From NCBI GenBank assembly GCA_000091205.1, contig AP006491.2: a DNA stretch of 64,000 bases; one strand, written 5' to 3'. This DNA is from Cyanidioschyzon merolae. Lineage: Eukaryota. Numbering within the stretch: the stretch's first letter is position 1; every line of letters begins with the position of its first letter. The notes under the pieces were generated by a model, which was given only the letters and a program-made list of their open reading frames with translations, had not been told where the DNA came from and searched no databases. Below are positions 1 through 64,000 of the stretch, one piece after another. The position numbers were made by a program, and so were the translations under genes.

Positions 1-759
1 GATGTGGAAGTTCCGCGTTCGGCACTGGCTCCGGATTGCTCACAATGACATGCTGTTTCGCAGCCTCTCCGAAGCAGCCGAGGGCATCTTCTAGTCGAGG
101 TAGCCGAACGGCCTCCAAGGCCGGTTTTCCACGCTCGGCATCCTGGCCAGCGCAGTAGACAACGGGACCCAAGCCACGAGCCAACAACGCTATCTGTGCT
201 GTTTGCTCGATCGGTAACGCTGCCACAAAGTGCAAGTCTTTCTTTTCAGGTGCAAACTCGACGAGTAACAGTTCACTGCGTGCACTCGAGGAGAGCCCGC
301 TTCTGTACGCGGGTGTCTGTGTCGCGGGCCTGCCGCCCGACGCTACCACGAAACGCACTCTGTTCCGAGCCGCGTCAGACAGCTGCCCTGTACTCCCTGT
401 GAAGACCGGAAGAATGCCGCGGGCGGGTTGTTTGATCCCGATCGCAGCCGAAGCTGTCTCCATGGTGCACGAGGGAGAGGTTCCTGGTGTTCTCTCTGCA
501 CTCAGGACACCAGCATGGTGCAGCTAGATCCTGTTGCTGGTGAAGCGTGCCACGAGCAGCGCACCGTTCAAGCGCAGCGTGCTCGATGCGAAAGCACTGG
601 TAGCTCGCTGGGCGTGTCGGTCGTCCCAGTCGTAGCGTTTTCGCGCACCAGCGGATGAGTTGCAGTGAAGGAGTAGAGCGGCATAGGGTCGAGGCCAGCG
701 GGTACGTCGAAGCTGTCCCAGTACGAATAGTCCATAAAAGTATAGCATCCAATCAACCC

Positions 760-1165
760 TCCGTTCGCCTGAAGCGTACCATGTCCGTTGCTACCCTCTG
801 TCTTCCGTTTCGATGGTACTCCATCCCCAGGTATCGGTAACCAAATGCTTTTTCGCGGTTTATAGAAGAAGCGTTCCGAGCGCGTTGATTTTGAGAAATA
901 AAGAATCTGAGGGAAAAGTATGAAGGCGTGGATTTCGGGTACCCGGTGTCGTCAGGCGCCGGAAATAAACGAACAAAACATCGTATTGCTGCCGACAATC
1001 GAGCGATGAAGAGCAATTGACGAAAAATAGAAGACGGTTGGAGATAGGGGAGAAAAGGTGTTTGTAAGACGGGACGATGACGAGAGTGTAGTGGTTCAGA
1101 AGGGCACGAATGCGAGGAATCCTTGCAGCAGTGCATTCAACAAGAGGCAACAAACGCAAGGAGTT
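760..1165 (+). mobile_element. Right-end fragment (A') of a Fanzor/TnpB-like transposon. It holds the C-terminal RuvC-III region and 3' flank. It abuts the truncated 3' end of copy A tail to tail.
   Basis: The plus strand reads ...TRGNKRKEFVNSW..., which matches the ...GKKRMEFVNRDF(H/N)(A/T)(V/A)IN(V/I)R... block of copies B and C. About 300 bp upstream aligns with the copy C region 21660-22060 at roughly 70% identity. Antisense ORF 860-1159 matches antisense ORF 21806-22069 (MRLLPLVE.T...PRIRAL). Confidence 0.5.
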
Positions 1166-3120
1166 TGTGAACTCGTGGCCTTCTTGCCATTTCCTTTTCG
1201 GTTAGCGCTACGTGCTTTCCTATCTCCCAAGCGGGTCGCTGGCAATTTCCCATCTCGATCCTCTGGAGTTTACAGCCCAGTTCGTGGTGTGTGATTACGA
1301 TGTCCGGAACTCATCTATCGGTATGGTCACGAAACCGTCTGCGCACTCCTTGCACGTTCTTGTCGACGGTGCTGGTATGCTCTCTCTTTGGGTCACCCGC
1401 CGTCCTGCTCCATACGTTACCACGAGCCTCTGACTCTTGTCCTCCTTGAGGACGCTCAACTCATTGAAAAAGCTGGTCAACGCATGCTCCCTTCCCACAA
1501 TACAAGCTCAAACACAGACGAGCTCACGGAAGTTTGGTGTACGCTTTCCACAGCGCCTCGTCATGCGCAGCTTGAGTGTCCATGACCTCTGGAAAATCTT
1601 GAAAATCCGCATGTCGGATCGTCACCTCGCTCATAGCTTCCCTGTGATCCTTCATTCCTGCATTCCATGTCTCAATTTTCTTCCCTGCATTCATGATTCC
1701 CGATTCTCGATAGTATCTCGCGCTCGAGAGCCTCAAAAGTCGCATATCTCTCTGACGTACTCTACCCTCAGTATCATCTTCCGCACGCTTGGGTACAGCG
1801 ATGGTAATGATGTTCGTGTTGCCGGGGTCCGCGCCGACGACAAAGTCGTTCTCCTGCACCTTGTTCGTCGTAGGACACGCCTTCTTGTTATCTTCGTGCT
1901 CCGCCGACGGCGATATCGAGGACGAAACAGGACGAGCTGCCTTCAACTGCCGATCGTGAACACACTAGGATACTCCATCGGTTTCGATGATGCCCGTGAA
2001 TACCGTTTTCTTGCTCGTTTCGAGACGCTCGAAATCGAAGATATTCTTCCAGGGCTTCTCGCGGTTTTCACCGGTGAACCCTGTCTTCCTTACATCGAAC
2101 CCCCGGACAGATCTCCTTCATGATGCCGTAGAGGACTCCGGCGTCGATCGTTCCAAAATCGAACTTGATGATGCATAATGGAACGACGTTGAAGCGCTTC
2201 CCCATTAGGGTCGCCCACCGTTTCAACGACTCTTCGTTTGCTTCCACACCGTGCTCCATATCCGCCTCGGGATCGAGTTGTCGGTCCAGAAACACGAAAT
2301 ATCGCACGACGAGGCGATCGTGTCTTTCCTTGATGTTTTTCAACTCTGATATCTTTTCTGCTGGATTCGGCATCCCCAGCACCGCACGGTGCTCTCCTAT
2401 AACCGCACGGATGACAGAAGCTTCGCTCGTGCTCTCGTTCGACGCCTTCGCTCCGACGAATTCGATCTCATCTTCATTCTGACTATCGTTCGCGATGCCA
2501 TTGATGATGGCCTTTGTCGCTCTGCAAGAGGGGCCCGCGTCCAGCGCAGACACGGCGCGTATCATGAAATGTTCGAGGTTCACGGTCATGCGGTTCTTCA
2601 GGTTCTCGTGGTGCTTCATTGCCCCGTATTCGTAAATATCCGCGTCACCCTTGTATCGAGTACCGTTGGAGCGGTATTTCGCGAAGTTTTCGTGGAGGGC
2701 ATACATTCGCGCATTTCTCCTCGACGTTTCCCGCGTGCCAATCATCAGATGACGAATACAGGTCTTGTCGAAAAATTCTTCCGGAACCTCGACTGTTTTG
2801 GTGTCCATCACGTCGCGATACATATCTCTCGCGATATGCATCAGTGCTACAGCAGCGAAAAGAACACGCATAGAGTGCGACTCGAAACGGGGTCTGATGG
2901 CGTCTCGCAACTTCTGCCTACGTGGATCCTCGATATGTTTGAGAAGACAGGCTTTCACCAGCATCTCGTGGTACTGTCGTCTTTCGTGCAGCTTTTGACG
3001 TAGGGCCTCGCCCTTTTGCTTCTTCGTCCTGTTTCGTTCCTATCCCATTAGCACTGTTTGTCGTTTTTCTCCGCCTGCCGGTAGCAAGGGCCCTTCAGGA
3101 TCCCCGACTTGCACCCGCAT
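1165..3120 (-). pseudogene. Fanzor/TnpB-like RuvC nuclease pseudogene (copy A). It has multiple frameshifts, an early in-frame stop and a truncated C-terminus.
   Basis: Three reading frames are needed to follow the homology with copy B. The frameshift positions differ from those in B, so they are not shared introns. Confidence 0.55.
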
Positions 3121-4150
3121 AGCTTTGCTTTGGCGTTTTTATTTCGTCAAAACGACCGCACGTCTTTTTGGCCTTAGATGAGGGCTTTCTCGGAGGGAGC
3201 GTGGCTTTCGCAAGAAAAACGACATGTGCCCCGATGTGTTACCGAGTAATGAACGCTCAGCGTTTCGCCCGGGGGAGCGATCATCACGTTTCACGATAGA
3301 AAACACTCCTACAATGCGCTTGAACCACGGAGCGCACAGACGAACAAAAATCACCCCTACCCCGATAGAATCGGCAAAAAGCTCGAACGCAAGCGATATG
3401 GTGATATGCCACGTTGCCCAATAGAAGGACGTCGCCAGACGTCCGGTAAAAGTCTTCAATGCTTGGACAAATTGGTTGGTGCTGTTGCATGTGTCTTTTC
3501 TACAAGTGAAACTGAGGCCACCAAATAAATCTTCTAAAGCTATAATAGATGATGATTTCGTCGTTCTCTTCGAGCTCGATCGAACGTACAACGGGCGTCC
3601 TTCACCTCGAATACCCATTGACGCTCCGAGCGTGCCTTGCGAAGCAAGTTTCATCAACTGAACAAACAAACTGACGATCCGGTGGTTCCTATCGATCGTG
3701 ACGTTCCAGGGACTCTGTTATTGCGATTTGGATGGAAGATGCCATTGCTTGAACGATGACTCTTTTTGAGATTGTATCCCAGTGTTTTCAGGATCATAGG
3801 CGCGACTTGGTGAGAAACAGAGACGCCTGTGGCGACTATGATCGTCGCTGTTGCTTTCCGAAAATGGTGATCAACGGATCGTTTTCTAAGATCGACTGCA
3901 AGCGACCTCTATGAATATCGATCTCTGGCACGGAGTGCATCTACATTTTTCTTATAGTTTTCGCCAACCATCTGAGTACGTCGGTATGACTGTCCTAAAC
4001 GAGGAATGCAGTCCTCCTTGGACTGTTCAGAAATGAATGTAAATGCTACATGCAAATCATCTACGATCTACACTATGCATTGCATTGCGATTTCGATCTC
4101 CTAGACATCGCAGCGGAAGTGAAACAGAATTTAGTACAAAGACTACAAGA
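1165..4150 (-). mobile_element. Fanzor/TnpB-like transposon copy A. The nuclease pseudo-ORF runs from about 3120 down to about 1165 on the minus strand, and at least 1 kb of shared 5' element sequence lies at 3139-4150.
   Basis: Minus-strand ORFs 2068-2964, 1524-1946 and 1295-1498 sit in three different frames. They are collinear with copy B at the amino-acid level: [33 protein letters not shown] (a RuvC-I-like DxG motif) and [15 protein letters not shown]. The reconstructed start codon is at 3118-3120 (MRVQVGDPEGP, against B's MEKEVEDPGGP), with an in-frame stop soon after. The 3' end is truncated at about 1165. Region 3139-4150 aligns, reverse-complemented, with 20770-21460 of copy C. Confidence 0.6.
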
Positions 4151-6025
4151 ACGGAAACCTCGGGCCTCTTTGATGGTAGCGTTCACGCATCCGATAGATG
4201 CCAATATGACACATCTGGTGAAAAAGCAGCTAAACATTCGCGTCGATTCGTTTTCTGGGTCTGTTCAGGGCATGGTGCTGGCATGTGCGTGCTGGCACTC
4301 ACCAGCACTCACTGAACGTTGCTTTGCAGTCGCGAAATGCGAAAGCATCCCGCTCCAACGCGAGTTCGCGGTGATGAACTTGTCTTCAGCATCGCTTCCA
4401 AAGTCCGAATGCGACCAGCAAATGCCTCTTCATGGGAAGCTTGCGGCAAATACCATTTCAGTTTGACATGGATGAATTCGTGCTCGACATTTCACGAGTG
4501 CAGCGCAAGAGGTCAATTCACTGTCCGCTTACACCTGTGCATGCGACGGCAACATAGAAACCGCAAACGAGTGCTCTGCATTCATTGGAAATACCCTGCA
4601 GCATAGGCATCTGGATCCCATCCAATCGTTCAGAGCGCTTTTCCGCACGGCGCTGCTGAGGGCGCACTGATCCGTAAAACGCTTGGGATGTTTCGGAAGA
4701 CATCTCGCTGCCTTTCGAGTCGAGCTTGTTGCGAGAGGAAAACCCAGCAGCCGGGGGACGTGCACGAGTTGCGTTTTTGCTATGAGCGCTGCGCGATCGT
4801 CATCGACGAGCATGGTGAGTCCGGCAGCGCCGGCGGACCCCTGTGCTAGGCTCAGGGAGGAGGCGCTGCGCTGCTTCGGGGAAGCCAAGCGCCAGCCTGG
4901 GGCACACGATACCTGTCGCGAAAAGAAAGAGTGCTATCGACGCTGTCGTGACCTTTGGCTGGCCGAAATACGCAAGGCACGACGTGGAGAGCGACTTCCG
5001 AACCCGGCGGTGACGGGCCAAACGCCGGACACCAGCTAAACCTCGCTCTGGGTGGTAATCGTCCGCAACCTGTGCGGCCGACTGGGATGATTTCCACGTT
5101 GAAAGCACCTTTGGACTTTGTTGGCTTTTTGGGGAGTCTTCGCAGATCAGAGCTGTTGTCGTCGAGGTTACCCGCGGCCGCCTGCTCGCTGGTCGGCACT
5201 CGAGTCTGGGGCAGCCTGGTGCAGGCGACGTGCTGCGTTCGCTACAAGCAGCGCGTTCTGCGGTATCCGGAACTTTGTTATTCCAAGACCTCTTTTGGAG
5301 CGCAAGGCGCCACAAGCGGTAACGAGCATCCAGTAGCAAGCAAGCAAGCTGGCAGAGACGCGCCCCCGATAAAGTGCACGTGTGCAAGTATGCCTGCAGC
5401 GCTGCCGTCGACAACGGACTTGTCTCTGTGCAGCCAGTGCATGATACCGATATGCGTCCGTTCACGCTTCGTCTGCATCAGGCCAGCAACTGGTCTGATG
5501 ATATTCTCCAGGCAGCGATTGAGATGAACCTGTCGTGGGGCTGTCTGTTTATGGAAGCGCGCCATGTAGGTATACCTTGTCAAGAGTTGGTCGTGGGAAC
5601 AAGGACGCCTCTCCATTCCGTCGTTTTGCGTCTCGTGTAGTACTCGAATCCGATATCCACCGGTGCATCCAAGGCGCTACGTTCAATGCCGTGGAGCGTG
5701 ACCTCGAGACACTGCCGGGTTCCCGCTTCGTGCGTGCCCTTCCTGAGACTGTTTCGCACCGCGTTTCAACATGTATTCGGAAAGGACGCGTCTTTAGCGC
5801 TGCTCCTCGGTTCCATCCATCACAGTCTGGTCGTGAACAGACGCGTCGAACGTGCGCAGCAGAAACGGGAACCCCGAAAACGTCTCGTTACGAGGCCGTC
5901 TCCGCTGGCCCACAGGCCGTATGATCGCGCATTGCACTACGACCAAGTCAAGCTAAAAGCATGTCGTTTACCATTCGAGGTCTGTGCGACCGCGCGCTCC
6001 AACACGTTAGGTTTTTTAGAGAACA

Positions 6026-6739
6026 TCACTTCCACCACGGATTCTCACCAGTTCGAAAGTCGGTCTCCTTCCAGGGTTTGATCTCTACGAACCCGTCATC
6101 ATCCACTTCGGTATGTGCCAGAGCGAGCGACAGCGGAGCCGGACCGCGCACCACCTTCCCTGTACGATCGTACTGCGAACCATGGCACGGGCAAATGAAC
6201 TTGTTCTGTGCTGCGTTCCAAGGCACCACGCAGCCAAGGTGCGTGCAAACAGCATTCAGTGCGTAGGTTTCGAGCTCGCCGGCGTCGTTCACAACAAGAT
6301 ACGTGGGCTCCCCGTTTAGGCCCTGCACAAGGTCACGAGAGCCGGGGGGATGCGTCTTCAGATAATCCTCCTTCTTGATAGGCGTCCCGAGGGCGTCCTT
6401 TGCAATCACACCGCCTGAGCCTTTGTTCTTCAGTGGCGGCACGAAGAAGCTGGCGTACGTGCCAAGCATGATGCTTGCTGGGAGTCCAACTGAACCCACT
6501 AGAATGAGGTTCAGCAGCGTGCGCTTCCCCATATCTGGGATGTAGTCGTCATCGGATCCCGAGGAGCCGCCACCGCTGCCGCTCCCTCCACGCGCGTCAT
6601 CAACTGTACTCGGCCGCGCAAACGTCATGCGCAGCGCCACGCGCTTCCTGCCCAGCGTTGTAGGCTGGCGTTCGACTGCACCAGGATGACACCGAGACAC
6701 CGTTCTAAACGTAATGCTATTTGTTGTAAGCACGAACAT
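6026..6739 (-). CDS. petC: Cytochrome b6-f complex Rieske iron-sulfur subunit (PetC), nuclear-encoded plastid precursor
   Basis: It carries the Rieske [2Fe-2S] boxes [11 protein letters not shown] and CPCHGSQYD, followed by [14 protein letters not shown]. There is an N-terminal presequence ([14 protein letters not shown]...) and a Gly/Ser-rich linker before the transmembrane helix. Confidence 0.9.
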
Positions 6740-6999
6740 TAGCCAGAGTTATAAACAAAAACGAACCTACAAGTTGAACTCGTAGAAGAACGCAAACGTT
6801 CACACACAACACGAACAAGCAACTCGCCTTGTGATCGTCGACGATGGACGGCAGCGTGCTCGCGATGCAGGGCTTCGGGGGCGCGCGGCGTTGGACGCTA
6901 CCGCCGCCGATGGCGACGCTATAGACGCTGCCGCGTTTTCGCTCGATGTGCCTGCGCTGGAAAAAAGGAACGCTGCTATCGCTTTGAGAGACAGCAACA

Positions 7000-7700
7000 T
7001 CTGGGTATCACTGTGGTAAATGAAGGCCAGCCACTTACTTTGAGTGTAGTACTAGCAACGAATGGTCCCGTAGCTGAGCCCCAGTGCTCGCGAGTGGCCA
7101 GTGAACTCATACTCTACCTTCTAGGTGGAAGGTCCAGTGAACGAGATGCGCACACGGGACCAGTGTTACGCGCACCTACTCACTGGTGGGTGGCAAGCAC
7201 AAGCCCGAGTCGCCAACCGAGGGCGACGCTTTCCGTGTACGATCACGCAGGAGAGAGGCGGCTCCCAGGATTCATCGTAACAGCCAAGTTTCTCCAACGT
7301 GTTGTGCAGCGAAAGCAAGTTTTGCATCCGCAGGCTGTCCGAGCGCAAACTGACGACGAGACCCGATTCTTTGTCGAGTGAAGCACGCCTCGAGCAGACG
7401 CCGTCTGTGGTACGGCAACGCCGTTCTGTTTCTGTGCTACGACAGCACCGGCGCTACAAGCGCTATTGAGGCGGATGTTCACGGGCAGGCACTCGGCGCC
7501 CGATAGCACGTCTGAAACGCCAGTACATCCGAGACGAAGTATGGATTATGAAACTTGGACGTAAGGCGTGGAATGACGAAAGTTTCACCGCGCGCAGGCT
7601 CCAAGCGCACAGAGTCGCGGCACGCTCGCCTGTGTGAGAAGTTTTCACATGGAACAAAATCCGCTGCCTTTGCTGTTGCCGCTGATTGTTCTCCAATGAC
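7000..7700 (+). repeat. Dispersed repeat family R2, copy 1 (about 700 bp, non-coding). It carries an internal 5S-rRNA-like segment on the minus strand at about 7350-7470.
   Basis: Region 7000-7700 aligns, reverse-complemented, with 49690-50360. One 60-bp block, gagaggcggctcccaggattcatc.taacagccaagtttctccaacgtgttgtgcagcg, is nearly identical between copies. Partial copies lie at 13068-13215 and 19109-19320. Confidence 0.6.
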
Positions 7701-7920
7701 AAAACATTTACATGGTATTTGGATTCCAGATAGCGAGATGGATAGGTACTGGTGATCGAAAAAGTGTCCATCGTGATGCACTCTACCTCCATGCCCCATT
7801 ACTTATACTTACTTTCGGATGTACTGATCGTTTTGTGCGTTCTGTAGTGCGCCGAGTGCCTGCTTTGAGCAACCGCCTTAGCGCCTAAACTGCTGAAGCA
7901 GATACTGCACGGAGATAGAA

Positions 7921-8020
7921 CGGCGTTGCCATACCACTGAGGGCGCCGGATCGATGAACGCTTCACCTGATACAGCGTTGGAATGCACAATAATTCTGGG
8001 AGCCTGTAGGCTAAACAGAC
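7921..8020 (+). ncRNA. 5S rRNA-like segment, truncated (about 95 nt). It is probably a pseudogene or a 5S-derived repeat module.
   Basis: The 5' part acggcgttGCCATACCACtgaGGgCGCCgGATC resembles the 5S 5' consensus cTACGGCCATACCACcCTGAAcGCGCCCGATC. The 3' part tCTGGGAgCCTGTAGGCT resembles the 5S 3' end CCTGGGAA...GCTGTAGGCT. The middle is shortened and terminal helix I complementarity is not kept. Confidence 0.35.
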
Positions 8021-8539
8021 ACAACTACTGCCTGCGAAAGCGCGAACCGATATATTAGGAGTCTACTGCGATCCGGGCGACGACCAAACACAGCATCCCG
8101 CGTCTAGTCCCAGAATGAACTGCGTTGCGGACGAGCTGCTCAGGTCTCGCCACAGCGCCCGCTACTGGGGGGAGCACGAAGCACGAGTCTGGGAGACTCG
8201 TCCTGCTCGCGGGACTTTTCGCCTAGAGGGAGGATTCTTCAGAATATGGAAACCTTTTTCCCCGTTTTCAAAGTTTATCGTAGAACGGGAGAGAAATTGC
8301 TGTATCGTTGCTCGCTAGTCGTGAGTCTCTCTTCTTTGTTCTACATAGTGCTGTCGATTTGCGCACCAGGGAGATCTGTCAGTTTCGAGTCACGACGCGT
8401 ATGCTGCCGTTGAAGGGAAACGCGATCCTGATCAATAGCGTGCTGCTCTAATGTGCAAGTTGTACTTGCGTTAAAGACGTAGCAAAGTACAGTTCTTCAG
8501 TTCATTTGTGTCTCAAACCTCAAACAAGTGTATTCAACT

Positions 8540-10900
8540 GTTTTTTCGCAGTATATAACTGAAGCGTTCAAAGTCCGTTACAAAAGATAAAAAAGGAAAG
8601 TTATGGAAAAGGAAGTGGAGGATCCTGGAGGCCCAGTGTGGCTGGCCGCCAGAAAAAAAAACAAAAAAATAGTGCCGAGTCCAGAAGAAAACGAAGCGAG
8701 AAAGAAGCAAAATGGGGGCCCTACGTCGAAGGCTGCAAGAAAGACGTCTGTACAACGAGACGGTGGTGAAAGCCTGTCTTCGTAAACATACCAAGGATCC
8801 GTACAAGGCAAAGTTGCGAGGCGCTATCAGAAACCGTGTCGGGTTGTAATCCATAACGATTATAAAGGGGTCGTCAGTACGAATGCATTTGGCGAGGGAG
8901 ATGTACGAAGACGTGACGCACGTGGAAACAGTCGAGGTTCTGGTCGAGTTTTTCGACAAGACCTCTATTCGTCACCTGATGCTTGGTACGGGGGAATCGT
9001 CGACAAAGAAAGAGCTAGTGCATGCCCTCCACGAAAACTTCGCAGAATTCCGCTTCGAGGGAACTCGATACAAGGGTGACGGAAATATTTACACATGCGG
9101 GGTGATGAAGTACATCACGAACCTGAGGAACCATTTGACTATGAACCCGGAGCGTTTCATGATACGCACCGTCTTTGCGCTGTACTCGGGCCTGTCTCGC
9201 AAAGGAGTATGGGCGATTACCAATGGCATCACGAACGATCGCAAGCATGATGAGATCGAATTCGTCGACAGGAAGGCGTCACGCAGGAGAAGGTTTAAAA
9301 CTTCTGTCATCCGTGCGGTTATACAAGAGCACCGCGCAGTCTTGGGGTTGGCGAATTCAATAGAAAACATATCAGAGTTGGAAAAAGATAAGGAAAGATA
9401 CGATCGCCTCATTCTGCGCTATTTAGTGTTCTTAGACCGAGAACTCGAACGCAAGGCAGAGGTGAAGCTGAGTGAGGAAAAAATGAAGAGTGGAGGAGAC
9501 GGAAGGCTGACCTAATGGGGAAGCGCTTTAACGGCGTTCCGTTGTGCAACACCAAGTCACATTTCGTGAGTATCGACTCCAGACTCTTTTACGGCATCAC
9601 GAAGGAGATCAGTCCCGACTTCAATGTTAGCAGGGAGGACTTCACCGGCGAAAACCGGGAGACGTGCGGTAAGAAAAGTATCTTCTATTTCAAACGTCTG
9701 AAAGTGAGCAAACAAAAGATATTCACTGGGATGATCGAAACCGATGGAGTAGCCATGTGTGCACACTATCGGCGCTTGACGACAGATCGTCCAGTTCCGC
9801 CCGTGACGAAGCATGAAGAGAAGAAGGATGCGGGTCCTGCGATGCAGGAGGTGGAGGATAACGACCTGGTCGTTGACGCGACGAAGCATGAAGATAACAA
9901 CAAGGCGGCTCCTGCGACGCAGAAAGTGCAAGATATCGACTTTGTCGTTGGCGCGGACCCCGGAAACACAAATATCATCACCATCGCAGCACCGAAGTGT
10001 GCGGAAGATGGTACTGACGGTAGTTTACGTCAGAAAGACATGCGTCTATTGAGGTTCTCGAGAGCTAGATACTACCGAGAATCGGGAATCATGAATGCGG
10101 GGAAGAAAATCGAGAGCTGGAATTCAGGAATGAAGGATCACCTAGAAGCTTTGAGCGAGGTGACGAGCCGCGGAGCCGACATTGAAGCTTTTCGGGAGTC
10201 CATGGAAGGTCCGCGTTGCTCATTGGGATACGCTGTGGGAAGAGTACACCAAGCGCCGGTGGGCTCGTCTGCGTAAGAATCTGTATTGTGGTAAGCAACG
10301 TGCATTTGCCAACTTTTTCAATGCGTTGAGCGCCCTCAAGGAGAATGAAAGTCAGAGGCTCGTCGTAGCGTACGGAGCAGAGCGCTGGGCGTCCAAAAAA
10401 GGGACTACACCAGCTCCGTCGACAAGAACGTACAAGGAGTGCGCACGGCGTTTCGCTACGATACCTGTAGACGAGTTCCGAACATCGTATACACACCACG
10501 AACTGGGGTGTACGCATCACAGAGTGGAGATGGAAACGTGCCAGAGGAGTCCTGAGGATATAAAAAAATACGGAGCGCTGATGGAGGGGCAAATGGAAAG
10601 GAGGGCGAAATTTAGCGGATTGCTTGCATTAGTAAGTACACTCAATGATGGCAAGAAACGGATGGAATTCGTGAACAGAGACTTTCACGCAGTGATCAAT
10701 GTAAGATGTGCGGTAATGGAGAAAAGGCCTCGATACTGGACACGAGAGAACTTTGTTGGACAACCTCTCAAAGTGGAACTATATAAGAAAAAGCTGGAAG
10801 CAGTAATGGGTGGCCGGTCCAAAAAAACTGGGAGGCGTCAGCACATCAGTTAGAGACGATTTGTCTAGGGCGCGTTCGCCGCCACTGCTGAACACCGTCG
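8540..10900 (+). mobile_element. Fanzor/TnpB-like transposon copy B (divergent subfamily) with a decayed nuclease ORF
   Basis: ORFs 8603-8785, 8883-9515, 9515-10276 and 10182-10853 lie in alternating frames. Together they reconstruct a protein of about 750 aa with [17 protein letters not shown] (RuvC-I), [42 protein letters not shown] (a degenerate Zn-ribbon position) and KRMEFVNRDFHAVINVRCAV (RuvC-III, RDxNAAxNI-like). Amino-acid identity to copy A is about 55-60%. Sequence upstream of the start codon (beyond about 60 bp) is unrelated to copy A. Confidence 0.6.
8603..10853 (+). pseudogene. Fanzor/TnpB-like RuvC nuclease pseudogene (copy B). It has at least three frameshifts and one in-frame stop.
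   Basis: The frames are 8603 to 8712 (+1 to 0), a stop near 8835, a shift at 9515 and a shift near 10190. Part of the acidic N-terminal segment is tandemly duplicated ([24 protein letters not shown] / [24 protein letters not shown]). Confidence 0.55.
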
Positions 10901-11029
10901 GCGTCGTTCGACTTTTGCAAAGTGTTCGGTATCGGTGTCGGTGACGGTGTCGGTGCGGTGTGCGTTTCAGTTGCTGCCCTGCGCTTTCGAGCATCAGCTT
11001 ATATAACTCTGTGCACACGTGAACTGCCA

Positions 11030-11971
11030 ATGGCTGAGACTTGCTCATTTCGCGGATACTTGAAGGGCCATGGAAACTGGGTAACGGCACTCGCCACGCC
11101 TCCGGACTCCGTAGACACACTGGTTTCGGTTTCTCGCGATAAGACCCTGATCTGGTGGGAACTCACCGGCGAGGAGGGCGACTACGGGCGCCCGCGGAAG
11201 GCCCTACACGGCCATAACCACTTCATAAGCGATGTGTGTCTCAGCTCAGATGGCCAGTTTGCGTTGACGTCTTCTTGGGACAAGGAGTTGCGGCTCTGGG
11301 ATCTGCAGCTTGGTGAGTCGGTCCGACGTTTCGTCGGGCACCGCAAAGATGTGCTCTCTGTGGCGTTCAGCCCGGACAACCGCCAAATAGTTTCGGCTTC
11401 ACGTGATCGCACGATAAAGATGTGGAACATTTTGGGCCAGTGCAAGTATGAGATCGTGGAAGACTCGCATACCGCATGGATTAGTTGCGTGCGGCTATCG
11501 CCGTCTCCGGCGGTTCCGTGTTTTGTTTCGTGCGGCTGGGATAAGCTGGTGAAGGTCTGGGATCTGGCCACCTGCCAGTTAAAGTTTAATCTGGTCGGTC
11601 ATACTGGCTACCTCAACTGCGTCACCATCTCACCAGACGGAAGTTTGTGCGCCAGCGGCGGACGTGACGGCTCGGTGATGCTCTGGGACCTACAGCAGGG
11701 GCAGCACCTGCACACACTCGAGGGAACCGAGGAGATCTATGCGCTCTGCTTCTCTCCGAGCCGCTACTGGCTATGTGCTGCAACTAGCAGCTCCGTGAAG
11801 ATCTGGGATCTCGAAACCAAGTCCGTGGTGGAGAACCTGCGTGATGAATCGTTCTTCGGCCCAAAGACGGCCCAAGCGCCACCGTGTATCTGCATGGCGT
11901 GGTCTTCGGATGGTGCAACGCTGTTCTGTGGACACACCGATAATCTCATTCGCGTTTGGGCTGTCATCTAG
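11030..11971 (+). CDS. RACK1: RACK1 (receptor for activated C kinase 1 / guanine nucleotide-binding protein beta-2-like 1), a seven-WD40 ribosomal scaffold protein
   Basis: The [24 protein letters not shown] start continues with [85 protein letters not shown]. The gene is intronless, about 314 aa. A TATA-like tatataactctg sits about 35 bp upstream. Confidence 0.92.
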
Positions 11972-13067
11972 AGGAATGCGTATCGACGGATGGGTGTACC
12001 GTGCACGAGAGGCGGCGCTGATGGCATTCACACGACCGCGGGTGCGAGCATAGCAGCCGTTCTGACGACGACATGCGAGGGCTGACGCCCAGCATGGCAG
12101 CCTGCTCAAGCACGGGCCGCTAGGAGCCATGGAGCATTCGCCGGCCGGCCTTGTAACTTAGAGGCACCGGACAAGCCGATGCTTAGCGACGACTGCGGTC
12201 GAAAAGCGTGAAACCGCGTGAGTTCTGTGCCATGAGTGCGTGACGCTTTGATGGAGTAGCTTCGAGTAGCGACTCGTCACTATGAGAAAGAGGTGATCAT
12301 CACATCATGGCGCGTTGGTGTTCCCTGGTTGTACGGAATGTGGATACTGTCTGGGGTCCGGCGCAGCGAGTTGCCACTTGAGCGTCTCGATATTGCTCCT
12401 TTGGAGCGCGCACGCAAGCAGCCTACGAGAACGTTCGTTTGACGTATTTGTCTTCCGTATCAGCGCTGCTGCTTCACTGGAAAGCGATCGGTTCGCTTTG
12501 GTGTAACGAAGCGAGTGATGCACGAGCTCTGAACGCCCGACGGAACGAGGCTGTTGTGCGAACGCTGGCGGCGCCTGTGCGTCGCATGTCGGCTAACCAG
12601 GAGAACACCCATCGTGGAGCGCTTCTTCTTCTTCTTTTGCGCATGCGTTTCATTCATGTATGTCAAGGTACGCTGTGTCTGTTCAAGTGCACGGATTGTG
12701 CTTGTCGTGGAGGATGGCGTACCCGGGTCTTCAGCGTCCGCAGCACGACGCACGAGTATTAGATTTTTGTTTTGTTATCAGCTTGCGGGGAAGGTGATGA
12801 ATAGCACGGCACCCTTACAGGAAGCATCATCCTGAGCAAGCACTGGTGCCAAGGAATGCAAGTCTTCAGTTCCACGTAAACGGAAATGTTTTACTGGTTC
12901 CGCGGACGGAGCGCGAGTCACCCGAGAGATCTGACTGTATCTAGCGCGGAGCATAACACTCAAGTGGCGCCTGCCCACTGGTCGTTGCTGAAGCTTCCTC
13001 TCAATTCGTGACTTGTTCTTCGCTGCAACCGCCACCGCCGCGGCATAGCGCACGCAGCGATCCCGCA

Positions 13068-13215
13068 CCATAGGTAATGTAACTTGGAAGTCGGGGATTT
13101 GATGGATACCTCACCGTGCACTGAAAAAAAACACACAAAAAAAGTCAGAAAAGAAAAAGCGCACCATCGGAGAACGCCGGCCTAAGCAAACGTCTCGTCC
13201 GTGGAAGCGAAATCG
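13068..13215 (+). repeat. R2 repeat, partial copy (core with A-rich stretch)
   Basis: The sequence taggtaatgtaacttggaagtcggggatttgatggatacctcaccgtgcactgaaaaaaaacacacaaaaaaagtcagaaaagaaaaagcgcaccatcggagaacgcc aligns with 19150-19290 and with the reverse complement of 49700-49840. Confidence 0.55.
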
Positions 13216-13634
13216 ATCCCGCACCAGCGTCCATCTGCTGCGAGATTGAGATGTCCGTTATAGCCAGATTCGTGTCCTAGCCCAGTGCGTCGTTTCGCGC
13301 CTAAATCGCCACCAGAGGCGCGAAACGACGCACTGCATCCGGATGCCGCACTGCGGCCTGTACGGCTGACGGTGCGTTGCGCACGTTGCGCGCGTTGCAG
13401 CTACAAAACGTTGGCAGTGTCCGTTTGGAAACAGCGTTCCTGGACGTACGTAGCTCGCTAGCTCGCTAGCAAGCAAGGTATATTTTCTCAAGCGGTTGAA
13501 TACACTCCCTGAATCCAGGGAGTCGCACGCTTCAAGCGACAGGTCGCTGCTACAGGTGCGGACACTACTGAGCTGCGCACCGTGGACACGTCTGCGTTGC
13601 GCTAGCGTGGCCTCTACTCGTCAAAGAAACCCCC

Positions 13635-15185
13635 ATGGGTGCCTCGTCGGATATGGTTACGGATAGGAGCACAGTCACTGCTACGGAAGCGGAGGTTGGT
13701 CGTCAGGGTCGGGCGGGGCGGGCGCTCTTCGTTGCTGGGTCACCTCCGGTGTACAGCACGTTTCACCACAACGGTGGTGCGGTGTCCATTGTAAGCGCAC
13801 CGACCGGGAGTCGCGGCCTTTCGACAACGATAGCGGCCTCGTCGAGCGGCGCTTACCCCACAGCGAGTCCGTTTACGCCAACAGCGTCGCCGAGTGCGGG
13901 CACAGAGGGGCTTGGGCGCCCGTCGTCGGCGCCTGCGGGCGCCAGCGTCCTGAATGGAAGTTTTTTCGGGCGCTCTGTGGGCTTTAAGCTGCCTACGAAT
14001 AAACAGAGCGCGATTTCGTCGGCGCGGGGAGGCAGCGGTGCCATCAGCGATAGCAATGCCGTCAACGGTATGCTGGCGCTGGACGTCAAGGAGGGAAGCC
14101 GAGTCTCACCGCCGCGACGCGGCTCGACGACAGACGCCAGAAGTTGCCTGGAGTGTCCGTCAGACTGGACTGTAAGCGAGCTCGCCGCGCGGCTTGTCTC
14201 GGAACCTGATGGATGCAAAGCGACGGAGTGTGCCTGGAGTCCGCAGGTATCGGGTAGCATACCGCCGCGCTCGCCAGCGGCCTATCGGCATACGCAGACA
14301 GGCGCTGTTCCAGAACGAGGCCGAGACCATCCAGCAGGCACGAACCTGCTGGACTCGCATCGGATGTCGAGTCCTGGTATCGACCCGTCGCAGGAGTTGA
14401 TATCCGTCGACAGCGACTGGATACCTGCTTCTGCTTCCTATTCAGCTGTTAGCGTGATGTCATTCTCGCCGAGCGGCAACGAGGTGGCCCGAATGGATCT
14501 GGGCCGCTCGTCCCCGTTCCGAGGGCTCTCGTTCGATGATCTGAGTATTATTGAGCGTTCACCGCGCAAAGAACGTTTAGCGCAAATGCTGCTGTCCACA
14601 CGTGGCAACAACGTGCGACGTTTCTCGCGTTCACCGCTCGGCGCGACGCCCCTGTTTAGCACCAATCCCGGGTCTCTAGCCGATGCCTCGGCGAGCGAAG
14701 ACACGCGTTCGTGTCGCGTCTGTGGTGGACGACGCATACGGCCTTGTTTCGACTGCAACGGACGTGGTCAATTTCAGCGCATTGAAGTCCAAAACCATGT
14801 TGTAGGCGGTGAAACGTGTCGCGCATGCCGCGGCACAGGTATGATCGACTGCCCCGCCTGTGCTCGAGAGTTGTATAGAAAAGCGCGTGCAGCAGCCGAA
14901 ATCAAGCTTGAAACCGCCACCCGTGATCAAGCGGCACCAGTCTCGCTGCCCGCTGCATTGACATCACGACAACATGAACCAGCGGCTGCCACGCCTCATG
15001 CCATGGGAACGGAAACCGCGTCGGCGCACAGCGTGCAGGATTCGCTTGCCGCTGCCGCGACAGAGCATGTGGTATCCAGCGTCTCTGCGAATGCTGAATG
15101 GGAACCCCAAACCTCAAACGTTGCGGTTGGAAAGCTGACAACATGTACAACAGACGGCCATGGTCTGATTCCGCTCTCCTCGTGA
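13635..15185 (+). CDS. DnaJ-type CxxCxGxG zinc-finger domain protein with a long Ser/Ala/Pro-rich N-terminal region
   Basis: The C-terminal CRVCGGRR...CFDCNGRG...CRACRGTG...CPAC block is four CxxC(x)GxG repeats, typical of DnaJ-like Zn fingers. The rest is low-complexity. The ORF is 516 aa. Confidence 0.55.
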   Translation: MGASSDMVTDRSTVTATEAEVGRQGRAGRALFVAGSPPVYSTFHHNGGAVSIVSAPTGSRGLSTTIAASSSGAYPTASPFTPTASPSAGTEGLGRPSSAPAGASVLNGSFFGRSVGFKLPTNKQSAISSARGGSGAISDSNAVNGMLALDVKEGSRVSPPRRGSTTDARSCLECPSDWTVSELAARLVSEPDGCKATECAWSPQVSGSIPPRSPAAYRHTQTGAVPERGRDHPAGTNLLDSHRMSSPGIDPSQELISVDSDWIPASASYSAVSVMSFSPSGNEVARMDLGRSSPFRGLSFDDLSIIERSPRKERLAQMLLSTRGNNVRRFSRSPLGATPLFSTNPGSLADASASEDTRSCRVCGGRRIRPCFDCNGRGQFQRIEVQNHVVGGETCRACRGTGMIDCPACARELYRKARAAAEIKLETATRDQAAPVSLPAALTSRQHEPAAATPHAMGTETASAHSVQDSLAAAATEHVVSSVSANAEWEPQTSNVAVGKLTTCTTDGHGLIPLSS

Positions 15186-15722
15186 CTCGCTGGCCAGGCG
15201 TTGAGACATCTCCGCATGCTCAATGCGTATCATACGGACCGGTGATACAGTGCAAGCACGCTGGCGCTACATACCTTTCACAGGGCAGCAGGCTGAAATG
15301 GACAACGTATCCTACGCAAGACAATCGAGTTTACAGTGGTTCCTCTGGGTGGCTCGTAGTACGAGAAGCCTCCGCTCGCCATGAGCTATGAGCGCGCGTT
15401 CACGCGGCGAGCACGTCCTCCTCCTCCTCCTCCATGCACACAGGTCCGCCGCAGCCCTGTGCTCAATCATCCCCATATCCATGAGCGCTGGCGACGAGGC
15501 ACCTCCTATCTCATTGGAAATCGCTACGAGTCGCTTTGCAGACAGTTTGCATCACGAGCTGCACAGGAGCGATCGCGTGCGTCGGTCGCACGACGCATCT
15601 CATCTACCGACCGTATGGATAATTGTGTGTCGATACAGTCCCACGAATGTATCGTTGTGTTCTAGTCATGTAAAGATTACGCGAAACATCGTGAGCGCAC
15701 TGATCAGTGGCGTTGCCGGTGC

Positions 15723-18650
15723 TTATTCCAACCAGAGCATCGGCTCTAGCGTGACATTCGGCGTCGCCTGTTCCAGCAGCGCCTGTGAGGCAGATCCCGG
15801 GATACCGCTTCGATCGCAGGCGAGCAGCGTCGCCAGGACTTCGACATGATCCGAGGCGCTCGGCTGCGATGGTGTTGTCGAGCGCTGCGTCAGCAGTTGC
15901 AGACGCAATCCCTCGAGGCGGGCAGCCGCGGTTTCCCGCCAGCCTGCGCGCAAGCCCGCCGCTAGAAACTCGGACGTGCGCAAAAACTGCAACAGACGCC
16001 CGACGCAAATCACCGGGATGGAAGGCATCGCTTGTTCCGATGCCGATTGCGCTGACGCGTTTCCGTTGCCAGCGGCTGGAGTGTGGACAGGGAGCTCCAG
16101 CGGTGCCTGGGAAAACGCGGCCGCCAGATGGCGACCGAGCGCGTGCCCGGCGCGATACAGCGCTCGCTGGGCGATGCGGTTCCCGGTTGGCGCCCGCATG
16201 TTCGTGCCAGCCTGCTCGGCAACTAGGTAGCCGAACTCTACCATCCGGCAGCGAGGCAGTGGTCCGCGATACAGGCAATGCAGCAGCGTTTCCAGATCTG
16301 CGCACGCAAAATGTGTCAAGGCGAGCGCGAGCAGTTCATCGGCAGCTGCCTTGCAGGCCGCACGATCCCACGGCTCACTCGAGCACTCAAAGCGCATGCC
16401 GTCGAGGGCACACAGCGCATACCGCAGCGCATCCAGACCGAGTACAAAGGGGGAACCCTCGTCTCCAAGTAGTGGACCATAGCCTCCGATTCGAATATCT
16501 AGGCCACCGGCGATGTCAGCGGAGACACGAAGATCCTTGCGCATGCGCGGATCGGCGACCAAGCGACACAGACAGCCGCGCTCGCTGGAAAGCAGCAGTA
16601 GCGCGATACCTTGGCGCGATGCGACTGGGTCAGCGGGCGCACTGTGGCCGCGGATGGTGCCTCCGCTGCCTGCGAGCATGCTCAGCGGTGACGGCCGCAG
16701 CACGCTGATAAGCGGGAGGTTCACTTCATCCCAGCAGACGACCGTTACAGGGCAATGAAAGCGCCACTCGAGACGCTCGGCTACTGCACGTTGATCCGCG
16801 CTTGATCGTAGACTATCGATGACGAGGCCAATCCCAGCGAGGCGATAGTCCGCAGCGATCGCTCGTCGTCGTCGTGATTTGCGTCCACAACGCTGAGCGA
16901 TTTGGCAGAGCACACTGCCCAGGTTGAACGCGTCGAAGGTGTCGTGCCAGTCGCCATCCAAGCTCGCATCATTAGCGGGCCCGAGATGCGAGCCCTCTCT
17001 ATCGCTTGCCTGCAGACAGCAACGAATCCAGTCCGAAAGACGGCGCTGATAGGCTTGCATCGTACCATCCCGGTGGTGCAGCGGTGCCTGCCCGGAGCCA
17101 GTGCGACTGCAACAGCACGCCCGCGGCTCCATGCCGCCGTCGCCGTCGCCGCTGCTGTTTGTTGTCACCGTGCAGCTGCGACTCGGGGAAACGCGACGGC
17201 ACCGTGTGCGATAAATGTTTGCTAACGCATACGCTTCTAGCAAAAGTATTTCCACTGCCTGGAGCAGGCGTTCCATCGGCGTTGCGTCCTGTTGTCGCTT
17301 TTGTTCTGAACTGAACGACAAAGCTTTTTCAGTGAACTGGGCCAAGAAGCGACATGCTGGCATATGCAGCCTCGGCGTGCTCGCGTGCGCCGGCGCTTCG
17401 GATATCTCAGCCACACCTGGGCGCGTAGGGTATTCCTCATTCGCACTAGACTCGGCGACTGCACCCAGCTGGGGTTCGCCAGCCTCGTCGCCGCCTAAAA
17501 GGTCATCGTGTGCGTCCGCACCAAACGAAGATGACGTAACTGCAGTTAATGGATTCGCGAGTAGCGCCGACGATGCCGTCATGTACGGTACTACGAGCAG
17601 GTCGACGTCGTCGACGTCGAAATTCGCGTCCACCGGCTCCAGGAAATCCGTTCCCTCGCCAGCAACCGATTCAAACCAATGCGGTTCGGTGTCCTGCACA
17701 CGACTTGCAATGGCATCGTTCCCGCGTTTCCGGCGCTGGCCAGTCCCGGTTGTCGCCAGAAATCCATCCGATTGCGTTGGCGCTTGTGTTCGGCGTTGGT
17801 TCGCTGATTCACTAGATGGGCGCTCCTCGAGCGGCCCTGTACTTGGCGAGGACGGAATCGTGCACGTCGACGAAGACGAGGCCTTGGTCGGCCTCCCGCA
17901 GCAATCGAGACCACGAGCGACCCTAGCAGGCTCCGATGCCGGTGGCGGTGTTGCGTAACTGCAGAAGCTGCGCACGCCATCCTGAGGTAGCGTGCTCGAC
18001 AACCCTGTCGCAACGTTGCCAAGCTCTTCGTATGCCTCGTACTGGTCCAGCTCCCGCGGTAGCGATACTTGCTCATAGAACCAGGGATGCGTCACGCTAT
18101 CCGGGTTTTGAAGCTGCACATAAAACGAGTCACCCCGGGATTGCATCGCGCACGACGGGTATCTCGAGCTGCTGTTACGACCTACAGTCCGACCGGAACG
18201 CTGACTCGCGCAGGCGCCAGCGACTGCAGCGCCGATCCCTGGTCCAGTGCTGCAGGAACAACGCGCGTGCTGCTCCCGCAGTGCGAGCGTTCCCTTCGTG
18301 CTTTTCCCCCCGGAACCAGGGTCCACACCAGTTTCGCGGCTATGTGCACAGTTACAACGCAGCGCGTCTGTAACGTCTACGAGCGCCACATGACACTCGC
18401 GGCCGCGTATCGCCAAGCCCAGCACCACGACGCACGTGTCAGTTTTCCCTCCTAATTCGTCATCATCCCTGCCCACTTGATTTCGCAGCCCCGGTGCTTT
18501 CTTCGTCATAATAAGCACAAGCAACCTAGAAATAACGAATAACGGCTCTCTTACAGGCACCGTCACGAGTTGTATGGCACCACTTGTCGAGGCGGTACCT
18601 GCGCAGCGCGCCCGCCATACCACTCCCACTCGACGACCGTACCAGCGCAC
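15723..18650 (-). CDS. Large protein (975 aa) with a C-terminal N-acetylglucosamine-kinase-like (BadF/BadG/BcrA/BcrD-type) ATPase domain and a low-complexity N-terminal extension of about 500 aa
   Basis: The C-terminal GGYGPLLGDEGSPFVLGLDAL (compare NAGK GWGxxLGDEGSAYWIG), NRIAQRALYRAGHALGRHLAAAF and PVICVGRLLQF match the NAGK family layout. The phosphate-2 position reads LLSSERGC instead of GTGSNC, so catalytic competence is uncertain. Confidence 0.45.
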   Translation of the reverse strand: MRWYGRRVGVVWRARCAGTASTSGAIQLVTVPVREPLFVISRLLVLIMTKKAPGLRNQVGRDDDELGGKTDTCVVVLGLAIRGRECHVALVDVTDALRCNCAHSRETGVDPGSGGKSTKGTLALREQHARCSCSTGPGIGAAVAGACASQRSGRTVGRNSSSRYPSCAMQSRGDSFYVQLQNPDSVTHPWFYEQVSLPRELDQYEAYEELGNVATGLSSTLPQDGVRSFCSYATPPPASEPARVARGLDCCGRPTKASSSSTCTIPSSPSTGPLEERPSSESANQRRTQAPTQSDGFLATTGTGQRRKRGNDAIASRVQDTEPHWFESVAGEGTDFLEPVDANFDVDDVDLLVVPYMTASSALLANPLTAVTSSSFGADAHDDLLGGDEAGEPQLGAVAESSANEEYPTRPGVAEISEAPAHASTPRLHMPACRFLAQFTEKALSFSSEQKRQQDATPMERLLQAVEILLLEAYALANIYRTRCRRVSPSRSCTVTTNSSGDGDGGMEPRACCCSRTGSGQAPLHHRDGTMQAYQRRLSDWIRCCLQASDREGSHLGPANDASLDGDWHDTFDAFNLGSVLCQIAQRCGRKSRRRRAIAADYRLAGIGLVIDSLRSSADQRAVAERLEWRFHCPVTVVCWDEVNLPLISVLRPSPLSMLAGSGGTIRGHSAPADPVASRQGIALLLLSSERGCLCRLVADPRMRKDLRVSADIAGGLDIRIGGYGPLLGDEGSPFVLGLDALRYALCALDGMRFECSSEPWDRAACKAAADELLALALTHFACADLETLLHCLYRGPLPRCRMVEFGYLVAEQAGTNMRAPTGNRIAQRALYRAGHALGRHLAAAFSQAPLELPVHTPAAGNGNASAQSASEQAMPSIPVICVGRLLQFLRTSEFLAAGLRAGWRETAAARLEGLRLQLLTQRSTTPSQPSASDHVEVLATLLACDRSGIPGSASQALLEQATPNVTLEPMLWLE

Positions 18651-18858
18651 GACGGTGCCATCGGTCAGCCCGTACCGTTCACCGTATCGAAGCTATTCAT
18701 ATCCATTCAAACCGGCGGCTTACCTTCCTATGCATCCCAGCGCTTCATATCTCTGCAAGTGTCAGTTTTAGCGACCGGTTGTCACATGCAGAAATTTTGC
18801 AAAGCACCTTTGGCGTCATGTAGATGCAGCGGCGGCGGCGGCGGCGGTGGTAATGCAT

Positions 18859-18910
18859 GCACGCATCTGCGTGTCCGCTACGTGTGCAGCGCATCGCGAT
18901 GCGTGCGATC
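18859..18910. promoter_or_regulatory. Palindromic GC-rich motif (gcacgcatctgc ... gcagatgcgtgc-like arms) about 210 bp upstream of the NAGK-like gene. A second copy sits upstream of the TPS gene.
   Basis: Compare 18859-18910 gcacgcatctgcgtgtccgctacgtgtgcagcgcatcgcgatgcgtgcgatc with 37883-37935 gcacgcatctgcatgccgacgacgtgtccaacagcacgcagatgcgtgcgatg. The arms are inverted repeats. Each copy lies 5' of a divergently placed gene start. Confidence 0.35.
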
Positions 18911-19108
18911 GGAGACGCAGGCGCGCGCGCCCCGTGCGGATCGGTGCGAAGGGTCGCGATCTGGCGACGCACAGCATCGCCGCTGCGCTGCGCGTTTGCA
19001 TCGGGTGCTGATCCTCGAGCCGACGCCCTCTGTGGTATAGAAAAGCTGTTCTTGCTCAATGAAGTATCTGCTCCAGCGGCTAAGTTCCCAAGGCGGATGA
19101 TTAGGTTA

Positions 19109-19320
19109 GGTACTAGGCACACACGACAGGACGTACGAAACGACCAGAATATCCGAGAAGAAGTATAGGTAATGGAACTTGGAGGTAGGGCGTTTGATAG
19201 ATACTCCACCTCGCACTGAAAAAATAACACAAAAAAGTTTGAAAAGAAAAATGCGCATCATCGGAGAACGCTGGCACAAGTAAACGTTTTGTCCATGAAA
19301 AACATCCGGTGCTGATGCGC
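19109..19320 (+). repeat. R2 repeat, partial copy
   Basis: ggcacacacgacaggacgtacgaaacgaccagaatatccgagaagaagtataggtaatggaacttggaggtagggcg...gaaaagaaaaatgcgcatcatcggagaacgctggcacaagtaaacgttttgtccatgaaaaacatc is the reverse complement of 49693-49870. Confidence 0.55.
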
Positions 19321-20769
19321 GTCGCCACGTGCGCCAATGCATGCATGCGGGCGCCGCGGGAGGCTCTCGCCAGGCTCGGGAGCGCGCCCCCATGTGTCAG
19401 GTGTTGGCGCTGATCGGATCGAGTCACCGGCGTATGCGTGGGTGCGTGCGTGTGCGTGTCTGTATGTGGATGAGTATGGAGGTTGCAGATGGTGCCGCTT
19501 GCTGCCGATGAAGCATTCGCTGGAATATCCTTGTGGCGTCGTTGCAGCTGACGTGTTATTTTCGCTACTTATCAGTTAGCGCACGGCAGCGTAGAACGTG
19601 GTCATTTTGGCGTTCGAGAGCCCGCTCGAAGCGGTGTACAGGAAGCGCAGTTGAGCTTGTGAGACGGGAACGTCTATGTTAGTCCAATGTTGCTGACCTG
19701 GTTGTCGTTCTGGATGCGGTTGTGCTGTGCGGGAAGCGCTTCGTGCCATTGCCGGCTCATCCCGAATTCGGCTGGGACCGGTGCGTGGTACGTGGATGTA
19801 TGCTTTGCATGCCATCAAGACTGAAGGATTTCGCACTTGCCATCTCCTGTCGAGGCTTTTTTAGGTCGTCTGCAACCAGCTGAACGTTGACTGTGTGTAG
19901 GCGTCTCAGCGCGGATGGTTTTTTTTGATCCGTTATGCGCAATCTCATGGCCAAGTTGTTCGGGCGCTGGGCAGGCGCCGACACATCAGCGTGTCCAGCA
20001 TGGGGACAGGCGCCTGGAGCAGGTTCGCCATCCGATTGGTCACCCGTTGGACTGCTGCACCCTATGGTTTCTACAGGAAGATGAATCCAGGGCTGAATGA
20101 ACGTAGAGTCCATCGAAGCTGACCAGCGGTCTCTCGCCCGACTTCAGACTCCAATCCTGTATCCGAAGATAATATCTGGATCGATGGAGCGATCTTGCAG
20201 CCTCGGAAAACTCAGCGCAGACCGTGAACACTCGCGGTATACCTGCATTGCCCCGCAGCAGCATGCGCATCCCGCGCTCGGGCAGTGCAAATGAAGTAGA
20301 CTCGGTATTCAGTGGGAACATGGTTGTCGCCAGACATTTGTGCAACGCCGCCCGTATGCATACCTGGACGGTAGGATTGCCCGAGCAGTTTCCGTCGCAG
20401 GAAGCGTGCGAGGCATACGTGCAGCGTGGCTGGACAGGGTCCCGGGCGGGCGGCCTCTGCTGCAGGGTGAGTCTGGAACGACGCTTCTCGTAACGCTCAA
20501 GCGCATCGTGCTGTCGATTCGCGTCAGGGATCAGACGATCGCATGAAGCATATGAACAGTGGGAGTCTTGGAAGCGTTTGTGGGCGCACGACCTCCGAAT
20601 TGAGCCCTGCTGCTGCTATCCTTTGTATTGAACGCTGTACTGTCCGGGATTTCAGGCCTTTTTCGTGCGCCGCGTCATGTGCTGGGTGTAGCCGTGCGCG
20701 ACGCGTACGCGGCGGTCCTGACGCGCTGCAGCACTACGAGGTTAGAGGCGCTCGACTTTATTGTGTTTC

Positions 20770-22140
20770 ACTTTCGCTGCGTCGATGCGAATGGTACTGC
20801 GCATTGCGTAGGAGGAGATCGAATTCACGATGCAGTGTACCGTATAGATTGTGGACGCATCGCCTATAGGATATATATACTTGTCTGAGCAATGCACGGA
20901 GGACCGCATTCTTCATTTAGGTCAGTCATACCATACTAGTCAGATTGATGAGGAACACTGAAAGAAACAAGTAGATGCGCTCTGTGTCAGAAATTGGTAT
21001 TCTTAAAGATCGCTTGAAGTCGATAGTAGAAAACGACCTGTTCAGCAAGTCATGAAGAGCAAAAGCGACAATAATAGCCATCATGGGCGTCTCTGTTTCT
21101 CAACTGCTCTTTCGTGTCGTCCTGTAAACACTGGGATACAGTCGCAAAAAGCGAGTCCAGTTACATGTACGACCATCTTCCACCGAAATCGCAACTAGCA
21201 CAGAGTCTCTGGAACTCAGCGATCGGTACGAGGCACCGCATCGTCTGTTTGTTTCTCCAGTGGATGAGACTTGTTTCGGAAGGCACGGTCGGAGTGTATA
21301 ACGATATTCCCGGAGAAGGGAGCCCGTTGTACGTACGATCCAAGTCGAAGAGAACGACCACATCATCATTTGTTCTGGATGGAGTGGATTCATGTGTTGG
21401 CATCCGTTTCACTCGAACAGGAGGCGCATACAACAGCATCAATCGCTTTGCTGAATGATTGAAGACGTTTCCCTGACACCTGGCGAGGTCCTTCTATTCG
21501 ACAACGTGGCACTTCACCATTCCCTTTGCGGTCGAGCTTTTTTCTCTTCTATCTGGTAGAACTGCTTTTCATTCCTCCGTACGCTGCATGATTCAATCCC
21601 ATCGAATAAGTGTTTTTCTATCGTGAAACGTAGTGATCGCTCCAGTGGGCGAATCCCTGAAGAGTGTTTACCACGGTGACAAAATGAGGAACGTTTCGTC
21701 TTTCTTCCGCAAGCCCTTCTCGCTCAGGGAAGGTCCTCACCTAATGCCATAAACAAGTGCGTTCGTTTTTGAAGGACAAAAACCCAAGGGAAAGGCATGC
21801 ACATGTTAGTCAGGGATCCTGGCGGGTCGATGTCGCGGGCTACCAGGAAAAACGACAAAATTCTCTTCTCGCCTACCATCGAGCGAAGATGCGCAAGTAT
21901 CCGAGAAGAATAGGGGATATAGGCAATGAAACGTACTTGCCCGAAAGTATGACGACGAGACTGCAGTGGCACAGAGGGCACGAATTCGAGGACTCCTTTC
22001 ATCGGTGAGTTCCACCAGCGGCAATAAACGCATGGAGTTCGTGAACCGAGACTTTAACACCGCCATCAATATCAGACGATGTGTGGTGCTGAAAATTAGG
22101 ACCGACCGGCTGACGAGAGCGAATCTCCTGGGCTAGCCCC
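20770..22140 (+). mobile_element. Fanzor/TnpB-like transposon copy C. It is an internally deleted (non-autonomous) derivative that keeps the 5' element region and the 3' RuvC-III-encoding end.
   Basis: Region 20770-21460 aligns with the reverse complement of 3139-4150 (copy A upstream region). Region 21660-22060 aligns with 760-1165. The terminal ORF fragment reads ...SSTSGNKRMEFVNRDFNTAINIRRCVVLKIRTDRLTRANLLG*. The central nuclease coding region is missing. Confidence 0.5.
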
Positions 22141-22525
22141 TCAGATTCGAAGTGCACACGGCGAAGCTGCAGCCGAGAGCAGGCGACCGGTTCGAAAAGG
22201 CTGGTGACGCGTCTGCGTATCGGTGGATACATGCGCATTCAATATTTGTACAGCTTTGTGCTTTTTTAGGACGATCTGAACAATTAGATATCCTAAATGG
22301 GCCGCAAAGCATCCATTGCGAGTGATGGAAACAGCATCAGCGACAAAACTACATCTAATGATTTCTAAATAGATCTTATCAAACTAAACGAACAAAACGA
22401 TCCTTGGCCTCATCAGGTTCCTAGATGCATCATGGACGCCCCCCGCCACGCGCAATCTTTCCCGCGTTTTTCCGCTTCGCATTGGAGCTGCAGAGACGGC
22501 ACCGAGTACTTGCACAGAGGAAGCC

Positions 22526-24445
22526 ATGTCACTCTCCGTGCAGCGCATCCACGAGCTATGGTTAGAGGAGTTGCAGGGATTGGGCGCCGCCCCGGACCAT
22601 CCTACAGAACCGGTAAAATTCTTGCACAGCATCCAACTCCCTAATCGAGCGACGATTCCGCGCCTGGTCTGCCGCAACGGGCGCTGGCTGCTGCTTAGTC
22701 AGGAGAGGCAGCGTCTGCAGCTATTGGCCGGAACTCTTGTTCGCATTCGTGGTATGGTGCAGCACCACGGTGAAGAACAATACTGCCCTTGGGGCACCGT
22801 CAACGAGTACACCGCGACGTTTTCCTGTGGTTTCGCCCCAGAACTGGGGCCACTCGAAACCGTGACGCATGACCAGCTCGCGTCCGAGACGCCTGAAACG
22901 AACTGCTGGGTGGCGCGACGCCCGCTTTTTCTCGAGCCCGTGCCGGGCGATCGCTTCTATTCGTTCGACGAGTTTCTGGTCAGTTCGTCAAAGGGCGTCG
23001 GCGACGAGGCGGCACTCATCGACATTCTCGCAGATGATACTGCTAACAGCAACGAAAGCGGTAATGAAAGCGTTGAGCGCACCGAATGTCGTCAGTGCCC
23101 AAATGCGACACACGGAGGCCAAGTGCAGTTCAGCAGCAACGGCTGCAGTCGCGCTAGCGGCATGCCGAGTGAGGCGACGACCTTGGCGGCCCAGAGTAGG
23201 CAGGCCGCGTCCGTTGTCGTGTACACATATGGCAACATGTCTGAGCACTCCAAGCTGAATGAGATCGTGGAGGCCATTGGTTTCTTGGAACTCCGCGACG
23301 GTTCCCAGCTTTCCGGATGCCTGGATGATCGTCGCGATACTGCAGACTCGGACATTTGCACTGACATAGAGCAGCAGCTCGTTGTTCACGCGCTTCGAGT
23401 CGAATCCGCGGCTCGAGTACGTGTCGAAACGGGTGACGGATCCACGATGAACCAGATAGCTGTGTCCCGTGTTGACGAAGGAAAACTCGCAGATCCGTAC
23501 TGGCGCCTGCAGTCCTTCTTGAACAAGTTCCTCTTCCGTGACCGTGATCATCTCGCGGCGTCGTATCTTGTCTATACCTTGATCGGATCGCGAGGACCCC
23601 GACCAGCCACACGAATTGTGCTCCAACTGAGCTTGCCGCGAGACACGGACTCCATAGCGGCAAAGCGCTTCGCTCGGCGCCTGTATCGCGTGCTGGCGAT
23701 GCTGAACGTATGCTGCCAACGTCTACGCGTCTCGGTGGCGGCACTCAATGGGAGCTCCTGGACGCCGCACCAGCGTGCCGGGGAAGACCGACTGGAGCCT
23801 ACGGTGTTGCAATTGCCCCGCGAAGCTGCCTTGGTCGTTGATGAAACCTATCTCGAGTCCAGCGGTGGAAGCTTGAACCAAACAGGTGTACAGAATATGC
23901 GAACACTCGCTGATGTACTCGGTAGCGGGACCATTCGGTATCCCTACGCTTACACGGAGGGGCTGCTTTTCGAGGTTGACTGGTCCATAGTCCTGCTTAC
24001 GATTGGACGCGGCCTGGTTCCTCAGGCTATGCTGCACGCTGCGCACACCATCAAGCGTGTGCAGCTGGATGCATCCGTCTTGGATGCAGACGACGCCGGG
24101 CTCGAGAGCAATGCGCATTCGCTGCGCGACCTGCTCCCAGTGTCGGATATTGTTGCGTCCCGCGAGGCGCTGGCGTGCATACGGCATCGTGCATGGCCGA
24201 CTATTCCCGATGATGTGGCTTCTTTCATCGAGAGCGATTTCGTCCGTTTGCGCCAAGAAGCGAGAACCCGATGCCTGCAAAACATTGATGGTCCGGCAGC
24301 ACCAGACGCCGAAGCCCTCGACACCATGCTGCGCCTGGCTATCTTGGAGTCTCGAGCCCGCGGGGAGCACCAAGTCTCTAGGGAGCGTTGGGAACAGATC
24401 AGGGCTATTGAGCAGGAGCGACACCAACGTGTTTCTGGCTCATAA
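22526..24445 (+). CDS. MCMBP: MCM-binding protein (MCMBP)-like protein
   Basis: The ORF is 639 aa, close in size to metazoan and plant MCMBP. Blocks with MCMBP-like order are YLVYTLIGSR, ALVVDETYLESSGGSLNQTGVQNMRTLADVL (compare [29 protein letters not shown]) and the C-terminal DFVRLRQEA...LRLAILESRARGEHQVSRERWEQIRAIEQER (compare DFVEMRKND...ARCLSLSAGQTSLSRERWLRAKQLES). I identified it from memory of the family, not from a search. Confidence 0.5.
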   Translation: MSLSVQRIHELWLEELQGLGAAPDHPTEPVKFLHSIQLPNRATIPRLVCRNGRWLLLSQERQRLQLLAGTLVRIRGMVQHHGEEQYCPWGTVNEYTATFSCGFAPELGPLETVTHDQLASETPETNCWVARRPLFLEPVPGDRFYSFDEFLVSSSKGVGDEAALIDILADDTANSNESGNESVERTECRQCPNATHGGQVQFSSNGCSRASGMPSEATTLAAQSRQAASVVVYTYGNMSEHSKLNEIVEAIGFLELRDGSQLSGCLDDRRDTADSDICTDIEQQLVVHALRVESAARVRVETGDGSTMNQIAVSRVDEGKLADPYWRLQSFLNKFLFRDRDHLAASYLVYTLIGSRGPRPATRIVLQLSLPRDTDSIAAKRFARRLYRVLAMLNVCCQRLRVSVAALNGSSWTPHQRAGEDRLEPTVLQLPREAALVVDETYLESSGGSLNQTGVQNMRTLADVLGSGTIRYPYAYTEGLLFEVDWSIVLLTIGRGLVPQAMLHAAHTIKRVQLDASVLDADDAGLESNAHSLRDLLPVSDIVASREALACIRHRAWPTIPDDVASFIESDFVRLRQEARTRCLQNIDGPAAPDAEALDTMLRLAILESRARGEHQVSRERWEQIRAIEQERHQRVSGS

Positions 24446-26885
24446 GTCTGGACCTCGGCAGGTCTTTGCTGGGTAGCACGTGGTGCAAGGCGTCCGCTGT
24501 CAGGCCTGCGGCGGAATGGAGCGCGGACCCAGTCCGTAGCATACCAGAGGACTTTTGAACGGCTGGCCGTAAGCAGCACATGATGCGCATCCCTTCATTC
24601 CCTGCAAGGTCAAGGTTTTCATCGTTCAGAATCAGGGACGCCAACCAGATTCCGCCCGAGCAGGCACAGCATCCATGATGGAGGCAGATGCGAGTGGCGG
24701 CGAGACGTCGAGAGCAATGCGCTACCATGCGTTGGTGCTTGGACAGCCACGTGGTGCGTTCCTCTCAAGACACTGGATGCGCCTTGCATACGGGTATCCC
24801 TGGAGCAGCTACCTAATCCCCAGATGTGGTCGACCGGCGATCAGTCGTTTTCATAGAGCCTTCGGGTCGATGCCGCGCTTCTCAGAGACAGAAATGGGCG
24901 AAGGGCACCAGAACGCGTCCGGATGCCGGCACCTCGCTTGCCGCTGCCAGGTCTTGGATGCTGCTCACAGCATAGCGCATGCTCGGGTCTTTTCAGACGA
25001 TACAGCGTCGAGACTCCCACTTCCATATCCGTTTACTGAAGCACATAGCCGGCCTTGATGACCAAAGTTCGATTCTCTGCACACCGCGGCGTCCTTGGGG
25101 AACCTTTCGCACAAGTGCCGCTGATGGCGTCTGCGATTCTCGCAGACGCCAATCCCGGTGTGCACAAGTCTGCACCAGCCACGACGCCTAGTCGTTCGAT
25201 AGAGAACTGTGTTCGATTCAAGAGCCGCACTGAACTGCTTGCTCTGTTCCTGAATTTCAATATTTTTCCGGACTTGAGATATCCAGCCTCGAGCATCGAT
25301 GTGCAGCGATAACGGATGACGGATTCATACATGGGTTAAGGATCCTCGGTCGTTTTTTTCTCAAGTGGCTGCTTCGACGCTCTGCCGCCGGCATTCCTTC
25401 CATCATCGGTATCGAGATGATTCGCCAAGGCCTCGAGCAAGCCTTCATAAAGTAACCGATATCGTGAACCAAATGAGGTATACAAGCCTCCACGCTTCTC
25501 CTTTGCTTACTTTTGGCGTGTTCAAAGCACACAAGCTTCAAGATTCGGACCTCTCTATTCCAGTACAATGCATGGGCATAACAACTCGCAAGGATGGATT
25601 GACGAGCGAACATACTCGATGCCGCCGCCTGACTTCCTGGTCACAAGCTCAGGCCGGCGCCTCGTCGATCTTGCCCAGCCAACGAATCGATTCTGTCCGA
25701 TACATACATGCACCTCTCTATATGGCCATTTACGAAACGGTATCCAACATGGCGTGATCCCTCCTCGGGAATCTGCTCCAAGAGGCTTCAGTCTGTCATG
25801 GTTGCAGGGTAAGGAGTCATGTACTCGAACTTCTATCATTGCAGCGATCGCTTCCACCGGAGCTTGCATCATCGTTTTACGCAAAGAGAGCGTGTACGGA
25901 CCCAGGTTTCTCGACTTGATCTTCAGGCCGGAATTCGCTTTCAATAGTTGTTCTATCATGGAAAAATTCGCGTTCCACAAATCCTCCGTCGAATGGGAGG
26001 GCGCGCTTCTGCGCATCCAGCCGATAGAGTACTCGCTAACGAGTTCACCTAGAAAGAGCCCGAGATCGTAGGGTACGACACTGGGCGCGAAAACGGAGGA
26101 AGGCGTCGTGCAGCGCCTTTCGTATGACACGGAAACGAGACCCAAACTTTGCCTCGTAAATTCGTGTTAGCTAGGCGGGATCCGTCCCATTAAAGTCAGA
26201 CTTGGATGTTTGAAGAAACGAGTAGGTGAGCGTGTGAGCGCTGGTCCAATAGCATGCGTTCGCTTCGCGCTCCCGCAGGCAGTAGGTCTGTCTGCGCAAC
26301 TCGCAGGCTCCCAGAATGACAATGAATCCCGACCCTGTGCCGAATAAGGCACGCCTCCAGCCGACACCCTCTATGGTATGAGAGAGCCGCTCTGCTGCCG
26401 TGCCACACCTGCACCAGCGATAAAAGCGCTCTGGTGGATACTAGCGACAGGCACTCGGCCTCAGAACAGCACCTATAAAACGACCAGTACACCCGCAAGC
26501 AGGTCCAAGTCAACGCTCTTTAAAATAGAGCGAAGCATGATGGGCGCGCTCAGTGCTTTCGATGTCCATCCCGCACAATCTGGGATCTATGGTTCATAGG
26601 AACGTTGAATCAAAATAGAACAAAAAGACTAAAACTGCCCACGATGAACGCTCCGATCTCGTCGGAGGCACGGCCGGGTGTCGTGCCGCGAGGTGCGTGC
26701 TCGCGGCGCCGCGCCGTGCGCTCGCGGCTCGACGCGGCCTGGATCTGCAGCCGCTGGATTCGCGGAAGACTTTGCACTGTAGGCGTGTGCAGCCGCAGGG
26801 AGTTGTGTGTGTGTGCTTGTGTCTGCGCGTGCGAACACCTTCTTGTTCAGACTTTGACACTTACTTAGCTTGAGCGTTTTCCAGC

Positions 26886-27875
26886 ATGCTAGGCTTTGTA
26901 TCCGGAACTGCTTCCTTGACGAAGAAACGAGGCGGCCGCTCGGCGCAAGCCTGCGGGTCGGCGGTGACGCGTCTGCGGCTGCAAGCGGGTGAGCCGCAGC
27001 CAGTTTTGGCGAAGGGCCGTCTACCCAGTGTGACAGCGTTTGCTGCTGCGGTGCTGCTGGCGGCAGCGACTCACAGCGCAGTTCTAGAGCCGGTGCAAGC
27101 GCTCACTGCTCAGGACGTGCGGCAGCTCTCGTACGAGCAGGTGAAAGGAACGGGCCTTGCCAATCGCTGCCCCGAGGTGGTTTCATCGAAGGGCAAGATA
27201 TCCCTTGACAAGACTAAGAAGTACAAGGTTGTGGATTTGTGCCTGGAACCGAAGCAGTTTCTAGTGGAGGAGGAGGTCGGCCGGCGACGTGGCGAGAGCA
27301 AGCGCGAGTTTGTGGACACCAAGCTGATGACGCGAGCAACCTACACGCTTGCGAATATCGAAGGGGAACTGGTCAATGAGAACGGAACCTGGAAGTTTAT
27401 CGAGAAGGACGGCATGGATTACGCTGCAACAACAGTCCAGATTCCGGGTGGTGAGCGTGTGCCCTTCCTCTTCTCCATCAAGAAACTTGTTGCTTCTCTC
27501 AACAACGCGGACGATGGCATCTCAACGAGTACTGAGCTTGGTGGCGAGTTCAAGGTTCCCAGCTACCGCACCGGTATGTTTCTGGATCCCAAGGGCCGAG
27601 GCATGGCCAATGGCTACGACATGGCTGTTGCGCTTCCGGCACTCGAGGCTGACGGCGCCGTGGGCCAAGAAGTCTTGCGCAAGGAGAATGACAAGGTGTT
27701 CCAGGAAACCTCGGGGCGCATCGAGCTTGCTGTGAACAAGGTTGACCCCACGAGTAACGAGATTGGAGGCGTGTTCGTGAGCGAGCAGCTCTCGGACACG
27801 GACATGGGGGCCAAGGAGCCGAAGAAGCTCCTTCTCAAGGGCGTTTTCTATGCCCGTATCCTGCCGTCAGACTAG
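26886..27875 (+). CDS. psbO: Photosystem II oxygen-evolving enhancer protein 1 (PsbO, 33 kDa manganese-stabilising protein), nuclear-encoded plastid precursor with bipartite stromal and lumenal targeting
   Basis: The mature region reads LSYEQVKGTGLANRCPEV, FKVPSYRTGMFLDPKGRG, GGERVPFLFSIKKLVAS, LKGVFYARI. The presequence MLGFVSGTASLTKKRGG... is followed by a hydrophobic AFAAAVLLAAATHSA lumen-targeting segment. Confidence 0.92.
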   Translation: MLGFVSGTASLTKKRGGRSAQACGSAVTRLRLQAGEPQPVLAKGRLPSVTAFAAAVLLAAATHSAVLEPVQALTAQDVRQLSYEQVKGTGLANRCPEVVSSKGKISLDKTKKYKVVDLCLEPKQFLVEEEVGRRRGESKREFVDTKLMTRATYTLANIEGELVNENGTWKFIEKDGMDYAATTVQIPGGERVPFLFSIKKLVASLNNADDGISTSTELGGEFKVPSYRTGMFLDPKGRGMANGYDMAVALPALEADGAVGQEVLRKENDKVFQETSGRIELAVNKVDPTSNEIGGVFVSEQLSDTDMGAKEPKKLLLKGVFYARILPSD

Positions 27876-30800
27876 TTTCCAGGATCTCTTGCGCAAGTAT
27901 TCTAAGGATAAGGTGTGACCTGGCACGAATCCGTGCCCGCTCAGGGTCGCGGTTGCATCGGCGGGGACTTGGCGTCTTGTAGTAGTTACAACGTAAAGCA
28001 GTGAATTCTGGAATACCCGTACCAGCACGCCCTAACTGCTTTCAGGTAGGTATTCATCAAAACAAATGTTTCCTGTAGATACGAGACAGGTCGCCGGACG
28101 ACTGAATAATGACCATGCTGGCTGGCGAAAAGCGCCATGCTTGAAAAATGCAGTCATTCTACGGTCAGCGGATGGATAAGCCACGTCTCTCCTGCTCCTC
28201 ATTCTTAACGTCGTGCACCTGAAACGGTTTTTGTCAAACTCTATTGCAGGACGCTCTCCTCGTCAATCGATGCGTTGTTTAGGAAATACCACGAGAAGAG
28301 CCACAAGCAGTGCATTCTCCATTCCGTTGGTACGAGCGTTGATCAAGAGACCCGAATGGATGCAGAAAACAGCGCGCGTCTATGGGAGCGAATCCCGTGT
28401 TGATCAACGCACTGTCGACTCGAGACTGTTACGCGAACGTGCACGACATGAGGACAGACATTCGTCTCACTCGACGAAACCTCGTTCGGGGGAAACGTCA
28501 GACCTTTGTATGGGCACTCAGAGAGGAGCAATTCGGTGTTCTTTAGAAAGAGAAAAGGGATAAGACGAGAATGTCAGCCCTGGTGACGATTCGTTCGTAT
28601 GGTAGGCCCCACAAAAAGCCCACTGGACAAGAGCTTCGAAAATCCATTTTTCGTTGAAACGCTCCGAGCATATACCTATTGATATTCTTTCGCCCTGCTC
28701 GTGGATTACGTCATTTCGTATCATTCAAAAGTGGTCAAGTGGTAAGCGACTGAGATTCATGTTGAGCTGCTCTTCGCGCCAGTCAGTTCTCCCAGGTTTC
28801 ATGGAGTCCTGGACGTCTTTCCCTTTTGTCCAACGCGACTTGGACGCTCACATATCTGTAGACGGGTCACTTGCATCCGTGACACTGTTCTTCAGCACGT
28901 TACTCTCTAGTTTCAACAATTCTGGAACACACTGCTCCTCCTCTGCTCATGCTGGGCAAGGTGCTGTTCGTTTCGTGGGCGCGCTCGCGACCGAGAACAT
29001 GACAAAAAAGTACCCGAAAGATAGTAGATATCCACATGCATGGGAAAGGCGAGCCTCTGTGCTACCGTTCACCCAGTACACCTGAATCCCCTGGAAGAAA
29101 AAGATATGATGTAGAGTGACCACATCCATGGCATCCTGCCGATTAAAGAGAACGAAGAAGGCTATTGAGAAGGAACCACGAGACAATGAATTGAAAGATC
29201 CTTCCGTAAATGGAACCTGGAAGCTCAGGAAGGAGAAACTGTTGAAGCGGAAACATTGGACCAAAAAACCTGTCGAATCCTCTGCCTTGAAAATCATCAA
29301 CAGGAAGCATCTGTCGTTAGGATCTGGGACGTCGTTAGAGATCGTGTAGCCTCTCACTCGAGGAAGGAGTCGCGCATAGTTTCCCTCGTCATGAAACACC
29401 GCGTCAAGCAGTTGTTCGAGGGAGTTCCGCATGCATAGCTGCCGTCTGCCCACAATTCTACCGGAATTTCTCGATCAGATCTCTGTACGATATTCAAACC
29501 ATTGCTCGTGACAGATCATCCAACAAGGCCTGATCATTGGATCAGAGATTTCCGCAGAGAAACACATACATACATACATCCACAAACGCTTCCCAGAAAA
29601 ACTTGACGTGTTGCCGCGCTTCAAAAACGTCGGCAGGGCAAGTACCAAAAAAGAATCAAACTATCCAACTTCAAAACCCACATGTAGGTCCAGCGCTTCG
29701 CAATCTGCACTCGGTAAGCCTTGTATACTGAACTCTGTGGTCAACGAGAGTGGAGACCGATGGAAGGAATTTTTGAGGTGCCGCGGGAGGCGGATGACAA
29801 GCCCCTGGCCGAGGAGATTGAAAAGGTCGTGCGTTCGGAGCTTATGTCGCAAGGAGAGCAAGACTAAACCCAGATTGTCCCAGCTCGTTGTATTGCCATT
29901 GGCGTCGGACTAGTCGACGTCGAATCCGAAAGATGGCCGGGGACACCAGGCTGCATTCCTTGCATCTTGCGCGAAGACGATTCCCTGAACAGCACCCTCA
30001 GGAACAGAGCAGACGTTCTCTCCGAATCGGGCGCCCTGGCCTCCTCAAAAAAGCGTATGCGATGCAGTCTCCATAGGTGACATTCTGGCCTATCCCATCA
30101 GGGTCGTGAGTCATGCGCTGTCCTGTATGGTGTCTCTAGTGAGCTACGGCTGCTCTCCGCACGCAAGTGTGAAGTATTCGAACCAGCGCACGAAGCGCAC
30201 TGGCGTTGTTCGTACATGTTCTCCCGTTTTATTCATCGACAAACTGGAAAGAATATTTCGGGGACTCTACAGACAGACGGAATACCGAGGTGCAGGTACA
30301 CCACGAAACCTACGCCGCACTCGAGTAACGAGACACATTTTCAACCGGCCCAAGTGGATACAGATAAAAACGGTAGAATATTCGTGGATTCCGCTTTGCA
30401 GGGCGTTGTCGTCATCGCTGTATCTCTGAATGAAGAGCACAGAGCCAAAGTCGTGGACAGGAAGCGGTTGAACCTGATCAGTTTTTTGAAGGCTCAGTAT
30501 CATCGGAATTCGGGCATGCTAGGTGCCAGGACACCAACGAACAAGTGGAATGGAGTGACGGGGTCAGGACCGAAATCGACGCACTAAGCACCGTATTGAG
30601 CAGAAGGGGATGCTTTCGAAGCGTCGTTCAGAGACTATTGGAGCGTCCAAATGACTCATATGGATGACGTTTGGCAGAGGTACACGAAAGTCACGCTGAT
30701 GACGCCAACTGTTCCGGTTGTTTGGAGCTCCGCGACGTGCTTTCAGCAACTGGGTCAGTACGTTGGAAATAGAAACGGCGTACAAGTCGGGTATTTGGAT

Positions 30801-33214
30801 TTATTCCATGGCGATAAATACGCAGTTCAGCGCATAGCTGCGCTTATACTCCTTCAACGTGAGCGCACAACGAGTAACCGATTCCATTCTATACAATTCC
30901 CATCGAAGCAATCAGGAAGACATCCACACGTCACGAGCACGGGTGCCTGCTGAAACTGGTAGACAAGTCGCGCATGAAACAGAGCAGAACGTACGATATG
31001 GAGTCCGACCAGTTGACCAAACATCAGATGACGGTACAATCGAAAGTGAGAGGTTCGCTATGGTATGGTTCCAACGGCGAAAAGGCGCGCAAACTCTTTC
31101 CCCACCCGGTCTTGAAGGTCTCGATCGACATCCGCAAATCTGGACTACACCCGAAGGTTCCAGCGGTAAAGTTCCGCGCGAACCTGCAAGCGAATCATCT
31201 TGTACTCCATATGGACATCGTGCTGAAACGCTGAAGAATTCCACTGAGATAAAGCGTTGACCTGGGGGCTGCGGGCACTGGATTCCCATCTGGAGCAACG
31301 CACTCATATGGTACAGTTCAGCAATTCATCAAGGTAAGTGCGCCGAATGGATCTGCTTCTGGGACGGTTTCCACGGGCAACTGGTGATCCATCATTGTGT
31401 TCCAGTATTCAGTATGATTGAGAATACGACGTAAACACTGTTGGAGCACAACGCTTGAGGGCGCTCGCTGCTCCACGTGCCCAAACGCCACCAAGGAGTA
31501 GCGAGCAGCAGCAAGCATCATGCCCGTACGAGTGTGGTGTGCAGGGCACTCCTTTTGTCTGCGGATATAGCGCTTTTCATGGTTGTGGACAGGAAAATCT
31601 CACTAGATTTGTACGCCGGAGCAATGACCGGGGAAGAGAACTCAGCTTCTCCGAAGATGGGGTCCCGTTCCAATACCACCACCACCACCACCACCAGTAC
31701 GGAAGGCATGCTGCCGAGGCGTCCAGTCTTGATCCAGCGACCCTGCAGCTACTGATCCTCCCACAGACGTTTGCTGATGTGTCGCATACGCTGTGATCAA
31801 CGCGCGCTACTACTACCACTGGCAAAGCTGCGAGCTCCACCCAAAAGCAGCATGGCGTTGCAATGTCTCTGAAACGAGTGTCAGCTCGCGGCAATGTATG
31901 CAGCGTACCAAGGTGCAACTCGAGGCGTTGCTCGTCAATGCGTATCGGGCGCGCGCTCTCTCTTTCTCTCTTTCGCTTCAAATCAGCAGCCCTTGCACTT
32001 GGTCCACGAACGCATACACTCAGGAATATTCCGCACAAAAATAGCGTGGCCCTTAGAGTGGTGGATCACGTAGATATTGACTTGCCGACACGAGCAGGGC
32101 ATGAGCTGTGACTGCTCGTTGCAGACACGAGCGCCTACTCTGTAGCAGCACGTCCAACCGACAGTGCAGATGCGTGGAAACGAACTGAGGCCATCCAGTT
32201 CGTCACTCGCGTGACCCATGGCGTAGCGCATCCTCCTTGATTCCCCAGTCATTTGGTTTTGATATTGCACAGTGTGCGACATCGCCGTGTGCACGGATAT
32301 TGTTCGACGTCAGCGAAGCCTCGACTTGTCTGCACCGCCTCAAATGAGGAAGAACGTTCGTATAAACGTAAGCACAAGCACACGCACTGATGCACAGAGA
32401 CCATGTGGTGACCTGTTTGGGGAATCGTAGCTCCGTTACATAGCATCGATGCTTCATCACGCTCGTCCACGAGTGATGTGACCTGAGTTCCGATCAAGCC
32501 CTGGCCGCCGTGTTCGTTATGAATGTCGTCACTGGAGTTGCTCCTTCGTTTGCCGTTGCTCATAATAACACTCGTGTACAGCAAGGAACGAAATGATGCT
32601 CCAAAGTACACAATTGAACAAGACCGCGGCATGCGCTGCCCGCGTCAGCACCCGCAGTCCACCGAGCACGACATGTTAGGGTGTTGCAGGTGCGCCCCAA
32701 GGATGCGTTGGTCATTTGAGACATTCGCTGGAGACAGGATTGCATCTGCATTGCCAACAGGACGGTCACTTGCGCATGCTCTCAGTTAAACGAACCATTT
32801 ACCGTGCTCCTTGGAGGCTACACGCGTTTTGCCACGATGGTCGCCTGTCGTGGCGGCCGCTTTGGCAAGCAATTGTCCCATGCACGCTGTCGCACAGAGC
32901 CCGGCGCGTCGTCGCCCTCATCATGGCATCAAACGGGTTGCTGAGCGTACCGCGGCTCCTGTCCAGCTCGACAGGAATCGTTCAGTCGTACAGGCCAGCA
33001 TCAACGCTGCGCAGACAATCACAGAAAAAGCGCTACCACTTCCCGATGATGAAATCTACAGAACTGCGACCTGTGCGAGGTTGTACGGGAGCTGCAGGAT
33101 AGAATCTCCATGTAGGCGTCCATGATGTGACGTTTCGGGATTCGCTGCACTGCACGGACTGCTTCATTCTCTAAAACAGAGGTGAAACGCAGCGCAGGCG
33201 CCAAATGCTGCCTT

Positions 33215-34135
33215 TCATGAGCTTGACGCTCGAAACGTATCATCGTCCAGTGTGCAATAGATATGGCCCTCGTTCTGGAGCGCGTCGCAAATACCGCGCA
33301 CTTTCGTCGTGCTGAGCGCTATCCTTTGCGCAATGTCCGTCAGCATCGCGTCGCGATTCCGTGCGGTCTCCTCTCGAATGCATTTGAGAACTTTGAAATG
33401 TTCAGGAGGAAACGCTGCTGGGATTTCCAGACCAGGAGCTTGCTGGGCCATCTCCTTGGGTGCCCCAGATCCCAGCGAACTGCGATGCACCGCTTTGCTG
33501 GGTCCCGCCTTTGGTGATGCCGGCGACGATGACGCGCCTGCGAGGGCGTTCCCCGCGGTTGGATACCCTCGAATGAGTTGCAGTTTCGACAGCTGACACA
33601 AATTTTCGTGATATCTGAGTTCAACCTCACCGTCCGCTTTGCGTATGGCGCGCACGTTGAGGACTCGCCTGCCGTCCACTTCGAGCAACTGTCCGAAAAC
33701 CCGTACAAGAATCCCGCTCTGCTCGAGCGCTGCAAGCGAGCTACTACTCGTGCTAGCCATACGGGCCCAAATCATTTCACCACTCCTGTCGTCGAGAAGC
33801 CATAAAAGATCAAGAGGTTGCTCCCTCAGTTCTTCCACGTAAGCTACTACCTTCACAATCGAGCCCTCTGATATGGTGATGCTCTGGTGTTCATTCTCAT
33901 CACGCAGAACAAACGTATTCGTCACTGGATCATGGACTGCATGCACCAGATCAGCGACACGGACTGGGAGTAAACTTCTACGCTGGTCACGTAACGAGGA
34001 CCCCGAGCCGACTCCAAACCGTGTTGAAGCGTTTCCGCCGGTACGCGCCGGTGACTCGGGGAGAAAACCGCCGCCTCCGTAGGCGCCGTACGTGTTTGAA
34101 TAGTCCATAAGAACGTCAGCTTGCGTCAGTTGCAA
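33215..34135 (-). CDS. RPA2: Replication protein A 32 kDa subunit (RPA2)-like protein. It has an OB fold plus a C-terminal winged helix.
   Basis: A Gly-rich N-terminus is followed by an OB-fold-like core (VADLVHAV...FVLRDENEHQSITISEGSIVKVVAYVEEL...ILVRVFGQLLEVDGRRVLNVRAIR). A C-terminal block fits a winged helix (HFKVLKCIREETARNRDAMLTDIAQRIALSTTKVRGICDALQNEGHIYCTLDDD). Confidence 0.5.
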   Translation of the reverse strand: MQLTQADVLMDYSNTYGAYGGGGFLPESPARTGGNASTRFGVGSGSSLRDQRRSLLPVRVADLVHAVHDPVTNTFVLRDENEHQSITISEGSIVKVVAYVEELREQPLDLLWLLDDRSGEMIWARMASTSSSSLAALEQSGILVRVFGQLLEVDGRRVLNVRAIRKADGEVELRYHENLCQLSKLQLIRGYPTAGNALAGASSSPASPKAGPSKAVHRSSLGSGAPKEMAQQAPGLEIPAAFPPEHFKVLKCIREETARNRDAMLTDIAQRIALSTTKVRGICDALQNEGHIYCTLDDDTFRASSS

Positions 34136-35634
34136 GTCGTTGAAAGCAGCAGCCCCAACTTACGGCAACCAGTTGATCACTTCACGCTGATTCCAGGGAA
34201 CAAAGAGCGACGGCGAGTTTCGTGCGCTTCGCTTCAGACGTAAGCGTCGCTCACACTTTTCCTCGAAGAAAAGAAAAGTGCGCGCGCGCGCTCGACGCTG
34301 CCGTCGGTACCCGCCAAATCTACAGGCTGCGGTCTAGGCGTCGCTGTGAGCGTTTCGCGAAGCGTCTAGGCACGTTCACTGGTGGACGCTCTTACAGGTG
34401 TCGCAGAGAAAAGCACAACCGGAGGACGTCTGACTCGTTTAAGGGACCAAAAATCGCCAGAAAGTTTGGATAGCAACGTCGATGCCATTGCATTCTGCGG
34501 CTGAAGACGCAGGGTGGAACTTCACCGCTGAAGTTCGGTGATGCGTCGACAGCTTCCTCGATATGCGCTCGAGCACGCCTCCTCTGGCGCACTACGGATT
34601 CTGCTCGTGAAAACCTAAAATCGTCATGTTTCCCGAACTCTCTTCTTCTATTCCATTGGTCATGAAAAGGACGTTTGCGTCTATTGCTAGCGCTCTCGAC
34701 GCGACCTGGAAGCAACCGAGTCATCGGAATAGCGTACGACTGGGGCCGTGGCGCGCTGCGGCACCTGCCAGCCAGTGCCGACAGGTCACTCGGTGAACAC
34801 GCACCGGTGGACACGCTAGGCGAGCATCCAGATGGGATTCCATGTTTTACGGGGTCGAAACGAAGGCTCTATTCAGAGAACCCTGAACGCACGACTCGTA
34901 TCGGCAACCAGGGAAGCGGCTACCATGTCACTCCAGCCAATTTGAGTCTCCATATTCACAGTCAGATTTTTCTTCGGGGATCACCGTTCATTCGAGCGAT
35001 CCTTCGAGTGTCGCATTTGTTGTGCGCGTCTGTTGCAGCGCGAAACGCGCTGTTGCTGATGCCCCTCTACAGACAGAATCGCAGTGCCTTACGCCTATGG
35101 GTATCGTCAAAAGGGATGGAAGCACCTGTGCGTACCAGCGGGTTGCGCTCGACATTCGCACTGGATGCAAGTGTCAGAGTGTTTCGTTCATATTCGGACT
35201 AGGTGGAAGCACGTGCGGGCGCTTCGCTCCGAGGTTGTGACGTTGCACGACGAGGCGCCTCCGCCGGTGGCATGGCTGGCGTTCGGCATTTTTCGCGCGG
35301 ATGCCGCTGTTGCTATCGCAGAACCCGCGCCTCGACGCATGCTCAAGTCGAGACCTCGTGAAAGCTTGTTACAGAATCCGTACGTTTAGCGCTATCACGG
35401 ACGAATACGTCGCAGTGCAGGCAGTCGGCTGGCTGTGTGCTGTGCACCAGCTTTGAACGTGGATCATCGGGCAGCGATGCAGTCGAAGGCGCGAATCACG
35501 AGCACGCTCCACTGCGGCAGGTGCTTCATTCACAACCCGAGGGCGCGACAGGAAGCTTGTCACGAGAGCCGTAAAAGCTCAAGAGCGAGCGCTCATGGAT
35601 CTGTGCTGTCACCAGCGACACCGCAGATGATCGC

Positions 35635-36765
35635 TTAAGAATCGCCCTGGACCGACGCAGATCGAGGCCTCTTGCGAGCGTCTCGCATGACGCTCTGGTT
35701 CGAGTTCGCTTGGGGACTGGCTTCGGCTTCGGACTCGAGAATCCGCTTTTCTGTGGAGATGTTGGACGTGGGCGACGTTTTGCCAAGCTGGTCGAAATTC
35801 AGGGCGGGCACTCCAGACGGATCATGAGCGGATGCGTCGCCAGATCGATGCGTTGCGTCGGCTTCGACGCTAACACCAACTTCCTGCAAAAACGACTCCA
35901 TTTCCTGCTCAAGCGAATCTACTTGCGGTTCTGTTTCGTGCCGGTGTGCAACAGCAGCTCGAACAGCTCGCTCGGCAGCGAGACGCGCGATCCGAGCGTC
36001 CTCCCGCAGGGTGCCATTCATCGCAGCGAGTTCCCGCAGCTGTGCTATCTTGAGCGCATTCTCCTCGTCGCGCCGGGGCACAAGGATCTCTTCTTTCAGG
36101 TATTTGGCACAGGCAGCGACTCGCTGTCGAGCGTCCGCACCAACAGCCTCGATACGTGCATGCAAGGCGTCGTCGCCTGCGTCGCGCGAACGTGCGCCTC
36201 GTCCGCGAATCAGGAGTCGACACCGAAATCGCTCCTCAATTCGTTTCTGCGTGACACCTCGCGGTCCAAGCACCAAACCTGCAAAGTTCATATGCGGGTA
36301 TTTGTCGACCGGAAAGTATACTTTCGACTCTGCTCGCGGCGGCGGGCAACCCGGCGGCAACCGAAACTTGGGGTCCAAGGCAAACGCCTCAAAGAGTAGG
36401 TCATCGCGTTCGGCGGCAAGTATGGCGCAAGCTCTTTGGAACGCTGTATTGACTCGACGTCCCGCACGATCATAGACTGGAGCGATAATACTGTCCTTCT
36501 CAACGGGCTCTAGAACTGCTCGAAAGTTGATTCGCTCCTCGCCTCGCAGCAGGCGTCCTATTTGTTCAACACGCTCTCGGATTTGCTGCAGTCGCTCACT
36601 GTTCCGCGGCATTCCCCTAGAGTCTAAAGCTCGCCTCCAGTTCAACCAGTTCCAGGTAGTCTGTGCGTACTGACAACTCCAGACTGGATTTTCGGTGACA
36701 AACGCGGCAGCGACAGCACCAGAACTGCAGGTGCTTGCTGCCAAGAGCGCCCCGACCGCTGCCAC
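35635..36765 (-). CDS. SF1: Splicing factor 1 / branchpoint-binding protein (SF1/BBP), a STAR-family KH-domain protein
   Basis: DRAGRRVNTAFQRACAILAAERDDLLFEAFALDPKFRLPPGCPPPRAESKVYFPVDKYPHMNFAGLVLGPRGVTQKRIEERFRCRLLIRGRGA matches the SF1 region with a QUA2-KH arrangement. I found no CCHC zinc knuckle. Confidence 0.8.
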   Translation of the reverse strand: MAAVGALLAASTCSSGAVAAAFVTENPVWSCQYAQTTWNWLNWRRALDSRGMPRNSERLQQIRERVEQIGRLLRGEERINFRAVLEPVEKDSIIAPVYDRAGRRVNTAFQRACAILAAERDDLLFEAFALDPKFRLPPGCPPPRAESKVYFPVDKYPHMNFAGLVLGPRGVTQKRIEERFRCRLLIRGRGARSRDAGDDALHARIEAVGADARQRVAACAKYLKEEILVPRRDEENALKIAQLRELAAMNGTLREDARIARLAAERAVRAAVAHRHETEPQVDSLEQEMESFLQEVGVSVEADATHRSGDASAHDPSGVPALNFDQLGKTSPTSNISTEKRILESEAEASPQANSNQSVMRDARKRPRSASVQGDS

Positions 36766-37882
36766 CGCTCAGTCCGCAAAACGACTCGAGTCGCGCTCTT
36801 GTCCCCGCCGTATATCCTACGAGAGCACGTCTCGTCTCGGGGTGACGCACCAGCGCCCGTCACGCGGATACCTGTTGCTCGCCGGGTCAAGTGTGGAAAA
36901 CCTGTCGCAGCAACGCCGAAGCCTTGTAACCCTTCGGAGCGCACGCCTCCGCAGTGCGTCATGAGTCACCGGGGCATGGCGAGTGTGCGCGGAGACGCCC
37001 CTGGACCTGGGTTGGGTTCCTGTCGCCGCCGTCGCACTGCAGCGCGTGCCTGGAGTGTACTGTGGTGATTGCTGTCGTAACTGTGCCGAGGGTGTCACTG
37101 CTTCCTCAAGAGATGGGTTATCGGTAAACATGCATGTATTCGCAAAACGCCCTGGTATCCGCTGTGCAACGCATCCAGCAGCAGGCTCTAGATGCGATAC
37201 TAACCTGACGCGCTCATCTGAAAAGCACAGGCATCGCCATAGGTGCAGCAGTCAGCAGCCGGTACTCACCAGACGTCGCACGCACTGCTGGCGTTGTCAC
37301 CGACACTGGACGGCGCCAAGCGCTGCAGCTTTGCAACCCCTGGTTGTTATCTCCCATCTCATTCAGGATAGGTATCCTCGCTGGGGACGTCATTCAGCAT
37401 CGAGTGCCTCGAAGACACGCGGCGCACTGCTCGCCGTGCGTCCACGTTCCTCGAAACGGCAACTTCCTTGACTCCGGATGCAACCGAATCGCTTCCTGTA
37501 CCTCACACATGAATACCAAATAAAAACTGCGTACTGCGACTGCAGCAGTCCAGGGAAATGATGACGTTGCCCGAGACACGCCACGCATGCGTTCTCGCTC
37601 ACCGCTGTGCCATGAGCAGGCGCATTGAGAGGCCCCACACTGCATCCATGCCCGCATCGTGCATGGAATGGCATGCGTGAGGGCATCACACCGCACCAGT
37701 GCCCTCAGCGGATCGAGTCTTTCACTGCGTTGCCTTGAATATCGTCGAAAACTAGTATGCATACATGTACGCACACACACACCCACACGCATATGTACAC
37801 AGCATCTTCGAAGTGTCCTCCTGGAAACCTTGTATTAGGAGCATCCTCTTGATTTGGTGTGCGTGTATCCGTGGCCAGCGCG

Positions 37883-37935
37883 GCACGCATCTGCATGCCG
37901 ACGACGTGTCCAACAGCACGCAGATGCGTGCGATG
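37883..37935. promoter_or_regulatory. Second copy of the palindromic GC-rich motif, about 300 bp upstream of the TPS/TPP gene
   Basis: See the entry at 18859-18910. The inverted arms are gcacgcatctgc / gcagatgcgtgc. Confidence 0.35.
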
Positions 37936-38229
37936 TGACGGCGCGCCGCGCGCACTCCAGCTGCAGCCTCAGACGCCAGCTTCGACTCGGAGCGCTGGTG
38001 CGCAACGCTTTGGAGTTTCGCGTTCATAGGGGGCGCTCTCTGGGGGCACCATCAAGCACGTTTTTGCCCTAGGCTGCTCGTTGAGCACTTCTCCGTGCTA
38101 CCCAAGCAAAGGCTGGTCACAGCTGTGGTGTAAAGGACAAGATTCCAGGCCGACAACGGCCTTCACCTTGTCTCGAGCACAGAAGCAGCGCAAGCAACCC
38201 CTGGTGGTTGGTTACGTTCCTCGCGCACC

Positions 38230-41200
38230 ATGTTTAAGCACCAGAACGTTACGCCGGATGCAGGGGCGGTGTCGCCCCACCGGACTCGGGTCACGTTTCT
38301 GGTTCGTTGCCGACAAGTTGTGGACGCGGCCGGCGAGCAGTTGGTGCTGGTCGGAGATCATCCAGCGCTGGGCAGTTGGGAGCCAGCGCGTGGCGTGCCG
38401 ATGACCCGTCAGGAGCGCTCATCTACCCCGGAGCCGGTATCGACTAGTGCGATAGGTCAGCAGGCGCACGCAACGTTGAGCAGCTCGCAGCAGAGCTCCC
38501 GCGCAGCTTCCTGGTCGTGCGAAGTGGTGCTCGATAACGGCTCGCAACTAAACTACAAGTACTGCATCGTTGCTCGCGACCCAGATTCAGGTGTCATCGA
38601 CCAGAGTCACGAGCCGCGGTTTGAGAGCTTTGAAGGGAACCGCAGGCTGAAAGTGATGGGCATCGCGATGCGCGTTGATGATCACAACTTTGGTGAGCGC
38701 TACGACGCTACCGACGAGTCCCGCATTCGGGTGGACTACGGCAGAGTGTTTGGCGGTTTCGAAGCTCCTCGCCAGTTAGAGGTTCCAAGTCTGGAAGGTG
38801 GCAGTGTAGGCGAGCAGCTGCCGTACAGCGGTGCAAGCTCCCTACTGGGCACGCTGCCACCGTTGACGAATCCGCCCACGCTCATTATCGTGATTTACCG
38901 TCTCCCGGTTATTGCAAAGAGATCGGAGCGGGGCTGGTCGTTTTCCTGGGACGATGATGCACTGTATCTGACTTCGCTGGGACTTCGGCGAGGTCTCGAT
39001 GGAAAAATTCGAATCCTCTGGGTCGGCGTGCTGAACTGCGACGACGAAGTTCCGATCCACGAGCAGTCACACGTTAGTAACACGCTGTATCAGCGCTTCG
39101 GCTGTATACCGGTGTTCCTGCCCACGGAAACCCGAATGAAATTCTACCAGGGCTTTTGCAAGGGCGTCCTGTGGCCGCTCTTTCATATGATCACTGAGAT
39201 TATGGACGAGGAAAAAATGGAAACAAAGAAATTCGATCGAAGCTTGTGGCATGTGTACTGCACCGTGAACCGCAAATTCGCGGATACCGTGGTCGCCGTG
39301 TACCACGAGCACGACCTCATCTGGATCCACGACTACCACCTGATGGTGTTGCCATCGCAGCTGCGACGGAAATTATCCGGAGCCAAAATCGGTTTCTTCC
39401 TACATACGCCCTGGCCGTCAAGCGAAATCTATCGAATGTTGCCGGTGCGCGATGAGCTTCTCCGTGGACTCCTATCATCATCACTCATTGGATTTCATCT
39501 CTTTGACTATGCGCGTCACTTCCTCTCCGCCTGTGTCCGCTTGCTCAACCTGGAGCACGAGTCATCGCGCGGTGCGCTTGCAGTGGAATACTCGGGACGA
39601 CATGTTATGATTCGAGTATCGCACATCGGGGTGGATCCCGACCGCTTTCGTGAACGCCTCGAACATCCCAACGTGCGACAGGCTGCGGAGACCTTGGCCG
39701 GAGATATCCACGATCGCATCGTTCTCTGCGGTATTGATGATCTGGACATTGTTAAGGGTATTGCGCTCAAACTGCAGGCTTTTGAAACGCTCCTCCAAAC
39801 GTACCCAGGCTACCATCGCCGCCTCGTCTTGATGCAAGCAGCGATCCCGAAGGCTGCGCGCGTCAAGCCCTACGTTCGCGACGAGATTCGATCGCTTGTG
39901 GAGCGCATCAACGGCCGCTACGGCAGCGCAGAGTACCGCCCAGTAGTGTACATCGAGCGAGACATCACCTTCGACGAGCGTGTGGCCATGTACAGTCTCG
40001 CGGATGCTATCTTCCTCACGCCGATCCGCGATGGTCTGAATCTGGTTCCCTATGAGTACGTCGTATCGGCGTCCAAGAGCAAGGGTCAGCTGATCCTCAG
40101 CGAGTTCACCGGCTGCTCACGAGCACTTTCTGGAGCAGTTCGCATCAATCCGTGGAATCGAGAAGAGGTTGCCGCTGCGATCGACTCAGTCCTGCAAAAC
40201 AACGACGAAGTGAAACAGCGAAAACACGCCGCTGATTACAGCTATGTGTGTGAACACACAACAGCCACCTGGGCGTACTCCTTTCTGTCGGATTTGGAGC
40301 GGGCCTCGGAGCCCGTTCGGCGACTGACCAGGCTGGGTCTGGGGTATGGTGTAGGTGCCCGCCTGGTCGAGTTCGAAGGCTTCCAGCATGTCTCGCCAGA
40401 GACGCTCTCGAAAGCGATGCGCGAGTCGTCGCATCGCCTCATCCTGCTGGATTACGACGGAACGCTGACCCGCGCCGACCAGCGCCATGCGCGCATGGCG
40501 CACGCCTGGGCGAAACCCTCGGAGACCGTCATGCAATACCTGGAGGCGATTGCGGATAATCCCCAGAATTTCGTAGTCATCATGAGTGGAAGAACCAAAG
40601 AGGTCCTAGAGCAAGCCTTCAAAGACCTTGACAAAGTCGGTCTGGCAGCTGAGCACGGGTTCTACTATCGCTGGAACGGCTCTTGTCCGTGGCAAGAGAG
40701 CAAACCGAATGCGGATTTGTCGTGGATTGAGGTTGCACACGAAATCATGTTATCCTACATGGAGCGTACCGATGGAAGCTATATTGAGCGCAAGACCGCG
40801 GGTCTCGTCTGGCACTACAAGGATGCAGATCCGGAGTTTGGCAGTTGGCAGGCAAGCGAGATGCACGACCATCTGGAGTCGGTGCTCAGCTCACTGGGTG
40901 TCCAGGTAATCTCTGGTAATCGTTGGGTGCAGGTACGACTCCGCGACGTGAACAAGGGCATCATGGTGGAGACCATTCTTCGACACTACACGCATCCGAC
41001 TGACGAGGATCATGCGACGAACGAGGGGTCTGCTATGACAGCAACAACGAGTACGACGACACCTGGTAGTGCTACAGCTGCTGCTACAGCTGCTGGTCAA
41101 GAACCTGGCCAATTGCCGGACTTTGTGCTCTGCTGTGGTGACGATCGCACTGACGAAGACATGTTTACGCGCATTGATCGCGCGTATGAACGATGTCCAC

Positions 41201-41517
41201 CGGCAGTGCGCTCGCGCGTCTTCACCTGTGTCATCGGTGTCAAGCCCAGCAACGCCCACTTCTACATTCGGGATTACGAAGAGATGATGGAGATTTTGGC
41301 GGCACTGGCTACTGCCTCCATGGCGGTGCGCCCGCCACGTTCAGCCACCCTGGAGGATTTTCGTCTTTCGATGGCAGCGGGTTCACCACTGCGTTCGGAT
41401 TTGAGAACCAGCCTGGATAACGATCGCATCGCGCATAGTCTCGACACCAGCGACGATGCGAATACTACTGGAGCAGGTCTTCAGCGACGCTGGGGTCCAG
41501 GACGGCTCGGAGCCTAG
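38230..41517 (+). CDS. Trehalose-6-phosphate synthase / trehalose-6-phosphate phosphatase fusion with an N-terminal CBM20 starch-binding module (CBM20-GT20-TPP)
   Basis: The N-terminal part VTFLVRCRQVVDAAGEQLVLVGDHPALGSWEPARGVPM is CBM20-like. The GT20 core reads LWVGVLNCD...YQGFCKGVLWPLFHM...WIHDYHLMVLPSQLR...GFFLHTPWPSSEIYRMLPVRDELLRGLL...GFHLFDYARHFL. The HAD phosphatase part reads LILLDYDGTLT...VVIMSGR...CCGDDRTDEDMF. The ORF is 1095 aa. Confidence 0.85.
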   Translation: MFKHQNVTPDAGAVSPHRTRVTFLVRCRQVVDAAGEQLVLVGDHPALGSWEPARGVPMTRQERSSTPEPVSTSAIGQQAHATLSSSQQSSRAASWSCEVVLDNGSQLNYKYCIVARDPDSGVIDQSHEPRFESFEGNRRLKVMGIAMRVDDHNFGERYDATDESRIRVDYGRVFGGFEAPRQLEVPSLEGGSVGEQLPYSGASSLLGTLPPLTNPPTLIIVIYRLPVIAKRSERGWSFSWDDDALYLTSLGLRRGLDGKIRILWVGVLNCDDEVPIHEQSHVSNTLYQRFGCIPVFLPTETRMKFYQGFCKGVLWPLFHMITEIMDEEKMETKKFDRSLWHVYCTVNRKFADTVVAVYHEHDLIWIHDYHLMVLPSQLRRKLSGAKIGFFLHTPWPSSEIYRMLPVRDELLRGLLSSSLIGFHLFDYARHFLSACVRLLNLEHESSRGALAVEYSGRHVMIRVSHIGVDPDRFRERLEHPNVRQAAETLAGDIHDRIVLCGIDDLDIVKGIALKLQAFETLLQTYPGYHRRLVLMQAAIPKAARVKPYVRDEIRSLVERINGRYGSAEYRPVVYIERDITFDERVAMYSLADAIFLTPIRDGLNLVPYEYVVSASKSKGQLILSEFTGCSRALSGAVRINPWNREEVAAAIDSVLQNNDEVKQRKHAADYSYVCEHTTATWAYSFLSDLERASEPVRRLTRLGLGYGVGARLVEFEGFQHVSPETLSKAMRESSHRLILLDYDGTLTRADQRHARMAHAWAKPSETVMQYLEAIADNPQNFVVIMSGRTKEVLEQAFKDLDKVGLAAEHGFYYRWNGSCPWQESKPNADLSWIEVAHEIMLSYMERTDGSYIERKTAGLVWHYKDADPEFGSWQASEMHDHLESVLSSLGVQVISGNRWVQVRLRDVNKGIMVETILRHYTHPTDEDHATNEGSAMTATTSTTTPGSATAAATAAGQEPGQLPDFVLCCGDDRTDEDMFTRIDRAYERCPPAVRSRVFTCVIGVKPSNAHFYIRDYEEMMEILAALATASMAVRPPRSATLEDFRLSMAAGSPLRSDLRTSLDNDRIAHSLDTSDDANTTGAGLQRRWGPGRLGA

Positions 41518-42007
41518 TGCACATCTGGAAGCATCGCTACAGCCGTGGCGTCTTATGCGCCACATCAGCGTCGCTGGTGCTAGTGGTACATGGTAAAAGG
41601 CTGTTGCGCCGTTTGGCGCGAACTCACCTGGGCCGATCTGGTACCCTGCTTGGCCCGCGAACGCTCCAAAGCGGCAGTATCCAGAACGCGACACCCGGCC
41701 TCTACAAGCTGGTGGATTCGTGCCGGACTGGTTGTGCACGGGTATCCAGAGGCGCAACACGAGCGTGAGGTGCAGCGGCATCACCCGCGTGGTACGATTT
41801 GAGCAAGTTCTGTCCTTTAAATGTGCCATACGAGAAATAGAGAGACCTTTTTTGCTGTCTTCTAGCATCCAAATGCAGGGGTTTCGTCATTAATGTCCGG
41901 CGTGCTTTCACAAAAGTTCCGTCATGCACCGGCCTTGCGCGCAGTCGTTGCATGTTCAGGGAAAACTGGGGTCCGCTGTCTAGTGACGCATTCCAGCCGC
42001 GGATATC

Positions 42008-45000
42008 TTAGGGTGCCTGTTCGCCAGGGGGCATATCCTGCTGGGGCTCTATAGCCATATCGGTATCTGCAGCGGTATCACCGGGATCAACATCAGCAGC
42101 GGCTGTATCAGGAGCAGCATCAGCGGTATCACCGGTTTCAGTAGCAGGTGTATCAGGAGCAGCATCAGCCGTCTCAACATCAGCAGCAGTGGTATCAGTA
42201 GCAGCTGTATCAGGAGCAGCATCAGTATCGGCGGTATCAGGAGCAGTATCGGGAGACGTTTCCTCTGGACCTGAACCGCTCGCTGACACTTCCAGTGGAT
42301 CCGGAGCAGATTCCATGGCTGGTGCTTCCGCGTCCACACCAGCAGCATTTGAATCACCAGCAGGCTCTGGGGCAGCTTCTGAAACATCTTGTGGTGCACT
42401 GGCCTCCGTCCGAGCATCTGCTGCGGGCGTTCCTGGTGCTGATGCCTCACTAGTCTCCGGCTCGAGCGCAGGAGGCGCGTCCGTAGGCGTCTGCTCCGGT
42501 GCCTGCGCTGACTCCTGCGTGCGCTCATTCTCCACTGATCCAAAAGAGGCACAGTGCTGAACCATTAGGACAGCCGAATACGGTTCCATGTGGAAAGGCA
42601 TCGATACGCAGGTCATCGAGGTTTCGACGTCCTCGGGGAAACCGCTCGCTCCAGCCAGCGCGAAACAGTCCATCGGTGCAGGTGCCGCTGTATTGAAGAG
42701 CACCGCCCAGCCTGACTTGCCGTCGGCAAAACGGGGGGCAGTGATATCGCACGCTTCGTGTGAGGCGTTAAAAGCGATGTAAAGGTGGCGACCTTGCAGT
42801 GCTGGTGCCCGTGCACCACGTATTACAAACGCCAAAAAGTTGTTCGGATTTTCCCAGTTCAGGGGACAAGCGGAGGTGTCCGCCAATGGCTCCTCTGAGC
42901 TCGTGTCATCATCACGCTCGCCTACGGAGCCAAGGGCATTGCAGAGTACCGCTGCCGAGGCGTCCGTGCCACACCAAACAAAGTCGCCGCGAGACTCGGA
43001 GAGAAAGCGGCGCCAAATGGGGGCAGTCAGCTTGCGAAAGTGCACCAGCGTACTCACAAAGCGGAAAAGGGAACGAGCTTCACCGGACTCGGATGCCAAC
43101 GCATTCCAGTGGAGATAATTGAGCTCATTATCCTGACACCACACGTTGGAGTTGCCACGCTGGGTGTGGCCGATTTCATCCCCGCTGCGGATCATAGGGA
43201 CTCGGGCACTGCACAGCAGTATGAGGAAAAAGTTGCGCTCCTGACGACGTCGCAGACGCAGCACGTTCTCATCGTCGGTCTCGCCCTCGACACCACAGTT
43301 CCAGCTGAGATTGTGTTTCTCGCCGTCGCGGTTGTCTTCGCCGTTTGCCCAGTTTTGGGCATCGTTATAGGACACAAGATCGCGGAGGCTCATCCCGTCA
43401 TGGCAGGTGATAAAGTTGATCCCGTACGCGTGGCCGTTCTCCTGGAGACCCCGCCGAATCTCCGCCGGAACATTCCCTCCGTAGATGTCCTCGGAGCCGC
43501 AAATCCGGGTGGCCATCTCTTGGATCATGCCGGTGTCGCCCTTGATGAACTTTCGTACGCAATCGCGGTACTTGCCATTCCAGTCGGACCAGCTGGGTCC
43601 AAATTGTGCGAAATGCCCCACGACGTAAGCGCTGAGGTCCCATGGTTCTGCAATGAAGAGCACGTCTGAGAGGGCGCTATCGTTCTTCAACGCTTGAATG
43701 ACTGCTGGGAATTCCATGAGATCGAAAGGAGGCACCGTGGAGCGGAGAAGGCATGCTGCCAAGTCAAAGCGAAACCCATCGACTTGCATATCGTTTGCCC
43801 AGAAACGCACGCAATCATGAATGACCTCAATGCCTGCCAAAGAGTTGCAAGCGAACGTGTGGCCGCACCCAGAAAAGTTCACATCGTTACCATGATCGTG
43901 CAGATAGTACTCTCGATTCGCGAGTGCCCTAAAGTGGTAGGTCTTCCACGTCTCGGCGGTGTGATTGAAAACAATGTCGAGAATGACGGCGATGCCAGCA
44001 CGGTGCAGTTCGCGTACCATGGTGCGAAACTCATCCAGAACATGGCGGTAGCGGTACGCTCTTGCCCACTTTCGGCGCGCAGCTTCCGAGGTGGCCGCCC
44101 CAATCACCGAGAAACGGTTCATAGGTGCGAAGAATGCAACCGTCGAGTAGCCCCAGTACTGGCAGAGATCTTCCCCAGTGGAAGGGTTCTTCTTCTGCCA
44201 CTCCAGCTCATTGAACTCGAAGATAGGCAAAAACTCGACGCAGTTGATGCCAAGCGCTTTCAAGTACGGAATTTTTTCGATCACCGCGGTAAAGGTTCCT
44301 CGGGGGCTGCGGATATCCTTCGCCATTGCCGTAAACGAGCGCACATGGACCTCGTAGATAACCATGTCGCTGGCTGGTATGTTGGGCTTTCGCACGCCTT
44401 GCCAATCGAATCCGCTCAGGTAGTCGAGTGGAGGTATCACCGCAAAAGGAGTGTACTTATTTTTGCGCTTCTCTCTGGCATGAAAATCATAATACAGCGG
44501 TGAGTCAATGATGCGTGCGAAAGGATCGAGCACTATCTGCGCACCCTTGCCGCGACCTACGCGCCATGCGTACCGGTACCCAGCCAGAAGCGGTTGCACC
44601 GCCACGTGCCAGACTTTACCCATTCGGTTTTTCCGAGGATCAAGGCGCAGCTCGACGCAAGAGTCCAGTGCAAGCACTGCAAACCCACTGCTGTCGTCGT
44701 TAGGCGGCTCGAGGTTCTTGTCGTCGCCGGCTTCAGCGTCTTCGGGAATAGCTTCGAGCGCACCGCTGCCTGCAGCGAGCGCACTTCCCTCGGGATGATA
44801 TATGATCAGAGACATGTGCCGCTGCTCAGTGCTGTAGATCGCAAAGTTGACAGTGTTTGCATCGAGCGGGTGACACCCGTACGGACTCGGTTTGCCTCGG
44901 AGGACGCGGCTAAGCCAGGGCGCTCCAGTGAGCGACTTGCGCGACTCAAGAAGAATCGACGCTGACGACGTCACCCGGCGAATGCGTCGCCCAGTTGATT

Positions 45001-45043
45001 GATCCAGCACTTCATATCCAACCTGTGAAGTCTGGTTCCCCAT
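42008..45043 (-). CDS. Isoamylase-type starch/glycogen debranching enzyme (GH13, with an N-terminal CBM48-like region) carrying a C-terminal acidic Ala/Pro/Thr/Asp-rich repeat tail of about 200 aa
   Basis: GH13 catalytic blocks are present: VDGFRFDLAACL (nucleophile), IAEPWDLSAY (acid/base), ITCHDGMSLRDLVSYND and VIYEVHVRSFT. The tail (…TAPDTADTDAAPDTAATDTTAADVETADAAPDTPATETGDTADAAPDTAAADVDPGDTAADTD…) is encoded by tandem nucleotide repeats of about 33 bp at 42010-42300. The N-terminus MGNQTSQ fits an N-myristoylation consensus. Confidence 0.85.
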   Translation of the reverse strand: MGNQTSQVGYEVLDQSTGRRIRRVTSSASILLESRKSLTGAPWLSRVLRGKPSPYGCHPLDANTVNFAIYSTEQRHMSLIIYHPEGSALAAGSGALEAIPEDAEAGDDKNLEPPNDDSSGFAVLALDSCVELRLDPRKNRMGKVWHVAVQPLLAGYRYAWRVGRGKGAQIVLDPFARIIDSPLYYDFHAREKRKNKYTPFAVIPPLDYLSGFDWQGVRKPNIPASDMVIYEVHVRSFTAMAKDIRSPRGTFTAVIEKIPYLKALGINCVEFLPIFEFNELEWQKKNPSTGEDLCQYWGYSTVAFFAPMNRFSVIGAATSEAARRKWARAYRYRHVLDEFRTMVRELHRAGIAVILDIVFNHTAETWKTYHFRALANREYYLHDHGNDVNFSGCGHTFACNSLAGIEVIHDCVRFWANDMQVDGFRFDLAACLLRSTVPPFDLMEFPAVIQALKNDSALSDVLFIAEPWDLSAYVVGHFAQFGPSWSDWNGKYRDCVRKFIKGDTGMIQEMATRICGSEDIYGGNVPAEIRRGLQENGHAYGINFITCHDGMSLRDLVSYNDAQNWANGEDNRDGEKHNLSWNCGVEGETDDENVLRLRRRQERNFFLILLCSARVPMIRSGDEIGHTQRGNSNVWCQDNELNYLHWNALASESGEARSLFRFVSTLVHFRKLTAPIWRRFLSESRGDFVWCGTDASAAVLCNALGSVGERDDDTSSEEPLADTSACPLNWENPNNFLAFVIRGARAPALQGRHLYIAFNASHEACDITAPRFADGKSGWAVLFNTAAPAPMDCFALAGASGFPEDVETSMTCVSMPFHMEPYSAVLMVQHCASFGSVENERTQESAQAPEQTPTDAPPALEPETSEASAPGTPAADARTEASAPQDVSEAAPEPAGDSNAAGVDAEAPAMESAPDPLEVSASGSGPEETSPDTAPDTADTDAAPDTAATDTTAADVETADAAPDTPATETGDTADAAPDTAAADVDPGDTAADTDMAIEPQQDMPPGEQAP

Positions 45044-45290
45044 GAATCTACCACGTGGTCCAAAAGTGTTCCGAAGAGCGTTTGTAGCGACACCCGCTGT
45101 GCTACGGGAACGGTTAGCTAATGCCCCCCAACCGATAGGCTACGGCAGTGAGGATCGCGGCACCACCAGCAGCAGCAGCCGTTACGCCAAAAAACGCTTA
45201 GCAGATGCTTTACTCGGCGGTCGGCTGTGCGTACGGCGCAGCGCACGTGCACGTGCGGTGCCCGTGAGGCCGTCGAATGCGTCGATTGCG

Positions 45291-45619
45291 CTGATGCTGC
45301 TGCTGCTGCTGCTGCTGATGCTGCTGCTGATGCTGATGATGCTTTCGGAGGTGGCGCTCATTGCCGCCTCCGCTTTGCGATTTAGCCGATCTCCCGTGCA
45401 AGGTGGCGCTGCTGCTGCTGATGATGCTGCTGCTGCTGATGATGATGCTGAAGATGCTTTCGGAGGTGGCGCTCATTGCAGCCTCCGCTTTGCGATTTAG
45501 CCGATCTCCCGTGCAAGGTGGCGCTGCTGCAGCAGCTGCTGCTGATGATGATGCTTTCGGAGGTGGCGCTCATTGCCGCCTCCGCTTTGCGATTTAGCCG
45601 ATCTCCCGTGCAAGGTGGC

Positions 45620-45650
<31 letters not shown>

Positions 45651-45719
45651 ATGCTTTCGGAGGTGGCGCTCATTGCCGCCTCCGCTTTGCGATTTAGCCG
45701 ATCTCCCGTGCAAGGTGGC

Positions 45720-45750
<31 letters not shown>

Positions 45751-45755
45751 ATGCT
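45291..45755. repeat. Minisatellite. It has four tandem units of about 97-115 bp, each ending in a (GCT)n(GAT)n microsatellite core, preceded by a (GCT/GATGCT)n tract.
   Basis: Units begin with gctttcggaggtggcgctcattgccgcctccgctttgcgatttagccgatctcccgtgcaaggtggcgctgctgctg... at 45341, 45456, 45553 and 45653. It is intergenic, between the isoamylase and PheRS genes. Confidence 0.85.
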
Positions 45756-46976
45756 ACGTTCGATGTTCGTTCTAATTCTAATATGTCGCTGCAGGGTAGG
45801 CGTACGTTCATGGAGCGAAGCGATGCAGGCTAGTAATAAGGATCGTGTACTGGATATCTTGGAGTTTGTACGCTGGTGTTGAAACTTGTACGTGACTTTC
45901 ATTGTTGTTCTCTATGAGAGTAACTGCGAGGCGATCTGATGGCATTCGATACGGCAATGCAGCTGTTCCTGGATGAAAAGCAGTTCCGCTGGTATCTCGC
46001 TCGATAGCACTGGCGGATCAGATGCGTCCTCGTAAGCGCGTCACGGGATACGTCCACGCGCTGCTTCTTTCATTGGTACGGGGAAACGCCTGGGTTCTCT
46101 CACGCCTTGGTTTCTTCTATGATAAAACGAGCGCTTTCGTTTCTACGACGCTTTGCACGCACTTATCACTGGACTGCACGGCCCGTACCCTCTGCGCGTC
46201 CAAGCTCGACACTGTAACGTATCCAAGACGCAGTACGGATGGTGCACACTGCCCGTGCTAGTGCGTCCCTATTGCAAAGCGTCGGGGCAGATGGCTGCCC
46301 AGCGGCCTGGCAGCGGGCCGCAAGCGTACGCTTTCCTCCTGGAAGACTCGGGGATGTTGTATCACGAACGAGCGCCCCAGAGCTGCCTCCATTCCCAGAC
46401 ACCGACTAGTGTGGTATCGAAAACGTTCTCTTCCAGTGGTTTTCTTCGCCGCTGTCGTGCGGATTGCCAACACAGTGGTTCACGAGAAGGAGCACGCCTT
46501 CTGCCGGGTGCCGAACCCCGAGCACGCTGCCGTGCGCAGCATCGTTCCGTGTGGATGCAACCATACCGGAGACTGCTAGCACGCATCGACTACTGTTCAT
46601 GAGGCGCTGTCTAGGAAGATGCCATTGATAAGGCGCACAAAACAGGAATTCGCATGGCGCTCGCGACACTCTCCTGTGTTCTGCAGACTTGAGCCCAGCG
46701 CATGTCCAGTACGTTTCCGCTGCATATGGAGCGCACTGCAGCCATCAGGCGTCAGTTGCGATGCCGTGCAGGACGCTTGTACAGGATAAATGCAATTGAG
46801 GCTCAACCATGGCGTGTATTTGAAAACATAATCAGGAGGCAACGACGTTGACATCTGTGTGCAAGAGCCCCCAGGGTAAGGCTCAGTTCCGGCATTGGCG
46901 GCCCCGGGGCACGGCGGACAATGGCCGTACGCATTCGGTTTGGAGTGTTTTACTGGTAAAGGTGCTGGGGTGACTG

Positions 46977-47176
46977 CTTTAGACTTGCTGGACACCCGGT
47001 ACAGAGCCTATTGGAAAAGCCGTGCTTTCTAACGTTTGTCAGCTTGATCAATCGTTGGGAAGCGCTGCTTCACCTGCCTTAGACTTGCTGGACATCCGGT
47101 ACGGAGTCCTTTGGGAAGCCGTGCTTTCTACCGTTTGTCAGCTTGATCACTTGTCGGCAAGCGCTGGTTCAACTCC
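46977..47176. repeat. Tandem duplication, two units of about 100 bp, immediately upstream of the PheRS-alpha gene
   Basis: Compare cttagacttgctggacacccggtacagagcctattggaaaagccgtgctttctaacgtttgtcagcttgatcaatcgttgggaagcgctgcttcacctgc with cttagacttgctggacatccggtacggagtcctttgggaagccgtgctttctaccgtttgtcagcttgatcacttgtcggcaagcgctggttcaactccc. Confidence 0.8.
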
Positions 47177-47275
47177 CTGAGACTCACTCCGCAACGGAAC
47201 AGGCCTTTGTGCACAACCCAGACTTCCAGGATTCCGCAGTGTGAACAAGCAACGTCGGGTTCAGCAGCGCTCAAA

Positions 47276-48898
47276 ATGGAGCAGGTCGAGCTTGAGCACG
47301 CCATTGTCGAGGAGATCAGATCAGCTGGGAAGGTTGCAAACTCGAGAGCGTTCGCCGAAAGACTCAAGGTGAACCATGAGGAGCTGGTCGCCGCGCTAAA
47401 CTCCATGTATCGTCGCGATCTGGTTACACTGACGCAGCTGGAGCCTGAGGTAGTGCTCAGACTCACTGCGGAAGGTGCGCTCTACGCCCAGCACGGCACA
47501 CCAGAGTGGTGTCTTCGCGAAGCGCTCGAGCGCCGAGGTCCAACGCCAGTGTCCGAACTCGACACCTTGCTGGAAGAGTTCTGGAGACAAACTAGTCCGA
47601 ATAATGCCTTGGATAGCTCCAAGCTGGCCAAGATCGGAATGCAACAGGGTCTCAAGCTGGGTCTCTTTGAGCTTGACAAGCGCGTCCGACCTCCGTGCGT
47701 GGCCTGTGTGGGCTCCTCCGATTCCGAGGCTGTACACAAGCTGCAAATGCTCCAGAAAAGCCTACGGGCGCTCCATAGCGGCGCACTGACCGCGCTTTCC
47801 GGGGATCATGCGCTGGATGCTGCTCTGGTGGATGAGATCTTGCGAAGGAACCTGGCGACCCGAAACAAGCTGAAGGTGTTCGCGGCATCCGCGGGACCCC
47901 GCTTCGAACATGCCCTTGTAGAGCAGTTGGCGGATCTGACTCGCGAGATGCTCCTATCAGAGTCGTGGAGAAATGCGACGTTCAAGGAGTTCAACTTCGA
48001 GGCGGCGGGCGTGGCGCCCGTGGACGGCGGCCGACTTCACCCTCTGCTCAAAGTGCGCGAGGAGTTCCGCCTTATCTTCTTGGAAATGGGCTTTACGGAA
48101 ATGCCGAGCAATCAGTATGTGGAATCTTCGTTCTGGAATTTTGATGCCTTGTTTCAGCCGCAACAGCATCCCGCACGCGACGCCCACGACACGTTCTTCC
48201 TGAATGAGCCGGCGCTCTGCAAGCGCATCGGCGATGCGTCCCCTGCGACAGAAGCCTACGTGGAACGCGTTCGAGGCGTGCACGACCAGGGTGGCTACGG
48301 GTCCCGCGGCTACGGCTATGCCTGGGATCATACCGAAGCGATGCGTAATGTTCTGCGGACGCACACGACTGCAATATCAGCCCGGATGCTGTACCGAATG
48401 GCCCGGGAGTTGCAGGATGGGAGGACAGATGCGTCGAACTTTGCACGGCGAATGTTCTCCATCGATCGGGTTTTCAGAAATGAAACCCTGGATGCCACCC
48501 ACCTGTGTGAGTTCCATCAGGTCGAGGGTTGGGTCGCGGGGCCAGACCTCTCTCTTGCGGATTTGAAAGGAATAATCTCTCAATTTTTCCGACGAATCGG
48601 CATGCACCGACTGCGCTTCAAGCCGACGTACAATCCCTACACCGAGCCTTCTATGGAGATCTACGCGTATCATGAAGCTCTGGGACGTTGGGTTGAGATC
48701 GGAAACAGCGGAATTTTCCGACCGGAGATGCTTCAGCCGATGGGATTACCCCCGAATATTCAGGTCATTGCCTGGGGCCTGTCGCTCGAACGTCCAACCA
48801 TGATCCTCTATGGACTCAGCAACATTCGCGACCTATTTGGTCACCGTGTATCCCTGCAGACCATTCGCGACAACCCCATCTGTCGCCTCGGGTGGTGA
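47276..48898 (+). CDS. FARSA: Phenylalanine--tRNA ligase alpha subunit, cytoplasmic type
   Basis: The class II aaRS core reads FQPQQHPARDAHDTFFL, FRPTYNPYTEPSMEIYAYH, WVEIGNSGIFRPEML, SLERPTMILYGL. The ORF extends upstream to 47207, but MEQVELEH at 47276 is the more likely start. Confidence 0.88.
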   Translation: MEQVELEHAIVEEIRSAGKVANSRAFAERLKVNHEELVAALNSMYRRDLVTLTQLEPEVVLRLTAEGALYAQHGTPEWCLREALERRGPTPVSELDTLLEEFWRQTSPNNALDSSKLAKIGMQQGLKLGLFELDKRVRPPCVACVGSSDSEAVHKLQMLQKSLRALHSGALTALSGDHALDAALVDEILRRNLATRNKLKVFAASAGPRFEHALVEQLADLTREMLLSESWRNATFKEFNFEAAGVAPVDGGRLHPLLKVREEFRLIFLEMGFTEMPSNQYVESSFWNFDALFQPQQHPARDAHDTFFLNEPALCKRIGDASPATEAYVERVRGVHDQGGYGSRGYGYAWDHTEAMRNVLRTHTTAISARMLYRMARELQDGRTDASNFARRMFSIDRVFRNETLDATHLCEFHQVEGWVAGPDLSLADLKGIISQFFRRIGMHRLRFKPTYNPYTEPSMEIYAYHEALGRWVEIGNSGIFRPEMLQPMGLPPNIQVIAWGLSLERPTMILYGLSNIRDLFGHRVSLQTIRDNPICRLGW

Positions 48899-49689
48899 CG
48901 CACTAGTGCACGCCCGAAAATCGTCTTTGCCGATCCTCTGTCTCGGCTGGCAGCGCAAGTGCTCGCTCTGAAGCTGTAGAGACAGCGCGGTGCGAACACT
49001 TGATATGGGAGCTCCAGATCGACTTCGCTTTTACCAGACGCATATGAAAATGGAAACGATGTACGAGTGCTTCACTGCGTCAGACGATGATCTCCGGCAT
49101 GCATGCTTCCTGATCCCATGCGCCCTGTCGAGAAGCTATCCAATGCTTCGATCATCCAGCGATGCATCCGCCTGGGCTGCATAACGCGATATCCCAGACG
49201 ATGTGGAGGCCGCGCGCGGGCGCTCGGCCAGCGTCAACACCGCACCTGTCGCGCAGCCCAGGATCGCCTGCGCGGGGCACCAGCAGCGCTGGTTACAAGT
49301 CTTGCGCACGGAAACCATGCGGTGCGCACTGGAACGTCCACGCACGCGTGACGTTCGCTGGGTGCTCGCATCACACGCCCAGCGTATTCGGAAACCCTGC
49401 AGCGCTCTGCTCACGCGTCATGAAAATACCTCCCGTCGTTCCTGTATTTCAGACCCGAGAACCTTCTCGCGGAGCTGTTCCTGCGCTTGAACCTGCAGCA
49501 GCAATCGCCTCTTCGCCAGAGGCGCACGGTTCGTACTTCAACGACGCCAACAAAAAACCAGTCGCTTGCTCCAACTCACGCCCGCCTAGCGTCCACGAAA
49601 AGTAACGCGCAAACGCTCCTGTACTTGCGTTCAGCGCCTCATAGAAAGCTGCATGCGTCGGCGCTGTCCGTTCGCGCACGCGTGATCGA

Positions 49690-50360
49690 TTTTTTTTCAT
49701 GGACAAAACGTTAACTTAGGGCAGCGTACTCCGATTATGCGCATTTTTCTTTTGTTACTTTTTTTTTTTGTGTTTTTTCAGTGCGAGGTGAGGTATTCAT
49801 CAACCGCCTACCTTCATGTTACATTACCTATACTTCGTCTCGGATATTCTGGTCGTTTCATACGTCCTATCGTGTGCCTAGTGCCTGGCGAAAGCGACAG
49901 CAATAGCGCCTATAGCGCCGGTGCGGTCGCTGCACGGAGACAGAACGGCGTTGCCGTACCACAAAGGGCGTCGGCTCGAGGCGTGGTTCACTCGACGTAG
50001 AATCGGGTCTCGTCGTCAGTTTGTGCTCGGAGAGTCTGCGGATGCAGGCTTGTCTTCGTTGCACGACACGCTGGAGAAACTTGGCTGTTAGGATGAATCC
50101 TGGGAGCCGCCTCTCTCCTTCGTGATCATGCATGGAATGCGTTGTTGTCGGTTGGCAAGGCGGATTTGTGCTTGACACCCACCAGTGGGTAGGCGCAGAA
50201 AGCAGTGGGCCCGTGTGCGCACCCGATTCGCTGGACCTTCCGCCTAGAAGGTAGCGTGTGAGTTTGTTCGCCACTAATGAGCGCTGAGGCTCGGTTAGCG
50301 GACCATCAGTTACCAGTGCTACACTCAGAGTGAGTGTCCGGCCTTCGGCTACCACGCTGA
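49690..50360 (-). repeat. R2 dispersed repeat, full copy 2 (inverted relative to copy 1). It contains a 5S-rRNA-like segment at about 49925-50050 on the plus strand.
   Basis: It is the reverse complement of 7000-7700. The A-rich tract and the gaaaagaaaaatgcgcat...cggag.acgc core are shared with the partial copies at 13068 and 19109. The block ggagacagaacggcgttGCCgTACCACaaaGGgCGtCgGcTC...GGGTCTCGTCgTcAgtTtgtgCTCGGAgAG...ctGcgGatGCaGGCTTgtc resembles 5S rRNA loosely. Confidence 0.6.
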
Positions 50361-50863
50361 TGCCCAGCTGCTGCTGTCCTTCAAGGAGCTCGCTGCGCTC
50401 CTGCTTCCAGCGCGGGCACTGTAAGCCAAAAATATGTCAGCGTCTCGGGGATCTCATCCCCACTCGCGTGATCGATGCAGGCGCACACCTTGCACGCATG
50501 CGCTGGAGACACGTGTACGCACGGAGGCGCTGTGCGGGGCGCTGCACGCCCAACGCCATCTGCGTGCGGGCGAGATCGCAGCTGCCACGTGGCATTTGCG
50601 CATCAGTGCTGCTGATGCCGATACCTGCTTCCGTGCGCCACCGGGGAACCTCGCCGAGCAGCGTGATCGGCCACACTGCCGCCGTGTGCGTATGAATGCG
50701 TGTGCGTGTGTGTGTGTGTTCATTTCGCAACCCGTTTGTTGCGTGTGCATTGTTGACGAACTGCGCATTTGCCTATCGCCTAGTGAAAGGGGCGTTTACG
50801 AGAGCACTGCAGGGTTTCGCGGGTGACACTCTTGTTGTTTTACGTAAAAGGCGTTATTTTCCA

Positions 50864-51145
50864 ATGCTGTCGTTCGTTTCTGCGTTGTGGTGGCATGCGC
50901 GACACGGTGTGGATATGCCGGGGTTCTTGCCCGGAGTGCGCTGCGGCCTCTCGTCTGGGCTTGTTCGGAACCGAATGATATGGTCGGCTGCCACAGCGGC
51001 CAAGGGTGGGAAACCCAAAGAGGCTAGTCGCGAGCAGGCGAAGCGCCCCGAACGCAAGGACGACGACAGGGGCTTTCAAAAGGGTGGCGGCGGTGGTGGC
51101 GGTGGTGGTAACGGCAGCGGCAAACCTACCAAGCGCGACAAGTAA
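50864..51145 (+). CDS. Hypothetical small protein (93 aa) with a basic, Gly-rich C-terminal region
   Basis: MLSFVSALWWHARHG...AAKGGKPKEASREQAKRPERKDDDRGFQKGGGGGGGGGNGSGKPTKRDK. I recognised no family, and it could be a spurious ORF. Confidence 0.2.
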   Translation: MLSFVSALWWHARHGVDMPGFLPGVRCGLSSGLVRNRMIWSAATAAKGGKPKEASREQAKRPERKDDDRGFQKGGGGGGGGGNGSGKPTKRDK

Positions 51146-51556
51146 TGTGGAAATAGCGGCGTTTAGCGGTGGCAAGACGGCGTGCAAGCGTTCGGAGGAG
51201 CGTCATGGAAGCCTGTATGCGGGTGGCGTGCAGCTAGGTTTCCGGTCAGAGAGCGTTACGTAAACGAGAACTGGTCTTCGTGACATCGTTTGCTGCATCA
51301 TTCGCCATTTGGACGTCCAGAACAGCGCTTTCGAGCTCGCATATGCCGTGTTTTTTCTCTCTCTCAGTCGCGTTGGTATGTCAGCAATGCGAAACGATTG
51401 CGAGAGCGGAACCGGAAAACGCGTATCCTCGCATACACGGCTGGACGTTGTGCAGCCACGAGGCGGCAAGTCGCCAGGCACCTCAGTTCCCTGCATCGCT
51501 GGCGCGATACTCCTTACCTAAAGGTAGCCGCGCTCGGGTTGTCCGCCGCATTTTCC

Positions 51557-52966
51557 TCATACAGATTCGGTCTGGCATTGTCGGCTTTCTGGGATCCGCT
51601 CTAGCGCCAGAACCTCCTCTTCGTGCTCTTGGAGCCAATGCTCTGCATCCATTGCAGCCATACAACCGCTACCCGCTGCAGTAACCGCTTGGCGGTACCG
51701 TTTGTCCTGCACATCGCCCGCTGCAAAAACGCCGTCCACGCTCGTTTGTGTCGTTCCTGGTTTCGTAATGATGTAGCCTTGATCGTCAAGAAGCAACTGC
51801 CCTTTCAGGAATGCAGTCGCCGGCACATGGCCAATGGCAAAAAATAGACCACCAACCTCGAGTTCGTGCTTTTGATCATCCTTCGTGGACTGAAGCGTTA
51901 TTCGACGCAACAGGGTGTCTCCATGCGCAGCCACAACGATCGAATTCCACAGGAACTCAATTTTCTGGTTCTCAAATGCTCGCTTCTGCATGATCTTCGA
52001 CGCACGGAGCGTATCGCGGCGATGGATAACGTACACTCGACTCGCATAGCGCGTGAGAAAGAGCGCCTCTTCCAATGCAGTATCACCACCACCGACTACA
52101 GCGATCGGCTTACCTCGAAAGATAGGTGCGGCGCCGTCACAAACCGCACAAGCAGAGATACCGCGCTGCCAGAAGCCACCCTCACCACTGCCAGCACCAG
52201 GAAAGTCCATGCGTTTCGCCACCGCACCAGTGGCGATGATCACGCTTGCAGCTAGGACCACGTGCTGACTGCTGTATATTCGGAAGGGGCGGCTCTGGAG
52301 ATCCACGCTTTCAACAGTTTCCGTCAGGATCTTCGTCCCATGCACCTGAGACTGTTTTCGAAACCGATCCATCAGCTCGAAGCCGCTGATTCCCTCTGGG
52401 AAGCCCGGATAGTTTTCGACGTCAGTCGTTGTCGTAAGTTGCCCTCCGGCTGCGATCCCGTTTGCAAGCATGCCTTCGAACATGATTGGTCTCAGTTGCG
52501 CGCGAGCTGCATAAATTGCAGCAGTGTGCCCCGCGGGACCCGAACCGATGACGCACAACGGCGTTACCAGCGGTACTGCGGAGCCGTTTGCAAGAGACCC
52601 GTTCCGCGCGCCTTGCTCGTCGCTCATGTGTGCGTTTGGTCGCCTGAAAACACGAATCCCCAAGTAACTGTTATTTCCAGGATGTATGCTTGTCCAAGTC
52701 AAGCTCCCAAAGCGCCTGAGCAGCAACGTTTCGGAATAGTGTACGGTTTCACGCACTCCGCTCTGGATACACCAGTAAAGAAGCTGGTAACGCGGGAATC
52801 CCATGGGGTGATCAGTAAGCGCGCGACGGCGGACGGAGGCGCGCTCGATCGGCACCGCCACGTTCACGAACGAGTGGCTTGCAGCAGCGCCTCCACTACG
52901 GGGAGGTCGCGGAGCTTGTCGGCCCTTGAGCCCAGTCTTTACCAAGGACAGGTACCGATCGTTCAC
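51557..52966 (-). CDS. NADPH-dependent thioredoxin reductase (low-molecular-weight TrxB type) with a possible N-terminal extension of about 113 aa
   Basis: [18 protein letters not shown] (FAD), the redox-active CAVCDG, and [37 protein letters not shown] (NADPH) are present. An alternative start MSDEQ at 52627 gives a canonical protein of about 357 aa. The upstream 113 aa are Arg-rich and may be a targeting peptide or may not be translated. Confidence 0.85.
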
Positions 52967-54351
52967 AGCTTAGATCCAGTGGGATGTTGCTTGGTGATGA
53001 ACGTAGGGTTCTCTGGGATGGAAACGACAGCAGATAACCTCGCCGCAGCTGGGAGCGGGGTGCGCTGCGCTTCAGCTCTTCCACAGCTCCCGCTCATGAG
53101 CGTTTATTGCGTGGTGCATTCGGTTCTATCGTGAAGCGATCGTGACAGCTCAGTAGCGCGATCCTGTGCATGCTTTGTGTGAGTCTAAGTTTCCACGTCC
53201 TGAGCGTGCTCAGCGCGTTGATATCGACGTTTTGGCAGATGTCGGCATTCGATAACGTCGGAATCTCCTCGCACGCCCAATTGTAGCGTGTTCTGCTGCC
53301 TGCACTGCATATATCGGCATTGGATGGACGTGGTGCGTTCATGATGCGGGACATTCCATCTACCTAGTGACGGTGGTTGCGCTCAGGCAGCGCGGGTGTG
53401 TTGCTCCGACAGCTTTCAGAAACGGCACTAGTGTAACTCGGGTTGTAAAGCATGCCGAGGAACCACAGGGCTCTGTAACGCCGAAGACTATGGAGTCAAC
53501 CCTGAAAGTGCTCGCCTCCTCCCGCCAAAGAGCTCTGTCCACAGGTGTACCACAACGGTTGCCACCAGCGCTGGCGAGCACGTCTCGACTCGAACACGAA
53601 GCTGCCCAGCACAGCGTACGGCCCAGTGTGTGCCGCACTCCCTCTCTGCCTGAACCGAAGTGTTCCGTACACCCTAGGCGAGACAAGATTAGGTGAAAAA
53701 CCTTCCAGTTTGCGCATCCAGCGGAGGCAGCAGCTACTCAAGTCGTCCACACCTCCGCTCCATGACGGCTCGCGGGCCCAACGGGCAAACAGTTGCTACG
53801 CGCTCTTCACACGTTGCAGCTGCAGGCCCTGCGCATTGAACCAGACTGCCCCAGTTACGCAAATACCCCTATTACCTAAACACCTACATCATCCAGGTTC
53901 GTTTCATGGTACATGATCAGTGTATCCAACGTAGCTATCGCAGCAGCATCACGTTGGATTATCGATAGCAAAGGCGGCTTGCCAATGCGCTCCTGCCGCC
54001 TCCAGAAGCGGCGATATCGCGTGATGGCATCGCTGCTGGGCGCGCCGCCAAGGATGGCTGTTTCGTGATTCGCTACGCGTAGCGAACAGGGTTGCTCGGT
54101 GAAGTGATTCACTGCTAGGAGCGTTACTCGACGCTCTTCCCGTGCTAAAGACGATAGCTGGCTGAGAAAGGGGCTCCACTGAGGCAGCATTCGACACTTG
54201 TGTTCTTGAGGGGCGCCGTTCCCGATCGAGCGGGAACGTTACCGCAGGTGCTGCTGGTTTCTTCAGTTGCTGTTCGAGGCCTGCACGGGGGTTCTGTTAC
54301 TGCGCCTCTCGGACGCGGTTCAGAGCAAGCACATAGAGCGCTTGCAACGTC

Positions 54352-55590
54352 TTGTGCCTGTTTTTGATCATGTTTAGCTGCTTGACGTCTGTAGCTCAGG
54401 GGAACGGGCGGCTTCAGCGCACCTCTAAACAAGTGCCGCTGGTCGCGCGCCGGGAGAGGCGCCACCGACTGGCGGTTCGCACGCTCCGTCCTGCCTTGGA
54501 GAGCTCCCTCTCTCGTTTCACGGAGCAGGAGCAAGCGTTTCCCACACTAAAGGCGGACGCGAAACCCAAGACGGCTTCAAACTCACGGACAGCAGGCGTT
54601 CCAAACCGGTTGAAGGAGGAGGAAGGCGCTTGTTTCGTAGAGTTTCTCCGGAGAGCGGTTGAGGACTGCCGAAGGAACGTGCAGGCCGGAGGGCACGGCA
54701 CCGAGGACCTCGTGTGGGAGCGCGTTCGCCTTGAGGCAGAAGCTGCGGCGCGCGAGGAGCAGCTCCTTGCATCCTTTCTTTACGCAACTGTCCTGAACCA
54801 CGACACACTGGAGGCGTGTCTTGCCTTCCACCTGGCCAATAAGCTCGCGTCAACGACGCTGCCCAGTACCATGCTGAACGAAATCATTCGAGAAGCGCTG
54901 GAGAAAGCACCGGAGGCGCGTTACGCCATTCGACTGGACTTGTTGGCGGTGGCGGATCGAGATCCGGCGTGTACGCGAGTGATCGATGCGTTGCTTTTCT
55001 TTAAGGGCTTCCACGCCTTGCAAACGCATCGAGTTGCACATTGGCTGTGGAGCCAGAACCGCCAGGCCCTTGCAATGTACCTCCACAGCCAAGTCTGCAA
55101 GGTGCTACAAATCGACATCCACCCCGCAGCAAGAATCGGCTATGGTGTATTTATAGACCACGGAACCGGAGTGGTTATCGGCGAGACCGCGCGAGTCGGA
55201 AATAACGTCAGTCTGCTTCATCACGTGACTCTGGGTGGCACTGGTACCAAGCTCGGGGATCGACACCCAAGGATCGAGGATTGTGTTCTGATCGGGGCCG
55301 GTGCAACGATTCTGGGGAACATCACCGTCGGCTATGGCGCTATGGTCGGTGCGTGCACCGTGCTCACGAGCGACCTGCCGCCGCACTCGACGGCAGTAGG
55401 TGTTCCTGCGCGAGTTATTGGTGCTCCGCGCACGAAAGCGCCAGCTTTTGACATGGACCAAGACCCGACACACTGTCGCAAGCGACGAACAGCAGTAGAG
55501 CACCCGGATGGCAGCAGCCATTCGCTGCCAGAGACGGGCACCGTAGATGTTACTTCGACGTCGACGAATGGCCATGCGCTGGACAGCTAA
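54352..55590 (+). CDS. Serine O-acetyltransferase (SAT/CysE family)
   Basis: A SATase N-terminal helical domain is followed by left-handed beta-helix hexapeptide repeats: IHPAARIGYGVFIDHGTGVVIGETARVGNNVSLLHHVTLGGTG, DRHPRIEDCVLIGAGATILGNITVGYGAMVGACTVLTSDLPPHSTAVGVPARVIG. Confidence 0.85.
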   Translation: MCLFLIMFSCLTSVAQGNGRLQRTSKQVPLVARRERRHRLAVRTLRPALESSLSRFTEQEQAFPTLKADAKPKTASNSRTAGVPNRLKEEEGACFVEFLRRAVEDCRRNVQAGGHGTEDLVWERVRLEAEAAAREEQLLASFLYATVLNHDTLEACLAFHLANKLASTTLPSTMLNEIIREALEKAPEARYAIRLDLLAVADRDPACTRVIDALLFFKGFHALQTHRVAHWLWSQNRQALAMYLHSQVCKVLQIDIHPAARIGYGVFIDHGTGVVIGETARVGNNVSLLHHVTLGGTGTKLGDRHPRIEDCVLIGAGATILGNITVGYGAMVGACTVLTSDLPPHSTAVGVPARVIGAPRTKAPAFDMDQDPTHCRKRRTAVEHPDGSSHSLPETGTVDVTSTSTNGHALDS

Positions 55591-56217
55591 GTAGCTTTCG
55601 GAGCTGGACGCCCTCGACCCGCGTTTTTGTACACTAAGCATGACGTGGATCATTTCATGTACAGGTAAAGGATGCATGCAGGTTCGTCAGATAACGCGAG
55701 CACATACGTTGTCATGGAGTTAGAGGACACGATATGCGGTCGGCGTTTCAACGAGCGCGCGAGCGGGACTCTTCGGGAAACGATTCGCACGCGAGCCTTT
55801 ATCCTTGGTGCTCAGAGCATCTCAAAACGCCTCTGGAGCGCTGCGATACCCAGGTGGTGGTCATGTGAAGTGTATTTCCTGTTGATGACACGTTTCATCT
55901 GCTGGATGCGAGAGGTGCCGGCTCACAGCGGAGGCTTCTTGCCCTCTGACGACCTTGCGGTAAACGGTTCGAATTTGGAGACCCGGTTTCATCGACCGCA
56001 CCTCTGGCTAGTGGCGGAACTCGGAGTTCCGGTGCGGCAGCAAGATGGACGCTCAATCGAACGCGGATAACCACTGCACAATCGGAGATGCCCTGTTCGT
56101 GCGTAAACGATCCTACACCGCAGCAAAAATTCGATGACGTCTCGGGCGGTAGTGCTTGGATTCTGGATACCCAGGCTAACGCTTGTAAGCTCAGCGCGCA
56201 ACAGCGGCAGCGGTACT

Positions 56218-57276
56218 CTAGCGGTCAGCGATAGCGTGCCAACGAATCGGTTCGAGGCCAAGTGACTGGAGGTACTCGTTCGCCTTGCGGAAGTGATTGC
56301 ATCCAAACCAGCCTCCTCGAGCGGCAGCCATAGGGCTCGGATGTGCAGCCTGCAGAACCAGATGACGGTTTGCATTCACCCGCGAACACTTCTCCTTCGC
56401 GAAATTGCCCCAGAGCATAAAGACGAGTCCACGCGTGCCGGCGAGCTTCTGCTGATCGAGAACGCGGATGACTTCATCCGTGAACTTTTGCCAACCCCCA
56501 TGCTTAGCATGGCTGCCCGGCTTGTGCGCTTCAACAGTGAGCACAGCGTTGAGTAGGAGCACACCCTGGTCTGCCCAGGCCTCGAGACAGCCGTGGTTTG
56601 GCGGTCGGAAGGGTTCCGGATCACTTTCAGGGAACTCACGTGCGAGTTCACCGTAAATGTTGAGAAGAGACGGTGGCGGCACAACACCCCGAGGTACACT
56701 AAAGCACAGTCCGTGCGCCTGGCCTACGTTATGGTACGGGTCTTGGCCGATGATCACCACTTTCACCTTCTCGAGGGGACACCGCTGAAACGCATGGAAA
56801 ACCAAGTTCTGTGGAGGGAATATCCGTTTGCCCTGGGCAATCTCCTTCTGTAGGAATTCGTTGAGCGACGCCCACGACTTGCTTTGAAAGTGTGCAGCTA
56901 AAGCTTGTCGCCAGCACGACGGCAAACTCGGTTCGAGAGCCGTCGCGGTCGCAGCAAGCGCGTAGCCCGCAGGCCGCGGCACGGGAAGCACCTGTGCCGC
57001 TGCAGCACCTGAGGTCGCTCTCGCTTTCACGAAGCCGTCGAGGGTTCCGCGGGCAACGCTCGCCACAAACCCGGCCTTCATATCACTGGAACTCTTGGAA
57101 ACGGTGACGGCAGGCGGCGAGAGGTCCGTTTCTGCACTGTGTAGCGCGAAGAGCAGGAGGTCGTCGGGGGCCTCCCCAGCCCCGTGTGCGCTCGTCTGTT
57201 CCGAGAGTTCACTGAGTGCCCTTTTTCTTCCACTCGCAGGGGTGAGGCTTCTCTGTTCGTTCTCCACGACGAGCAT
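56218..57276 (-). CDS. UNG: Uracil-DNA glycosylase (UNG family 1) with an N-terminal extension of about 120 aa
   Basis: The water-activating loop VVIIGQDPYH, GLCFSVPRGVVPPPSLLNIYGEL, GVLLLNAVLTVEAHKPGSHAKHGGWQKFTD and HPSPMAAARGGWFGCNHFRKANEYL are present. Confidence 0.9.
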   Translation of the reverse strand: MLVVENEQRSLTPASGRKRALSELSEQTSAHGAGEAPDDLLLFALHSAETDLSPPAVTVSKSSSDMKAGFVASVARGTLDGFVKARATSGAAAAQVLPVPRPAGYALAATATALEPSLPSCWRQALAAHFQSKSWASLNEFLQKEIAQGKRIFPPQNLVFHAFQRCPLEKVKVVIIGQDPYHNVGQAHGLCFSVPRGVVPPPSLLNIYGELAREFPESDPEPFRPPNHGCLEAWADQGVLLLNAVLTVEAHKPGSHAKHGGWQKFTDEVIRVLDQQKLAGTRGLVFMLWGNFAKEKCSRVNANRHLVLQAAHPSPMAAARGGWFGCNHFRKANEYLQSLGLEPIRWHAIADR

Positions 57277-57378
57277 GCACAGGCAGTTTCTTCAGTGGAA
57301 GCGTGCCAACTAGTGTCGATCAGCTCGAGCTGGCGAGAAGCGCGCGCTTATGCTCGTTTACCCGCCACGGTGCGGCTG

Positions 57379-57400
57379 GGAATATGCGCGCGCGCGCGCG
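57379..57400. repeat. (GC)n alternating dinucleotide tract (potential Z-DNA), about 110 bp upstream of the UNG start
   Basis: atgcgcgcgcgcgcgcgcgca. Confidence 0.7.
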
Positions 57401-58791
57401 CGCAGGGGAAGCGCTTTCGAGGTTCGTACTCTCCGCAGCACTTGCATCCACATAAAGTGGAGCGGGTCCACTAACACAAGGATACACGCTAAAGTTTTGG
57501 TTTCTCCGCAGAGTCATGAAAACCAGCGTTTCCTGCATTCTTATTTGCGTACTTTCCTCTCTGTTCTCTTATATCCGGGTTTAAGAAAGCGGTCGTCCTT
57601 GGATTTCCAGCTCCGAGCCTAGCAGTCGAAAGATATTGATCGCAGCTTTAGAGTTACGAGCTCAATGCTTGCTGTTGCTGTCGACGCATCTCATACAGAG
57701 CGAAAAGGTCCGTTCTACGCTTGGCTTGTCATTTTCAGCTTCGCAGTATACATCGTCGGTGCGCGCTTCCGAGTGGTGACCCTTGATGGTGGACATGCGT
57801 TCCCATGTATCGGTCATATCACCCTCTTCGGGCGCTGCCCATTTGGCACGCAAAGAGTTGATGCACCGCTCGGTACATGCAACTGACGTGTATAGAGGGC
57901 TTCGCTCGATACCCGCCGCTGTTTCTGGGCCAAGTGCTGTACTGAACGATCCAGGACATGTTGTGAGCGATCTCCGCAGCGAGAAGTCTACGTGCTAGAC
58001 GAGCAAGTGCACGCTGTACCACTTGATTCAGAAGTTGCGAAGATCGACGTTCGCCATGATGCGACAGGTACCTCTGGAACATTAGGGATGCAGAAAAAGC
58101 CGGAGACTTTCTATGCGTCTATGCTCCGTCTGAGCAAAAGCGGCTGCGGACGCCCCACCTAAAGTGATTACTGCAATGACTAGCGTCTGTATCCAACAGA
58201 CTTATCCAGGCATACGAGAGAGCCGAACGCCTCTGAGAGCCTATCGCATGAGATGTATCAAGCAGCTGTGGAATACTTCTTCGTCGATTGCCTCAAACAG
58301 AATAGGATTTGGTATTCGAACGAGATTGATCATTAGCTCACGTGAGTATTCCAATGTATGGTTAGCATGAACGAATGAGCAAGTCGTCGAGGAACGACGA
58401 CATGGTTTGTCCCTCGTCCATCAAATGCGCACAATGACACGCCATTGAGCGGCCTCGAAACAGAAAGATCGAAAACTTGAAGAATTCGTGATTTGAGCAT
58501 GCAACACGAACGTAAAACAAAGGAATAGATGCTTTCACATATGATTTGGATAATGATATCGGTTACTTTACGAGGGCTTGTTCGAGGGCATCGCGAATTA
58601 TCGTGATTTCAGTGACGTTGCGATTTCCAGCTGTAAAGTATCGAAAGCGTCACTCCGAATAAACAATCGAGAATCGTTAAACTAGCTATGATTCCGTAAC
58701 CACTTTTGCTCCACACTGAGTTTAAAGACTGTACATCCAACCAAAAAATTCGCAACAGAAATCGAAAGCCACCTGCAGCGCGGGCACCTCA

Positions 58792-60471
58792 GTGTTCTAC
58801 GTTCGTCGGACACTGGCGTATACACCGGCTCCCGCCGTTGTTCCCATGGTCGTTGGCAGCGTTGTTGCCCTAGCGCTGGTTGGGCTGCTGTGGCTAGCGC
58901 TTTGTCGTCAGCTGGTAGAGTCGGAACCGAGGCAGGTGGCCGCCTCCGACAGTTCCCGGGCATCGTTCGGCTTCCTACACCCGTCCTGTGCCGGTGGCGG
59001 CGGCGGGGAACGCGTCCTCTGGTGCGCAGTTCGAGCACTGTGCAGCGAAACCCGTCGACTAGCGAGCGACAGACCACAGAACGGCTCGACACCGCATAGC
59101 ACGATCGTCGCTCCCCGCGTTTGGCTTTATACTGCTCGCTATCGTTCCAGTGTCGCCGAGATTCGTGCTTTTCTGGACGTGCGGCTCGCCGAGCAGTTCG
59201 GTGCAGAGGCTTTCACGAATGCTGTCCAGCAAGTGAGACTGGTGCCTCTGTACACTGCTGTATTGCTGGAGCCTCGTTGGTATCCTTATTTTACCATGCT
59301 CTTTCAGTTGCTTGCCGGGATGCCGGTTGCTGTGGAGATCATGCTGCGGCACGCGTCTTTCCTGGTCACGCACCTGTTGAGCAAGTGCGTCAGCTGGTTT
59401 CGGAAACGCTACCGAACGCCCTTAGAGGATTACAGGCTGCCGTCGATCTTCCTAGATACAGTGGGCGTCCCGCTTGCTCTGCTGTGTCTCAAGTGGTGGA
59501 CTTGTGGGCGTATCCGCACCGGCGCCTATGTTCATTATCCATTCGTGTCGAACGAGATGATGTCTCATGAGCCGAGGAGCACCGGCTCCGGCTCGCGCAA
59601 GCTACGCTCTGTATGTCGTCGCGGGTACTATCGCGCTGTTGTGCTACCGCTTTATGCGGCGTGCGGGGCGGCCACGGATCTCGTGATGGCGAACTCATCG
59701 TGGACACTGCAGCGAATGGAGCAGTTATGGTGCGGGAGCGGTGCTAGTAGTTCGCGTGCGTCCTGTACAGGGCATCATCGTCGAAATATCTTCCTCGTGT
59801 ACCCGCCGTGCGGTGCAAGGCGGACGCACTCGTCATTTCCTGCGCTAGAGAGGGACGCAGTGCGCCAGCGCGTCGTCTCCATTGCTCAGTTTCGCCCCGA
59901 AAAGCGCCATGAGACTCAGCTGGATTGCTTTGTGGAGTTATTGCAGCGGTATCCCCGGGAGACCTCACAAGCGCGTTTGCTCATGATTGGTGGTGCTCGC
60001 AACCATGCCGATCGAATGCGGGCCGAGCGTTTGCTCCAGCGAGCTGTAGCGCTCACAGGATCCGCCTCTAGCGGCGGCCGTATCGAGGTTCACGTGAATG
60101 CAAGTCGCATCGAGATCGAAGAGGTACTAGCTGGAGAATTTGGATGCTTTTTACATACCATGGAGGAGGAGCATTTTGGAATCAGCATTGTGGAGGCGAT
60201 GTCGCATGGGCTACTCGTGATTGCTCACGGATCCGGCGGTGCAGCACTGGATATTCTGCGTCCCGTTTCGCCCGACTCGCCTCTGGGGCTTGTGTATCGC
60301 ACTCGACATGAGCTCACTGAATGCCTGGCAGACGCTCTATTTCGGTTGCCGGTGGCGACGCTTCAATCAATGCAGAGGCGGGCCTACGCACGAGCTCAGC
60401 GCGAATTCTCAGATGAGGCATTCTCTGAGCGATTTCTTACGGCGGTCGCTTCCCTTTGTACGAAGGGGTGA
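58792..60471 (+). CDS. ALG11: GDP-Man:Man3GlcNAc2-PP-dolichol alpha-1,2-mannosyltransferase (ALG11, GT4 family)
   Basis: An N-terminal transmembrane segment (VVGSVVALALVGLLWLAL) is followed by GGGGERVLWCAVRAL (ALG11 N-terminal signature), the GT4 C-terminal EEHFGISIVEAMSHGLLVIAHGSGG and the ER-lumenal/cytosolic layout typical of ALG11. A (GCT)n microsatellite follows the stop codon at 60473-60512. Confidence 0.8.
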   Translation: MFYVRRTLAYTPAPAVVPMVVGSVVALALVGLLWLALCRQLVESEPRQVAASDSSRASFGFLHPSCAGGGGGERVLWCAVRALCSETRRLASDRPQNGSTPHSTIVAPRVWLYTARYRSSVAEIRAFLDVRLAEQFGAEAFTNAVQQVRLVPLYTAVLLEPRWYPYFTMLFQLLAGMPVAVEIMLRHASFLVTHLLSKCVSWFRKRYRTPLEDYRLPSIFLDTVGVPLALLCLKWWTCGRIRTGAYVHYPFVSNEMMSHEPRSTGSGSRKLRSVCRRGYYRAVVLPLYAACGAATDLVMANSSWTLQRMEQLWCGSGASSSRASCTGHHRRNIFLVYPPCGARRTHSSFPALERDAVRQRVVSIAQFRPEKRHETQLDCFVELLQRYPRETSQARLLMIGGARNHADRMRAERLLQRAVALTGSASSGGRIEVHVNASRIEIEEVLAGEFGCFLHTMEEEHFGISIVEAMSHGLLVIAHGSGGAALDILRPVSPDSPLGLVYRTRHELTECLADALFRLPVATLQSMQRRAYARAQREFSDEAFSERFLTAVASLCTKG

Positions 60472-60474
60472 TCC

Positions 60475-60510
<36 letters not shown>

Positions 60511-60824
60511 CAACAACAACAGCCCTTGCACCACCATGAATGCATGATCAAAAGATGTCATGGTACGTTTTGTCGGATAAACAACAGTTTTCTTGCCGAG
60601 CAAGGCGACAACATCCACCAACACGAGCGACTGGGTTTGAGTGCGGCGCATGCCGCTGTGCTCGCTCGGAAACCTGGACGCTGACCCTTCACGGGCTAGA
60701 TCACGATCTTTGTACGCACCAGGACGCGAGTCTTCAGGACGACGGCACGGTGCACGTTCCGTTGTCGCGCGTGGGCGCCACCACAGTCGCAAGCACAGGC
60801 CTGCTACCCCGTGGCGTTTCGATC

Positions 60825-61274
60825 TCATACCGGGAGTTTCGGTTCGAAACCGATGCCACCGTTCGTTTCCAGGTATCCAGAGGCTGCCGATAGGCGGCGC
60901 AGTATCCGCCGAACAATGCTGGTGTCGACAAGCTGACCCAGAACCGGAACCTGTCGAAGAAACGTCATCGCGATCGGAATGAAGCTCAGGAATAGCCAGA
61001 GCGCACCGACCGCTTGGACCAGAGTCCCCAGCACTGGCCAGCGCAACAGCACCAGGCCAAAGCCGCCGAAGAAGAGCGCACTCGCGCGAAGTTTTCTTCT
61101 TGAGAAGAAGAAACGGGCGGCTCTCTTGAAGCCCAGGATGAAAAAGAGCGACGAGGTGAAAAGAACACTTGCTATGGAGATCAGCCCCGTATCAAAAAAG
61201 AGTACAACACCGAGCCCATAAAATAAAACGGAAATTGCGCTCAAAGTAACCCCAATCTTTTGGTAGTCGTTCAT
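60825..61274 (-). CDS. GOT1: Golgi transport protein GOT1 family (four-TM vesicle transport protein)
   Basis: From MNDYQKIGVTLSAISVLFYGLGVVLFFDTGLISIASVLFTSSLFFILGF... there are four hydrophobic helices in about 149 aa, which is Got1/Sft2-like. The ORF extension upstream to 61481 is probably not coding. Confidence 0.55.
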   Translation of the reverse strand: MNDYQKIGVTLSAISVLFYGLGVVLFFDTGLISIASVLFTSSLFFILGFKRAARFFFSRRKLRASALFFGGFGLVLLRWPVLGTLVQAVGALWLFLSFIPIAMTFLRQVPVLGQLVDTSIVRRILRRLSAASGYLETNGGIGFEPKLPV

Positions 61275-63339
61275 GAGGCGCTCTCCTCGAAGCAACCTCA
61301 CAAGCGCAAAGGCAAACGTGTCGATGTATAATAGAGTGTCCGCGTTCGACCGGGCGTCCTCGGTCGCTGACGCGCATAGACCGCGAGGCTGCCGACCTCG
61401 ACAGGTCCGGTGCCTACAAGACGAACGAACAGGTGCAGTGCTCAGCAGACGTTGGCAACCTTGTTGCAAGATCTTCGGCAAATATCACGGAGAGGTGCGT
61501 CTGGAGCCGGTTTCTGACAGGGAGTCTACGCGGCGTACAGCGAGGGGTCCAGTTGCTGGGCTACTGGAAGTTTACAATCGACGGAGGAAGGAGGTTTTAG
61601 GCTAGAGGGACGGGAGCCTCGGGCAGAGTTTGGGCGGGCATGCGGCGGCCAGACGTTCCCGCTCCAGCGAGTGCGGAGCCGAGGCAGGGTGCACAAGGCT
61701 GCTGCTGAGACTCGTGTCTGCTCGAGTCCCGGAGAAGGGCTGGCGCTTGGACGCAGAACCCTAGACCCTTGTACGTGCTAGATTATTGTGACTTTTGGGC
61801 GGACTTGAAAGCACCGGCAGCGTAACCTGCAGATGCGCAGTCTCTGTTTCAATAACGGTCGTACCCGACTGCTCGGGTTTGCGGAGAGCGCGAAGTCTCT
61901 TTCCGTTGTGAAGCGGTGGCCTGTGGCAGCATTGTGCAGGCGTGCTCTCTCCGAATGACCACTGCAGCGGCAGTGGCGGCGCAACCGAGTCCAACCGAAG
62001 CTTCTACGGCAGACTCGATATCCGCAGGGTAGATAGCTGGGTCGTGCCCCATGCTGAGGGACCACTGTTCTGAGGCTTTTAGAACGCGGAAGCTGCATCG
62101 GAAAGAATGACGATCCGTTCCCTGTTCACTGGCAAGGATTGCGCATCTCAGAGGCTCTGTTTAGACTCATCGATGGTACGAAATTGAATGACGTTGGCCT
62201 CTGTCTGTTCACGAATCCTCCATCATCAAGTATTTGATACTGTGAGCTGGTACATGCTTCTGAGATCGTTCGTTCATCGAATGCCGCACGGGGGTGCATC
62301 GAGTGTCGATGCGTCGACATTATGAACGTTATTATATATCTTTCTGATTCACGCTCGTGACCTTGTGTGCCAGTCAGGGCGTGCTTGCCGCTTTTGCGAA
62401 TATTCGAAAGCGAGACGCACGCAACAACGCGCGAAGGTTGATGTTGCATTGAAAGTGCGACTCCTGCCGCGACAGCATGCCCACTGAATGGCATGGGTTC
62501 CATCGTTGCCCCATAAGCGACCAGCCACGAGGCATTTGCGCACAGGTTCAATCACGGTGGGCGAGGCGCAACCGGAGGACGCGCCCAGTGCTCCTCGCTG
62601 TAGCGTATAGCCGCAACGTAGCGCTCTCTGCTACTTTCCAGGTTTTCTGATGCGCCATGCCAATCGCGACGCTTCTGGACCAGAGATGCCGGATGAAGTG
62701 TTATCGAACCCATCTCTGAGCGATAATCCATCTGCGGCGGTTAGATGAGGCGTCTGTGCTTCCACGATCCAAAATACTACCGACGCCGAAGCTCTTCCAC
62801 GGATAGCATCCTTTCGGCACTGGTGATATTTTGCGGGAGATACATCGCGACGCGCTCTGGTTATCCCGCGTGGCTCATGCCGTTCCTCGGCTGGGTCTTT
62901 GCTGAGCCATTTTCACTGGGATTCTGTGACCAGCAGGTGCGCTCGCCCGCCAAGCAACCATCGATCGCTTCCATCGCTGAAAAACTTAAAGAAAGAAACG
63001 AACTTGCAAGTTTACCTCAACGAGAACGATGCTTCGCGCAGACCACAAGCGCCATGCCCCCAGCGTGCACCATCGATCGCAAGACCCGATCAGAGGCCCG
63101 GCACTTGAGCTGACGCAGTCAGCAGGGCAGGGTCACCGATGTTGCGTAGGCGTCCTTCCGATGCATCACGAGAATGTACTCCCACGTCGATACGTTCTCG
63201 TGGAAGCGTCCTCAGTGCGGATGCGGATGCGGATCCGGATGGTGTCCGAAGAACCATTCGACGGTTATCAGCGAAACCTAGCGGGTCCCTCAGTACGATT
63301 GTGCTTGTGTTGTATACAACTCCCCCAAGCGATGCACGA

Positions 63340-63951
63340 TCACTCTGTTTCCTCCGTGCCGTGCTCGTTGCTGACCGGCTCGGCGTCTCGCACGCGAATG
63401 CGCTTAGCTCGATCGTTAATCTCGCAGATTTGCGCGGTGAACTTGTCTCCTGGTTTGATCGATTGCAGGGTGCGCTGCTTGTTCTGCCCCCAAAGATCGG
63501 AAACATGCACAAAGGCATCCACTTCTGAGCCGATGTCTACGAAAGCGCCAAAGTTCGTGACTCTGCGCACAGTGCCCTCGACGGTTTCGTCGAGCTGATA
63601 AGAACCCACACGGCGCCGGTTCTCAGAGTCGGCGTAAACGAGAATGCGACGTCCATCAGCTGTCTCAGTGGGGGTATACAGATTTCGTGCGCTGGAGGTG
63701 TTCCTGCCCTGCGAGCGCTGCTGCCCCGGTGGAAGGAACGAAAGGGAAAGTCTCCGCTTTTCCAGATCTATGAACTTCACGTAGACGGTAACCTCATCGC
63801 CGCGAGTCACAAAGCTCTCGGGATTCTCAACGTACTCCCGCGAGAAATCACGAATATGAACAAGGCCATCGAAGGGTATGAACTTTTTGCGCTCGCCCCA
63901 GGTGTTTGGTAATGCACCGGCCGTGTCAGCGGATGCCGCCTCCTGCTCCAT
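63340..63951 (-). CDS. RNA-binding protein with two S1 domains
   Basis: The two domains read FIPFDGLVHIRDFSREYVENPESFVTRGDEVTVYVKFIDLEKRRLSLS and VEGTVRRVTNFGAFVDIGSEVDAFVHVSDLWGQ...IKPGDKFTAQICEINDRAKRIRV. The exact family (plastid S1-like, or exosome/PNPase-associated) is undetermined. Confidence 0.55.
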   Translation of the reverse strand: MEQEAASADTAGALPNTWGERKKFIPFDGLVHIRDFSREYVENPESFVTRGDEVTVYVKFIDLEKRRLSLSFLPPGQQRSQGRNTSSARNLYTPTETADGRRILVYADSENRRRVGSYQLDETVEGTVRRVTNFGAFVDIGSEVDAFVHVSDLWGQNKQRTLQSIKPGDKFTAQICEINDRAKRIRVRDAEPVSNEHGTEETE

Positions 63952-64000
63952 CGCATTCAGTTCAGATGCACCCTGTGCACTCGTTTCCGCAAGGCCATCG

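Follow-up and report, generated by a model that had tools for sequence, protein, structure and literature searches.

Dead copies of a transposon encoding a Fanzor1 nuclease on chromosome 9 of Cyanidioschyzon merolae

What are the diverged repeats that lie on chromosome 9 of Cyanidioschyzon merolae 10D, and to which nuclease family does the protein encoded in them belong? The strain assignment is borne out by four proteins of the window, whose sequences are identical to the 10D entries BAM80139–80143. The stretch of this chromosome that was analyzed, 64,000 nucleotides in length and termed the window, contains four copies of one element (A to D), all four of which are pseudogenes, and the repeats are dead copies of a transposon encoding a Fanzor1 RNA-guided nuclease. 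A sequence-only reading of the window had proposed a multi-copy family here, and self-BLASTN recovered it: copy A (minus strand, 1179–3024) aligned with copy B (8702–10604) at 74.5–77.5% identity (E from 0 to 8e-162), the region upstream of copy A (3057–4102) aligned with 20813–21859 at 73% identity, and a fragment at 1076–1172 aligned with 21951–22046 at 80% identity. The peptide motifs quoted in that reading were all found, at the positions given below, and its loci were correct, while their limits required revision. Copy B extends over 7696–10924 rather than over the reading frame at 8603–10853 alone, copy A reaches 4102, and the two pieces described as C-terminal fragments, C and D, occupy 20813–22205 and 842–1172, respectively.

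The family has been known since 2013, when CMe-1A was reported as a Fanzor1 element family of C. merolae in the paper that defined Fanzor (Bao and Jurka 2013, Mob DNA 4:12, PMC3627910). That paper gives a 3169-bp consensus, ~150 genome copies that are ~20% diverged from it, no terminal inverted repeats (TIRs) and no transposase, and lists one Fanzor1 family for this genome. Copy B (plus strand, 3229 bp) is a near full-length CMe-1A element composed of a TE-N2-like 5' region, a Fanzor1 pseudogene and a 3' tail ending ...GCAAAGTG. BLASTN to the published consensus aligned positions 3–2195 at 83.6% and positions 2122–3145 at 87.9%, giving 84–88% identity over the whole consensus length; the identity of ~80% or more, TE-N2-like 5' 635 bp included, that marks CMe-1A is therefore found in copy B. 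Divergence from the consensus was 12–16% for copy B and ~19% for copy A, set against the ~20% of the paper, and the published element and the window copies have the same 734-aa protein and the same lack of TIRs. The sole gene of CMe-1A encodes this 734-aa Fanzor1, a eukaryotic endonuclease of the TnpB/Cas12 type whose one RuvC domain is split.

The decay of copies A and B through frameshifts and stops, already noticed in the sequence-only reading, was borne out by TBLASTN with the 734-aa consensus protein and by six-frame translation. In copy B the pseudogene (8603–10853, plus strand) starts with MEKEVEDPGG, and the CMe-1 protein matches it in four segments in frames 2, 3, 2 and 3 at 72–84% amino-acid identity; the frame shifts three times (near 8700, 9480 and 10206), is interrupted by an in-frame stop near 8850, and terminates prematurely at 10851–10853. 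The ORF remnant of copy A (1143–3120) also carries frameshifts and stops; the consensus protein matched it in two reading-frame segments, and six-frame translation of its C-terminal part revealed in-frame stops and further frame changes. Copies A to D, together with an older relic termed E, are non-functional; among them they carry frameshifts and stops, truncations, and an internal deletion that C and D have in common. A 75-bp (25-aa) tandem duplication lies directly 5' of the RuvC-I motif in copy B (9802–9955, plus strand; Tandem Repeats Finder period 75, 2.0 copies, 80% matches), and the number of units differs between family members, with four to five in the relatives P0001 and P0009.

Copy A (1150–4102, minus strand) is 3'-truncated near consensus position 2872. 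It matches the consensus over positions 871–2872 only (80.6% identity), and its 5' region (3161–4102) is unrelated to consensus positions 1–870. For these reasons, copy A is assigned on its sequence to a sister subfamily and not to CMe-1A in the strict sense. The alternative 5' region, ~940 bp in length, is shared by copies A and C and is colinear with that of a divergent metagenome lineage (L075/L077, 52% amino-acid identity to P0001); window positions 4102–1179 aligned with locus L075 as a single 2941-bp HSP at 70.5%. Copy C (plus strand) is an internally deleted member of the A-type subfamily, in which the A-type region (20813–21859, up to consensus ~969) is followed by C-terminal coding sequence (21957–22205, amino acids 640–723). 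Fragment D (plus strand) is likewise an internally deleted derivative, in which 842–976 corresponds to consensus 833–969 and 1076–1172 to the C-terminal coding part; it ends after KEFVN (1158–1172), tail to tail with the truncated copy A. The 5' deletion breakpoint at consensus 969 is common to C and D, and the C/D type is a mobilized deletion derivative. Both the internal deletion and the A/C 5' region distinguish these copies from published CMe-1A, and no description of either was found in the available part of Bao and Jurka 2013 (PMC3627910).

The tail-to-tail junction of A and D at ~1175, and the parts that A, C and D have in common and that are missing from B, could be read as the outcome of segmental duplication and rearrangement at a single ancestral locus, with no transposition involved. 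This is very improbable, given that the genes flanking A, B, C and D differ from copy to copy, that BLASTN detected no flank homology beyond the element ends of A–D, that the copies have diverged from one another by 20–27%, that the element occurs at dozens of unrelated metagenome loci, and that ~150 genome copies are reported (PMC3627910). The copies behave as a mobile, multi-copy family. Hot-spring metagenome contigs yielded 295 confirmed related stretches, and selection on the protein is purifying across the family: variability was 0.098, 0.083 and 0.148 at codon positions 1, 2 and 3, against 0.18–0.19 in non-coding sequence. An intact ORF is kept in 2 of 35 non-redundant copies, and intact ORFs are accordingly rare; examples are those of L004, with 778 aa, and L015, with 758 aa.

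The sequence-only reading had called the protein a Fanzor/TnpB-like RuvC nuclease and had named profile searches and structure prediction as checks; both agreed with it. A diverse 61-member profile searched against PDB sequences matched the solved Fanzor1 chains of Parasitella (PpFz1, E = 3.7e-26), Spizellomyces (SpuFz1, 7.2e-19) and Guillardia (GtFz1, 7.8e-16), and matched ISDra2 TnpB weakly (E = 0.1). An AlphaFold2 model of the family protein reached pLDDT 89.8 and pTM 0.86 (an earlier model from a shallow alignment, with pLDDT 47, was discarded), and in this model the Fanzor1 fold, comprising WED, REC, split RuvC and TNB, is predicted across the whole protein. The seven top Foldseek matches were Fanzor1 throughout (E = 9e-18 to 7e-16, TM up to 0.73, ~670 aligned columns), in the order SpuFz1, PpFz1 and GtFz1, with the full-length match to SpuFz1 at E = 9e-18 and TM 0.65–0.73. 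Cas12f, Fanzor2 and TnpB were far weaker, at about 1e-4 to 1e-5. With high confidence, the CMe-1 protein is a Fanzor1 and the window holds decayed insertions of CMe-1A and its sister subfamily.

A different assignment, to an IS607/IS605-type element that has a TnpA recombinase and bears a Fanzor2 or a TnpB of prokaryotic kind, is loosely suggested by the element ends. No TIRs joining both ends were found in copy B, nor in the intact L004 copy. Contigs bearing an identical RACK1 gene were examined for an empty insertion site of copy B; most of them break within the element, three short ones diverge 5–9 nt beyond the element end, each into distinct sequence, and no clear target-site duplication was seen. 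A palindromic 3'-terminal hairpin and T-rich flanks also loosely resemble IS200/IS605 ends. However, Fanzor2 (9b0l, E = 4.7e-4) and TnpB (8h1j, 6.4e-4) lie structurally far below Fanzor1 (9e-18), one ORF is present in the element of 3.2 kb, with no second long one seen at the level of open reading frames, and the published description reports no transposase (PMC3627910), so that we consider this assignment highly unlikely. The 5' terminus (GACAAAACG) is complementary over 9 nt to sequence around the stop codon; reading this as an asymmetric TIR was also considered and rejected, the match being within chance expectation and unconserved among copies. Finally, the notion that an unrelated transposase or DUF family carries RuvC-like motifs by chance, for which one could cite insignificant Pfam results on ORF fragments and intact homologues (PF07282 faintly, E = 0.23), a weak precomputed label (DUF8286) and a narrow 9-sequence profile with no match among PDB sequences, is already refuted by the 61-sequence profile, whose Fanzor1 matches span all three RuvC motifs, and by the end-to-end fold match, and CMe-1 is on the Fanzor1 list of the authors who defined Fanzor (PMC3627910).

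The active site of the Fanzor1 protein was examined next to that of SpuFz1, whose catalytic residues are D383, E541 and D606 (PMC10432273, PMC11423790). In the 61-sequence alignment D398, G536, E569, R635 and N642 do not vary, D636 occurs in 60 of the 61 sequences, and the D, E and D of the family each pair exactly with their counterpart in the SpuFz1 triad; loss of this triad had been named beforehand as the observation that would speak against a Fanzor. In copy B the RuvC-I motif lies at 9950–9979 (Asp codon 9956–9958, equivalent to D383), and in copy A at 1806–1835 on the minus strand. The canonical RuvC-II strand, VVAYGAE in copy B (10362–10382), carries an invariant Gly at the position of the TnpB Glu, and the Glu is found 33 residues downstream in VDEFRTS (10467–10487; Glu codon 10473–10475, equivalent to E541), a rearrangement known from Fanzors (PMC10530073). 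The corresponding IDEFRTS of copy A is at 1298–1318 (minus strand). The sequence-only reading had instead placed the RuvC-II Glu in the YYRESG...DHLEAL block (its quoted 15-residue stretch lies at 10070–10114 in copy B and at 1671–1715, minus strand, in copy A) and had taken VDEFRTS for part of a zinc ribbon; both assignments are incorrect. The Glu of VDEFRTS is the catalytic one; it is conserved in 61 of 61 sequences and aligns with SpuFz1 E541. Its C-terminal RuvC-III block was correctly identified, with NRDFHAVINV in copy B (10674–10703; Asp codon 10680–10682, equivalent to D606) and NRDFNTAINI in copy C (22044–22073, plus strand), the Arg being present in 61 and the Asp in 60 of 61 sequences. 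The catalytic D, E and D codons thus persist in copy B despite its broken ORF. Intact members carry the rearranged Fanzor site, made up of the GADPG Asp, the RuvC-II Gly, the VDEFRTS Glu ~33 residues downstream and the NRDFNAAINI Asp.

The zinc ribbon had been described as degenerate in these copies. An intact ribbon is indeed lacking, but the C4 ribbon is missing from the whole clade rather than decayed in the window: between the catalytic Glu and the RD no CxxC was found in 55 of the 61 diverse relatives or in CMe-1, and most relatives have one or two Cys there. HHELGC follows the relocated Glu at 10494–10511 in copy B and at 1272–1289 (minus strand) in copy A. The Fanzor motif of 2013 is D-X-[TS][TS]-X-X-[C4]-X-RD, where C4 is a zinc finger (PMC3627910). 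Because the CMe-1 clade lacks this finger, the grounds for placing it in Fanzor1 are its homology and the fact that CMe-1 was listed there by the authors who defined the family.

The clade shares with SpuFz1 (PDB 8GKH, 9CEU–9CEZ) the full-length fold, and with SpuFz1, PpFz1 and GtFz1 the rearranged RuvC-II, but sequence identity to these proteins is only 12–15%, and the TNB region of the CMe-1 clade lacks a CxxC...CxxC zinc ribbon. Inverted repeats of 30 nt are present in SpuFz1 elements (PMC10432273), whereas CMe-1A has none. ISDra2 TnpB (PDB 8EXA/8H1J) and Cas12f have in common with CMe-1 the RuvC/TNB core, in which RDxNAAxNI aligns; TnpB differs in its marginal sequence similarity, its canonical RuvC-II Glu, its much smaller REC domain and the elements that carry it, which are prokaryotic, belong to IS200/IS605 and have TnpA.

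Judged by its homologues SpuFz1, GtFz1 and PpFz1, for which an omega-RNA is established, the CMe-1 protein would associate with an omega-RNA that originates at the 3' end of its element and would cut DNA beside a short adjacent motif, and RNA guidance is in this way predicted for CMe-1A. The omega-RNA expected at the 3' ends in the sequence-only reading found no computational support in conservation, folding energy, covariation or Rfam. Excess conservation was not seen: third-codon-position variability does not drop toward the ORF 3' end, and the 59-nt tail evolves at a neutral rate. The terminal 286 nt gave folding z-scores of -0.5 and +0.8. RNAalifold on 41 non-redundant 3' ends gave a weak consensus structure with one short hairpin only, the covariation of the 3'-terminal hairpin was not above that of shuffles, and an Rfam search for omega-RNA returned no match.

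It could be that the CMe-1 lineage is a still-active Fanzor1 clade without a zinc ribbon in thermoacidophilic red algae, although we regard this as rather doubtful. Were it so, the lack of TIRs and of a transposase, the 3'-terminal hairpin and the T-rich sites could point to a mode of end recognition or mobilization not yet described for Fanzor1, for example single-strand/HUH-like or Fanzor-dependent, and the clade could yield a heat- and acid-adapted RNA-guided nuclease with an atypical TNB domain. A zinc-ribbon-free clade with an intact triad may interest those who mine for compact or thermotolerant nucleases. Fanzor1 elements were here recognized from raw sequence alone. Little biology is added, since CMe-1A was published in 2013 and the window copies are dead; the additions are modest, namely the sister subfamily, the mobilized deletion derivative and, as a second Fanzor1 lineage, one that is older.

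This second lineage is represented by relic E (29244–31231, plus strand), a fifth and much older relative that lies outside the range of the sequence-only reading. It is a heavily decayed copy of a divergent, P0042-like Fanzor1 lineage: TBLASTN with P0042 aligned one stretch of 470 aa at 26% identity (E = 7e-23) and one of 128 aa at 40% (E = 1e-20), as against 24–29% identity with CMe-1, and its catalytic motifs are destroyed. Separately, BLASTN detected a ~200-bp module at 7362–7563 (minus strand) that matches the 5' region of CMe-1A (consensus 86–282). It sits within a different repeat family (6948–7569), and other copies of the module are found at 19012–19189 and 26260–26606 on the minus strand and at 49807–50007 on the plus strand.

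The repeat family in the window is already known: it is CMe-1A, the published Fanzor1 transposon family of Cyanidioschyzon merolae, and the copies present here are dead. In the paper that named Fanzor (Bao and Jurka 2013; PMC3627910), CMe-1A is the one Fanzor1 family listed for C. merolae, with ~150 copies that are each ~80% identical to a consensus of roughly 3 kb and of which some are still intact. The same paper states that no terminal inverted repeats were found, that target-site duplications could not be determined, and that the consensus resembles the repeat TE-N2_CMe over its 5′ 635 bp, and the supplement provides a 3169-bp consensus together with the 734-aa CMe-1 protein. When this consensus was mapped onto the window, copy B (7696–10924, plus strand, ends read directly) corresponded to consensus 3–3145 at 83.6–87.9% identity, and copy A (1150–4102, minus strand) to 871–2872 at 80.6% identity. 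Window 842–976, in fragment D (842–1172, plus strand), matched consensus 833–969; 21974–22091, in fragment C (20813–22205, plus strand), matched 2840–2960; and four short window pieces matched the 5′ module at 84–350.

The repeats claimed by an earlier, sequence-only reading of this DNA proved to be real by self-BLASTN and a repeat search, and all of the peptide motifs it quoted were found where it had placed them. Copy A (1179–3024, minus strand) aligned with copy B (8702–10604) at 74.5–77.5% identity, the stretch upstream of copy A (3057–4102) with 20813–21859 at 73%, and the fragment at 1076–1172 with 21951–22046 at 80%. That reading had also described copies A and B as decayed, and this was borne out. 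TBLASTN with the family consensus protein resolved copy B into four frame segments with in-frame stops and copy A into two reading-frame segments, and six-frame translation revealed in-frame stops and more frame changes in the C-terminal part of copy A; both copies are therefore pseudogenes. Copy A, at its truncated 3′ end, adjoins the likewise truncated fragment D tail to tail at ~1172–1179, and at the junction (window 1140–1200) homologous C-terminal coding sequence is thereby briefly arranged in inverted orientation.

A Pfam search with the ORF fragments and intact homologues of the encoded protein gave no significant match, the sole trace being that NRDFNAAINIR faintly resembled the end of PF07282 (Cas12f1-like TNB; E = 0.23), and the precomputed label of the relatives was DUF8286. 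A word-indexed protein search showed that JGI hot-spring metagenomes contain many close relatives, among them P0001, an intact protein of 752 aa, and P0042–P0044, three complete relatives with 37–46% identity. When P0042 was the query of an exhaustive phmmer search, 1,265 cluster representatives scored E ≤ 0.001. A profile, A5, was built from 61 diverse full-length members, and it matched the solved Fanzor1 chains of Parasitella parasitica (E = 3.7e-26), Spizellomyces punctatus (E = 7.2e-19) and Guillardia theta (E = 7.8e-16), with a weak match to ISDra2 TnpB (E = 0.1). The AlphaFold2 model prepared from the same alignment was confident (pLDDT 89.8, pTM 0.86). In a Foldseek search of the PDB with this model, Fanzor1 structures took the first seven places (E = 9e-18 to 7e-16, with TM reaching 0.73 over ~670 aligned columns), and Cas12f, Cas12 variants, Fanzor2 and TnpB followed at E = 1e-5 to 1e-3. 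The profile and structural matches together support the Fanzor assignment that had been made from the sequence.

Across the 61 sequences, D398 (the Asp of DPG), G536 (the Gly of VVAYG), E569 (the Glu of VDEFRTS) and R635 (the Arg of NRD) are invariant in P0042 numbering, and D636, the Asp of NRD, is kept in 60. In a HMMER alignment D398, E569 and D636 fell on positions 777, 935 and 1000 of the MBP-SpuFz1 chain, which are D383, E541 and D606 of S. punctatus Fanzor1 (SpuFz1), its metal-binding catalytic residues (PMC10432273; PMC11423790). Fanzors have a rearranged catalytic site, in which an inert residue occupies the canonical RuvC-II position and a compensating Glu lies tens of residues downstream (PMC10530073), and the CMe-1 family is alike in this respect, with the Gly in VVAYG and the Glu in VDEFRTS. 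[quoted passage not shown] The interval from the catalytic Glu to the RD motif (P0042 residues 570–634) has no CxxC in 55 of the 61 members of A5, nor does it in the CMe-1 clade. Despite the missing CxxC, AlphaFold2 modelled the region confidently and predicted it to be well folded. Judged from the aligned sequences, the TnpB/Fanzor zinc ribbon is missing from the whole CMe-1 clade, that is, lost, and the earlier statement about the ribbon is corrected accordingly.

Scanning JGI metagenome contigs yielded 295 confirmed related stretches. Among 35 non-redundant copies that cover the ORF, the first, second and third codon positions had a variability of 0.098, 0.083 and 0.148, against 0.18–0.19 in non-coding sequence, and this contrast was greatest in the RuvC half. 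These values indicate that purifying selection acted on the protein during the family's diversification. An uninterrupted ORF of at least 734 aa with all three motifs is retained by only two of the 35.

An omega-RNA at the 3′ ends of the copies had been predicted, and none of several approaches supported it. Nucleotide conservation was flat over the last kilobase and dropped in the 59-nt tail, and third-position variability showed no drop at the ORF 3′ end. RNAalifold on 41 copies returned one short GGCG...CGCC hairpin and nothing more, folding of the final 286 nt did not surpass that of shuffled sequence, either in an intact copy (z = −0.5) or in copy B (z = +0.8), and there was no match in Rfam. 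Most copies terminate at the 3′ side in a palindromic hairpin of 8–10 bp (window 10893–10924; the 3′ ends of metagenome loci L003–L082), which reads CGTCGTTCGA-CTT-TCGAACGGCG or CGTTTTTC-TTTT-GAAAGGCG, followed by TT. Its pair counts were no better than those of shuffles and it showed no covariation, so it represents conserved sequence and not a demonstrated structure.

The 5′ flanks of the elements are T-rich, the 3′ flanks start with TT(T/G), and no inverted repeat joining the element ends was found. An empty site for copy B was sought through contigs carrying an identical RACK1 gene, and this did not define a target-site duplication. Three short metagenome contigs with identical RACK1 (L089 at 1181, L090 at 1113 and L092 at 105) leave the window sequence 5–9 nt downstream of the copy B 3′ end (window 10924–10933), and beyond that point the upstream sequence differs in each. 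It could be that the divergence marks a transcription start site combined with chimeric assembly, or that the rearrangements are real.

Several variants extend the published description. In copies A and C the Fanzor ORF is attached to a 5′ region of ~940 bp (3161–4102, minus strand, and 20813–21755, plus strand) that is unrelated to CMe-1A consensus 1–870. Copy A is colinear with metagenome loci L075/L077, a divergent lineage, over one 2941-bp HSP at 70.5%, where the 5′ region lies at 2961–3842 and the encoded Fanzor is 52% identical to P0001. By sequence comparison, this A-type 5′ region indicates a sister, second subfamily. In fragments C and D the 5′ part ends at consensus 969 in both and resumes in the C-terminal coding region, a shared breakpoint which suggests that an internally deleted, non-autonomous derivative was itself copied. 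Relic E (29244–31231, plus strand), the fifth copy in the window, is a very old, heavily decayed representative of a second, divergent Fanzor1 lineage, with 26–40% amino acid identity to P0042 and its catalytic motifs destroyed (DEF to EAI; NRDFNAAINIRK to HPVLKVSIDIRK); the 2013 paper (PMC3627910) lists a single Fanzor1 family for C. merolae. Just before the RuvC-I strand, window 9802–9955 contains a tandem repeat with a unit of 75 bp (25 aa). Family members, P0001 and P0009 among them, differ in how many units they carry, the range being 1 to 5. A separate repeat family of ~770 bp occurs at window 6948–7569, 13070–13222, 19013–19308 and 49691–50458 and at 4397–5167 of metagenome locus L001. 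It has a ~200-bp module in common with the CMe-1A 5′ region (consensus 84–282) and may be related to TE-N2_CMe.

The window also contains four long ORFs identical to the C. merolae 10D Rieske subunit of cytochrome b6f (BAM80139), RACK1 (BAM80140), CMI284C (BAM80141) and CMI288C (BAM80143), all of which are on chromosome 9 of that strain. Between copy B and RACK1, window 10926–10961 is a (TCGGTG)n microsatellite, and an array of GCT- and GAT-triplet-rich units of ~100–115 bp occupies window 45261–45770.

Follow-up and report, generated by a model that had tools for sequence, protein, structure and literature searches.

Genes and repeat copies of the locus

The stretch of DNA analysed here, 64 kb long and referred to throughout as the window, is nuclear, with about 56% G+C across its length and intron-poor eukaryotic genes. 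The genes of the window are those for PetC, PsbO, a CBM20 trehalose-phosphate synthase, an isoamylase, PheRS and ALG11. Its PetC was 100% identical to proteins encoded on hot-spring metagenome contigs from JGI/ENA, and shared 88% identity with the PetC of C. merolae 10D and 80% with that of Cyanidiococcus. Two large inverted duplications, pairing 1179-3024 with 10604-8702 and 3057-4102 with 21859-20813, are also found in the window.

A preliminary description had reported a dispersed, non-coding repeat family, named "R2", with four copies in this region. Self-comparison of the window confirmed that the family is real, that it lies near the positions first given and that its similarity is far above chance: 6948-7568 aligned in inverted orientation with 50419-49805 (80% identity, E=9e-155), 49650-49981 with 19345-19013 (E=1e-63), and 49680-49831 with 13222-13070 (E=1e-30). 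All four copies were recovered, with limits refined by profile search, and two more that had been only half noticed, at 7680-8366 on the minus strand and 26260-26629 on the plus strand, were added, giving six occurrences of tail fragments in 64 kb. These belong to two tail families, F1 and F2.

Copy A (6907-7662, plus strand; nhmmer match to positions 15-786 of the F1 tail, E=4e-228) is an old, diverged 3′ fragment of the F1-family LINE, with 77% identity to LINE consensus 1981-2630. It begins just past the CCHC-like motif of ORF2 and spans the 3′ UTR up to the 3′ end of the element (...CACATGGAACAAAATCC). Placed tail-to-tail with it, at a distance of about 21 bp, copy B (7680-8366, minus strand; nhmmer match to positions 3-685 of the F2 tail, E=4e-201, together with the alignment of the F1 and F2 consensus sequences) is a LINE-type tail of the F2 family, in which 574 nt are homologous to the F1 tail and are accompanied by a linker of about 130 nt. 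Copy B is the 3′ part of a 3.2-kb composite interspersed element whose body, E2, occupies 8361-10925 (annotated without a strand) and adjoins copy B without a break at eight or more distinct loci.

The other copies are shorter or stand alone. A 143-bp F1 tail fragment lies at 13071-13213 (plus strand, E=9.8e-23; 13058-13226 including its target-site duplications, TSDs), and a 295-bp F1 tail of what is called here the 300-nt class, composed of a Y domain and an A-rich module Z, lies at 19013-19307 (plus strand, E=3.5e-74; 19004-19316 including TSDs); its 5′ end coincides exactly with that of the Y domain. The F2-family fragment at 26260-26629 (plus strand; nhmmer match to F2 tail positions 318-685, E=2.3e-68) is a tail-only copy placed about 257 bp upstream of the PsbO ORF; it is old, with 67-72% identity to the other copies. 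The fragment at 49691-50464 (minus strand, E=7e-272; 49679-50476 including TSDs) comprises 774 bp of the F1 LINE 3′ end, presents 91% identity to the consensus and is 5′-truncated within the CCHC region. Moreover, two weak candidate relics of F2-type tails, at 34874-35107 on the minus strand (E=5.8e-6) and 56011-56091 on the plus strand (E=2.9e-5), were detected by nhmmer only.

Five of the copies preserve a module of about 180 nt, termed Y: in copy A at 7384-7565 on the plus strand (nhmmer Y-domain profile, E=1.5e-46, and a pattern match), in copy B at 7782-7959 on the minus strand, and in the others at 19012-19189 (plus), 26350-26528 (plus) and 49807-49985 (minus). The A-rich core of about 150 bp that had been described as common to the four copies was found in those at 13k, 19k and 50k, where it corresponds to module Z, but not in the 7k copy, copy A, from which the internal A-tract is missing.

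The repeat copies were absent from the syntenic PetC-WD40-516aa-975aa-MCMbind block in Cyanidiococcus (L011) and in GCA_041825655 (L012), and the PetC-WD40 spacer, which spans 4.2 kb in the window, measures only about 0.5 kb in both. Empty sites were not found for the 13k, 19k, 26k and 50k insertions, each being present in every strain contig that covers it. Breakpoints at 6788, 6821, 7409 and 10903 may be either true rearrangements or chimeras of assembly.

Contiguity of the repeats with a reverse transcriptase gene

Metagenome contigs were scanned with a degenerate Y pattern that matches five of the five window copies and none of 100 shuffled sequences. The 95 stretches retrieved formed 38 clusters at 95% identity, two of which (L028 and L075) were chance pattern matches and were left out, resulting in 36 distinct copies. 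Mapped on the 50k copy, they appeared as nested elements with one common 3′ end (...GTTTTGTCCATGAAAAAAAT), located within about 10 nt, while their 5′ ends were placed at consensus 1256 or earlier, 1600, 1963, 1981, 2172, 2440 and 2445-2448; the 13k copy is shorter still. The terminus ...GTTTTGTCCATGAAAAAAAT(C), which is a short A-run and not a long poly(A), was preserved in nearly all F1 copies. No long terminal repeats or terminal inverted repeats were observed at the ends of the aligned copies, an alignment that ends short of the full-length 5′ end.

The longest copies (L045/L109, L087 and L110) have at least 2.7 kb in common and terminate at the 3′ side just where the window copies do, and the 50k copy was 87.6% identical to L045 positions 2110-2880. 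In L045 and L087, the DNA upstream of the repeat encodes a reverse transcriptase (RT) domain, RVT_1 (Pfam E=2.4e-23, above cut-off), in an ORF that carries the motifs YVCFIDF..KAFD and FADD followed by a C-terminal CCHC-like motif, CPCCRDEIPETLTYLGLQCPRW. The RT was seen in the long metagenome copies, and the window copies carry the tail only. This RT was 89% identical to P0129 (E=1.6e-88) and 85% identical to P0134 (E=1.1e-84), both C. merolae 10D proteins named "retroelement, alive", with 64% of the query aligned in each case; its best PDB matches were R2 proteins (E=4e-15) and LINE-1 ORF2p (E=1e-12). The contigs break inside the LINE, and the longest recovered sequence lacks the 5′ part of the element; inspection by eye of the 800 bp upstream of the RT in L111 and of 2.7 kb upstream in the related L108, which stop short of the 5′ part, revealed no recognisable APE motifs. 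Downstream of the RT, the layout is of the CCHC C-terminal type, with no restriction-like motifs. Within the recovered part of the element, neither an endonuclease domain nor an ORF1 was seen.

The repeats named "R2" in the preliminary description are thus read as the 5′-truncated 3′ ends of a non-LTR, LINE-type retrotransposon, with a probability of about 0.9. They are dead-on-arrival LINE tails made up of the ORF2 C-terminus and the 3′ UTR. The direct observations are the membership of the copies in the repeat family, the contiguity with the RT gene, the common 3′ end, the variable 5′ ends, the TSDs and the absence of a 5S signal. As judged from the RT comparison, the element is of the same family as the "retroelement, alive" of C. 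merolae 10D, and a tail family of a known red-algal retroelement is an ordinary finding. The two agree in the 85-89% identity of the RT over the aligned 64%, in host lineage, in the non-LTR type and in the small number of RT-bearing copies, and differ in that the window, compared with the 10D element by RT alone, holds tail fragments only, which RT-ORF counts miss. In C. merolae 10D, 26 non-LTR (class I) retroelements have been reported, three of them intact with RT (Nozaki et al. 2007, PMC1955436).

Insertion signatures and decay of the inserted copies

TSDs, which the preliminary description had proposed to look for, were found as perfect duplications of 9-13 bp around three window copies. 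The 13k copy is bounded by 13 bp (CGATCCCGCACCA, at 13058-13070 and 13214-13226), the 19k copy by 9 bp (GGTGCTGAT, at 19004-19012 and 19308-19316) and the 50k copy by 12 bp (ATCGATCACGCG, at 50465-50476 and 49679-49690, read on the minus strand), and the three pairs sit exactly at the junctions predicted from the consensus. Duplications of 9-14 bp were also present at other loci (L017, L086 and L107). None was detectable around the old copies A, B and 26k.

Such features are consistent with copies made by target-primed reverse transcription, in which the RT would prime on the nicked target and copy the RNA from its 3′ end; by usually halting early, it would leave tails of differing length bounded by short TSDs, which would then decay neutrally. 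Copies of this kind are well known from animals, where 5′-truncated L1 and CR1 elements have a common 3′ end, variable truncation, TSDs of variable length and neutral decay. The family described here resembles them in all four respects and differs in that its 5′ ends cluster strongly 300 nt from the 3′ end and in that it terminates in a short run of A and then T(C) instead of a long poly(A).

Between copy A and the 50k copy, substitutions were distributed over the three codon positions as 21/17/27, with no bias, and copy A is decaying neutrally. A coding reading of module X, the part upstream of Y, was considered given that frames of 122 and 162 aa are open in both copies, and it was rejected, as there was neither an excess at third positions (21/17/27) nor a Pfam domain. 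Since module X starts within or just past the CCHC region, its open frames are the decayed ORF2 C-terminus, which fits the absence of codon-position bias. The copies are divided into a decayed C-terminal coding part of ORF2, from the CCHC-like motif or after it (module X), and a 3′ UTR formed by modules Y and Z and ending in ...GTTTTGTCCATGAAAAAAAT(C). The initial intuition that the copies had been retroposed, are non-coding in effect and end in an A-rich tail was right, and TSDs are indeed present.

A block of about 60 bp had been singled out as almost invariant, and it was indeed verified that 7244-7300 and 50125-50069 are identical at 56 of 58 positions, against about 75-80% in the flanks. 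From these two copies alone the block is only marginally significant; when 11 long copies were considered, it became part of a plateau of about 165 nt (7244-7410 on the plus strand of copy A), in which old and young F1 copies are 85-91% identical, compared with 55-78% in the flanking sequence. In the consensus frame that includes the CCHC motif, a frame made ambiguous by a 2-nt indel polymorphism upstream, a TAA stop lies in the core (7278-7280 and 50088-50090), which places the core where ORF2 gives way to the 3′ UTR or close to that point. The core block is not conserved in family F2. The uneven conservation had been attributed to selection at the nucleotide or RNA level, and it does point to constraint on an active RNA, but not on the inserted copies: because these decay neutrally, the uneven divergence would have arisen from constraint on active master elements or from recombination among them. 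In the mechanism proposed here, the constraint would act on the active master RNA.

Conserved domain Y and the 3.2-kb element

Comparison of the F2 and F1 consensus sequences revealed good conservation only in Y (about 85-90%), in the last 30 nt or so, which are nearly identical, and in a short block at F1 tail position 222; the two families thus have in common a Y domain of about 185 nt and the terminal sequence. A three-helix model of Y, partly derived from the same sequences used to score it, placed 87.5% of cells in pairs over 32 copies, compared with 38-48% in slid controls. The covariation score was 0.253, with at most 0.113 in slid controls and 0 of 500 shuffles reaching the observed value, and the covariation largely tracks a few subfamily cassettes and so reflects few independent events. 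The helix formed by columns 62-67 and 99-105 occurs as GCGAC/GTCGC, CTATC/GATAG-like or GCATC/GGTGC, three variants in which the changes compensate one another, and in one helix five pairs are changed on both sides. Frequent G-U pairs in the helices favour the sense strand. RNAalifold, run on the five window Y copies and on both strands, gave a positive covariation term, that is, no support, and single-sequence folding was no more stable than that of shuffled sequences for the core (z=0.21) or for the whole 3′ UTR (z=0.48). Taken as predicted structures, the three sense-strand helices of Y have some covariation support.

The RTs of stringent-type LINEs recognise a specific stem-loop of the 3′ UTR, and pairs of LINEs and SINEs share the 3′ tail, as in eel UnaL2/UnaSINE1 and zebrafish ZfL2. 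The present families resemble these systems in the conserved 3′-terminal domain common to a LINE tail (F1) and to the tail of another repeat (F2), in the near-identity of the terminal 30 nt or so between F1 and F2, and in helices with compensatory changes. Y is most likely the part that the RT must recognise. The present case departs from UnaL2/UnaSINE1-type pairs in its partner, a 3.2-kb composite in place of a short Pol III SINE, in the absence of a promoter head from the 300-nt copies, and in the recognition by the RT, which is putative here.

The F2 tail is contiguous with the body at 8361-10925, which defines a 3.2-kb element at 7684-10925 with at least eight distinct full copies elsewhere. 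Tail-only F2 copies at other loci have a common 3′ end, corresponding to about 7686-7697, and variable 5′ ends. The E2 body carries decayed ORFs on the plus strand, antisense to the LINE-type tail; no Pfam domain was found in these ORFs, and a DUF8286 label was not reproduced. No TSD was found for the 3.2-kb composite. At other loci, the left end of this 3.2-kb element comes immediately after the 3′ terminus of F1 tails in sense orientation, and the composite of copies A and B recurs in L047 and L081 together with part of the flank.

In C. merolae, a repeat of 3.2 kb has been reported in 253 copies, which amount to about 5% of the genome. The element of the window resembles it by description, and the two may be the same repeat.

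Alternative explanations

Strings similar to the 5′ and 3′ ends of 5S rRNA had led to the proposal of a 5S-derived SINE or of dispersed 5S pseudogenes, whose transcription by Pol III would depend on a 5S-type promoter inside the element. The strings, GCCATACCAC..GGGCGCCGGATCG and CTGGGAGCCTGTAGGCT, are literally present at 7929-8013, in antisense within the Y domain of copy B, and such short matches also occur inside other Y copies, and the family is short, dispersed and A-rich in its tail, as this reading would expect; nevertheless, their resemblance to 5S rRNA is no better than chance. Using cmscan and Rfam 15, no match to 5S_rRNA (RF00001) was found at gathering score in the whole window, nor even at E<=10 in the regions of the two long copies (6500-8500 and 49300-50800), and the other Rfam families gave nothing credible at the same thresholds in the same regions. 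The tRNA scan found no tRNA, and no Pol III A box was present within two mismatches on either strand, the sole B-box-like string having two mismatches and lying inside a variable cassette. Moreover, what the sense strand of the element carries, as judged from the A-rich 3′ end and the direction of ORF2, is GTGGTATGGC, which reads as GCCATACCAC only in the reverse complement and forms one arm of a 3′-UTR helix; the 5S-like decamer thus belongs to the strand opposite to the retroposed one, in a region that is the 3′ UTR of a LINE with an RT gene. At the 5′ end, no 5S-like head was found in sense orientation. The preliminary description had itself made its proposal depend on a covariance-model match and, since there was none, the 5S reading is refuted by its own standard and retains next to no probability; the repeat family has no detectable relation to 5S rRNA. 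The 5S-derived SINEs of vertebrates (SINE3) are likewise short, retroposed and LINE-like in the tail, and the likeness goes no further than that, given that the window repeat differs from them in its lack of 5S homology under the covariance model, in the antisense motif and in having no 5S-type internal promoter. Two other readings were judged very improbable. The presence of copies ahead of PetC and PsbO, at 170-600 bp from the start codon, and the covariation in Y could suggest a family of structured ncRNA genes, or a cis-regulatory module of photosynthesis genes duplicated along with promoters; however, other copies lie in unrelated contexts with 36 distinct flanks, the TSDs and the common A-rich 3′ end indicate insertion and not promoter duplication, no Rfam family matches, and neither Cyanidiococcus nor GCA_041825655 has the copies ahead of PetC. 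Segmental duplication of intergenic DNA without retrotransposition would likewise agree with the two large inverted duplications in the window and with the recurrence of the A-B composite along with its partial flank, but it does not account for copies that stop sharply at one 3′ end, are truncated in nested fashion at the 5′ end, have flanks of their own and are bounded by perfect TSDs.

The recurrent copies of about 300 nt, composed of Y and Z, raise the question of a true non-autonomous, SINE-like element with its own master gene and promoter, a borrowed LINE tail and mobilisation in trans. At least ten apparently independent insertions, each in its own flanking sequence, have their first nucleotide in the 4-nt interval 2445-2448 of the consensus, which marks the 5′ limit of Y at a distance of 300 nt from the element's 3′ end and is also where conservation between F1 and F2 begins; a discrete length and a tail in common with a LINE are hallmarks of SINEs. 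On the other hand, short and long copies interleave in the neighbour-joining (NJ) tree and both classes carry hairpin cassette a or b, from which it follows that there is no separate SINE master lineage; the short copies have no distinct 5′ head, no match to tRNA, 7SL or 5S and no A box, and the data are explained equally well by an RT that stops repeatedly at one place or by a LINE RNA that starts internally. A SINE-like element of its own is therefore unlikely, and the copies are LINE tails, truncated at the 5′ side, whose parent element is autonomous. The 300-nt start would be compatible with an internal start site, with processing of the RNA at that point, and with an RT that stops at a structured domain. 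Within the preferred reading of LINE tails, a broader scheme is put forward tentatively, as a possibility with rather less than even chances: Y would be a structured recognition module common to the LINE and to the 3.2-kb element, the latter being probably the 253-copy repeat and a non-autonomous retroposon dependent on the LINE, and the 300-nt copies would be a promoter-less proto-SINE derived from an internal start, a processing site or an RT stop.

Implications

About 3 kb of puzzling intergenic DNA can now be annotated as LINE debris, and a false lead, that of a 5S-derived SINE in a red alga, has been removed. Mild novelty is limited to three points: a Y domain common to both tail families, a class of 300-nt copies, and the link with the 3.2-kb repeat. 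The contrast between the 26 class I elements credited to C. merolae and six tails in the 64 kb of the window indicates that the counting of RT ORFs understates retroelement activity in genomes famous for being poor in transposons. If Y truly links the LINE to the 3.2-kb repeat, this would explain the spread of the most abundant repeat of Cyanidioschyzon, and Y would then offer those who study retrotransposition a compact RNA element that can be tested in an alga amenable to genetics.

Expansion of the PetC-WD40 spacer

The divergent PetC-WD40 intergenic spacer extends over 4.2 kb in the window (6740-10921) and measures approximately 0.5 kb in Cyanidiococcus (L011 9509-10001) and in GCA_041825655 (L012 9398-10001). 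The extra DNA consists wholly of two tail-to-tail LINE fragments and a 3.2-kb interspersed element. It was also observed that PetC is found in tandem duplicate in Cyanidiococcus yangmingshanensis (L011 10001-10717 and 11887-12735) and as a single gene in the window.

The ~3.2-kb element (7684-10925) is also represented at 1076-4102, in inverted orientation, and at 20813-22046; at least eight distinct full copies were found elsewhere, in metagenome loci. Its 2.5-kb body carries decayed ORFs on the + strand, which belong to a protein family of at least 73 members known from metagenomes only and presenting no Pfam domain, and the tail of the second LINE-type family (F2) lies on the opposite strand; a 75-bp tandem duplication is also present within the element (9802-9951). 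This element is probably the repeat named R1 in the preliminary description. It is also a candidate for the 3.2-kb repeat of which C. merolae 10D is reported to have 253 copies.

Other LINE traces and repeats

With the F2 tail profile, nhmmer gave weak hits at 34874-35107 (- strand, E=6e-6) and 56011-56091 (+ strand, E=3e-5), which may be LINE relics of great age. The same metagenomes revealed a second, related LINE lineage (L108 6001-8608). Compared with the F1 consensus, it shows 61% identity in the RT and ~67% at the DNA level, the contig end cutting this sequence before its tail.

Tandem repeats were found at 45261-45770 (four CTG/GAT-rich copies of ~100-115-bp units, 89-95% identical) and within the isoamylase ORF (GCAGC-type, 9-30 bp, 42063-42247), together with a ~100-bp duplication upstream of PheRS (46974-47184). 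Separately, the segments 25319-25559 and 58459-58697 formed an inverted pair of 241 bp at 66% identity (E=1e-11).

Breakpoints and element junctions

Metagenome contigs 97-99% identical to the window part from it precisely at repeat boundaries or within them, with breakpoints at 6788, 6821, 7409, and 10903 (compared with L005, L008, L002, and L001). L002 changes over to another LINE tail at 7409, and L001 fuses the region beyond 64000 to 10903->5584, reversed. Either genuine rearrangements mediated by the repeats or chimeric assembly could account for these breakpoints.

In the 3.2-kb element, the left end of the body (GCGCTCGGTGA|GCGCACC..., window 8361) directly abuts F1 LINE tails in sense orientation, at their 3′ end. 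The tails differ in length, and the junction is seen at L020 6394-6405, L023 ~350-367, L105 4985-4966, and in the flank downstream of the short copy in L095. This adjacency suggests a target preference or 3′ transduction.

Follow-up and report, generated by a model that had tools for sequence, protein, structure and literature searches.

A convergent isoamylase and CBM20-bearing TPS-like gene pair in Cyanidioschyzon merolae, with a conserved candidate lipid-anchor signal at the isoamylase start

The window analysed here, a 64-kb stretch of DNA that belongs over its whole length to Cyanidioschyzon merolae 10D, a red alga of hot springs, carries two convergent genes whose stop codons are separated by 490 bp, the tail-to-tail arrangement described in an earlier note on this DNA. 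On the plus strand, the open reading frame at 38230..41517 encodes a CBM20-GT20-TPP fusion protein of 1095 aa that exactly matches GenBank BAM80147.1 / XP_005536433.1, annotated in C. merolae 10D as 'trehalose-6-phosphate synthase'. On the minus strand, the frame at 42008..45043 encodes a protein of 1011 aa that exactly matches BAM80148.1 / XP_005536434.1, the isoamylase CMI294C. The spacer between them (41518..42007) was searched for a repeat, an RNA family and a terminator-like site, and none was detected. Pfam annotation resolves the fusion into CBM_20, Glyco_transf_20 and Trehalose_PPase, and the isoamylase into CBM_48, Alpha-amylase and ISOA1-3_C. A cytosolic context for starch is established in red algae, and the placement of the pair in that context by the earlier note agrees with it; we consider it highly probable that the region as a whole is explained by two ordinary, annotated nuclear genes acting on cytosolic floridean storage carbohydrate. 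The novelty of the pair had been overstated, since the CBM20 fusion is published in PMC6642608 and the disordered isoamylase tail in PMC12313807. Taken together, the pair is known and the new leads are modest, namely a conserved candidate lipid-anchor signal at the start of CMI294C and an old linkage of the two genes.

The folded core of CMI294C (aa 47-835; 42539..44905, minus strand) comprises a CBM48 N-domain, a GH13 barrel and an ISOA1-3 C-domain. Its best NCBIfam match is GlgX, under the cut-off (467.2 vs 640.9 bits), and the catalytic residues D427/E466/D549, given in PMC12313807, are present. Two papers deal with this protein. Enzymology shows that CMI294C is active as a debranching enzyme and thermostable, and the same paper gives an AlphaFold model and predicts disorder at aa 1-38 and 833-1011 (Okada et al., 2025, PMC12313807); the knock-out has less semi-amylopectin, smaller granules and more long chains (Maeno et al., 2022, PMC9424615). 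CMI294C therefore trims misplaced branches so that the glucan packs into granules. The word 'myristoyl' is absent from both papers, and their accessible portions do not take up the acidic character of the tail, its conservation and that of the N-terminal extension in orthologues, or the neighbouring gene. In the isoamylase tree CMI294C lies on a long branch, and the tree does not pair the single Galdieria gene with a particular Cyanidiaceae paralogue as its orthologue.

CMI294C opens with a Cyanidiaceae-specific N-terminal extension (aa 1-46; 44906..45043, minus strand), and its start codon is secure. An in-frame stop lies 33 codons upstream of the ATG at 45043, with no start codon between the two; an upstream in-frame stop is also found in the 75% orthologue, and the next in-frame methionine, M77, lies within the fold. 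Relative to L001, the first 46 codons contain 26 synonymous-only and 7 non-synonymous differences, and the DNA upstream of the start is 21% identical and unalignable; together with the upstream stops in both genes, these comparisons argue against a different true start that would remove the MG N-terminus. The opening residues, MGNQTSQ (45023-45043, minus strand), fit PROSITE PS00008, G-{EDRKHPFYW}-x(2)-[STAGCN]-{P}, so the myristoylation-type match reported earlier is real, and an MG start is indeed atypical for debranching enzymes. The pattern matches in C. merolae, in two orthologues at 75-76% identity and in Cyanidium caldarium (58% identity). It is followed by a conserved block, G18-R-R-I-x-R-x-x-S-S-x-S...S-R-K, where S26 of CMI294C falls within I-x-R-x-x-S-x-x-x-I and T25 within R-x-R-x-x-T, and the orthologue alignment is invariant at M1, G2, S6, G18, R19, R20, I21, R23, S26, S27, S29, S34, R35 and K36. 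No position of the extension varies among 11 alleles, and a profile of it searched against 1.84 billion representatives gave no match outside isoamylase orthologues. Gly2, Ser6 and the 46-aa extension as a whole are thus maintained by purifying selection in the Cyanidiaceae orthologues.

We suggest that, after removal of the initiator methionine, Gly2 would on balance be N-myristoylated, an estimate of our own that assumes a C. merolae N-myristoyltransferase; if so, the N-terminal peptide GNQTSQVGYEVLDQSTGR would carry +210 Da. Myristate by itself binds membranes weakly. Combined with the basic patch, it may attach CMI294C weakly to the surface of a membrane or protein, perhaps under phospho-regulation, and we infer that the enzyme may be anchored at a membrane or granule. 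Somewhat less than an even chance falls to the competing explanation that the MG start is coincidental, with Gly2 merely exposed or N-acetylated, the extension serving phospho-regulation or protein interaction alone, and the isoamylase soluble in the cytosol. The Arg/Ser block, with its kinase-type consensus at T25/S26, would account for the conservation of the extension without lipid. PS00008 is a permissive pattern, and Gly2 has no adjoining second membrane signal; the first 56 residues contain no Cys for palmitoylation, and the basic block lies 17 residues away. Moreover, the recombinant enzyme of PMC12313807, a GST-tagged, unlipidated fusion from E. coli, is fully active, so the motif is dispensable for catalysis. 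Against this, residues 2-10 of C. merolae and Cyanidium are identical only at G2 and S6, both critical for N-myristoyltransferase, and the probability that two conserved positions of nine would be exactly these is 1/36. Known N-myristoyltransferase substrates favour Asn3 and Ser6, which also counts against an extension without lipid, and the motif is missing from the Galdieria isoamylase and the CMS197C-type paralogues, which have no extension either.

At its other end, CMI294C carries an acidic, disordered tail (aa 836-1011; 42011..42538, minus strand) that is rich in Ala, Pro, Thr and Asp, as previously claimed (A 24%, P 14%, D 14%, T 12%, E 11%), with a net charge of -41 and only two basic residues. 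The further claim that tandem repeats of about 33 bp encode it did not survive: all that TRF detects is a set of weak, overlapping periods (15/21/27 bp, 59-71% matches) at 42061-42250, and the 33-bp autocorrelation does not exceed that of a codon-shuffled null (z=1.5 for the whole tail, z=0.9 for the repeat core). DAAPDT is the sole recurring peptide, at irregular spacing (19 and 15 aa), and the coding sequence is degenerate low complexity, with a DAAPDT-type core at aa 929-995 (42059-42259, minus strand). Such a tail is atypical for debranching enzymes, in that the best 120 isoamylase homologues are mostly 630-790 aa long and the Chondrus and Rhodosorus isoamylases extend 3-30 aa past the last strand. 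Orthologues do keep it: in five Cyanidiophyceae lineages the tails measure 183, 156, 142, 90 and 87 aa, with net charges of -41, -35, -28, -20 and -13, and the 75% orthologue has a 72-bp duplication of its own within the tail. The tail is therefore retained across the Cyanidiophyceae as a strongly acidic feature whose sequence and length turn over, and we suggest that it most likely works by charge and disorder (solubility, spacing or repulsion), not by motif.

The high polymorphism of the tail, 4.6-fold over the core (p=0.004), its lack of sequence conservation across lineages and its slippage-type repeats, which differ lineage by lineage, are also compatible with a low-complexity expansion that is tolerated and nearly neutral, as is the length range of 87 to 183 aa. 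That the tail is a functionless product of replication slippage in GC-rich DNA is thus a real possibility, but one that we place on the improbable side. Each of the five Cyanidiophyceae lineages examined has an acidic tail, always strongly negative and nearly devoid of basic residues (2/183 in C. merolae), and neither the paralogue nor other red algae share it. The 11 full-length environmental alleles contain no frameshift, stop or indel in it, which also speaks against an assembly or repeat-expansion artefact.

The fusion protein begins with a CBM20 starch-binding module (about aa 18-140; 38281..38649, plus strand), which Pfam CBM_20 recognises at aa 20-68 through the first half of its profile only (E=4.5e-11, 42.9 bits vs cut-off 23.3) and which gives a split alignment to the 7czj starch-binding domain. 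The module is split by a Ser/Thr/Gln-rich insertion of 33 aa (aa 61-93; 38410-38508, plus strand) that recurs with divergent sequence in Cyanidiaceae orthologues and not in Galdieria or Porphyridium. Most binding-site residues are retained, namely W50 (LGSW), W95 and K110 (NYKY), with F131 where Galdieria and Porphyridium have Trp. The GT20 glycosyltransferase domain (aa 218-690; 38881..40299, plus strand; Glyco_transf_20, E=1e-153) is class-II-like in a comparison with OtsA in which the acceptor-site residues do not align reliably: the ERLD of OtsA becomes DDLD, with Asp for Arg262, and Leu takes the place of Met363. The HAD-type sugar-phosphate phosphatase domain (aa 739-1014; 40444..41271, plus strand; Trehalose_PPase, E=5e-59; TIGR00685, 119 bits vs cut-off 68) keeps its DxDxT motif intact, as LLDYDGT at aa 739-745.

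BAM80147.1 aligns over 94% of its length, at 58% identity, with a 90%-identity cluster containing G. sulphuraria EME31717.1, the protein named in PMC6642608 as the CBM20-bearing G. sulphuraria TPS; the cluster listing also has EME31719.1, which is Gasu_10970. In PMC6642608 the CBM-domain carrier that makes only isofloridoside is Gasu_10960, and BAM80147.1 is explicitly placed in the CBM20 clade. The closest characterised relatives of BAM80147.1 are Gasu_10960 of Galdieria sulphuraria and PhTPS4 of Pyropia haitanensis, CBM20-TPS-TPP proteins that act as isofloridoside-phosphate synthase/phosphatases (Pade et al., 2015, as relayed by PMC6642608). By sequence, BAM80147.1 belongs with Gasu_10960 to a red-algal class-II-like TPS clade, and we think it fairly likely that, bound to alpha-glucan, it would use UDP-galactose and glycerol-3-phosphate to form isofloridoside phosphate and isofloridoside. 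The 'trehalose' in its label is an annotation name, and trehalose-6-phosphate synthesis is probably not its activity.

A true trehalose-6-phosphate synthase/phosphatase tethered to starch, which would link the granule to trehalose production or to signalling by trehalose-6-phosphate, is unlikely in our view. By its GenBank name and by its top matches in Pfam, NCBIfam and PDB, BAM80147.1 would be a trehalose-phosphate synthase; the UDP-sugar contacts of OtsA are mostly conserved (D130, H154, K267, D361, E369), and the protein scores above the cut-off of the trehalose-phosphatase model; trehalose is reported from some red algae, and a 2026 proteomics paper still takes C. merolae TPS proteins as trehalose enzymes. 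However, the characterised members of the CBM20 clade, to whose Gasu_10960 cluster BAM80147.1 is 58% identical, make isofloridoside only, the cut-offs of both OtsA equivalogs (TIGR02400 and NF011071) are missed, at 404 vs 565 bits and 597 vs 634 bits, the Asp at Arg262 is that of a plant class II TPS, and discussion of the trehalose enzymes of C. merolae centres on other TPS genes, CMO053C and CMP219C. Of the tri-domain claim in the earlier note, then, the architecture stands, and trehalose-6-phosphate metabolism on granules is improbable.

The two genes adjoin convergently in three Cyanidiaceae lineages, inside a wider collinear block (RPA_C, SF1, TPS, ISA, PheRS, Pyr_redox). In three Galdieria species two genes lie between them (about 4 kb in L004), in another orientation and spacing than in the Cyanidiaceae, and the flanks differ, with nothing else within 20 kb matching the window. 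Because the Galdieria pair is still about 4 kb apart despite these flanks, the linkage is ancient and possibly selected; the isoamylase gene being single there, we estimate chance proximity at roughly <1%. The convergent arrangement itself is without demonstrated functional meaning. That the genes form a co-regulated starch/heteroside partitioning module, kept close by selection, would fit their proximity in both groups and the glucan-binding modules on both proteins, but is doubtful given that the Cyanidiaceae pair is not specifically retained within its block, that Galdieria differs in orientation and spacing, and that the genes are unlinked in Porphyridium and Chondrus.

Among known systems, BAM80147.1 shares its three-domain architecture with Gasu_10960 and PhTPS4 and differs from them in the insertion that splits its CBM20 and in the Phe at the third binding-site Trp. 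Its closest non-algal homologues are the plant class II TPS (TPS5-TPS11), at about 42% identity, which likewise have DD(L/M)D replacing OtsA Arg262 and a TPP-like domain with intact HAD motifs, but lack CBM20. Plant class II TPS are of doubtful catalytic activity and probably regulatory. For CMI294C we draw a functional analogy only with AMPK beta / SnRK1 beta, N-myristoylated proteins that combine, as it does, a myristoylation-type MGN... start, a close Arg/Ser phospho-type block and an alpha-glucan-binding CBM48, a glycogen-binding module in their case; BLASTP of its N-terminal 181 aa against human AMPK beta1 (approximate sequence) gave E=24, no detectable homology. The closer counterparts in fold are plant and green-algal ISA1 and bacterial GlgX (GH13 subfamily 11, e.g., Chlamydomonas ISA1), with the same CBM48, GH13 barrel and ISOA C-domain, a common Asp-Glu-Asp catalytic triad, and the same role in trimming branches while insoluble glucan is made. 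Unlike them, CMI294C bears a 46-aa N-terminal extension with MGxxxS and a 176-aa acidic tail, prefers longer chains according to the literature, and is cytosolic, not plastidial as in plants and green algae.

The two genes are an open reading frame of 1095 aa on the plus strand (38230-41517) and one of 1011 aa on the minus strand (42008-45043), and the positions and convergent layout first read from the sequence hold, with 490 bp from stop to stop. The C. merolae genome is nearly intron-free; bacterial-style ORF calls are true gene models here, and the two translations match, letter for letter, the C. merolae 10D entries "trehalose-6-phosphate synthase" (BAM80147.1 / XP_005536433.1) and "isoamylase" (BAM80148.1 / XP_005536434.1), both on an 810-kb record; the gene of the latter is known in the literature as CMI294C. 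Both genes are therefore already annotated, and neither the CBM20 fusion nor the odd disordered tail is new, since both are published (PMC6642608; PMC12313807). The earlier note was largely correct apart from its repeat period, but it described known genes. Nothing notable was found in the 490-bp spacer, where a scan for bacterial promoters and terminators was empty, and Rfam and tRNA scans of the window gave no matches. Elsewhere in the window, a 975-aa ORF (15723-18650, minus strand) has no Pfam family at E<=1e-4 and overlaps, on the other strand, an ORF of 307 aa.

CMI294C is a GH13 isoamylase, or GlgX-type debranching enzyme. The Pfam families CBM_48 (25.8 bits against a cut-off of 22.4), Alpha-amylase (51.8 against 22) and ISOA1-3_C (31.8 against 27.3) all pass, the top NCBIfam match is GlgX (TIGR02100, E=7e-140, under the bacterial equivalog cut-off), and the catalytic triad is present as D427 in FRFDLA, E466 in AEPWD and D549 in TCHDG, invariant across 13 alleles. 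The same three residues are named in the paper of Okada et al. (2025; PMC12313807), which reports alpha-1,6 debranching of amylopectin by purified, GST-tagged recombinant CMI294C, with an optimum of 55 °C, a preference for amylopectin over glycogen and inhibition by Zn and Cu, and which predicts aa 1-38 and 833-1011 to be disordered, with function unknown. Deletion of CMI294C, in the work of Maeno et al. (2022; PMC9424615), lowers semi-amylopectin, makes granules smaller and raises long chains, and the paralogue CMS197C is assigned a role in degradation. Four isoamylase homologues from other sources (P0080, P0099, P0100 and P0134; 860-964 aa), of which one is found in the transcriptome collections MMETSP and EukProt, have a Pfam CBM_20 besides the GH13 core; they thus bear an additional module for starch binding, whereas an acidic tail is what the Cyanidiaceae enzymes bear.

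The N-terminal extension of CMI294C is clearly, on comparative grounds, translated and constrained, with purifying selection acting on its 46 codons. We compared it with orthologues from two Cyanidiaceae lineages (P0031, 75% identity; P0032, 76%) and from Cyanidium caldarium (P0033, 58%). Against the orthologous locus of the 75%-identity lineage (L001), 26 of the 46 codons differ synonymously only and 7 non-synonymously, while the 138 nt 5' of the ATG are unalignable (21% identity); among 11 natural alleles the extension shows zero variation. Downstream of an in-frame stop, the first start codon is the ATG at 45043, L001 has a stop three codons 5' of its own ATG, and the next in-frame Met, M77, falls within the fold. 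An alternative start codon is accordingly rejected, and the MGNQTS start withstands the refutation that the earlier note had set for it. A 92-codon upstream ORF in Cyanidium, the basis of the EukProt model P0034 (ctg_1779.g512), was likewise rejected as a start, not being conserved. P0034 is a chimera of both Cyanidium isoamylase paralogues, running from a 92-aa non-conserved extension through CMI294C-type sequence to the AEPWD region, from where it is identical to the CMS197C-type protein P0055, and no case for an upstream start should be built on it.

The MG start and Ser6 are found in all four orthologous isoamylases (MGNQTSQ in three, MGVVQSA in Cyanidium), and all four match the PROSITE myristoylation pattern G-{EDRKHPFYW}-x(2)-[STAGCN]-{P}, as GNQTSQ or GVVQSA, bearing out the consensus match proposed for this N-terminus. 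Gly2 and residue 6 are the positions that weigh most for N-myristoyltransferase, with Ser or Thr preferred at 6. Across residues 2-10, G2 and S6 are the sole positions identical between C. merolae and Cyanidium, and, with two of nine positions conserved, chance would place them on just these two 1 time in 36. Further along, the alignment of the extension holds an invariant block, G18-R-R-I-x-R-x-x-S-S-x-S...S-R-K, in which the Arg/Ser stretch GRRIRRVTSSASI (aa 19-30; 44954-44989) places S26 in an AMPK/SnRK1-like context (I-x-R-x-x-S-x-x-x-I) and T25 in an AGC-kinase-like one (R-x-R-x-x-T); in the Cyanidium version the +4 hydrophobic residue is displaced by one position. No entry for CMI294C or CMI293C was found in the searched phosphoproteome and proteome supplements of two C. 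merolae TOR papers. The extension is absent from the Galdieria isoamylase, other red-algal isoamylases and CMS197C-type paralogues, and a profile of it returned orthologues only from 1.84 billion representatives; as the search found no other protein, the extension is not a shared targeting module. Red-algal starch is cytosolic, and a plastid transit peptide was rejected: the extension has conserved acidic residues and is conserved far beyond what is usual for transit peptides.

At the other end of the protein, the acidic Ala/Pro/Thr/Asp tail that had been described is confirmed by its composition: aa 836-1011 are 24% A, 14% P, 14% D, 12% T and 11% E, with two basic residues and a net charge of -41. 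The statement that tandem repeats of about 33 bp encode it is not sustained. TRF finds in the tail DNA only periods of 9, 15, 21 and 27 bp (59-84% matches), those of 15, 21 and 27 bp being weak and overlapping (42061-42250; 59-71% matches), and autocorrelation at 33 bp does not exceed that of a codon-shuffled null (z=1.5 and 0.9); the tail consists of degenerate low-complexity sequence in which a DAAPDT motif recurs at irregular intervals. Measured from the final conserved strand, the C. merolae tail has 183 aa (net charge -41), those of the orthologues 156 (-35), 142 (-28) and, in Cyanidium, 90 aa (-20), and that of the Galdieria-type isoamylase 87 aa (-13); Chondrus, Rhodosorus and CMS197C-type paralogues have 3-30 aa past that strand. 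The acidic feature is thus kept in related algae, as the earlier note had asked, in the Cyanidiaceae orthologues and in the Galdieria type.

The main rival reading of the tail is that it is a nearly neutral slippage product. Tail sequences are unalignable between lineages, each with its own repeats, and in L001 (10638-10774) a stretch of 72 bp (24 aa) within the acidic tail has recently been duplicated in tandem (95% identity), showing that local duplication is how tails grow. In a set of 11 full-length alleles from the environment, 8 of 176 tail columns are variable against 8 of 789 in the core (4.6 times, p=0.004); the same alleles have tails of identical length, with no indels, frameshifts or stops. 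Persistence of acidity across unalignable sequences is the pattern of a disordered region that would be kept for its composition (charge, few basic residues), not its sequence. That the tail might be an assembly or repeat-expansion artefact is rejected by the equal length of the 11 alleles. The tail is real and has been published as disordered; our comparison adds that it is conserved as an acidic feature.

The second gene calls for a correction of function. Pfam recovers in its product the expected CBM_20 (E=4.5e-11), Glyco_transf_20 (E=1e-153) and Trehalose_PPase (E=5e-59), just as it recovers the GH13 isoamylase, and the domains named for both proteins stand. PF00686 scores 42.9 bits against a cut-off of 23.3 but reaches only from position 3 to 49 of the 97 in the profile, the CBM20 being split by 33 inserted residues rich in Ser, Thr and Gln (aa 61-93; 38410-38508); the insertion occurs at the same place, with divergent sequence, in Cyanidiaceae orthologues, and there is none in Galdieria, Porphyridium or Gracilariopsis. 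Of the putative binding-site residues, the protein has W50, K110 and W95, while F131 occupies the third position of site 1 (Trp in Galdieria and Porphyridium), on what we take to be the glucoamylase numbering (site-1 Trp-Lys-Trp, site-2 Trp). The protein also carries a HAD-type trehalose-phosphatase-like domain, with an intact DxDxT motif (LLDYDGT, aa 739-745) and a TIGR00685 score of 119.3 against 68.05 bits. It fails to reach the equivalog cut-offs that NCBIfam sets for OtsA and for the bifunctional synthase/phosphatase, the OtsA-type shortfalls being 403.8 against 564.85 bits (TIGR02400), 597.2 against 634 (NF011071) and 228.6 against 759 (NF007513). Aligned to an E. coli OtsA reference that has 15 of 15 landmark residues at their published numbers, the CBM20-TPS clade as a whole, C. 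merolae included, carries Asp for Arg262 (DDLD) and Leu for Met363; a plant class II TPS has the same Asp. The UDP-glucose contacts D130, H154, K267, D361, N364, L365 and E369 are kept in the C. merolae protein, and R9, G22 and R300 align ambiguously.

The CBM20 + GT20 + TPP architecture extends across red algae (Cyanidium, Galdieria, Porphyridium, Rhodella, Hildenbrandia, Gracilariopsis and others), and the best match outside the Cyanidiaceae, at 58% identity and 94% coverage, is a 90%-identity cluster with G. sulphuraria EME31717.1, which is named as the CBM20-bearing TPS of that species (PMC6642608); the listing for this cluster also gives EME31719.1, which is Gasu_10970. Sun et al. (2019; PMC6642608) report that one TPS clade, found in red algae, diatoms and brown algae, bears a CBM20 at the N-terminus; they list BAM80147.1 in it, and report that Gasu_10960, the Galdieria TPS with the CBM domain, and Pyropia PhTPS4 yield isofloridoside only. 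Synthesis of isofloridoside phosphate from UDP-galactose and glycerol-3-phosphate has been shown for the Galdieria and Pyropia enzymes alone. Other C. merolae TPS genes are discussed in the literature as trehalose enzymes. By architecture and closeness to Gasu_10960 and PhTPS4, the protein is, at the level of sequence, a member of this red-algal CBM20-TPS-TPP clade. From the Gasu_10960 clade, the Asp at Arg262 and the missed OtsA cut-offs, we therefore do not class it as a trehalose-6-phosphate synthase. The "trehalose" label of this gene is probably wrong, and we think it reasonably probable that its product is an isofloridoside-phosphate synthase/phosphatase that docks on glucan. The idea of trehalose-6-phosphate metabolism on granules is then probably wrong, given a clade that makes isofloridoside and the missed cut-offs, and the functional re-labelling is among the most useful outputs of this work.

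The conserved isoamylase-TPS pair is another. The two genes are convergent neighbours also in L001 and in Cyanidium (L003; CDCA01G0146/0147), inside a longer collinear block (RPA_C, SF1, TPS, ISA, PheRS, Pyr_redox) that matches the map of the window, so within the Cyanidiaceae the pairing says little. In Galdieria yellowstonensis (L004; JANCYU010000020.1) the isoamylase and CBM20-TPS-TPP genes lie on the same strand (1287-3950 and 8001-11896), about 4 kb apart with two unrelated genes between them; the outer neighbours differ (ARMC5, Rer1, Pcc1), and by tblastx the 20-kb Galdieria locus and the 64-kb window have these two genes alone in common. For G. sulphuraria (EME31713 ... EME31717) and G. 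partita (g743 ... g746), the order of the accessions points to the same layout. The linkage, being shared with Galdieria, is therefore older than the Galdieria/Cyanidiaceae split. An NJ tree of isoamylases does not resolve the Cyanidiaceae orthologue of the Galdieria gene (support 22-34%); the linkage marks CMI294C as the positional orthologue of what is, according to Maeno et al. (PMC9424615), the single isoamylase gene of Galdieria. In Porphyridium and Chondrus the two genes are not linked. The Porphyridium purpureum locus (L007; VRMN01000001.1, 1-1195 and 10001-12940) has a CBM20-TPS-TPP gene with no isoamylase nearby and, about 9 kb upstream of it, a Glyco_transf_8 gene (glycogenin-like family). 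On the other side of CMI294C, the divergent isoamylase/PheRS intergenic region holds a minisatellite (45295-45755), 250-700 bp upstream of the isoamylase ATG, with about 3.3 copies of 97-115-bp units (90-93% matches), each with GCT (CAG/CTG) trinucleotide runs; the orthologous L001 spacer has unrelated repeats instead (112 bp x2 at 6431-6656 and 58 bp x1.9 at 7568-7678).

We return to the N-terminus. An N-myristoyltransferase is presumed in C. merolae from the general distribution of the enzyme in eukaryotes. In red algae, myristoylation has been predicted for an ARF paralogue peculiar to them (PMC8358228). Judging from its conserved start, CMI294C may well be N-myristoylated in vivo, in which case its N-terminal peptide would be GNQTSQVGYEVLDQSTGR, with a mass shift of +210.198 Da. 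The word "myristoyl" does not occur in either CMI294C paper (PMC9424615; PMC12313807), our literature search on CMI294C turned up no mass-spectrometry or labelling data on lipid attachment, and the GST-tagged enzyme is active without lipid (PMC12313807). There is no palmitoylatable Cys near Gly2, and the basic block lies 17 residues from it. Anchoring at a membrane or granule, as the earlier note proposed, is something we infer, with conservation lending it support. Possible lipid anchoring of this key isoamylase offers a testable localisation lead, with a concrete experiment (G2A, delta-N and delta-tail variants) for which a C. merolae deletion strain already exists. If lipid-anchored, CMI294C would be, as far as the literature we found goes, the first such starch-debranching enzyme, and would bear on the positioning and initiation of cytosolic starch granules in red algae and their secondary-plastid descendants.

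We would go further only tentatively, in a scheme that we regard as unlikely in its entirety. CMI294C-type isoamylases of the Cyanidiaceae would be myristoylated during translation; the lipid and the conserved Arg/Ser block would form a myristoyl-electrostatic, phospho-switchable anchor holding the enzyme at a membrane or granule-initiation surface, with the acidic tail projecting away. A debranching enzyme so anchored would exert spatial control over glucan crystallisation, something that only the cytosolic synthesis of starch in red algae makes possible, and the old linkage to a CBM20 isofloridoside synthase would reflect a coordinated split of carbon between starch and heteroside. Homology of the CMI294C N-terminus to AMPK beta was considered and rejected, none being detectable; in functional terms, AMPK beta, a myristoylated protein with a CBM48, is the nearest analogy to CMI294C.
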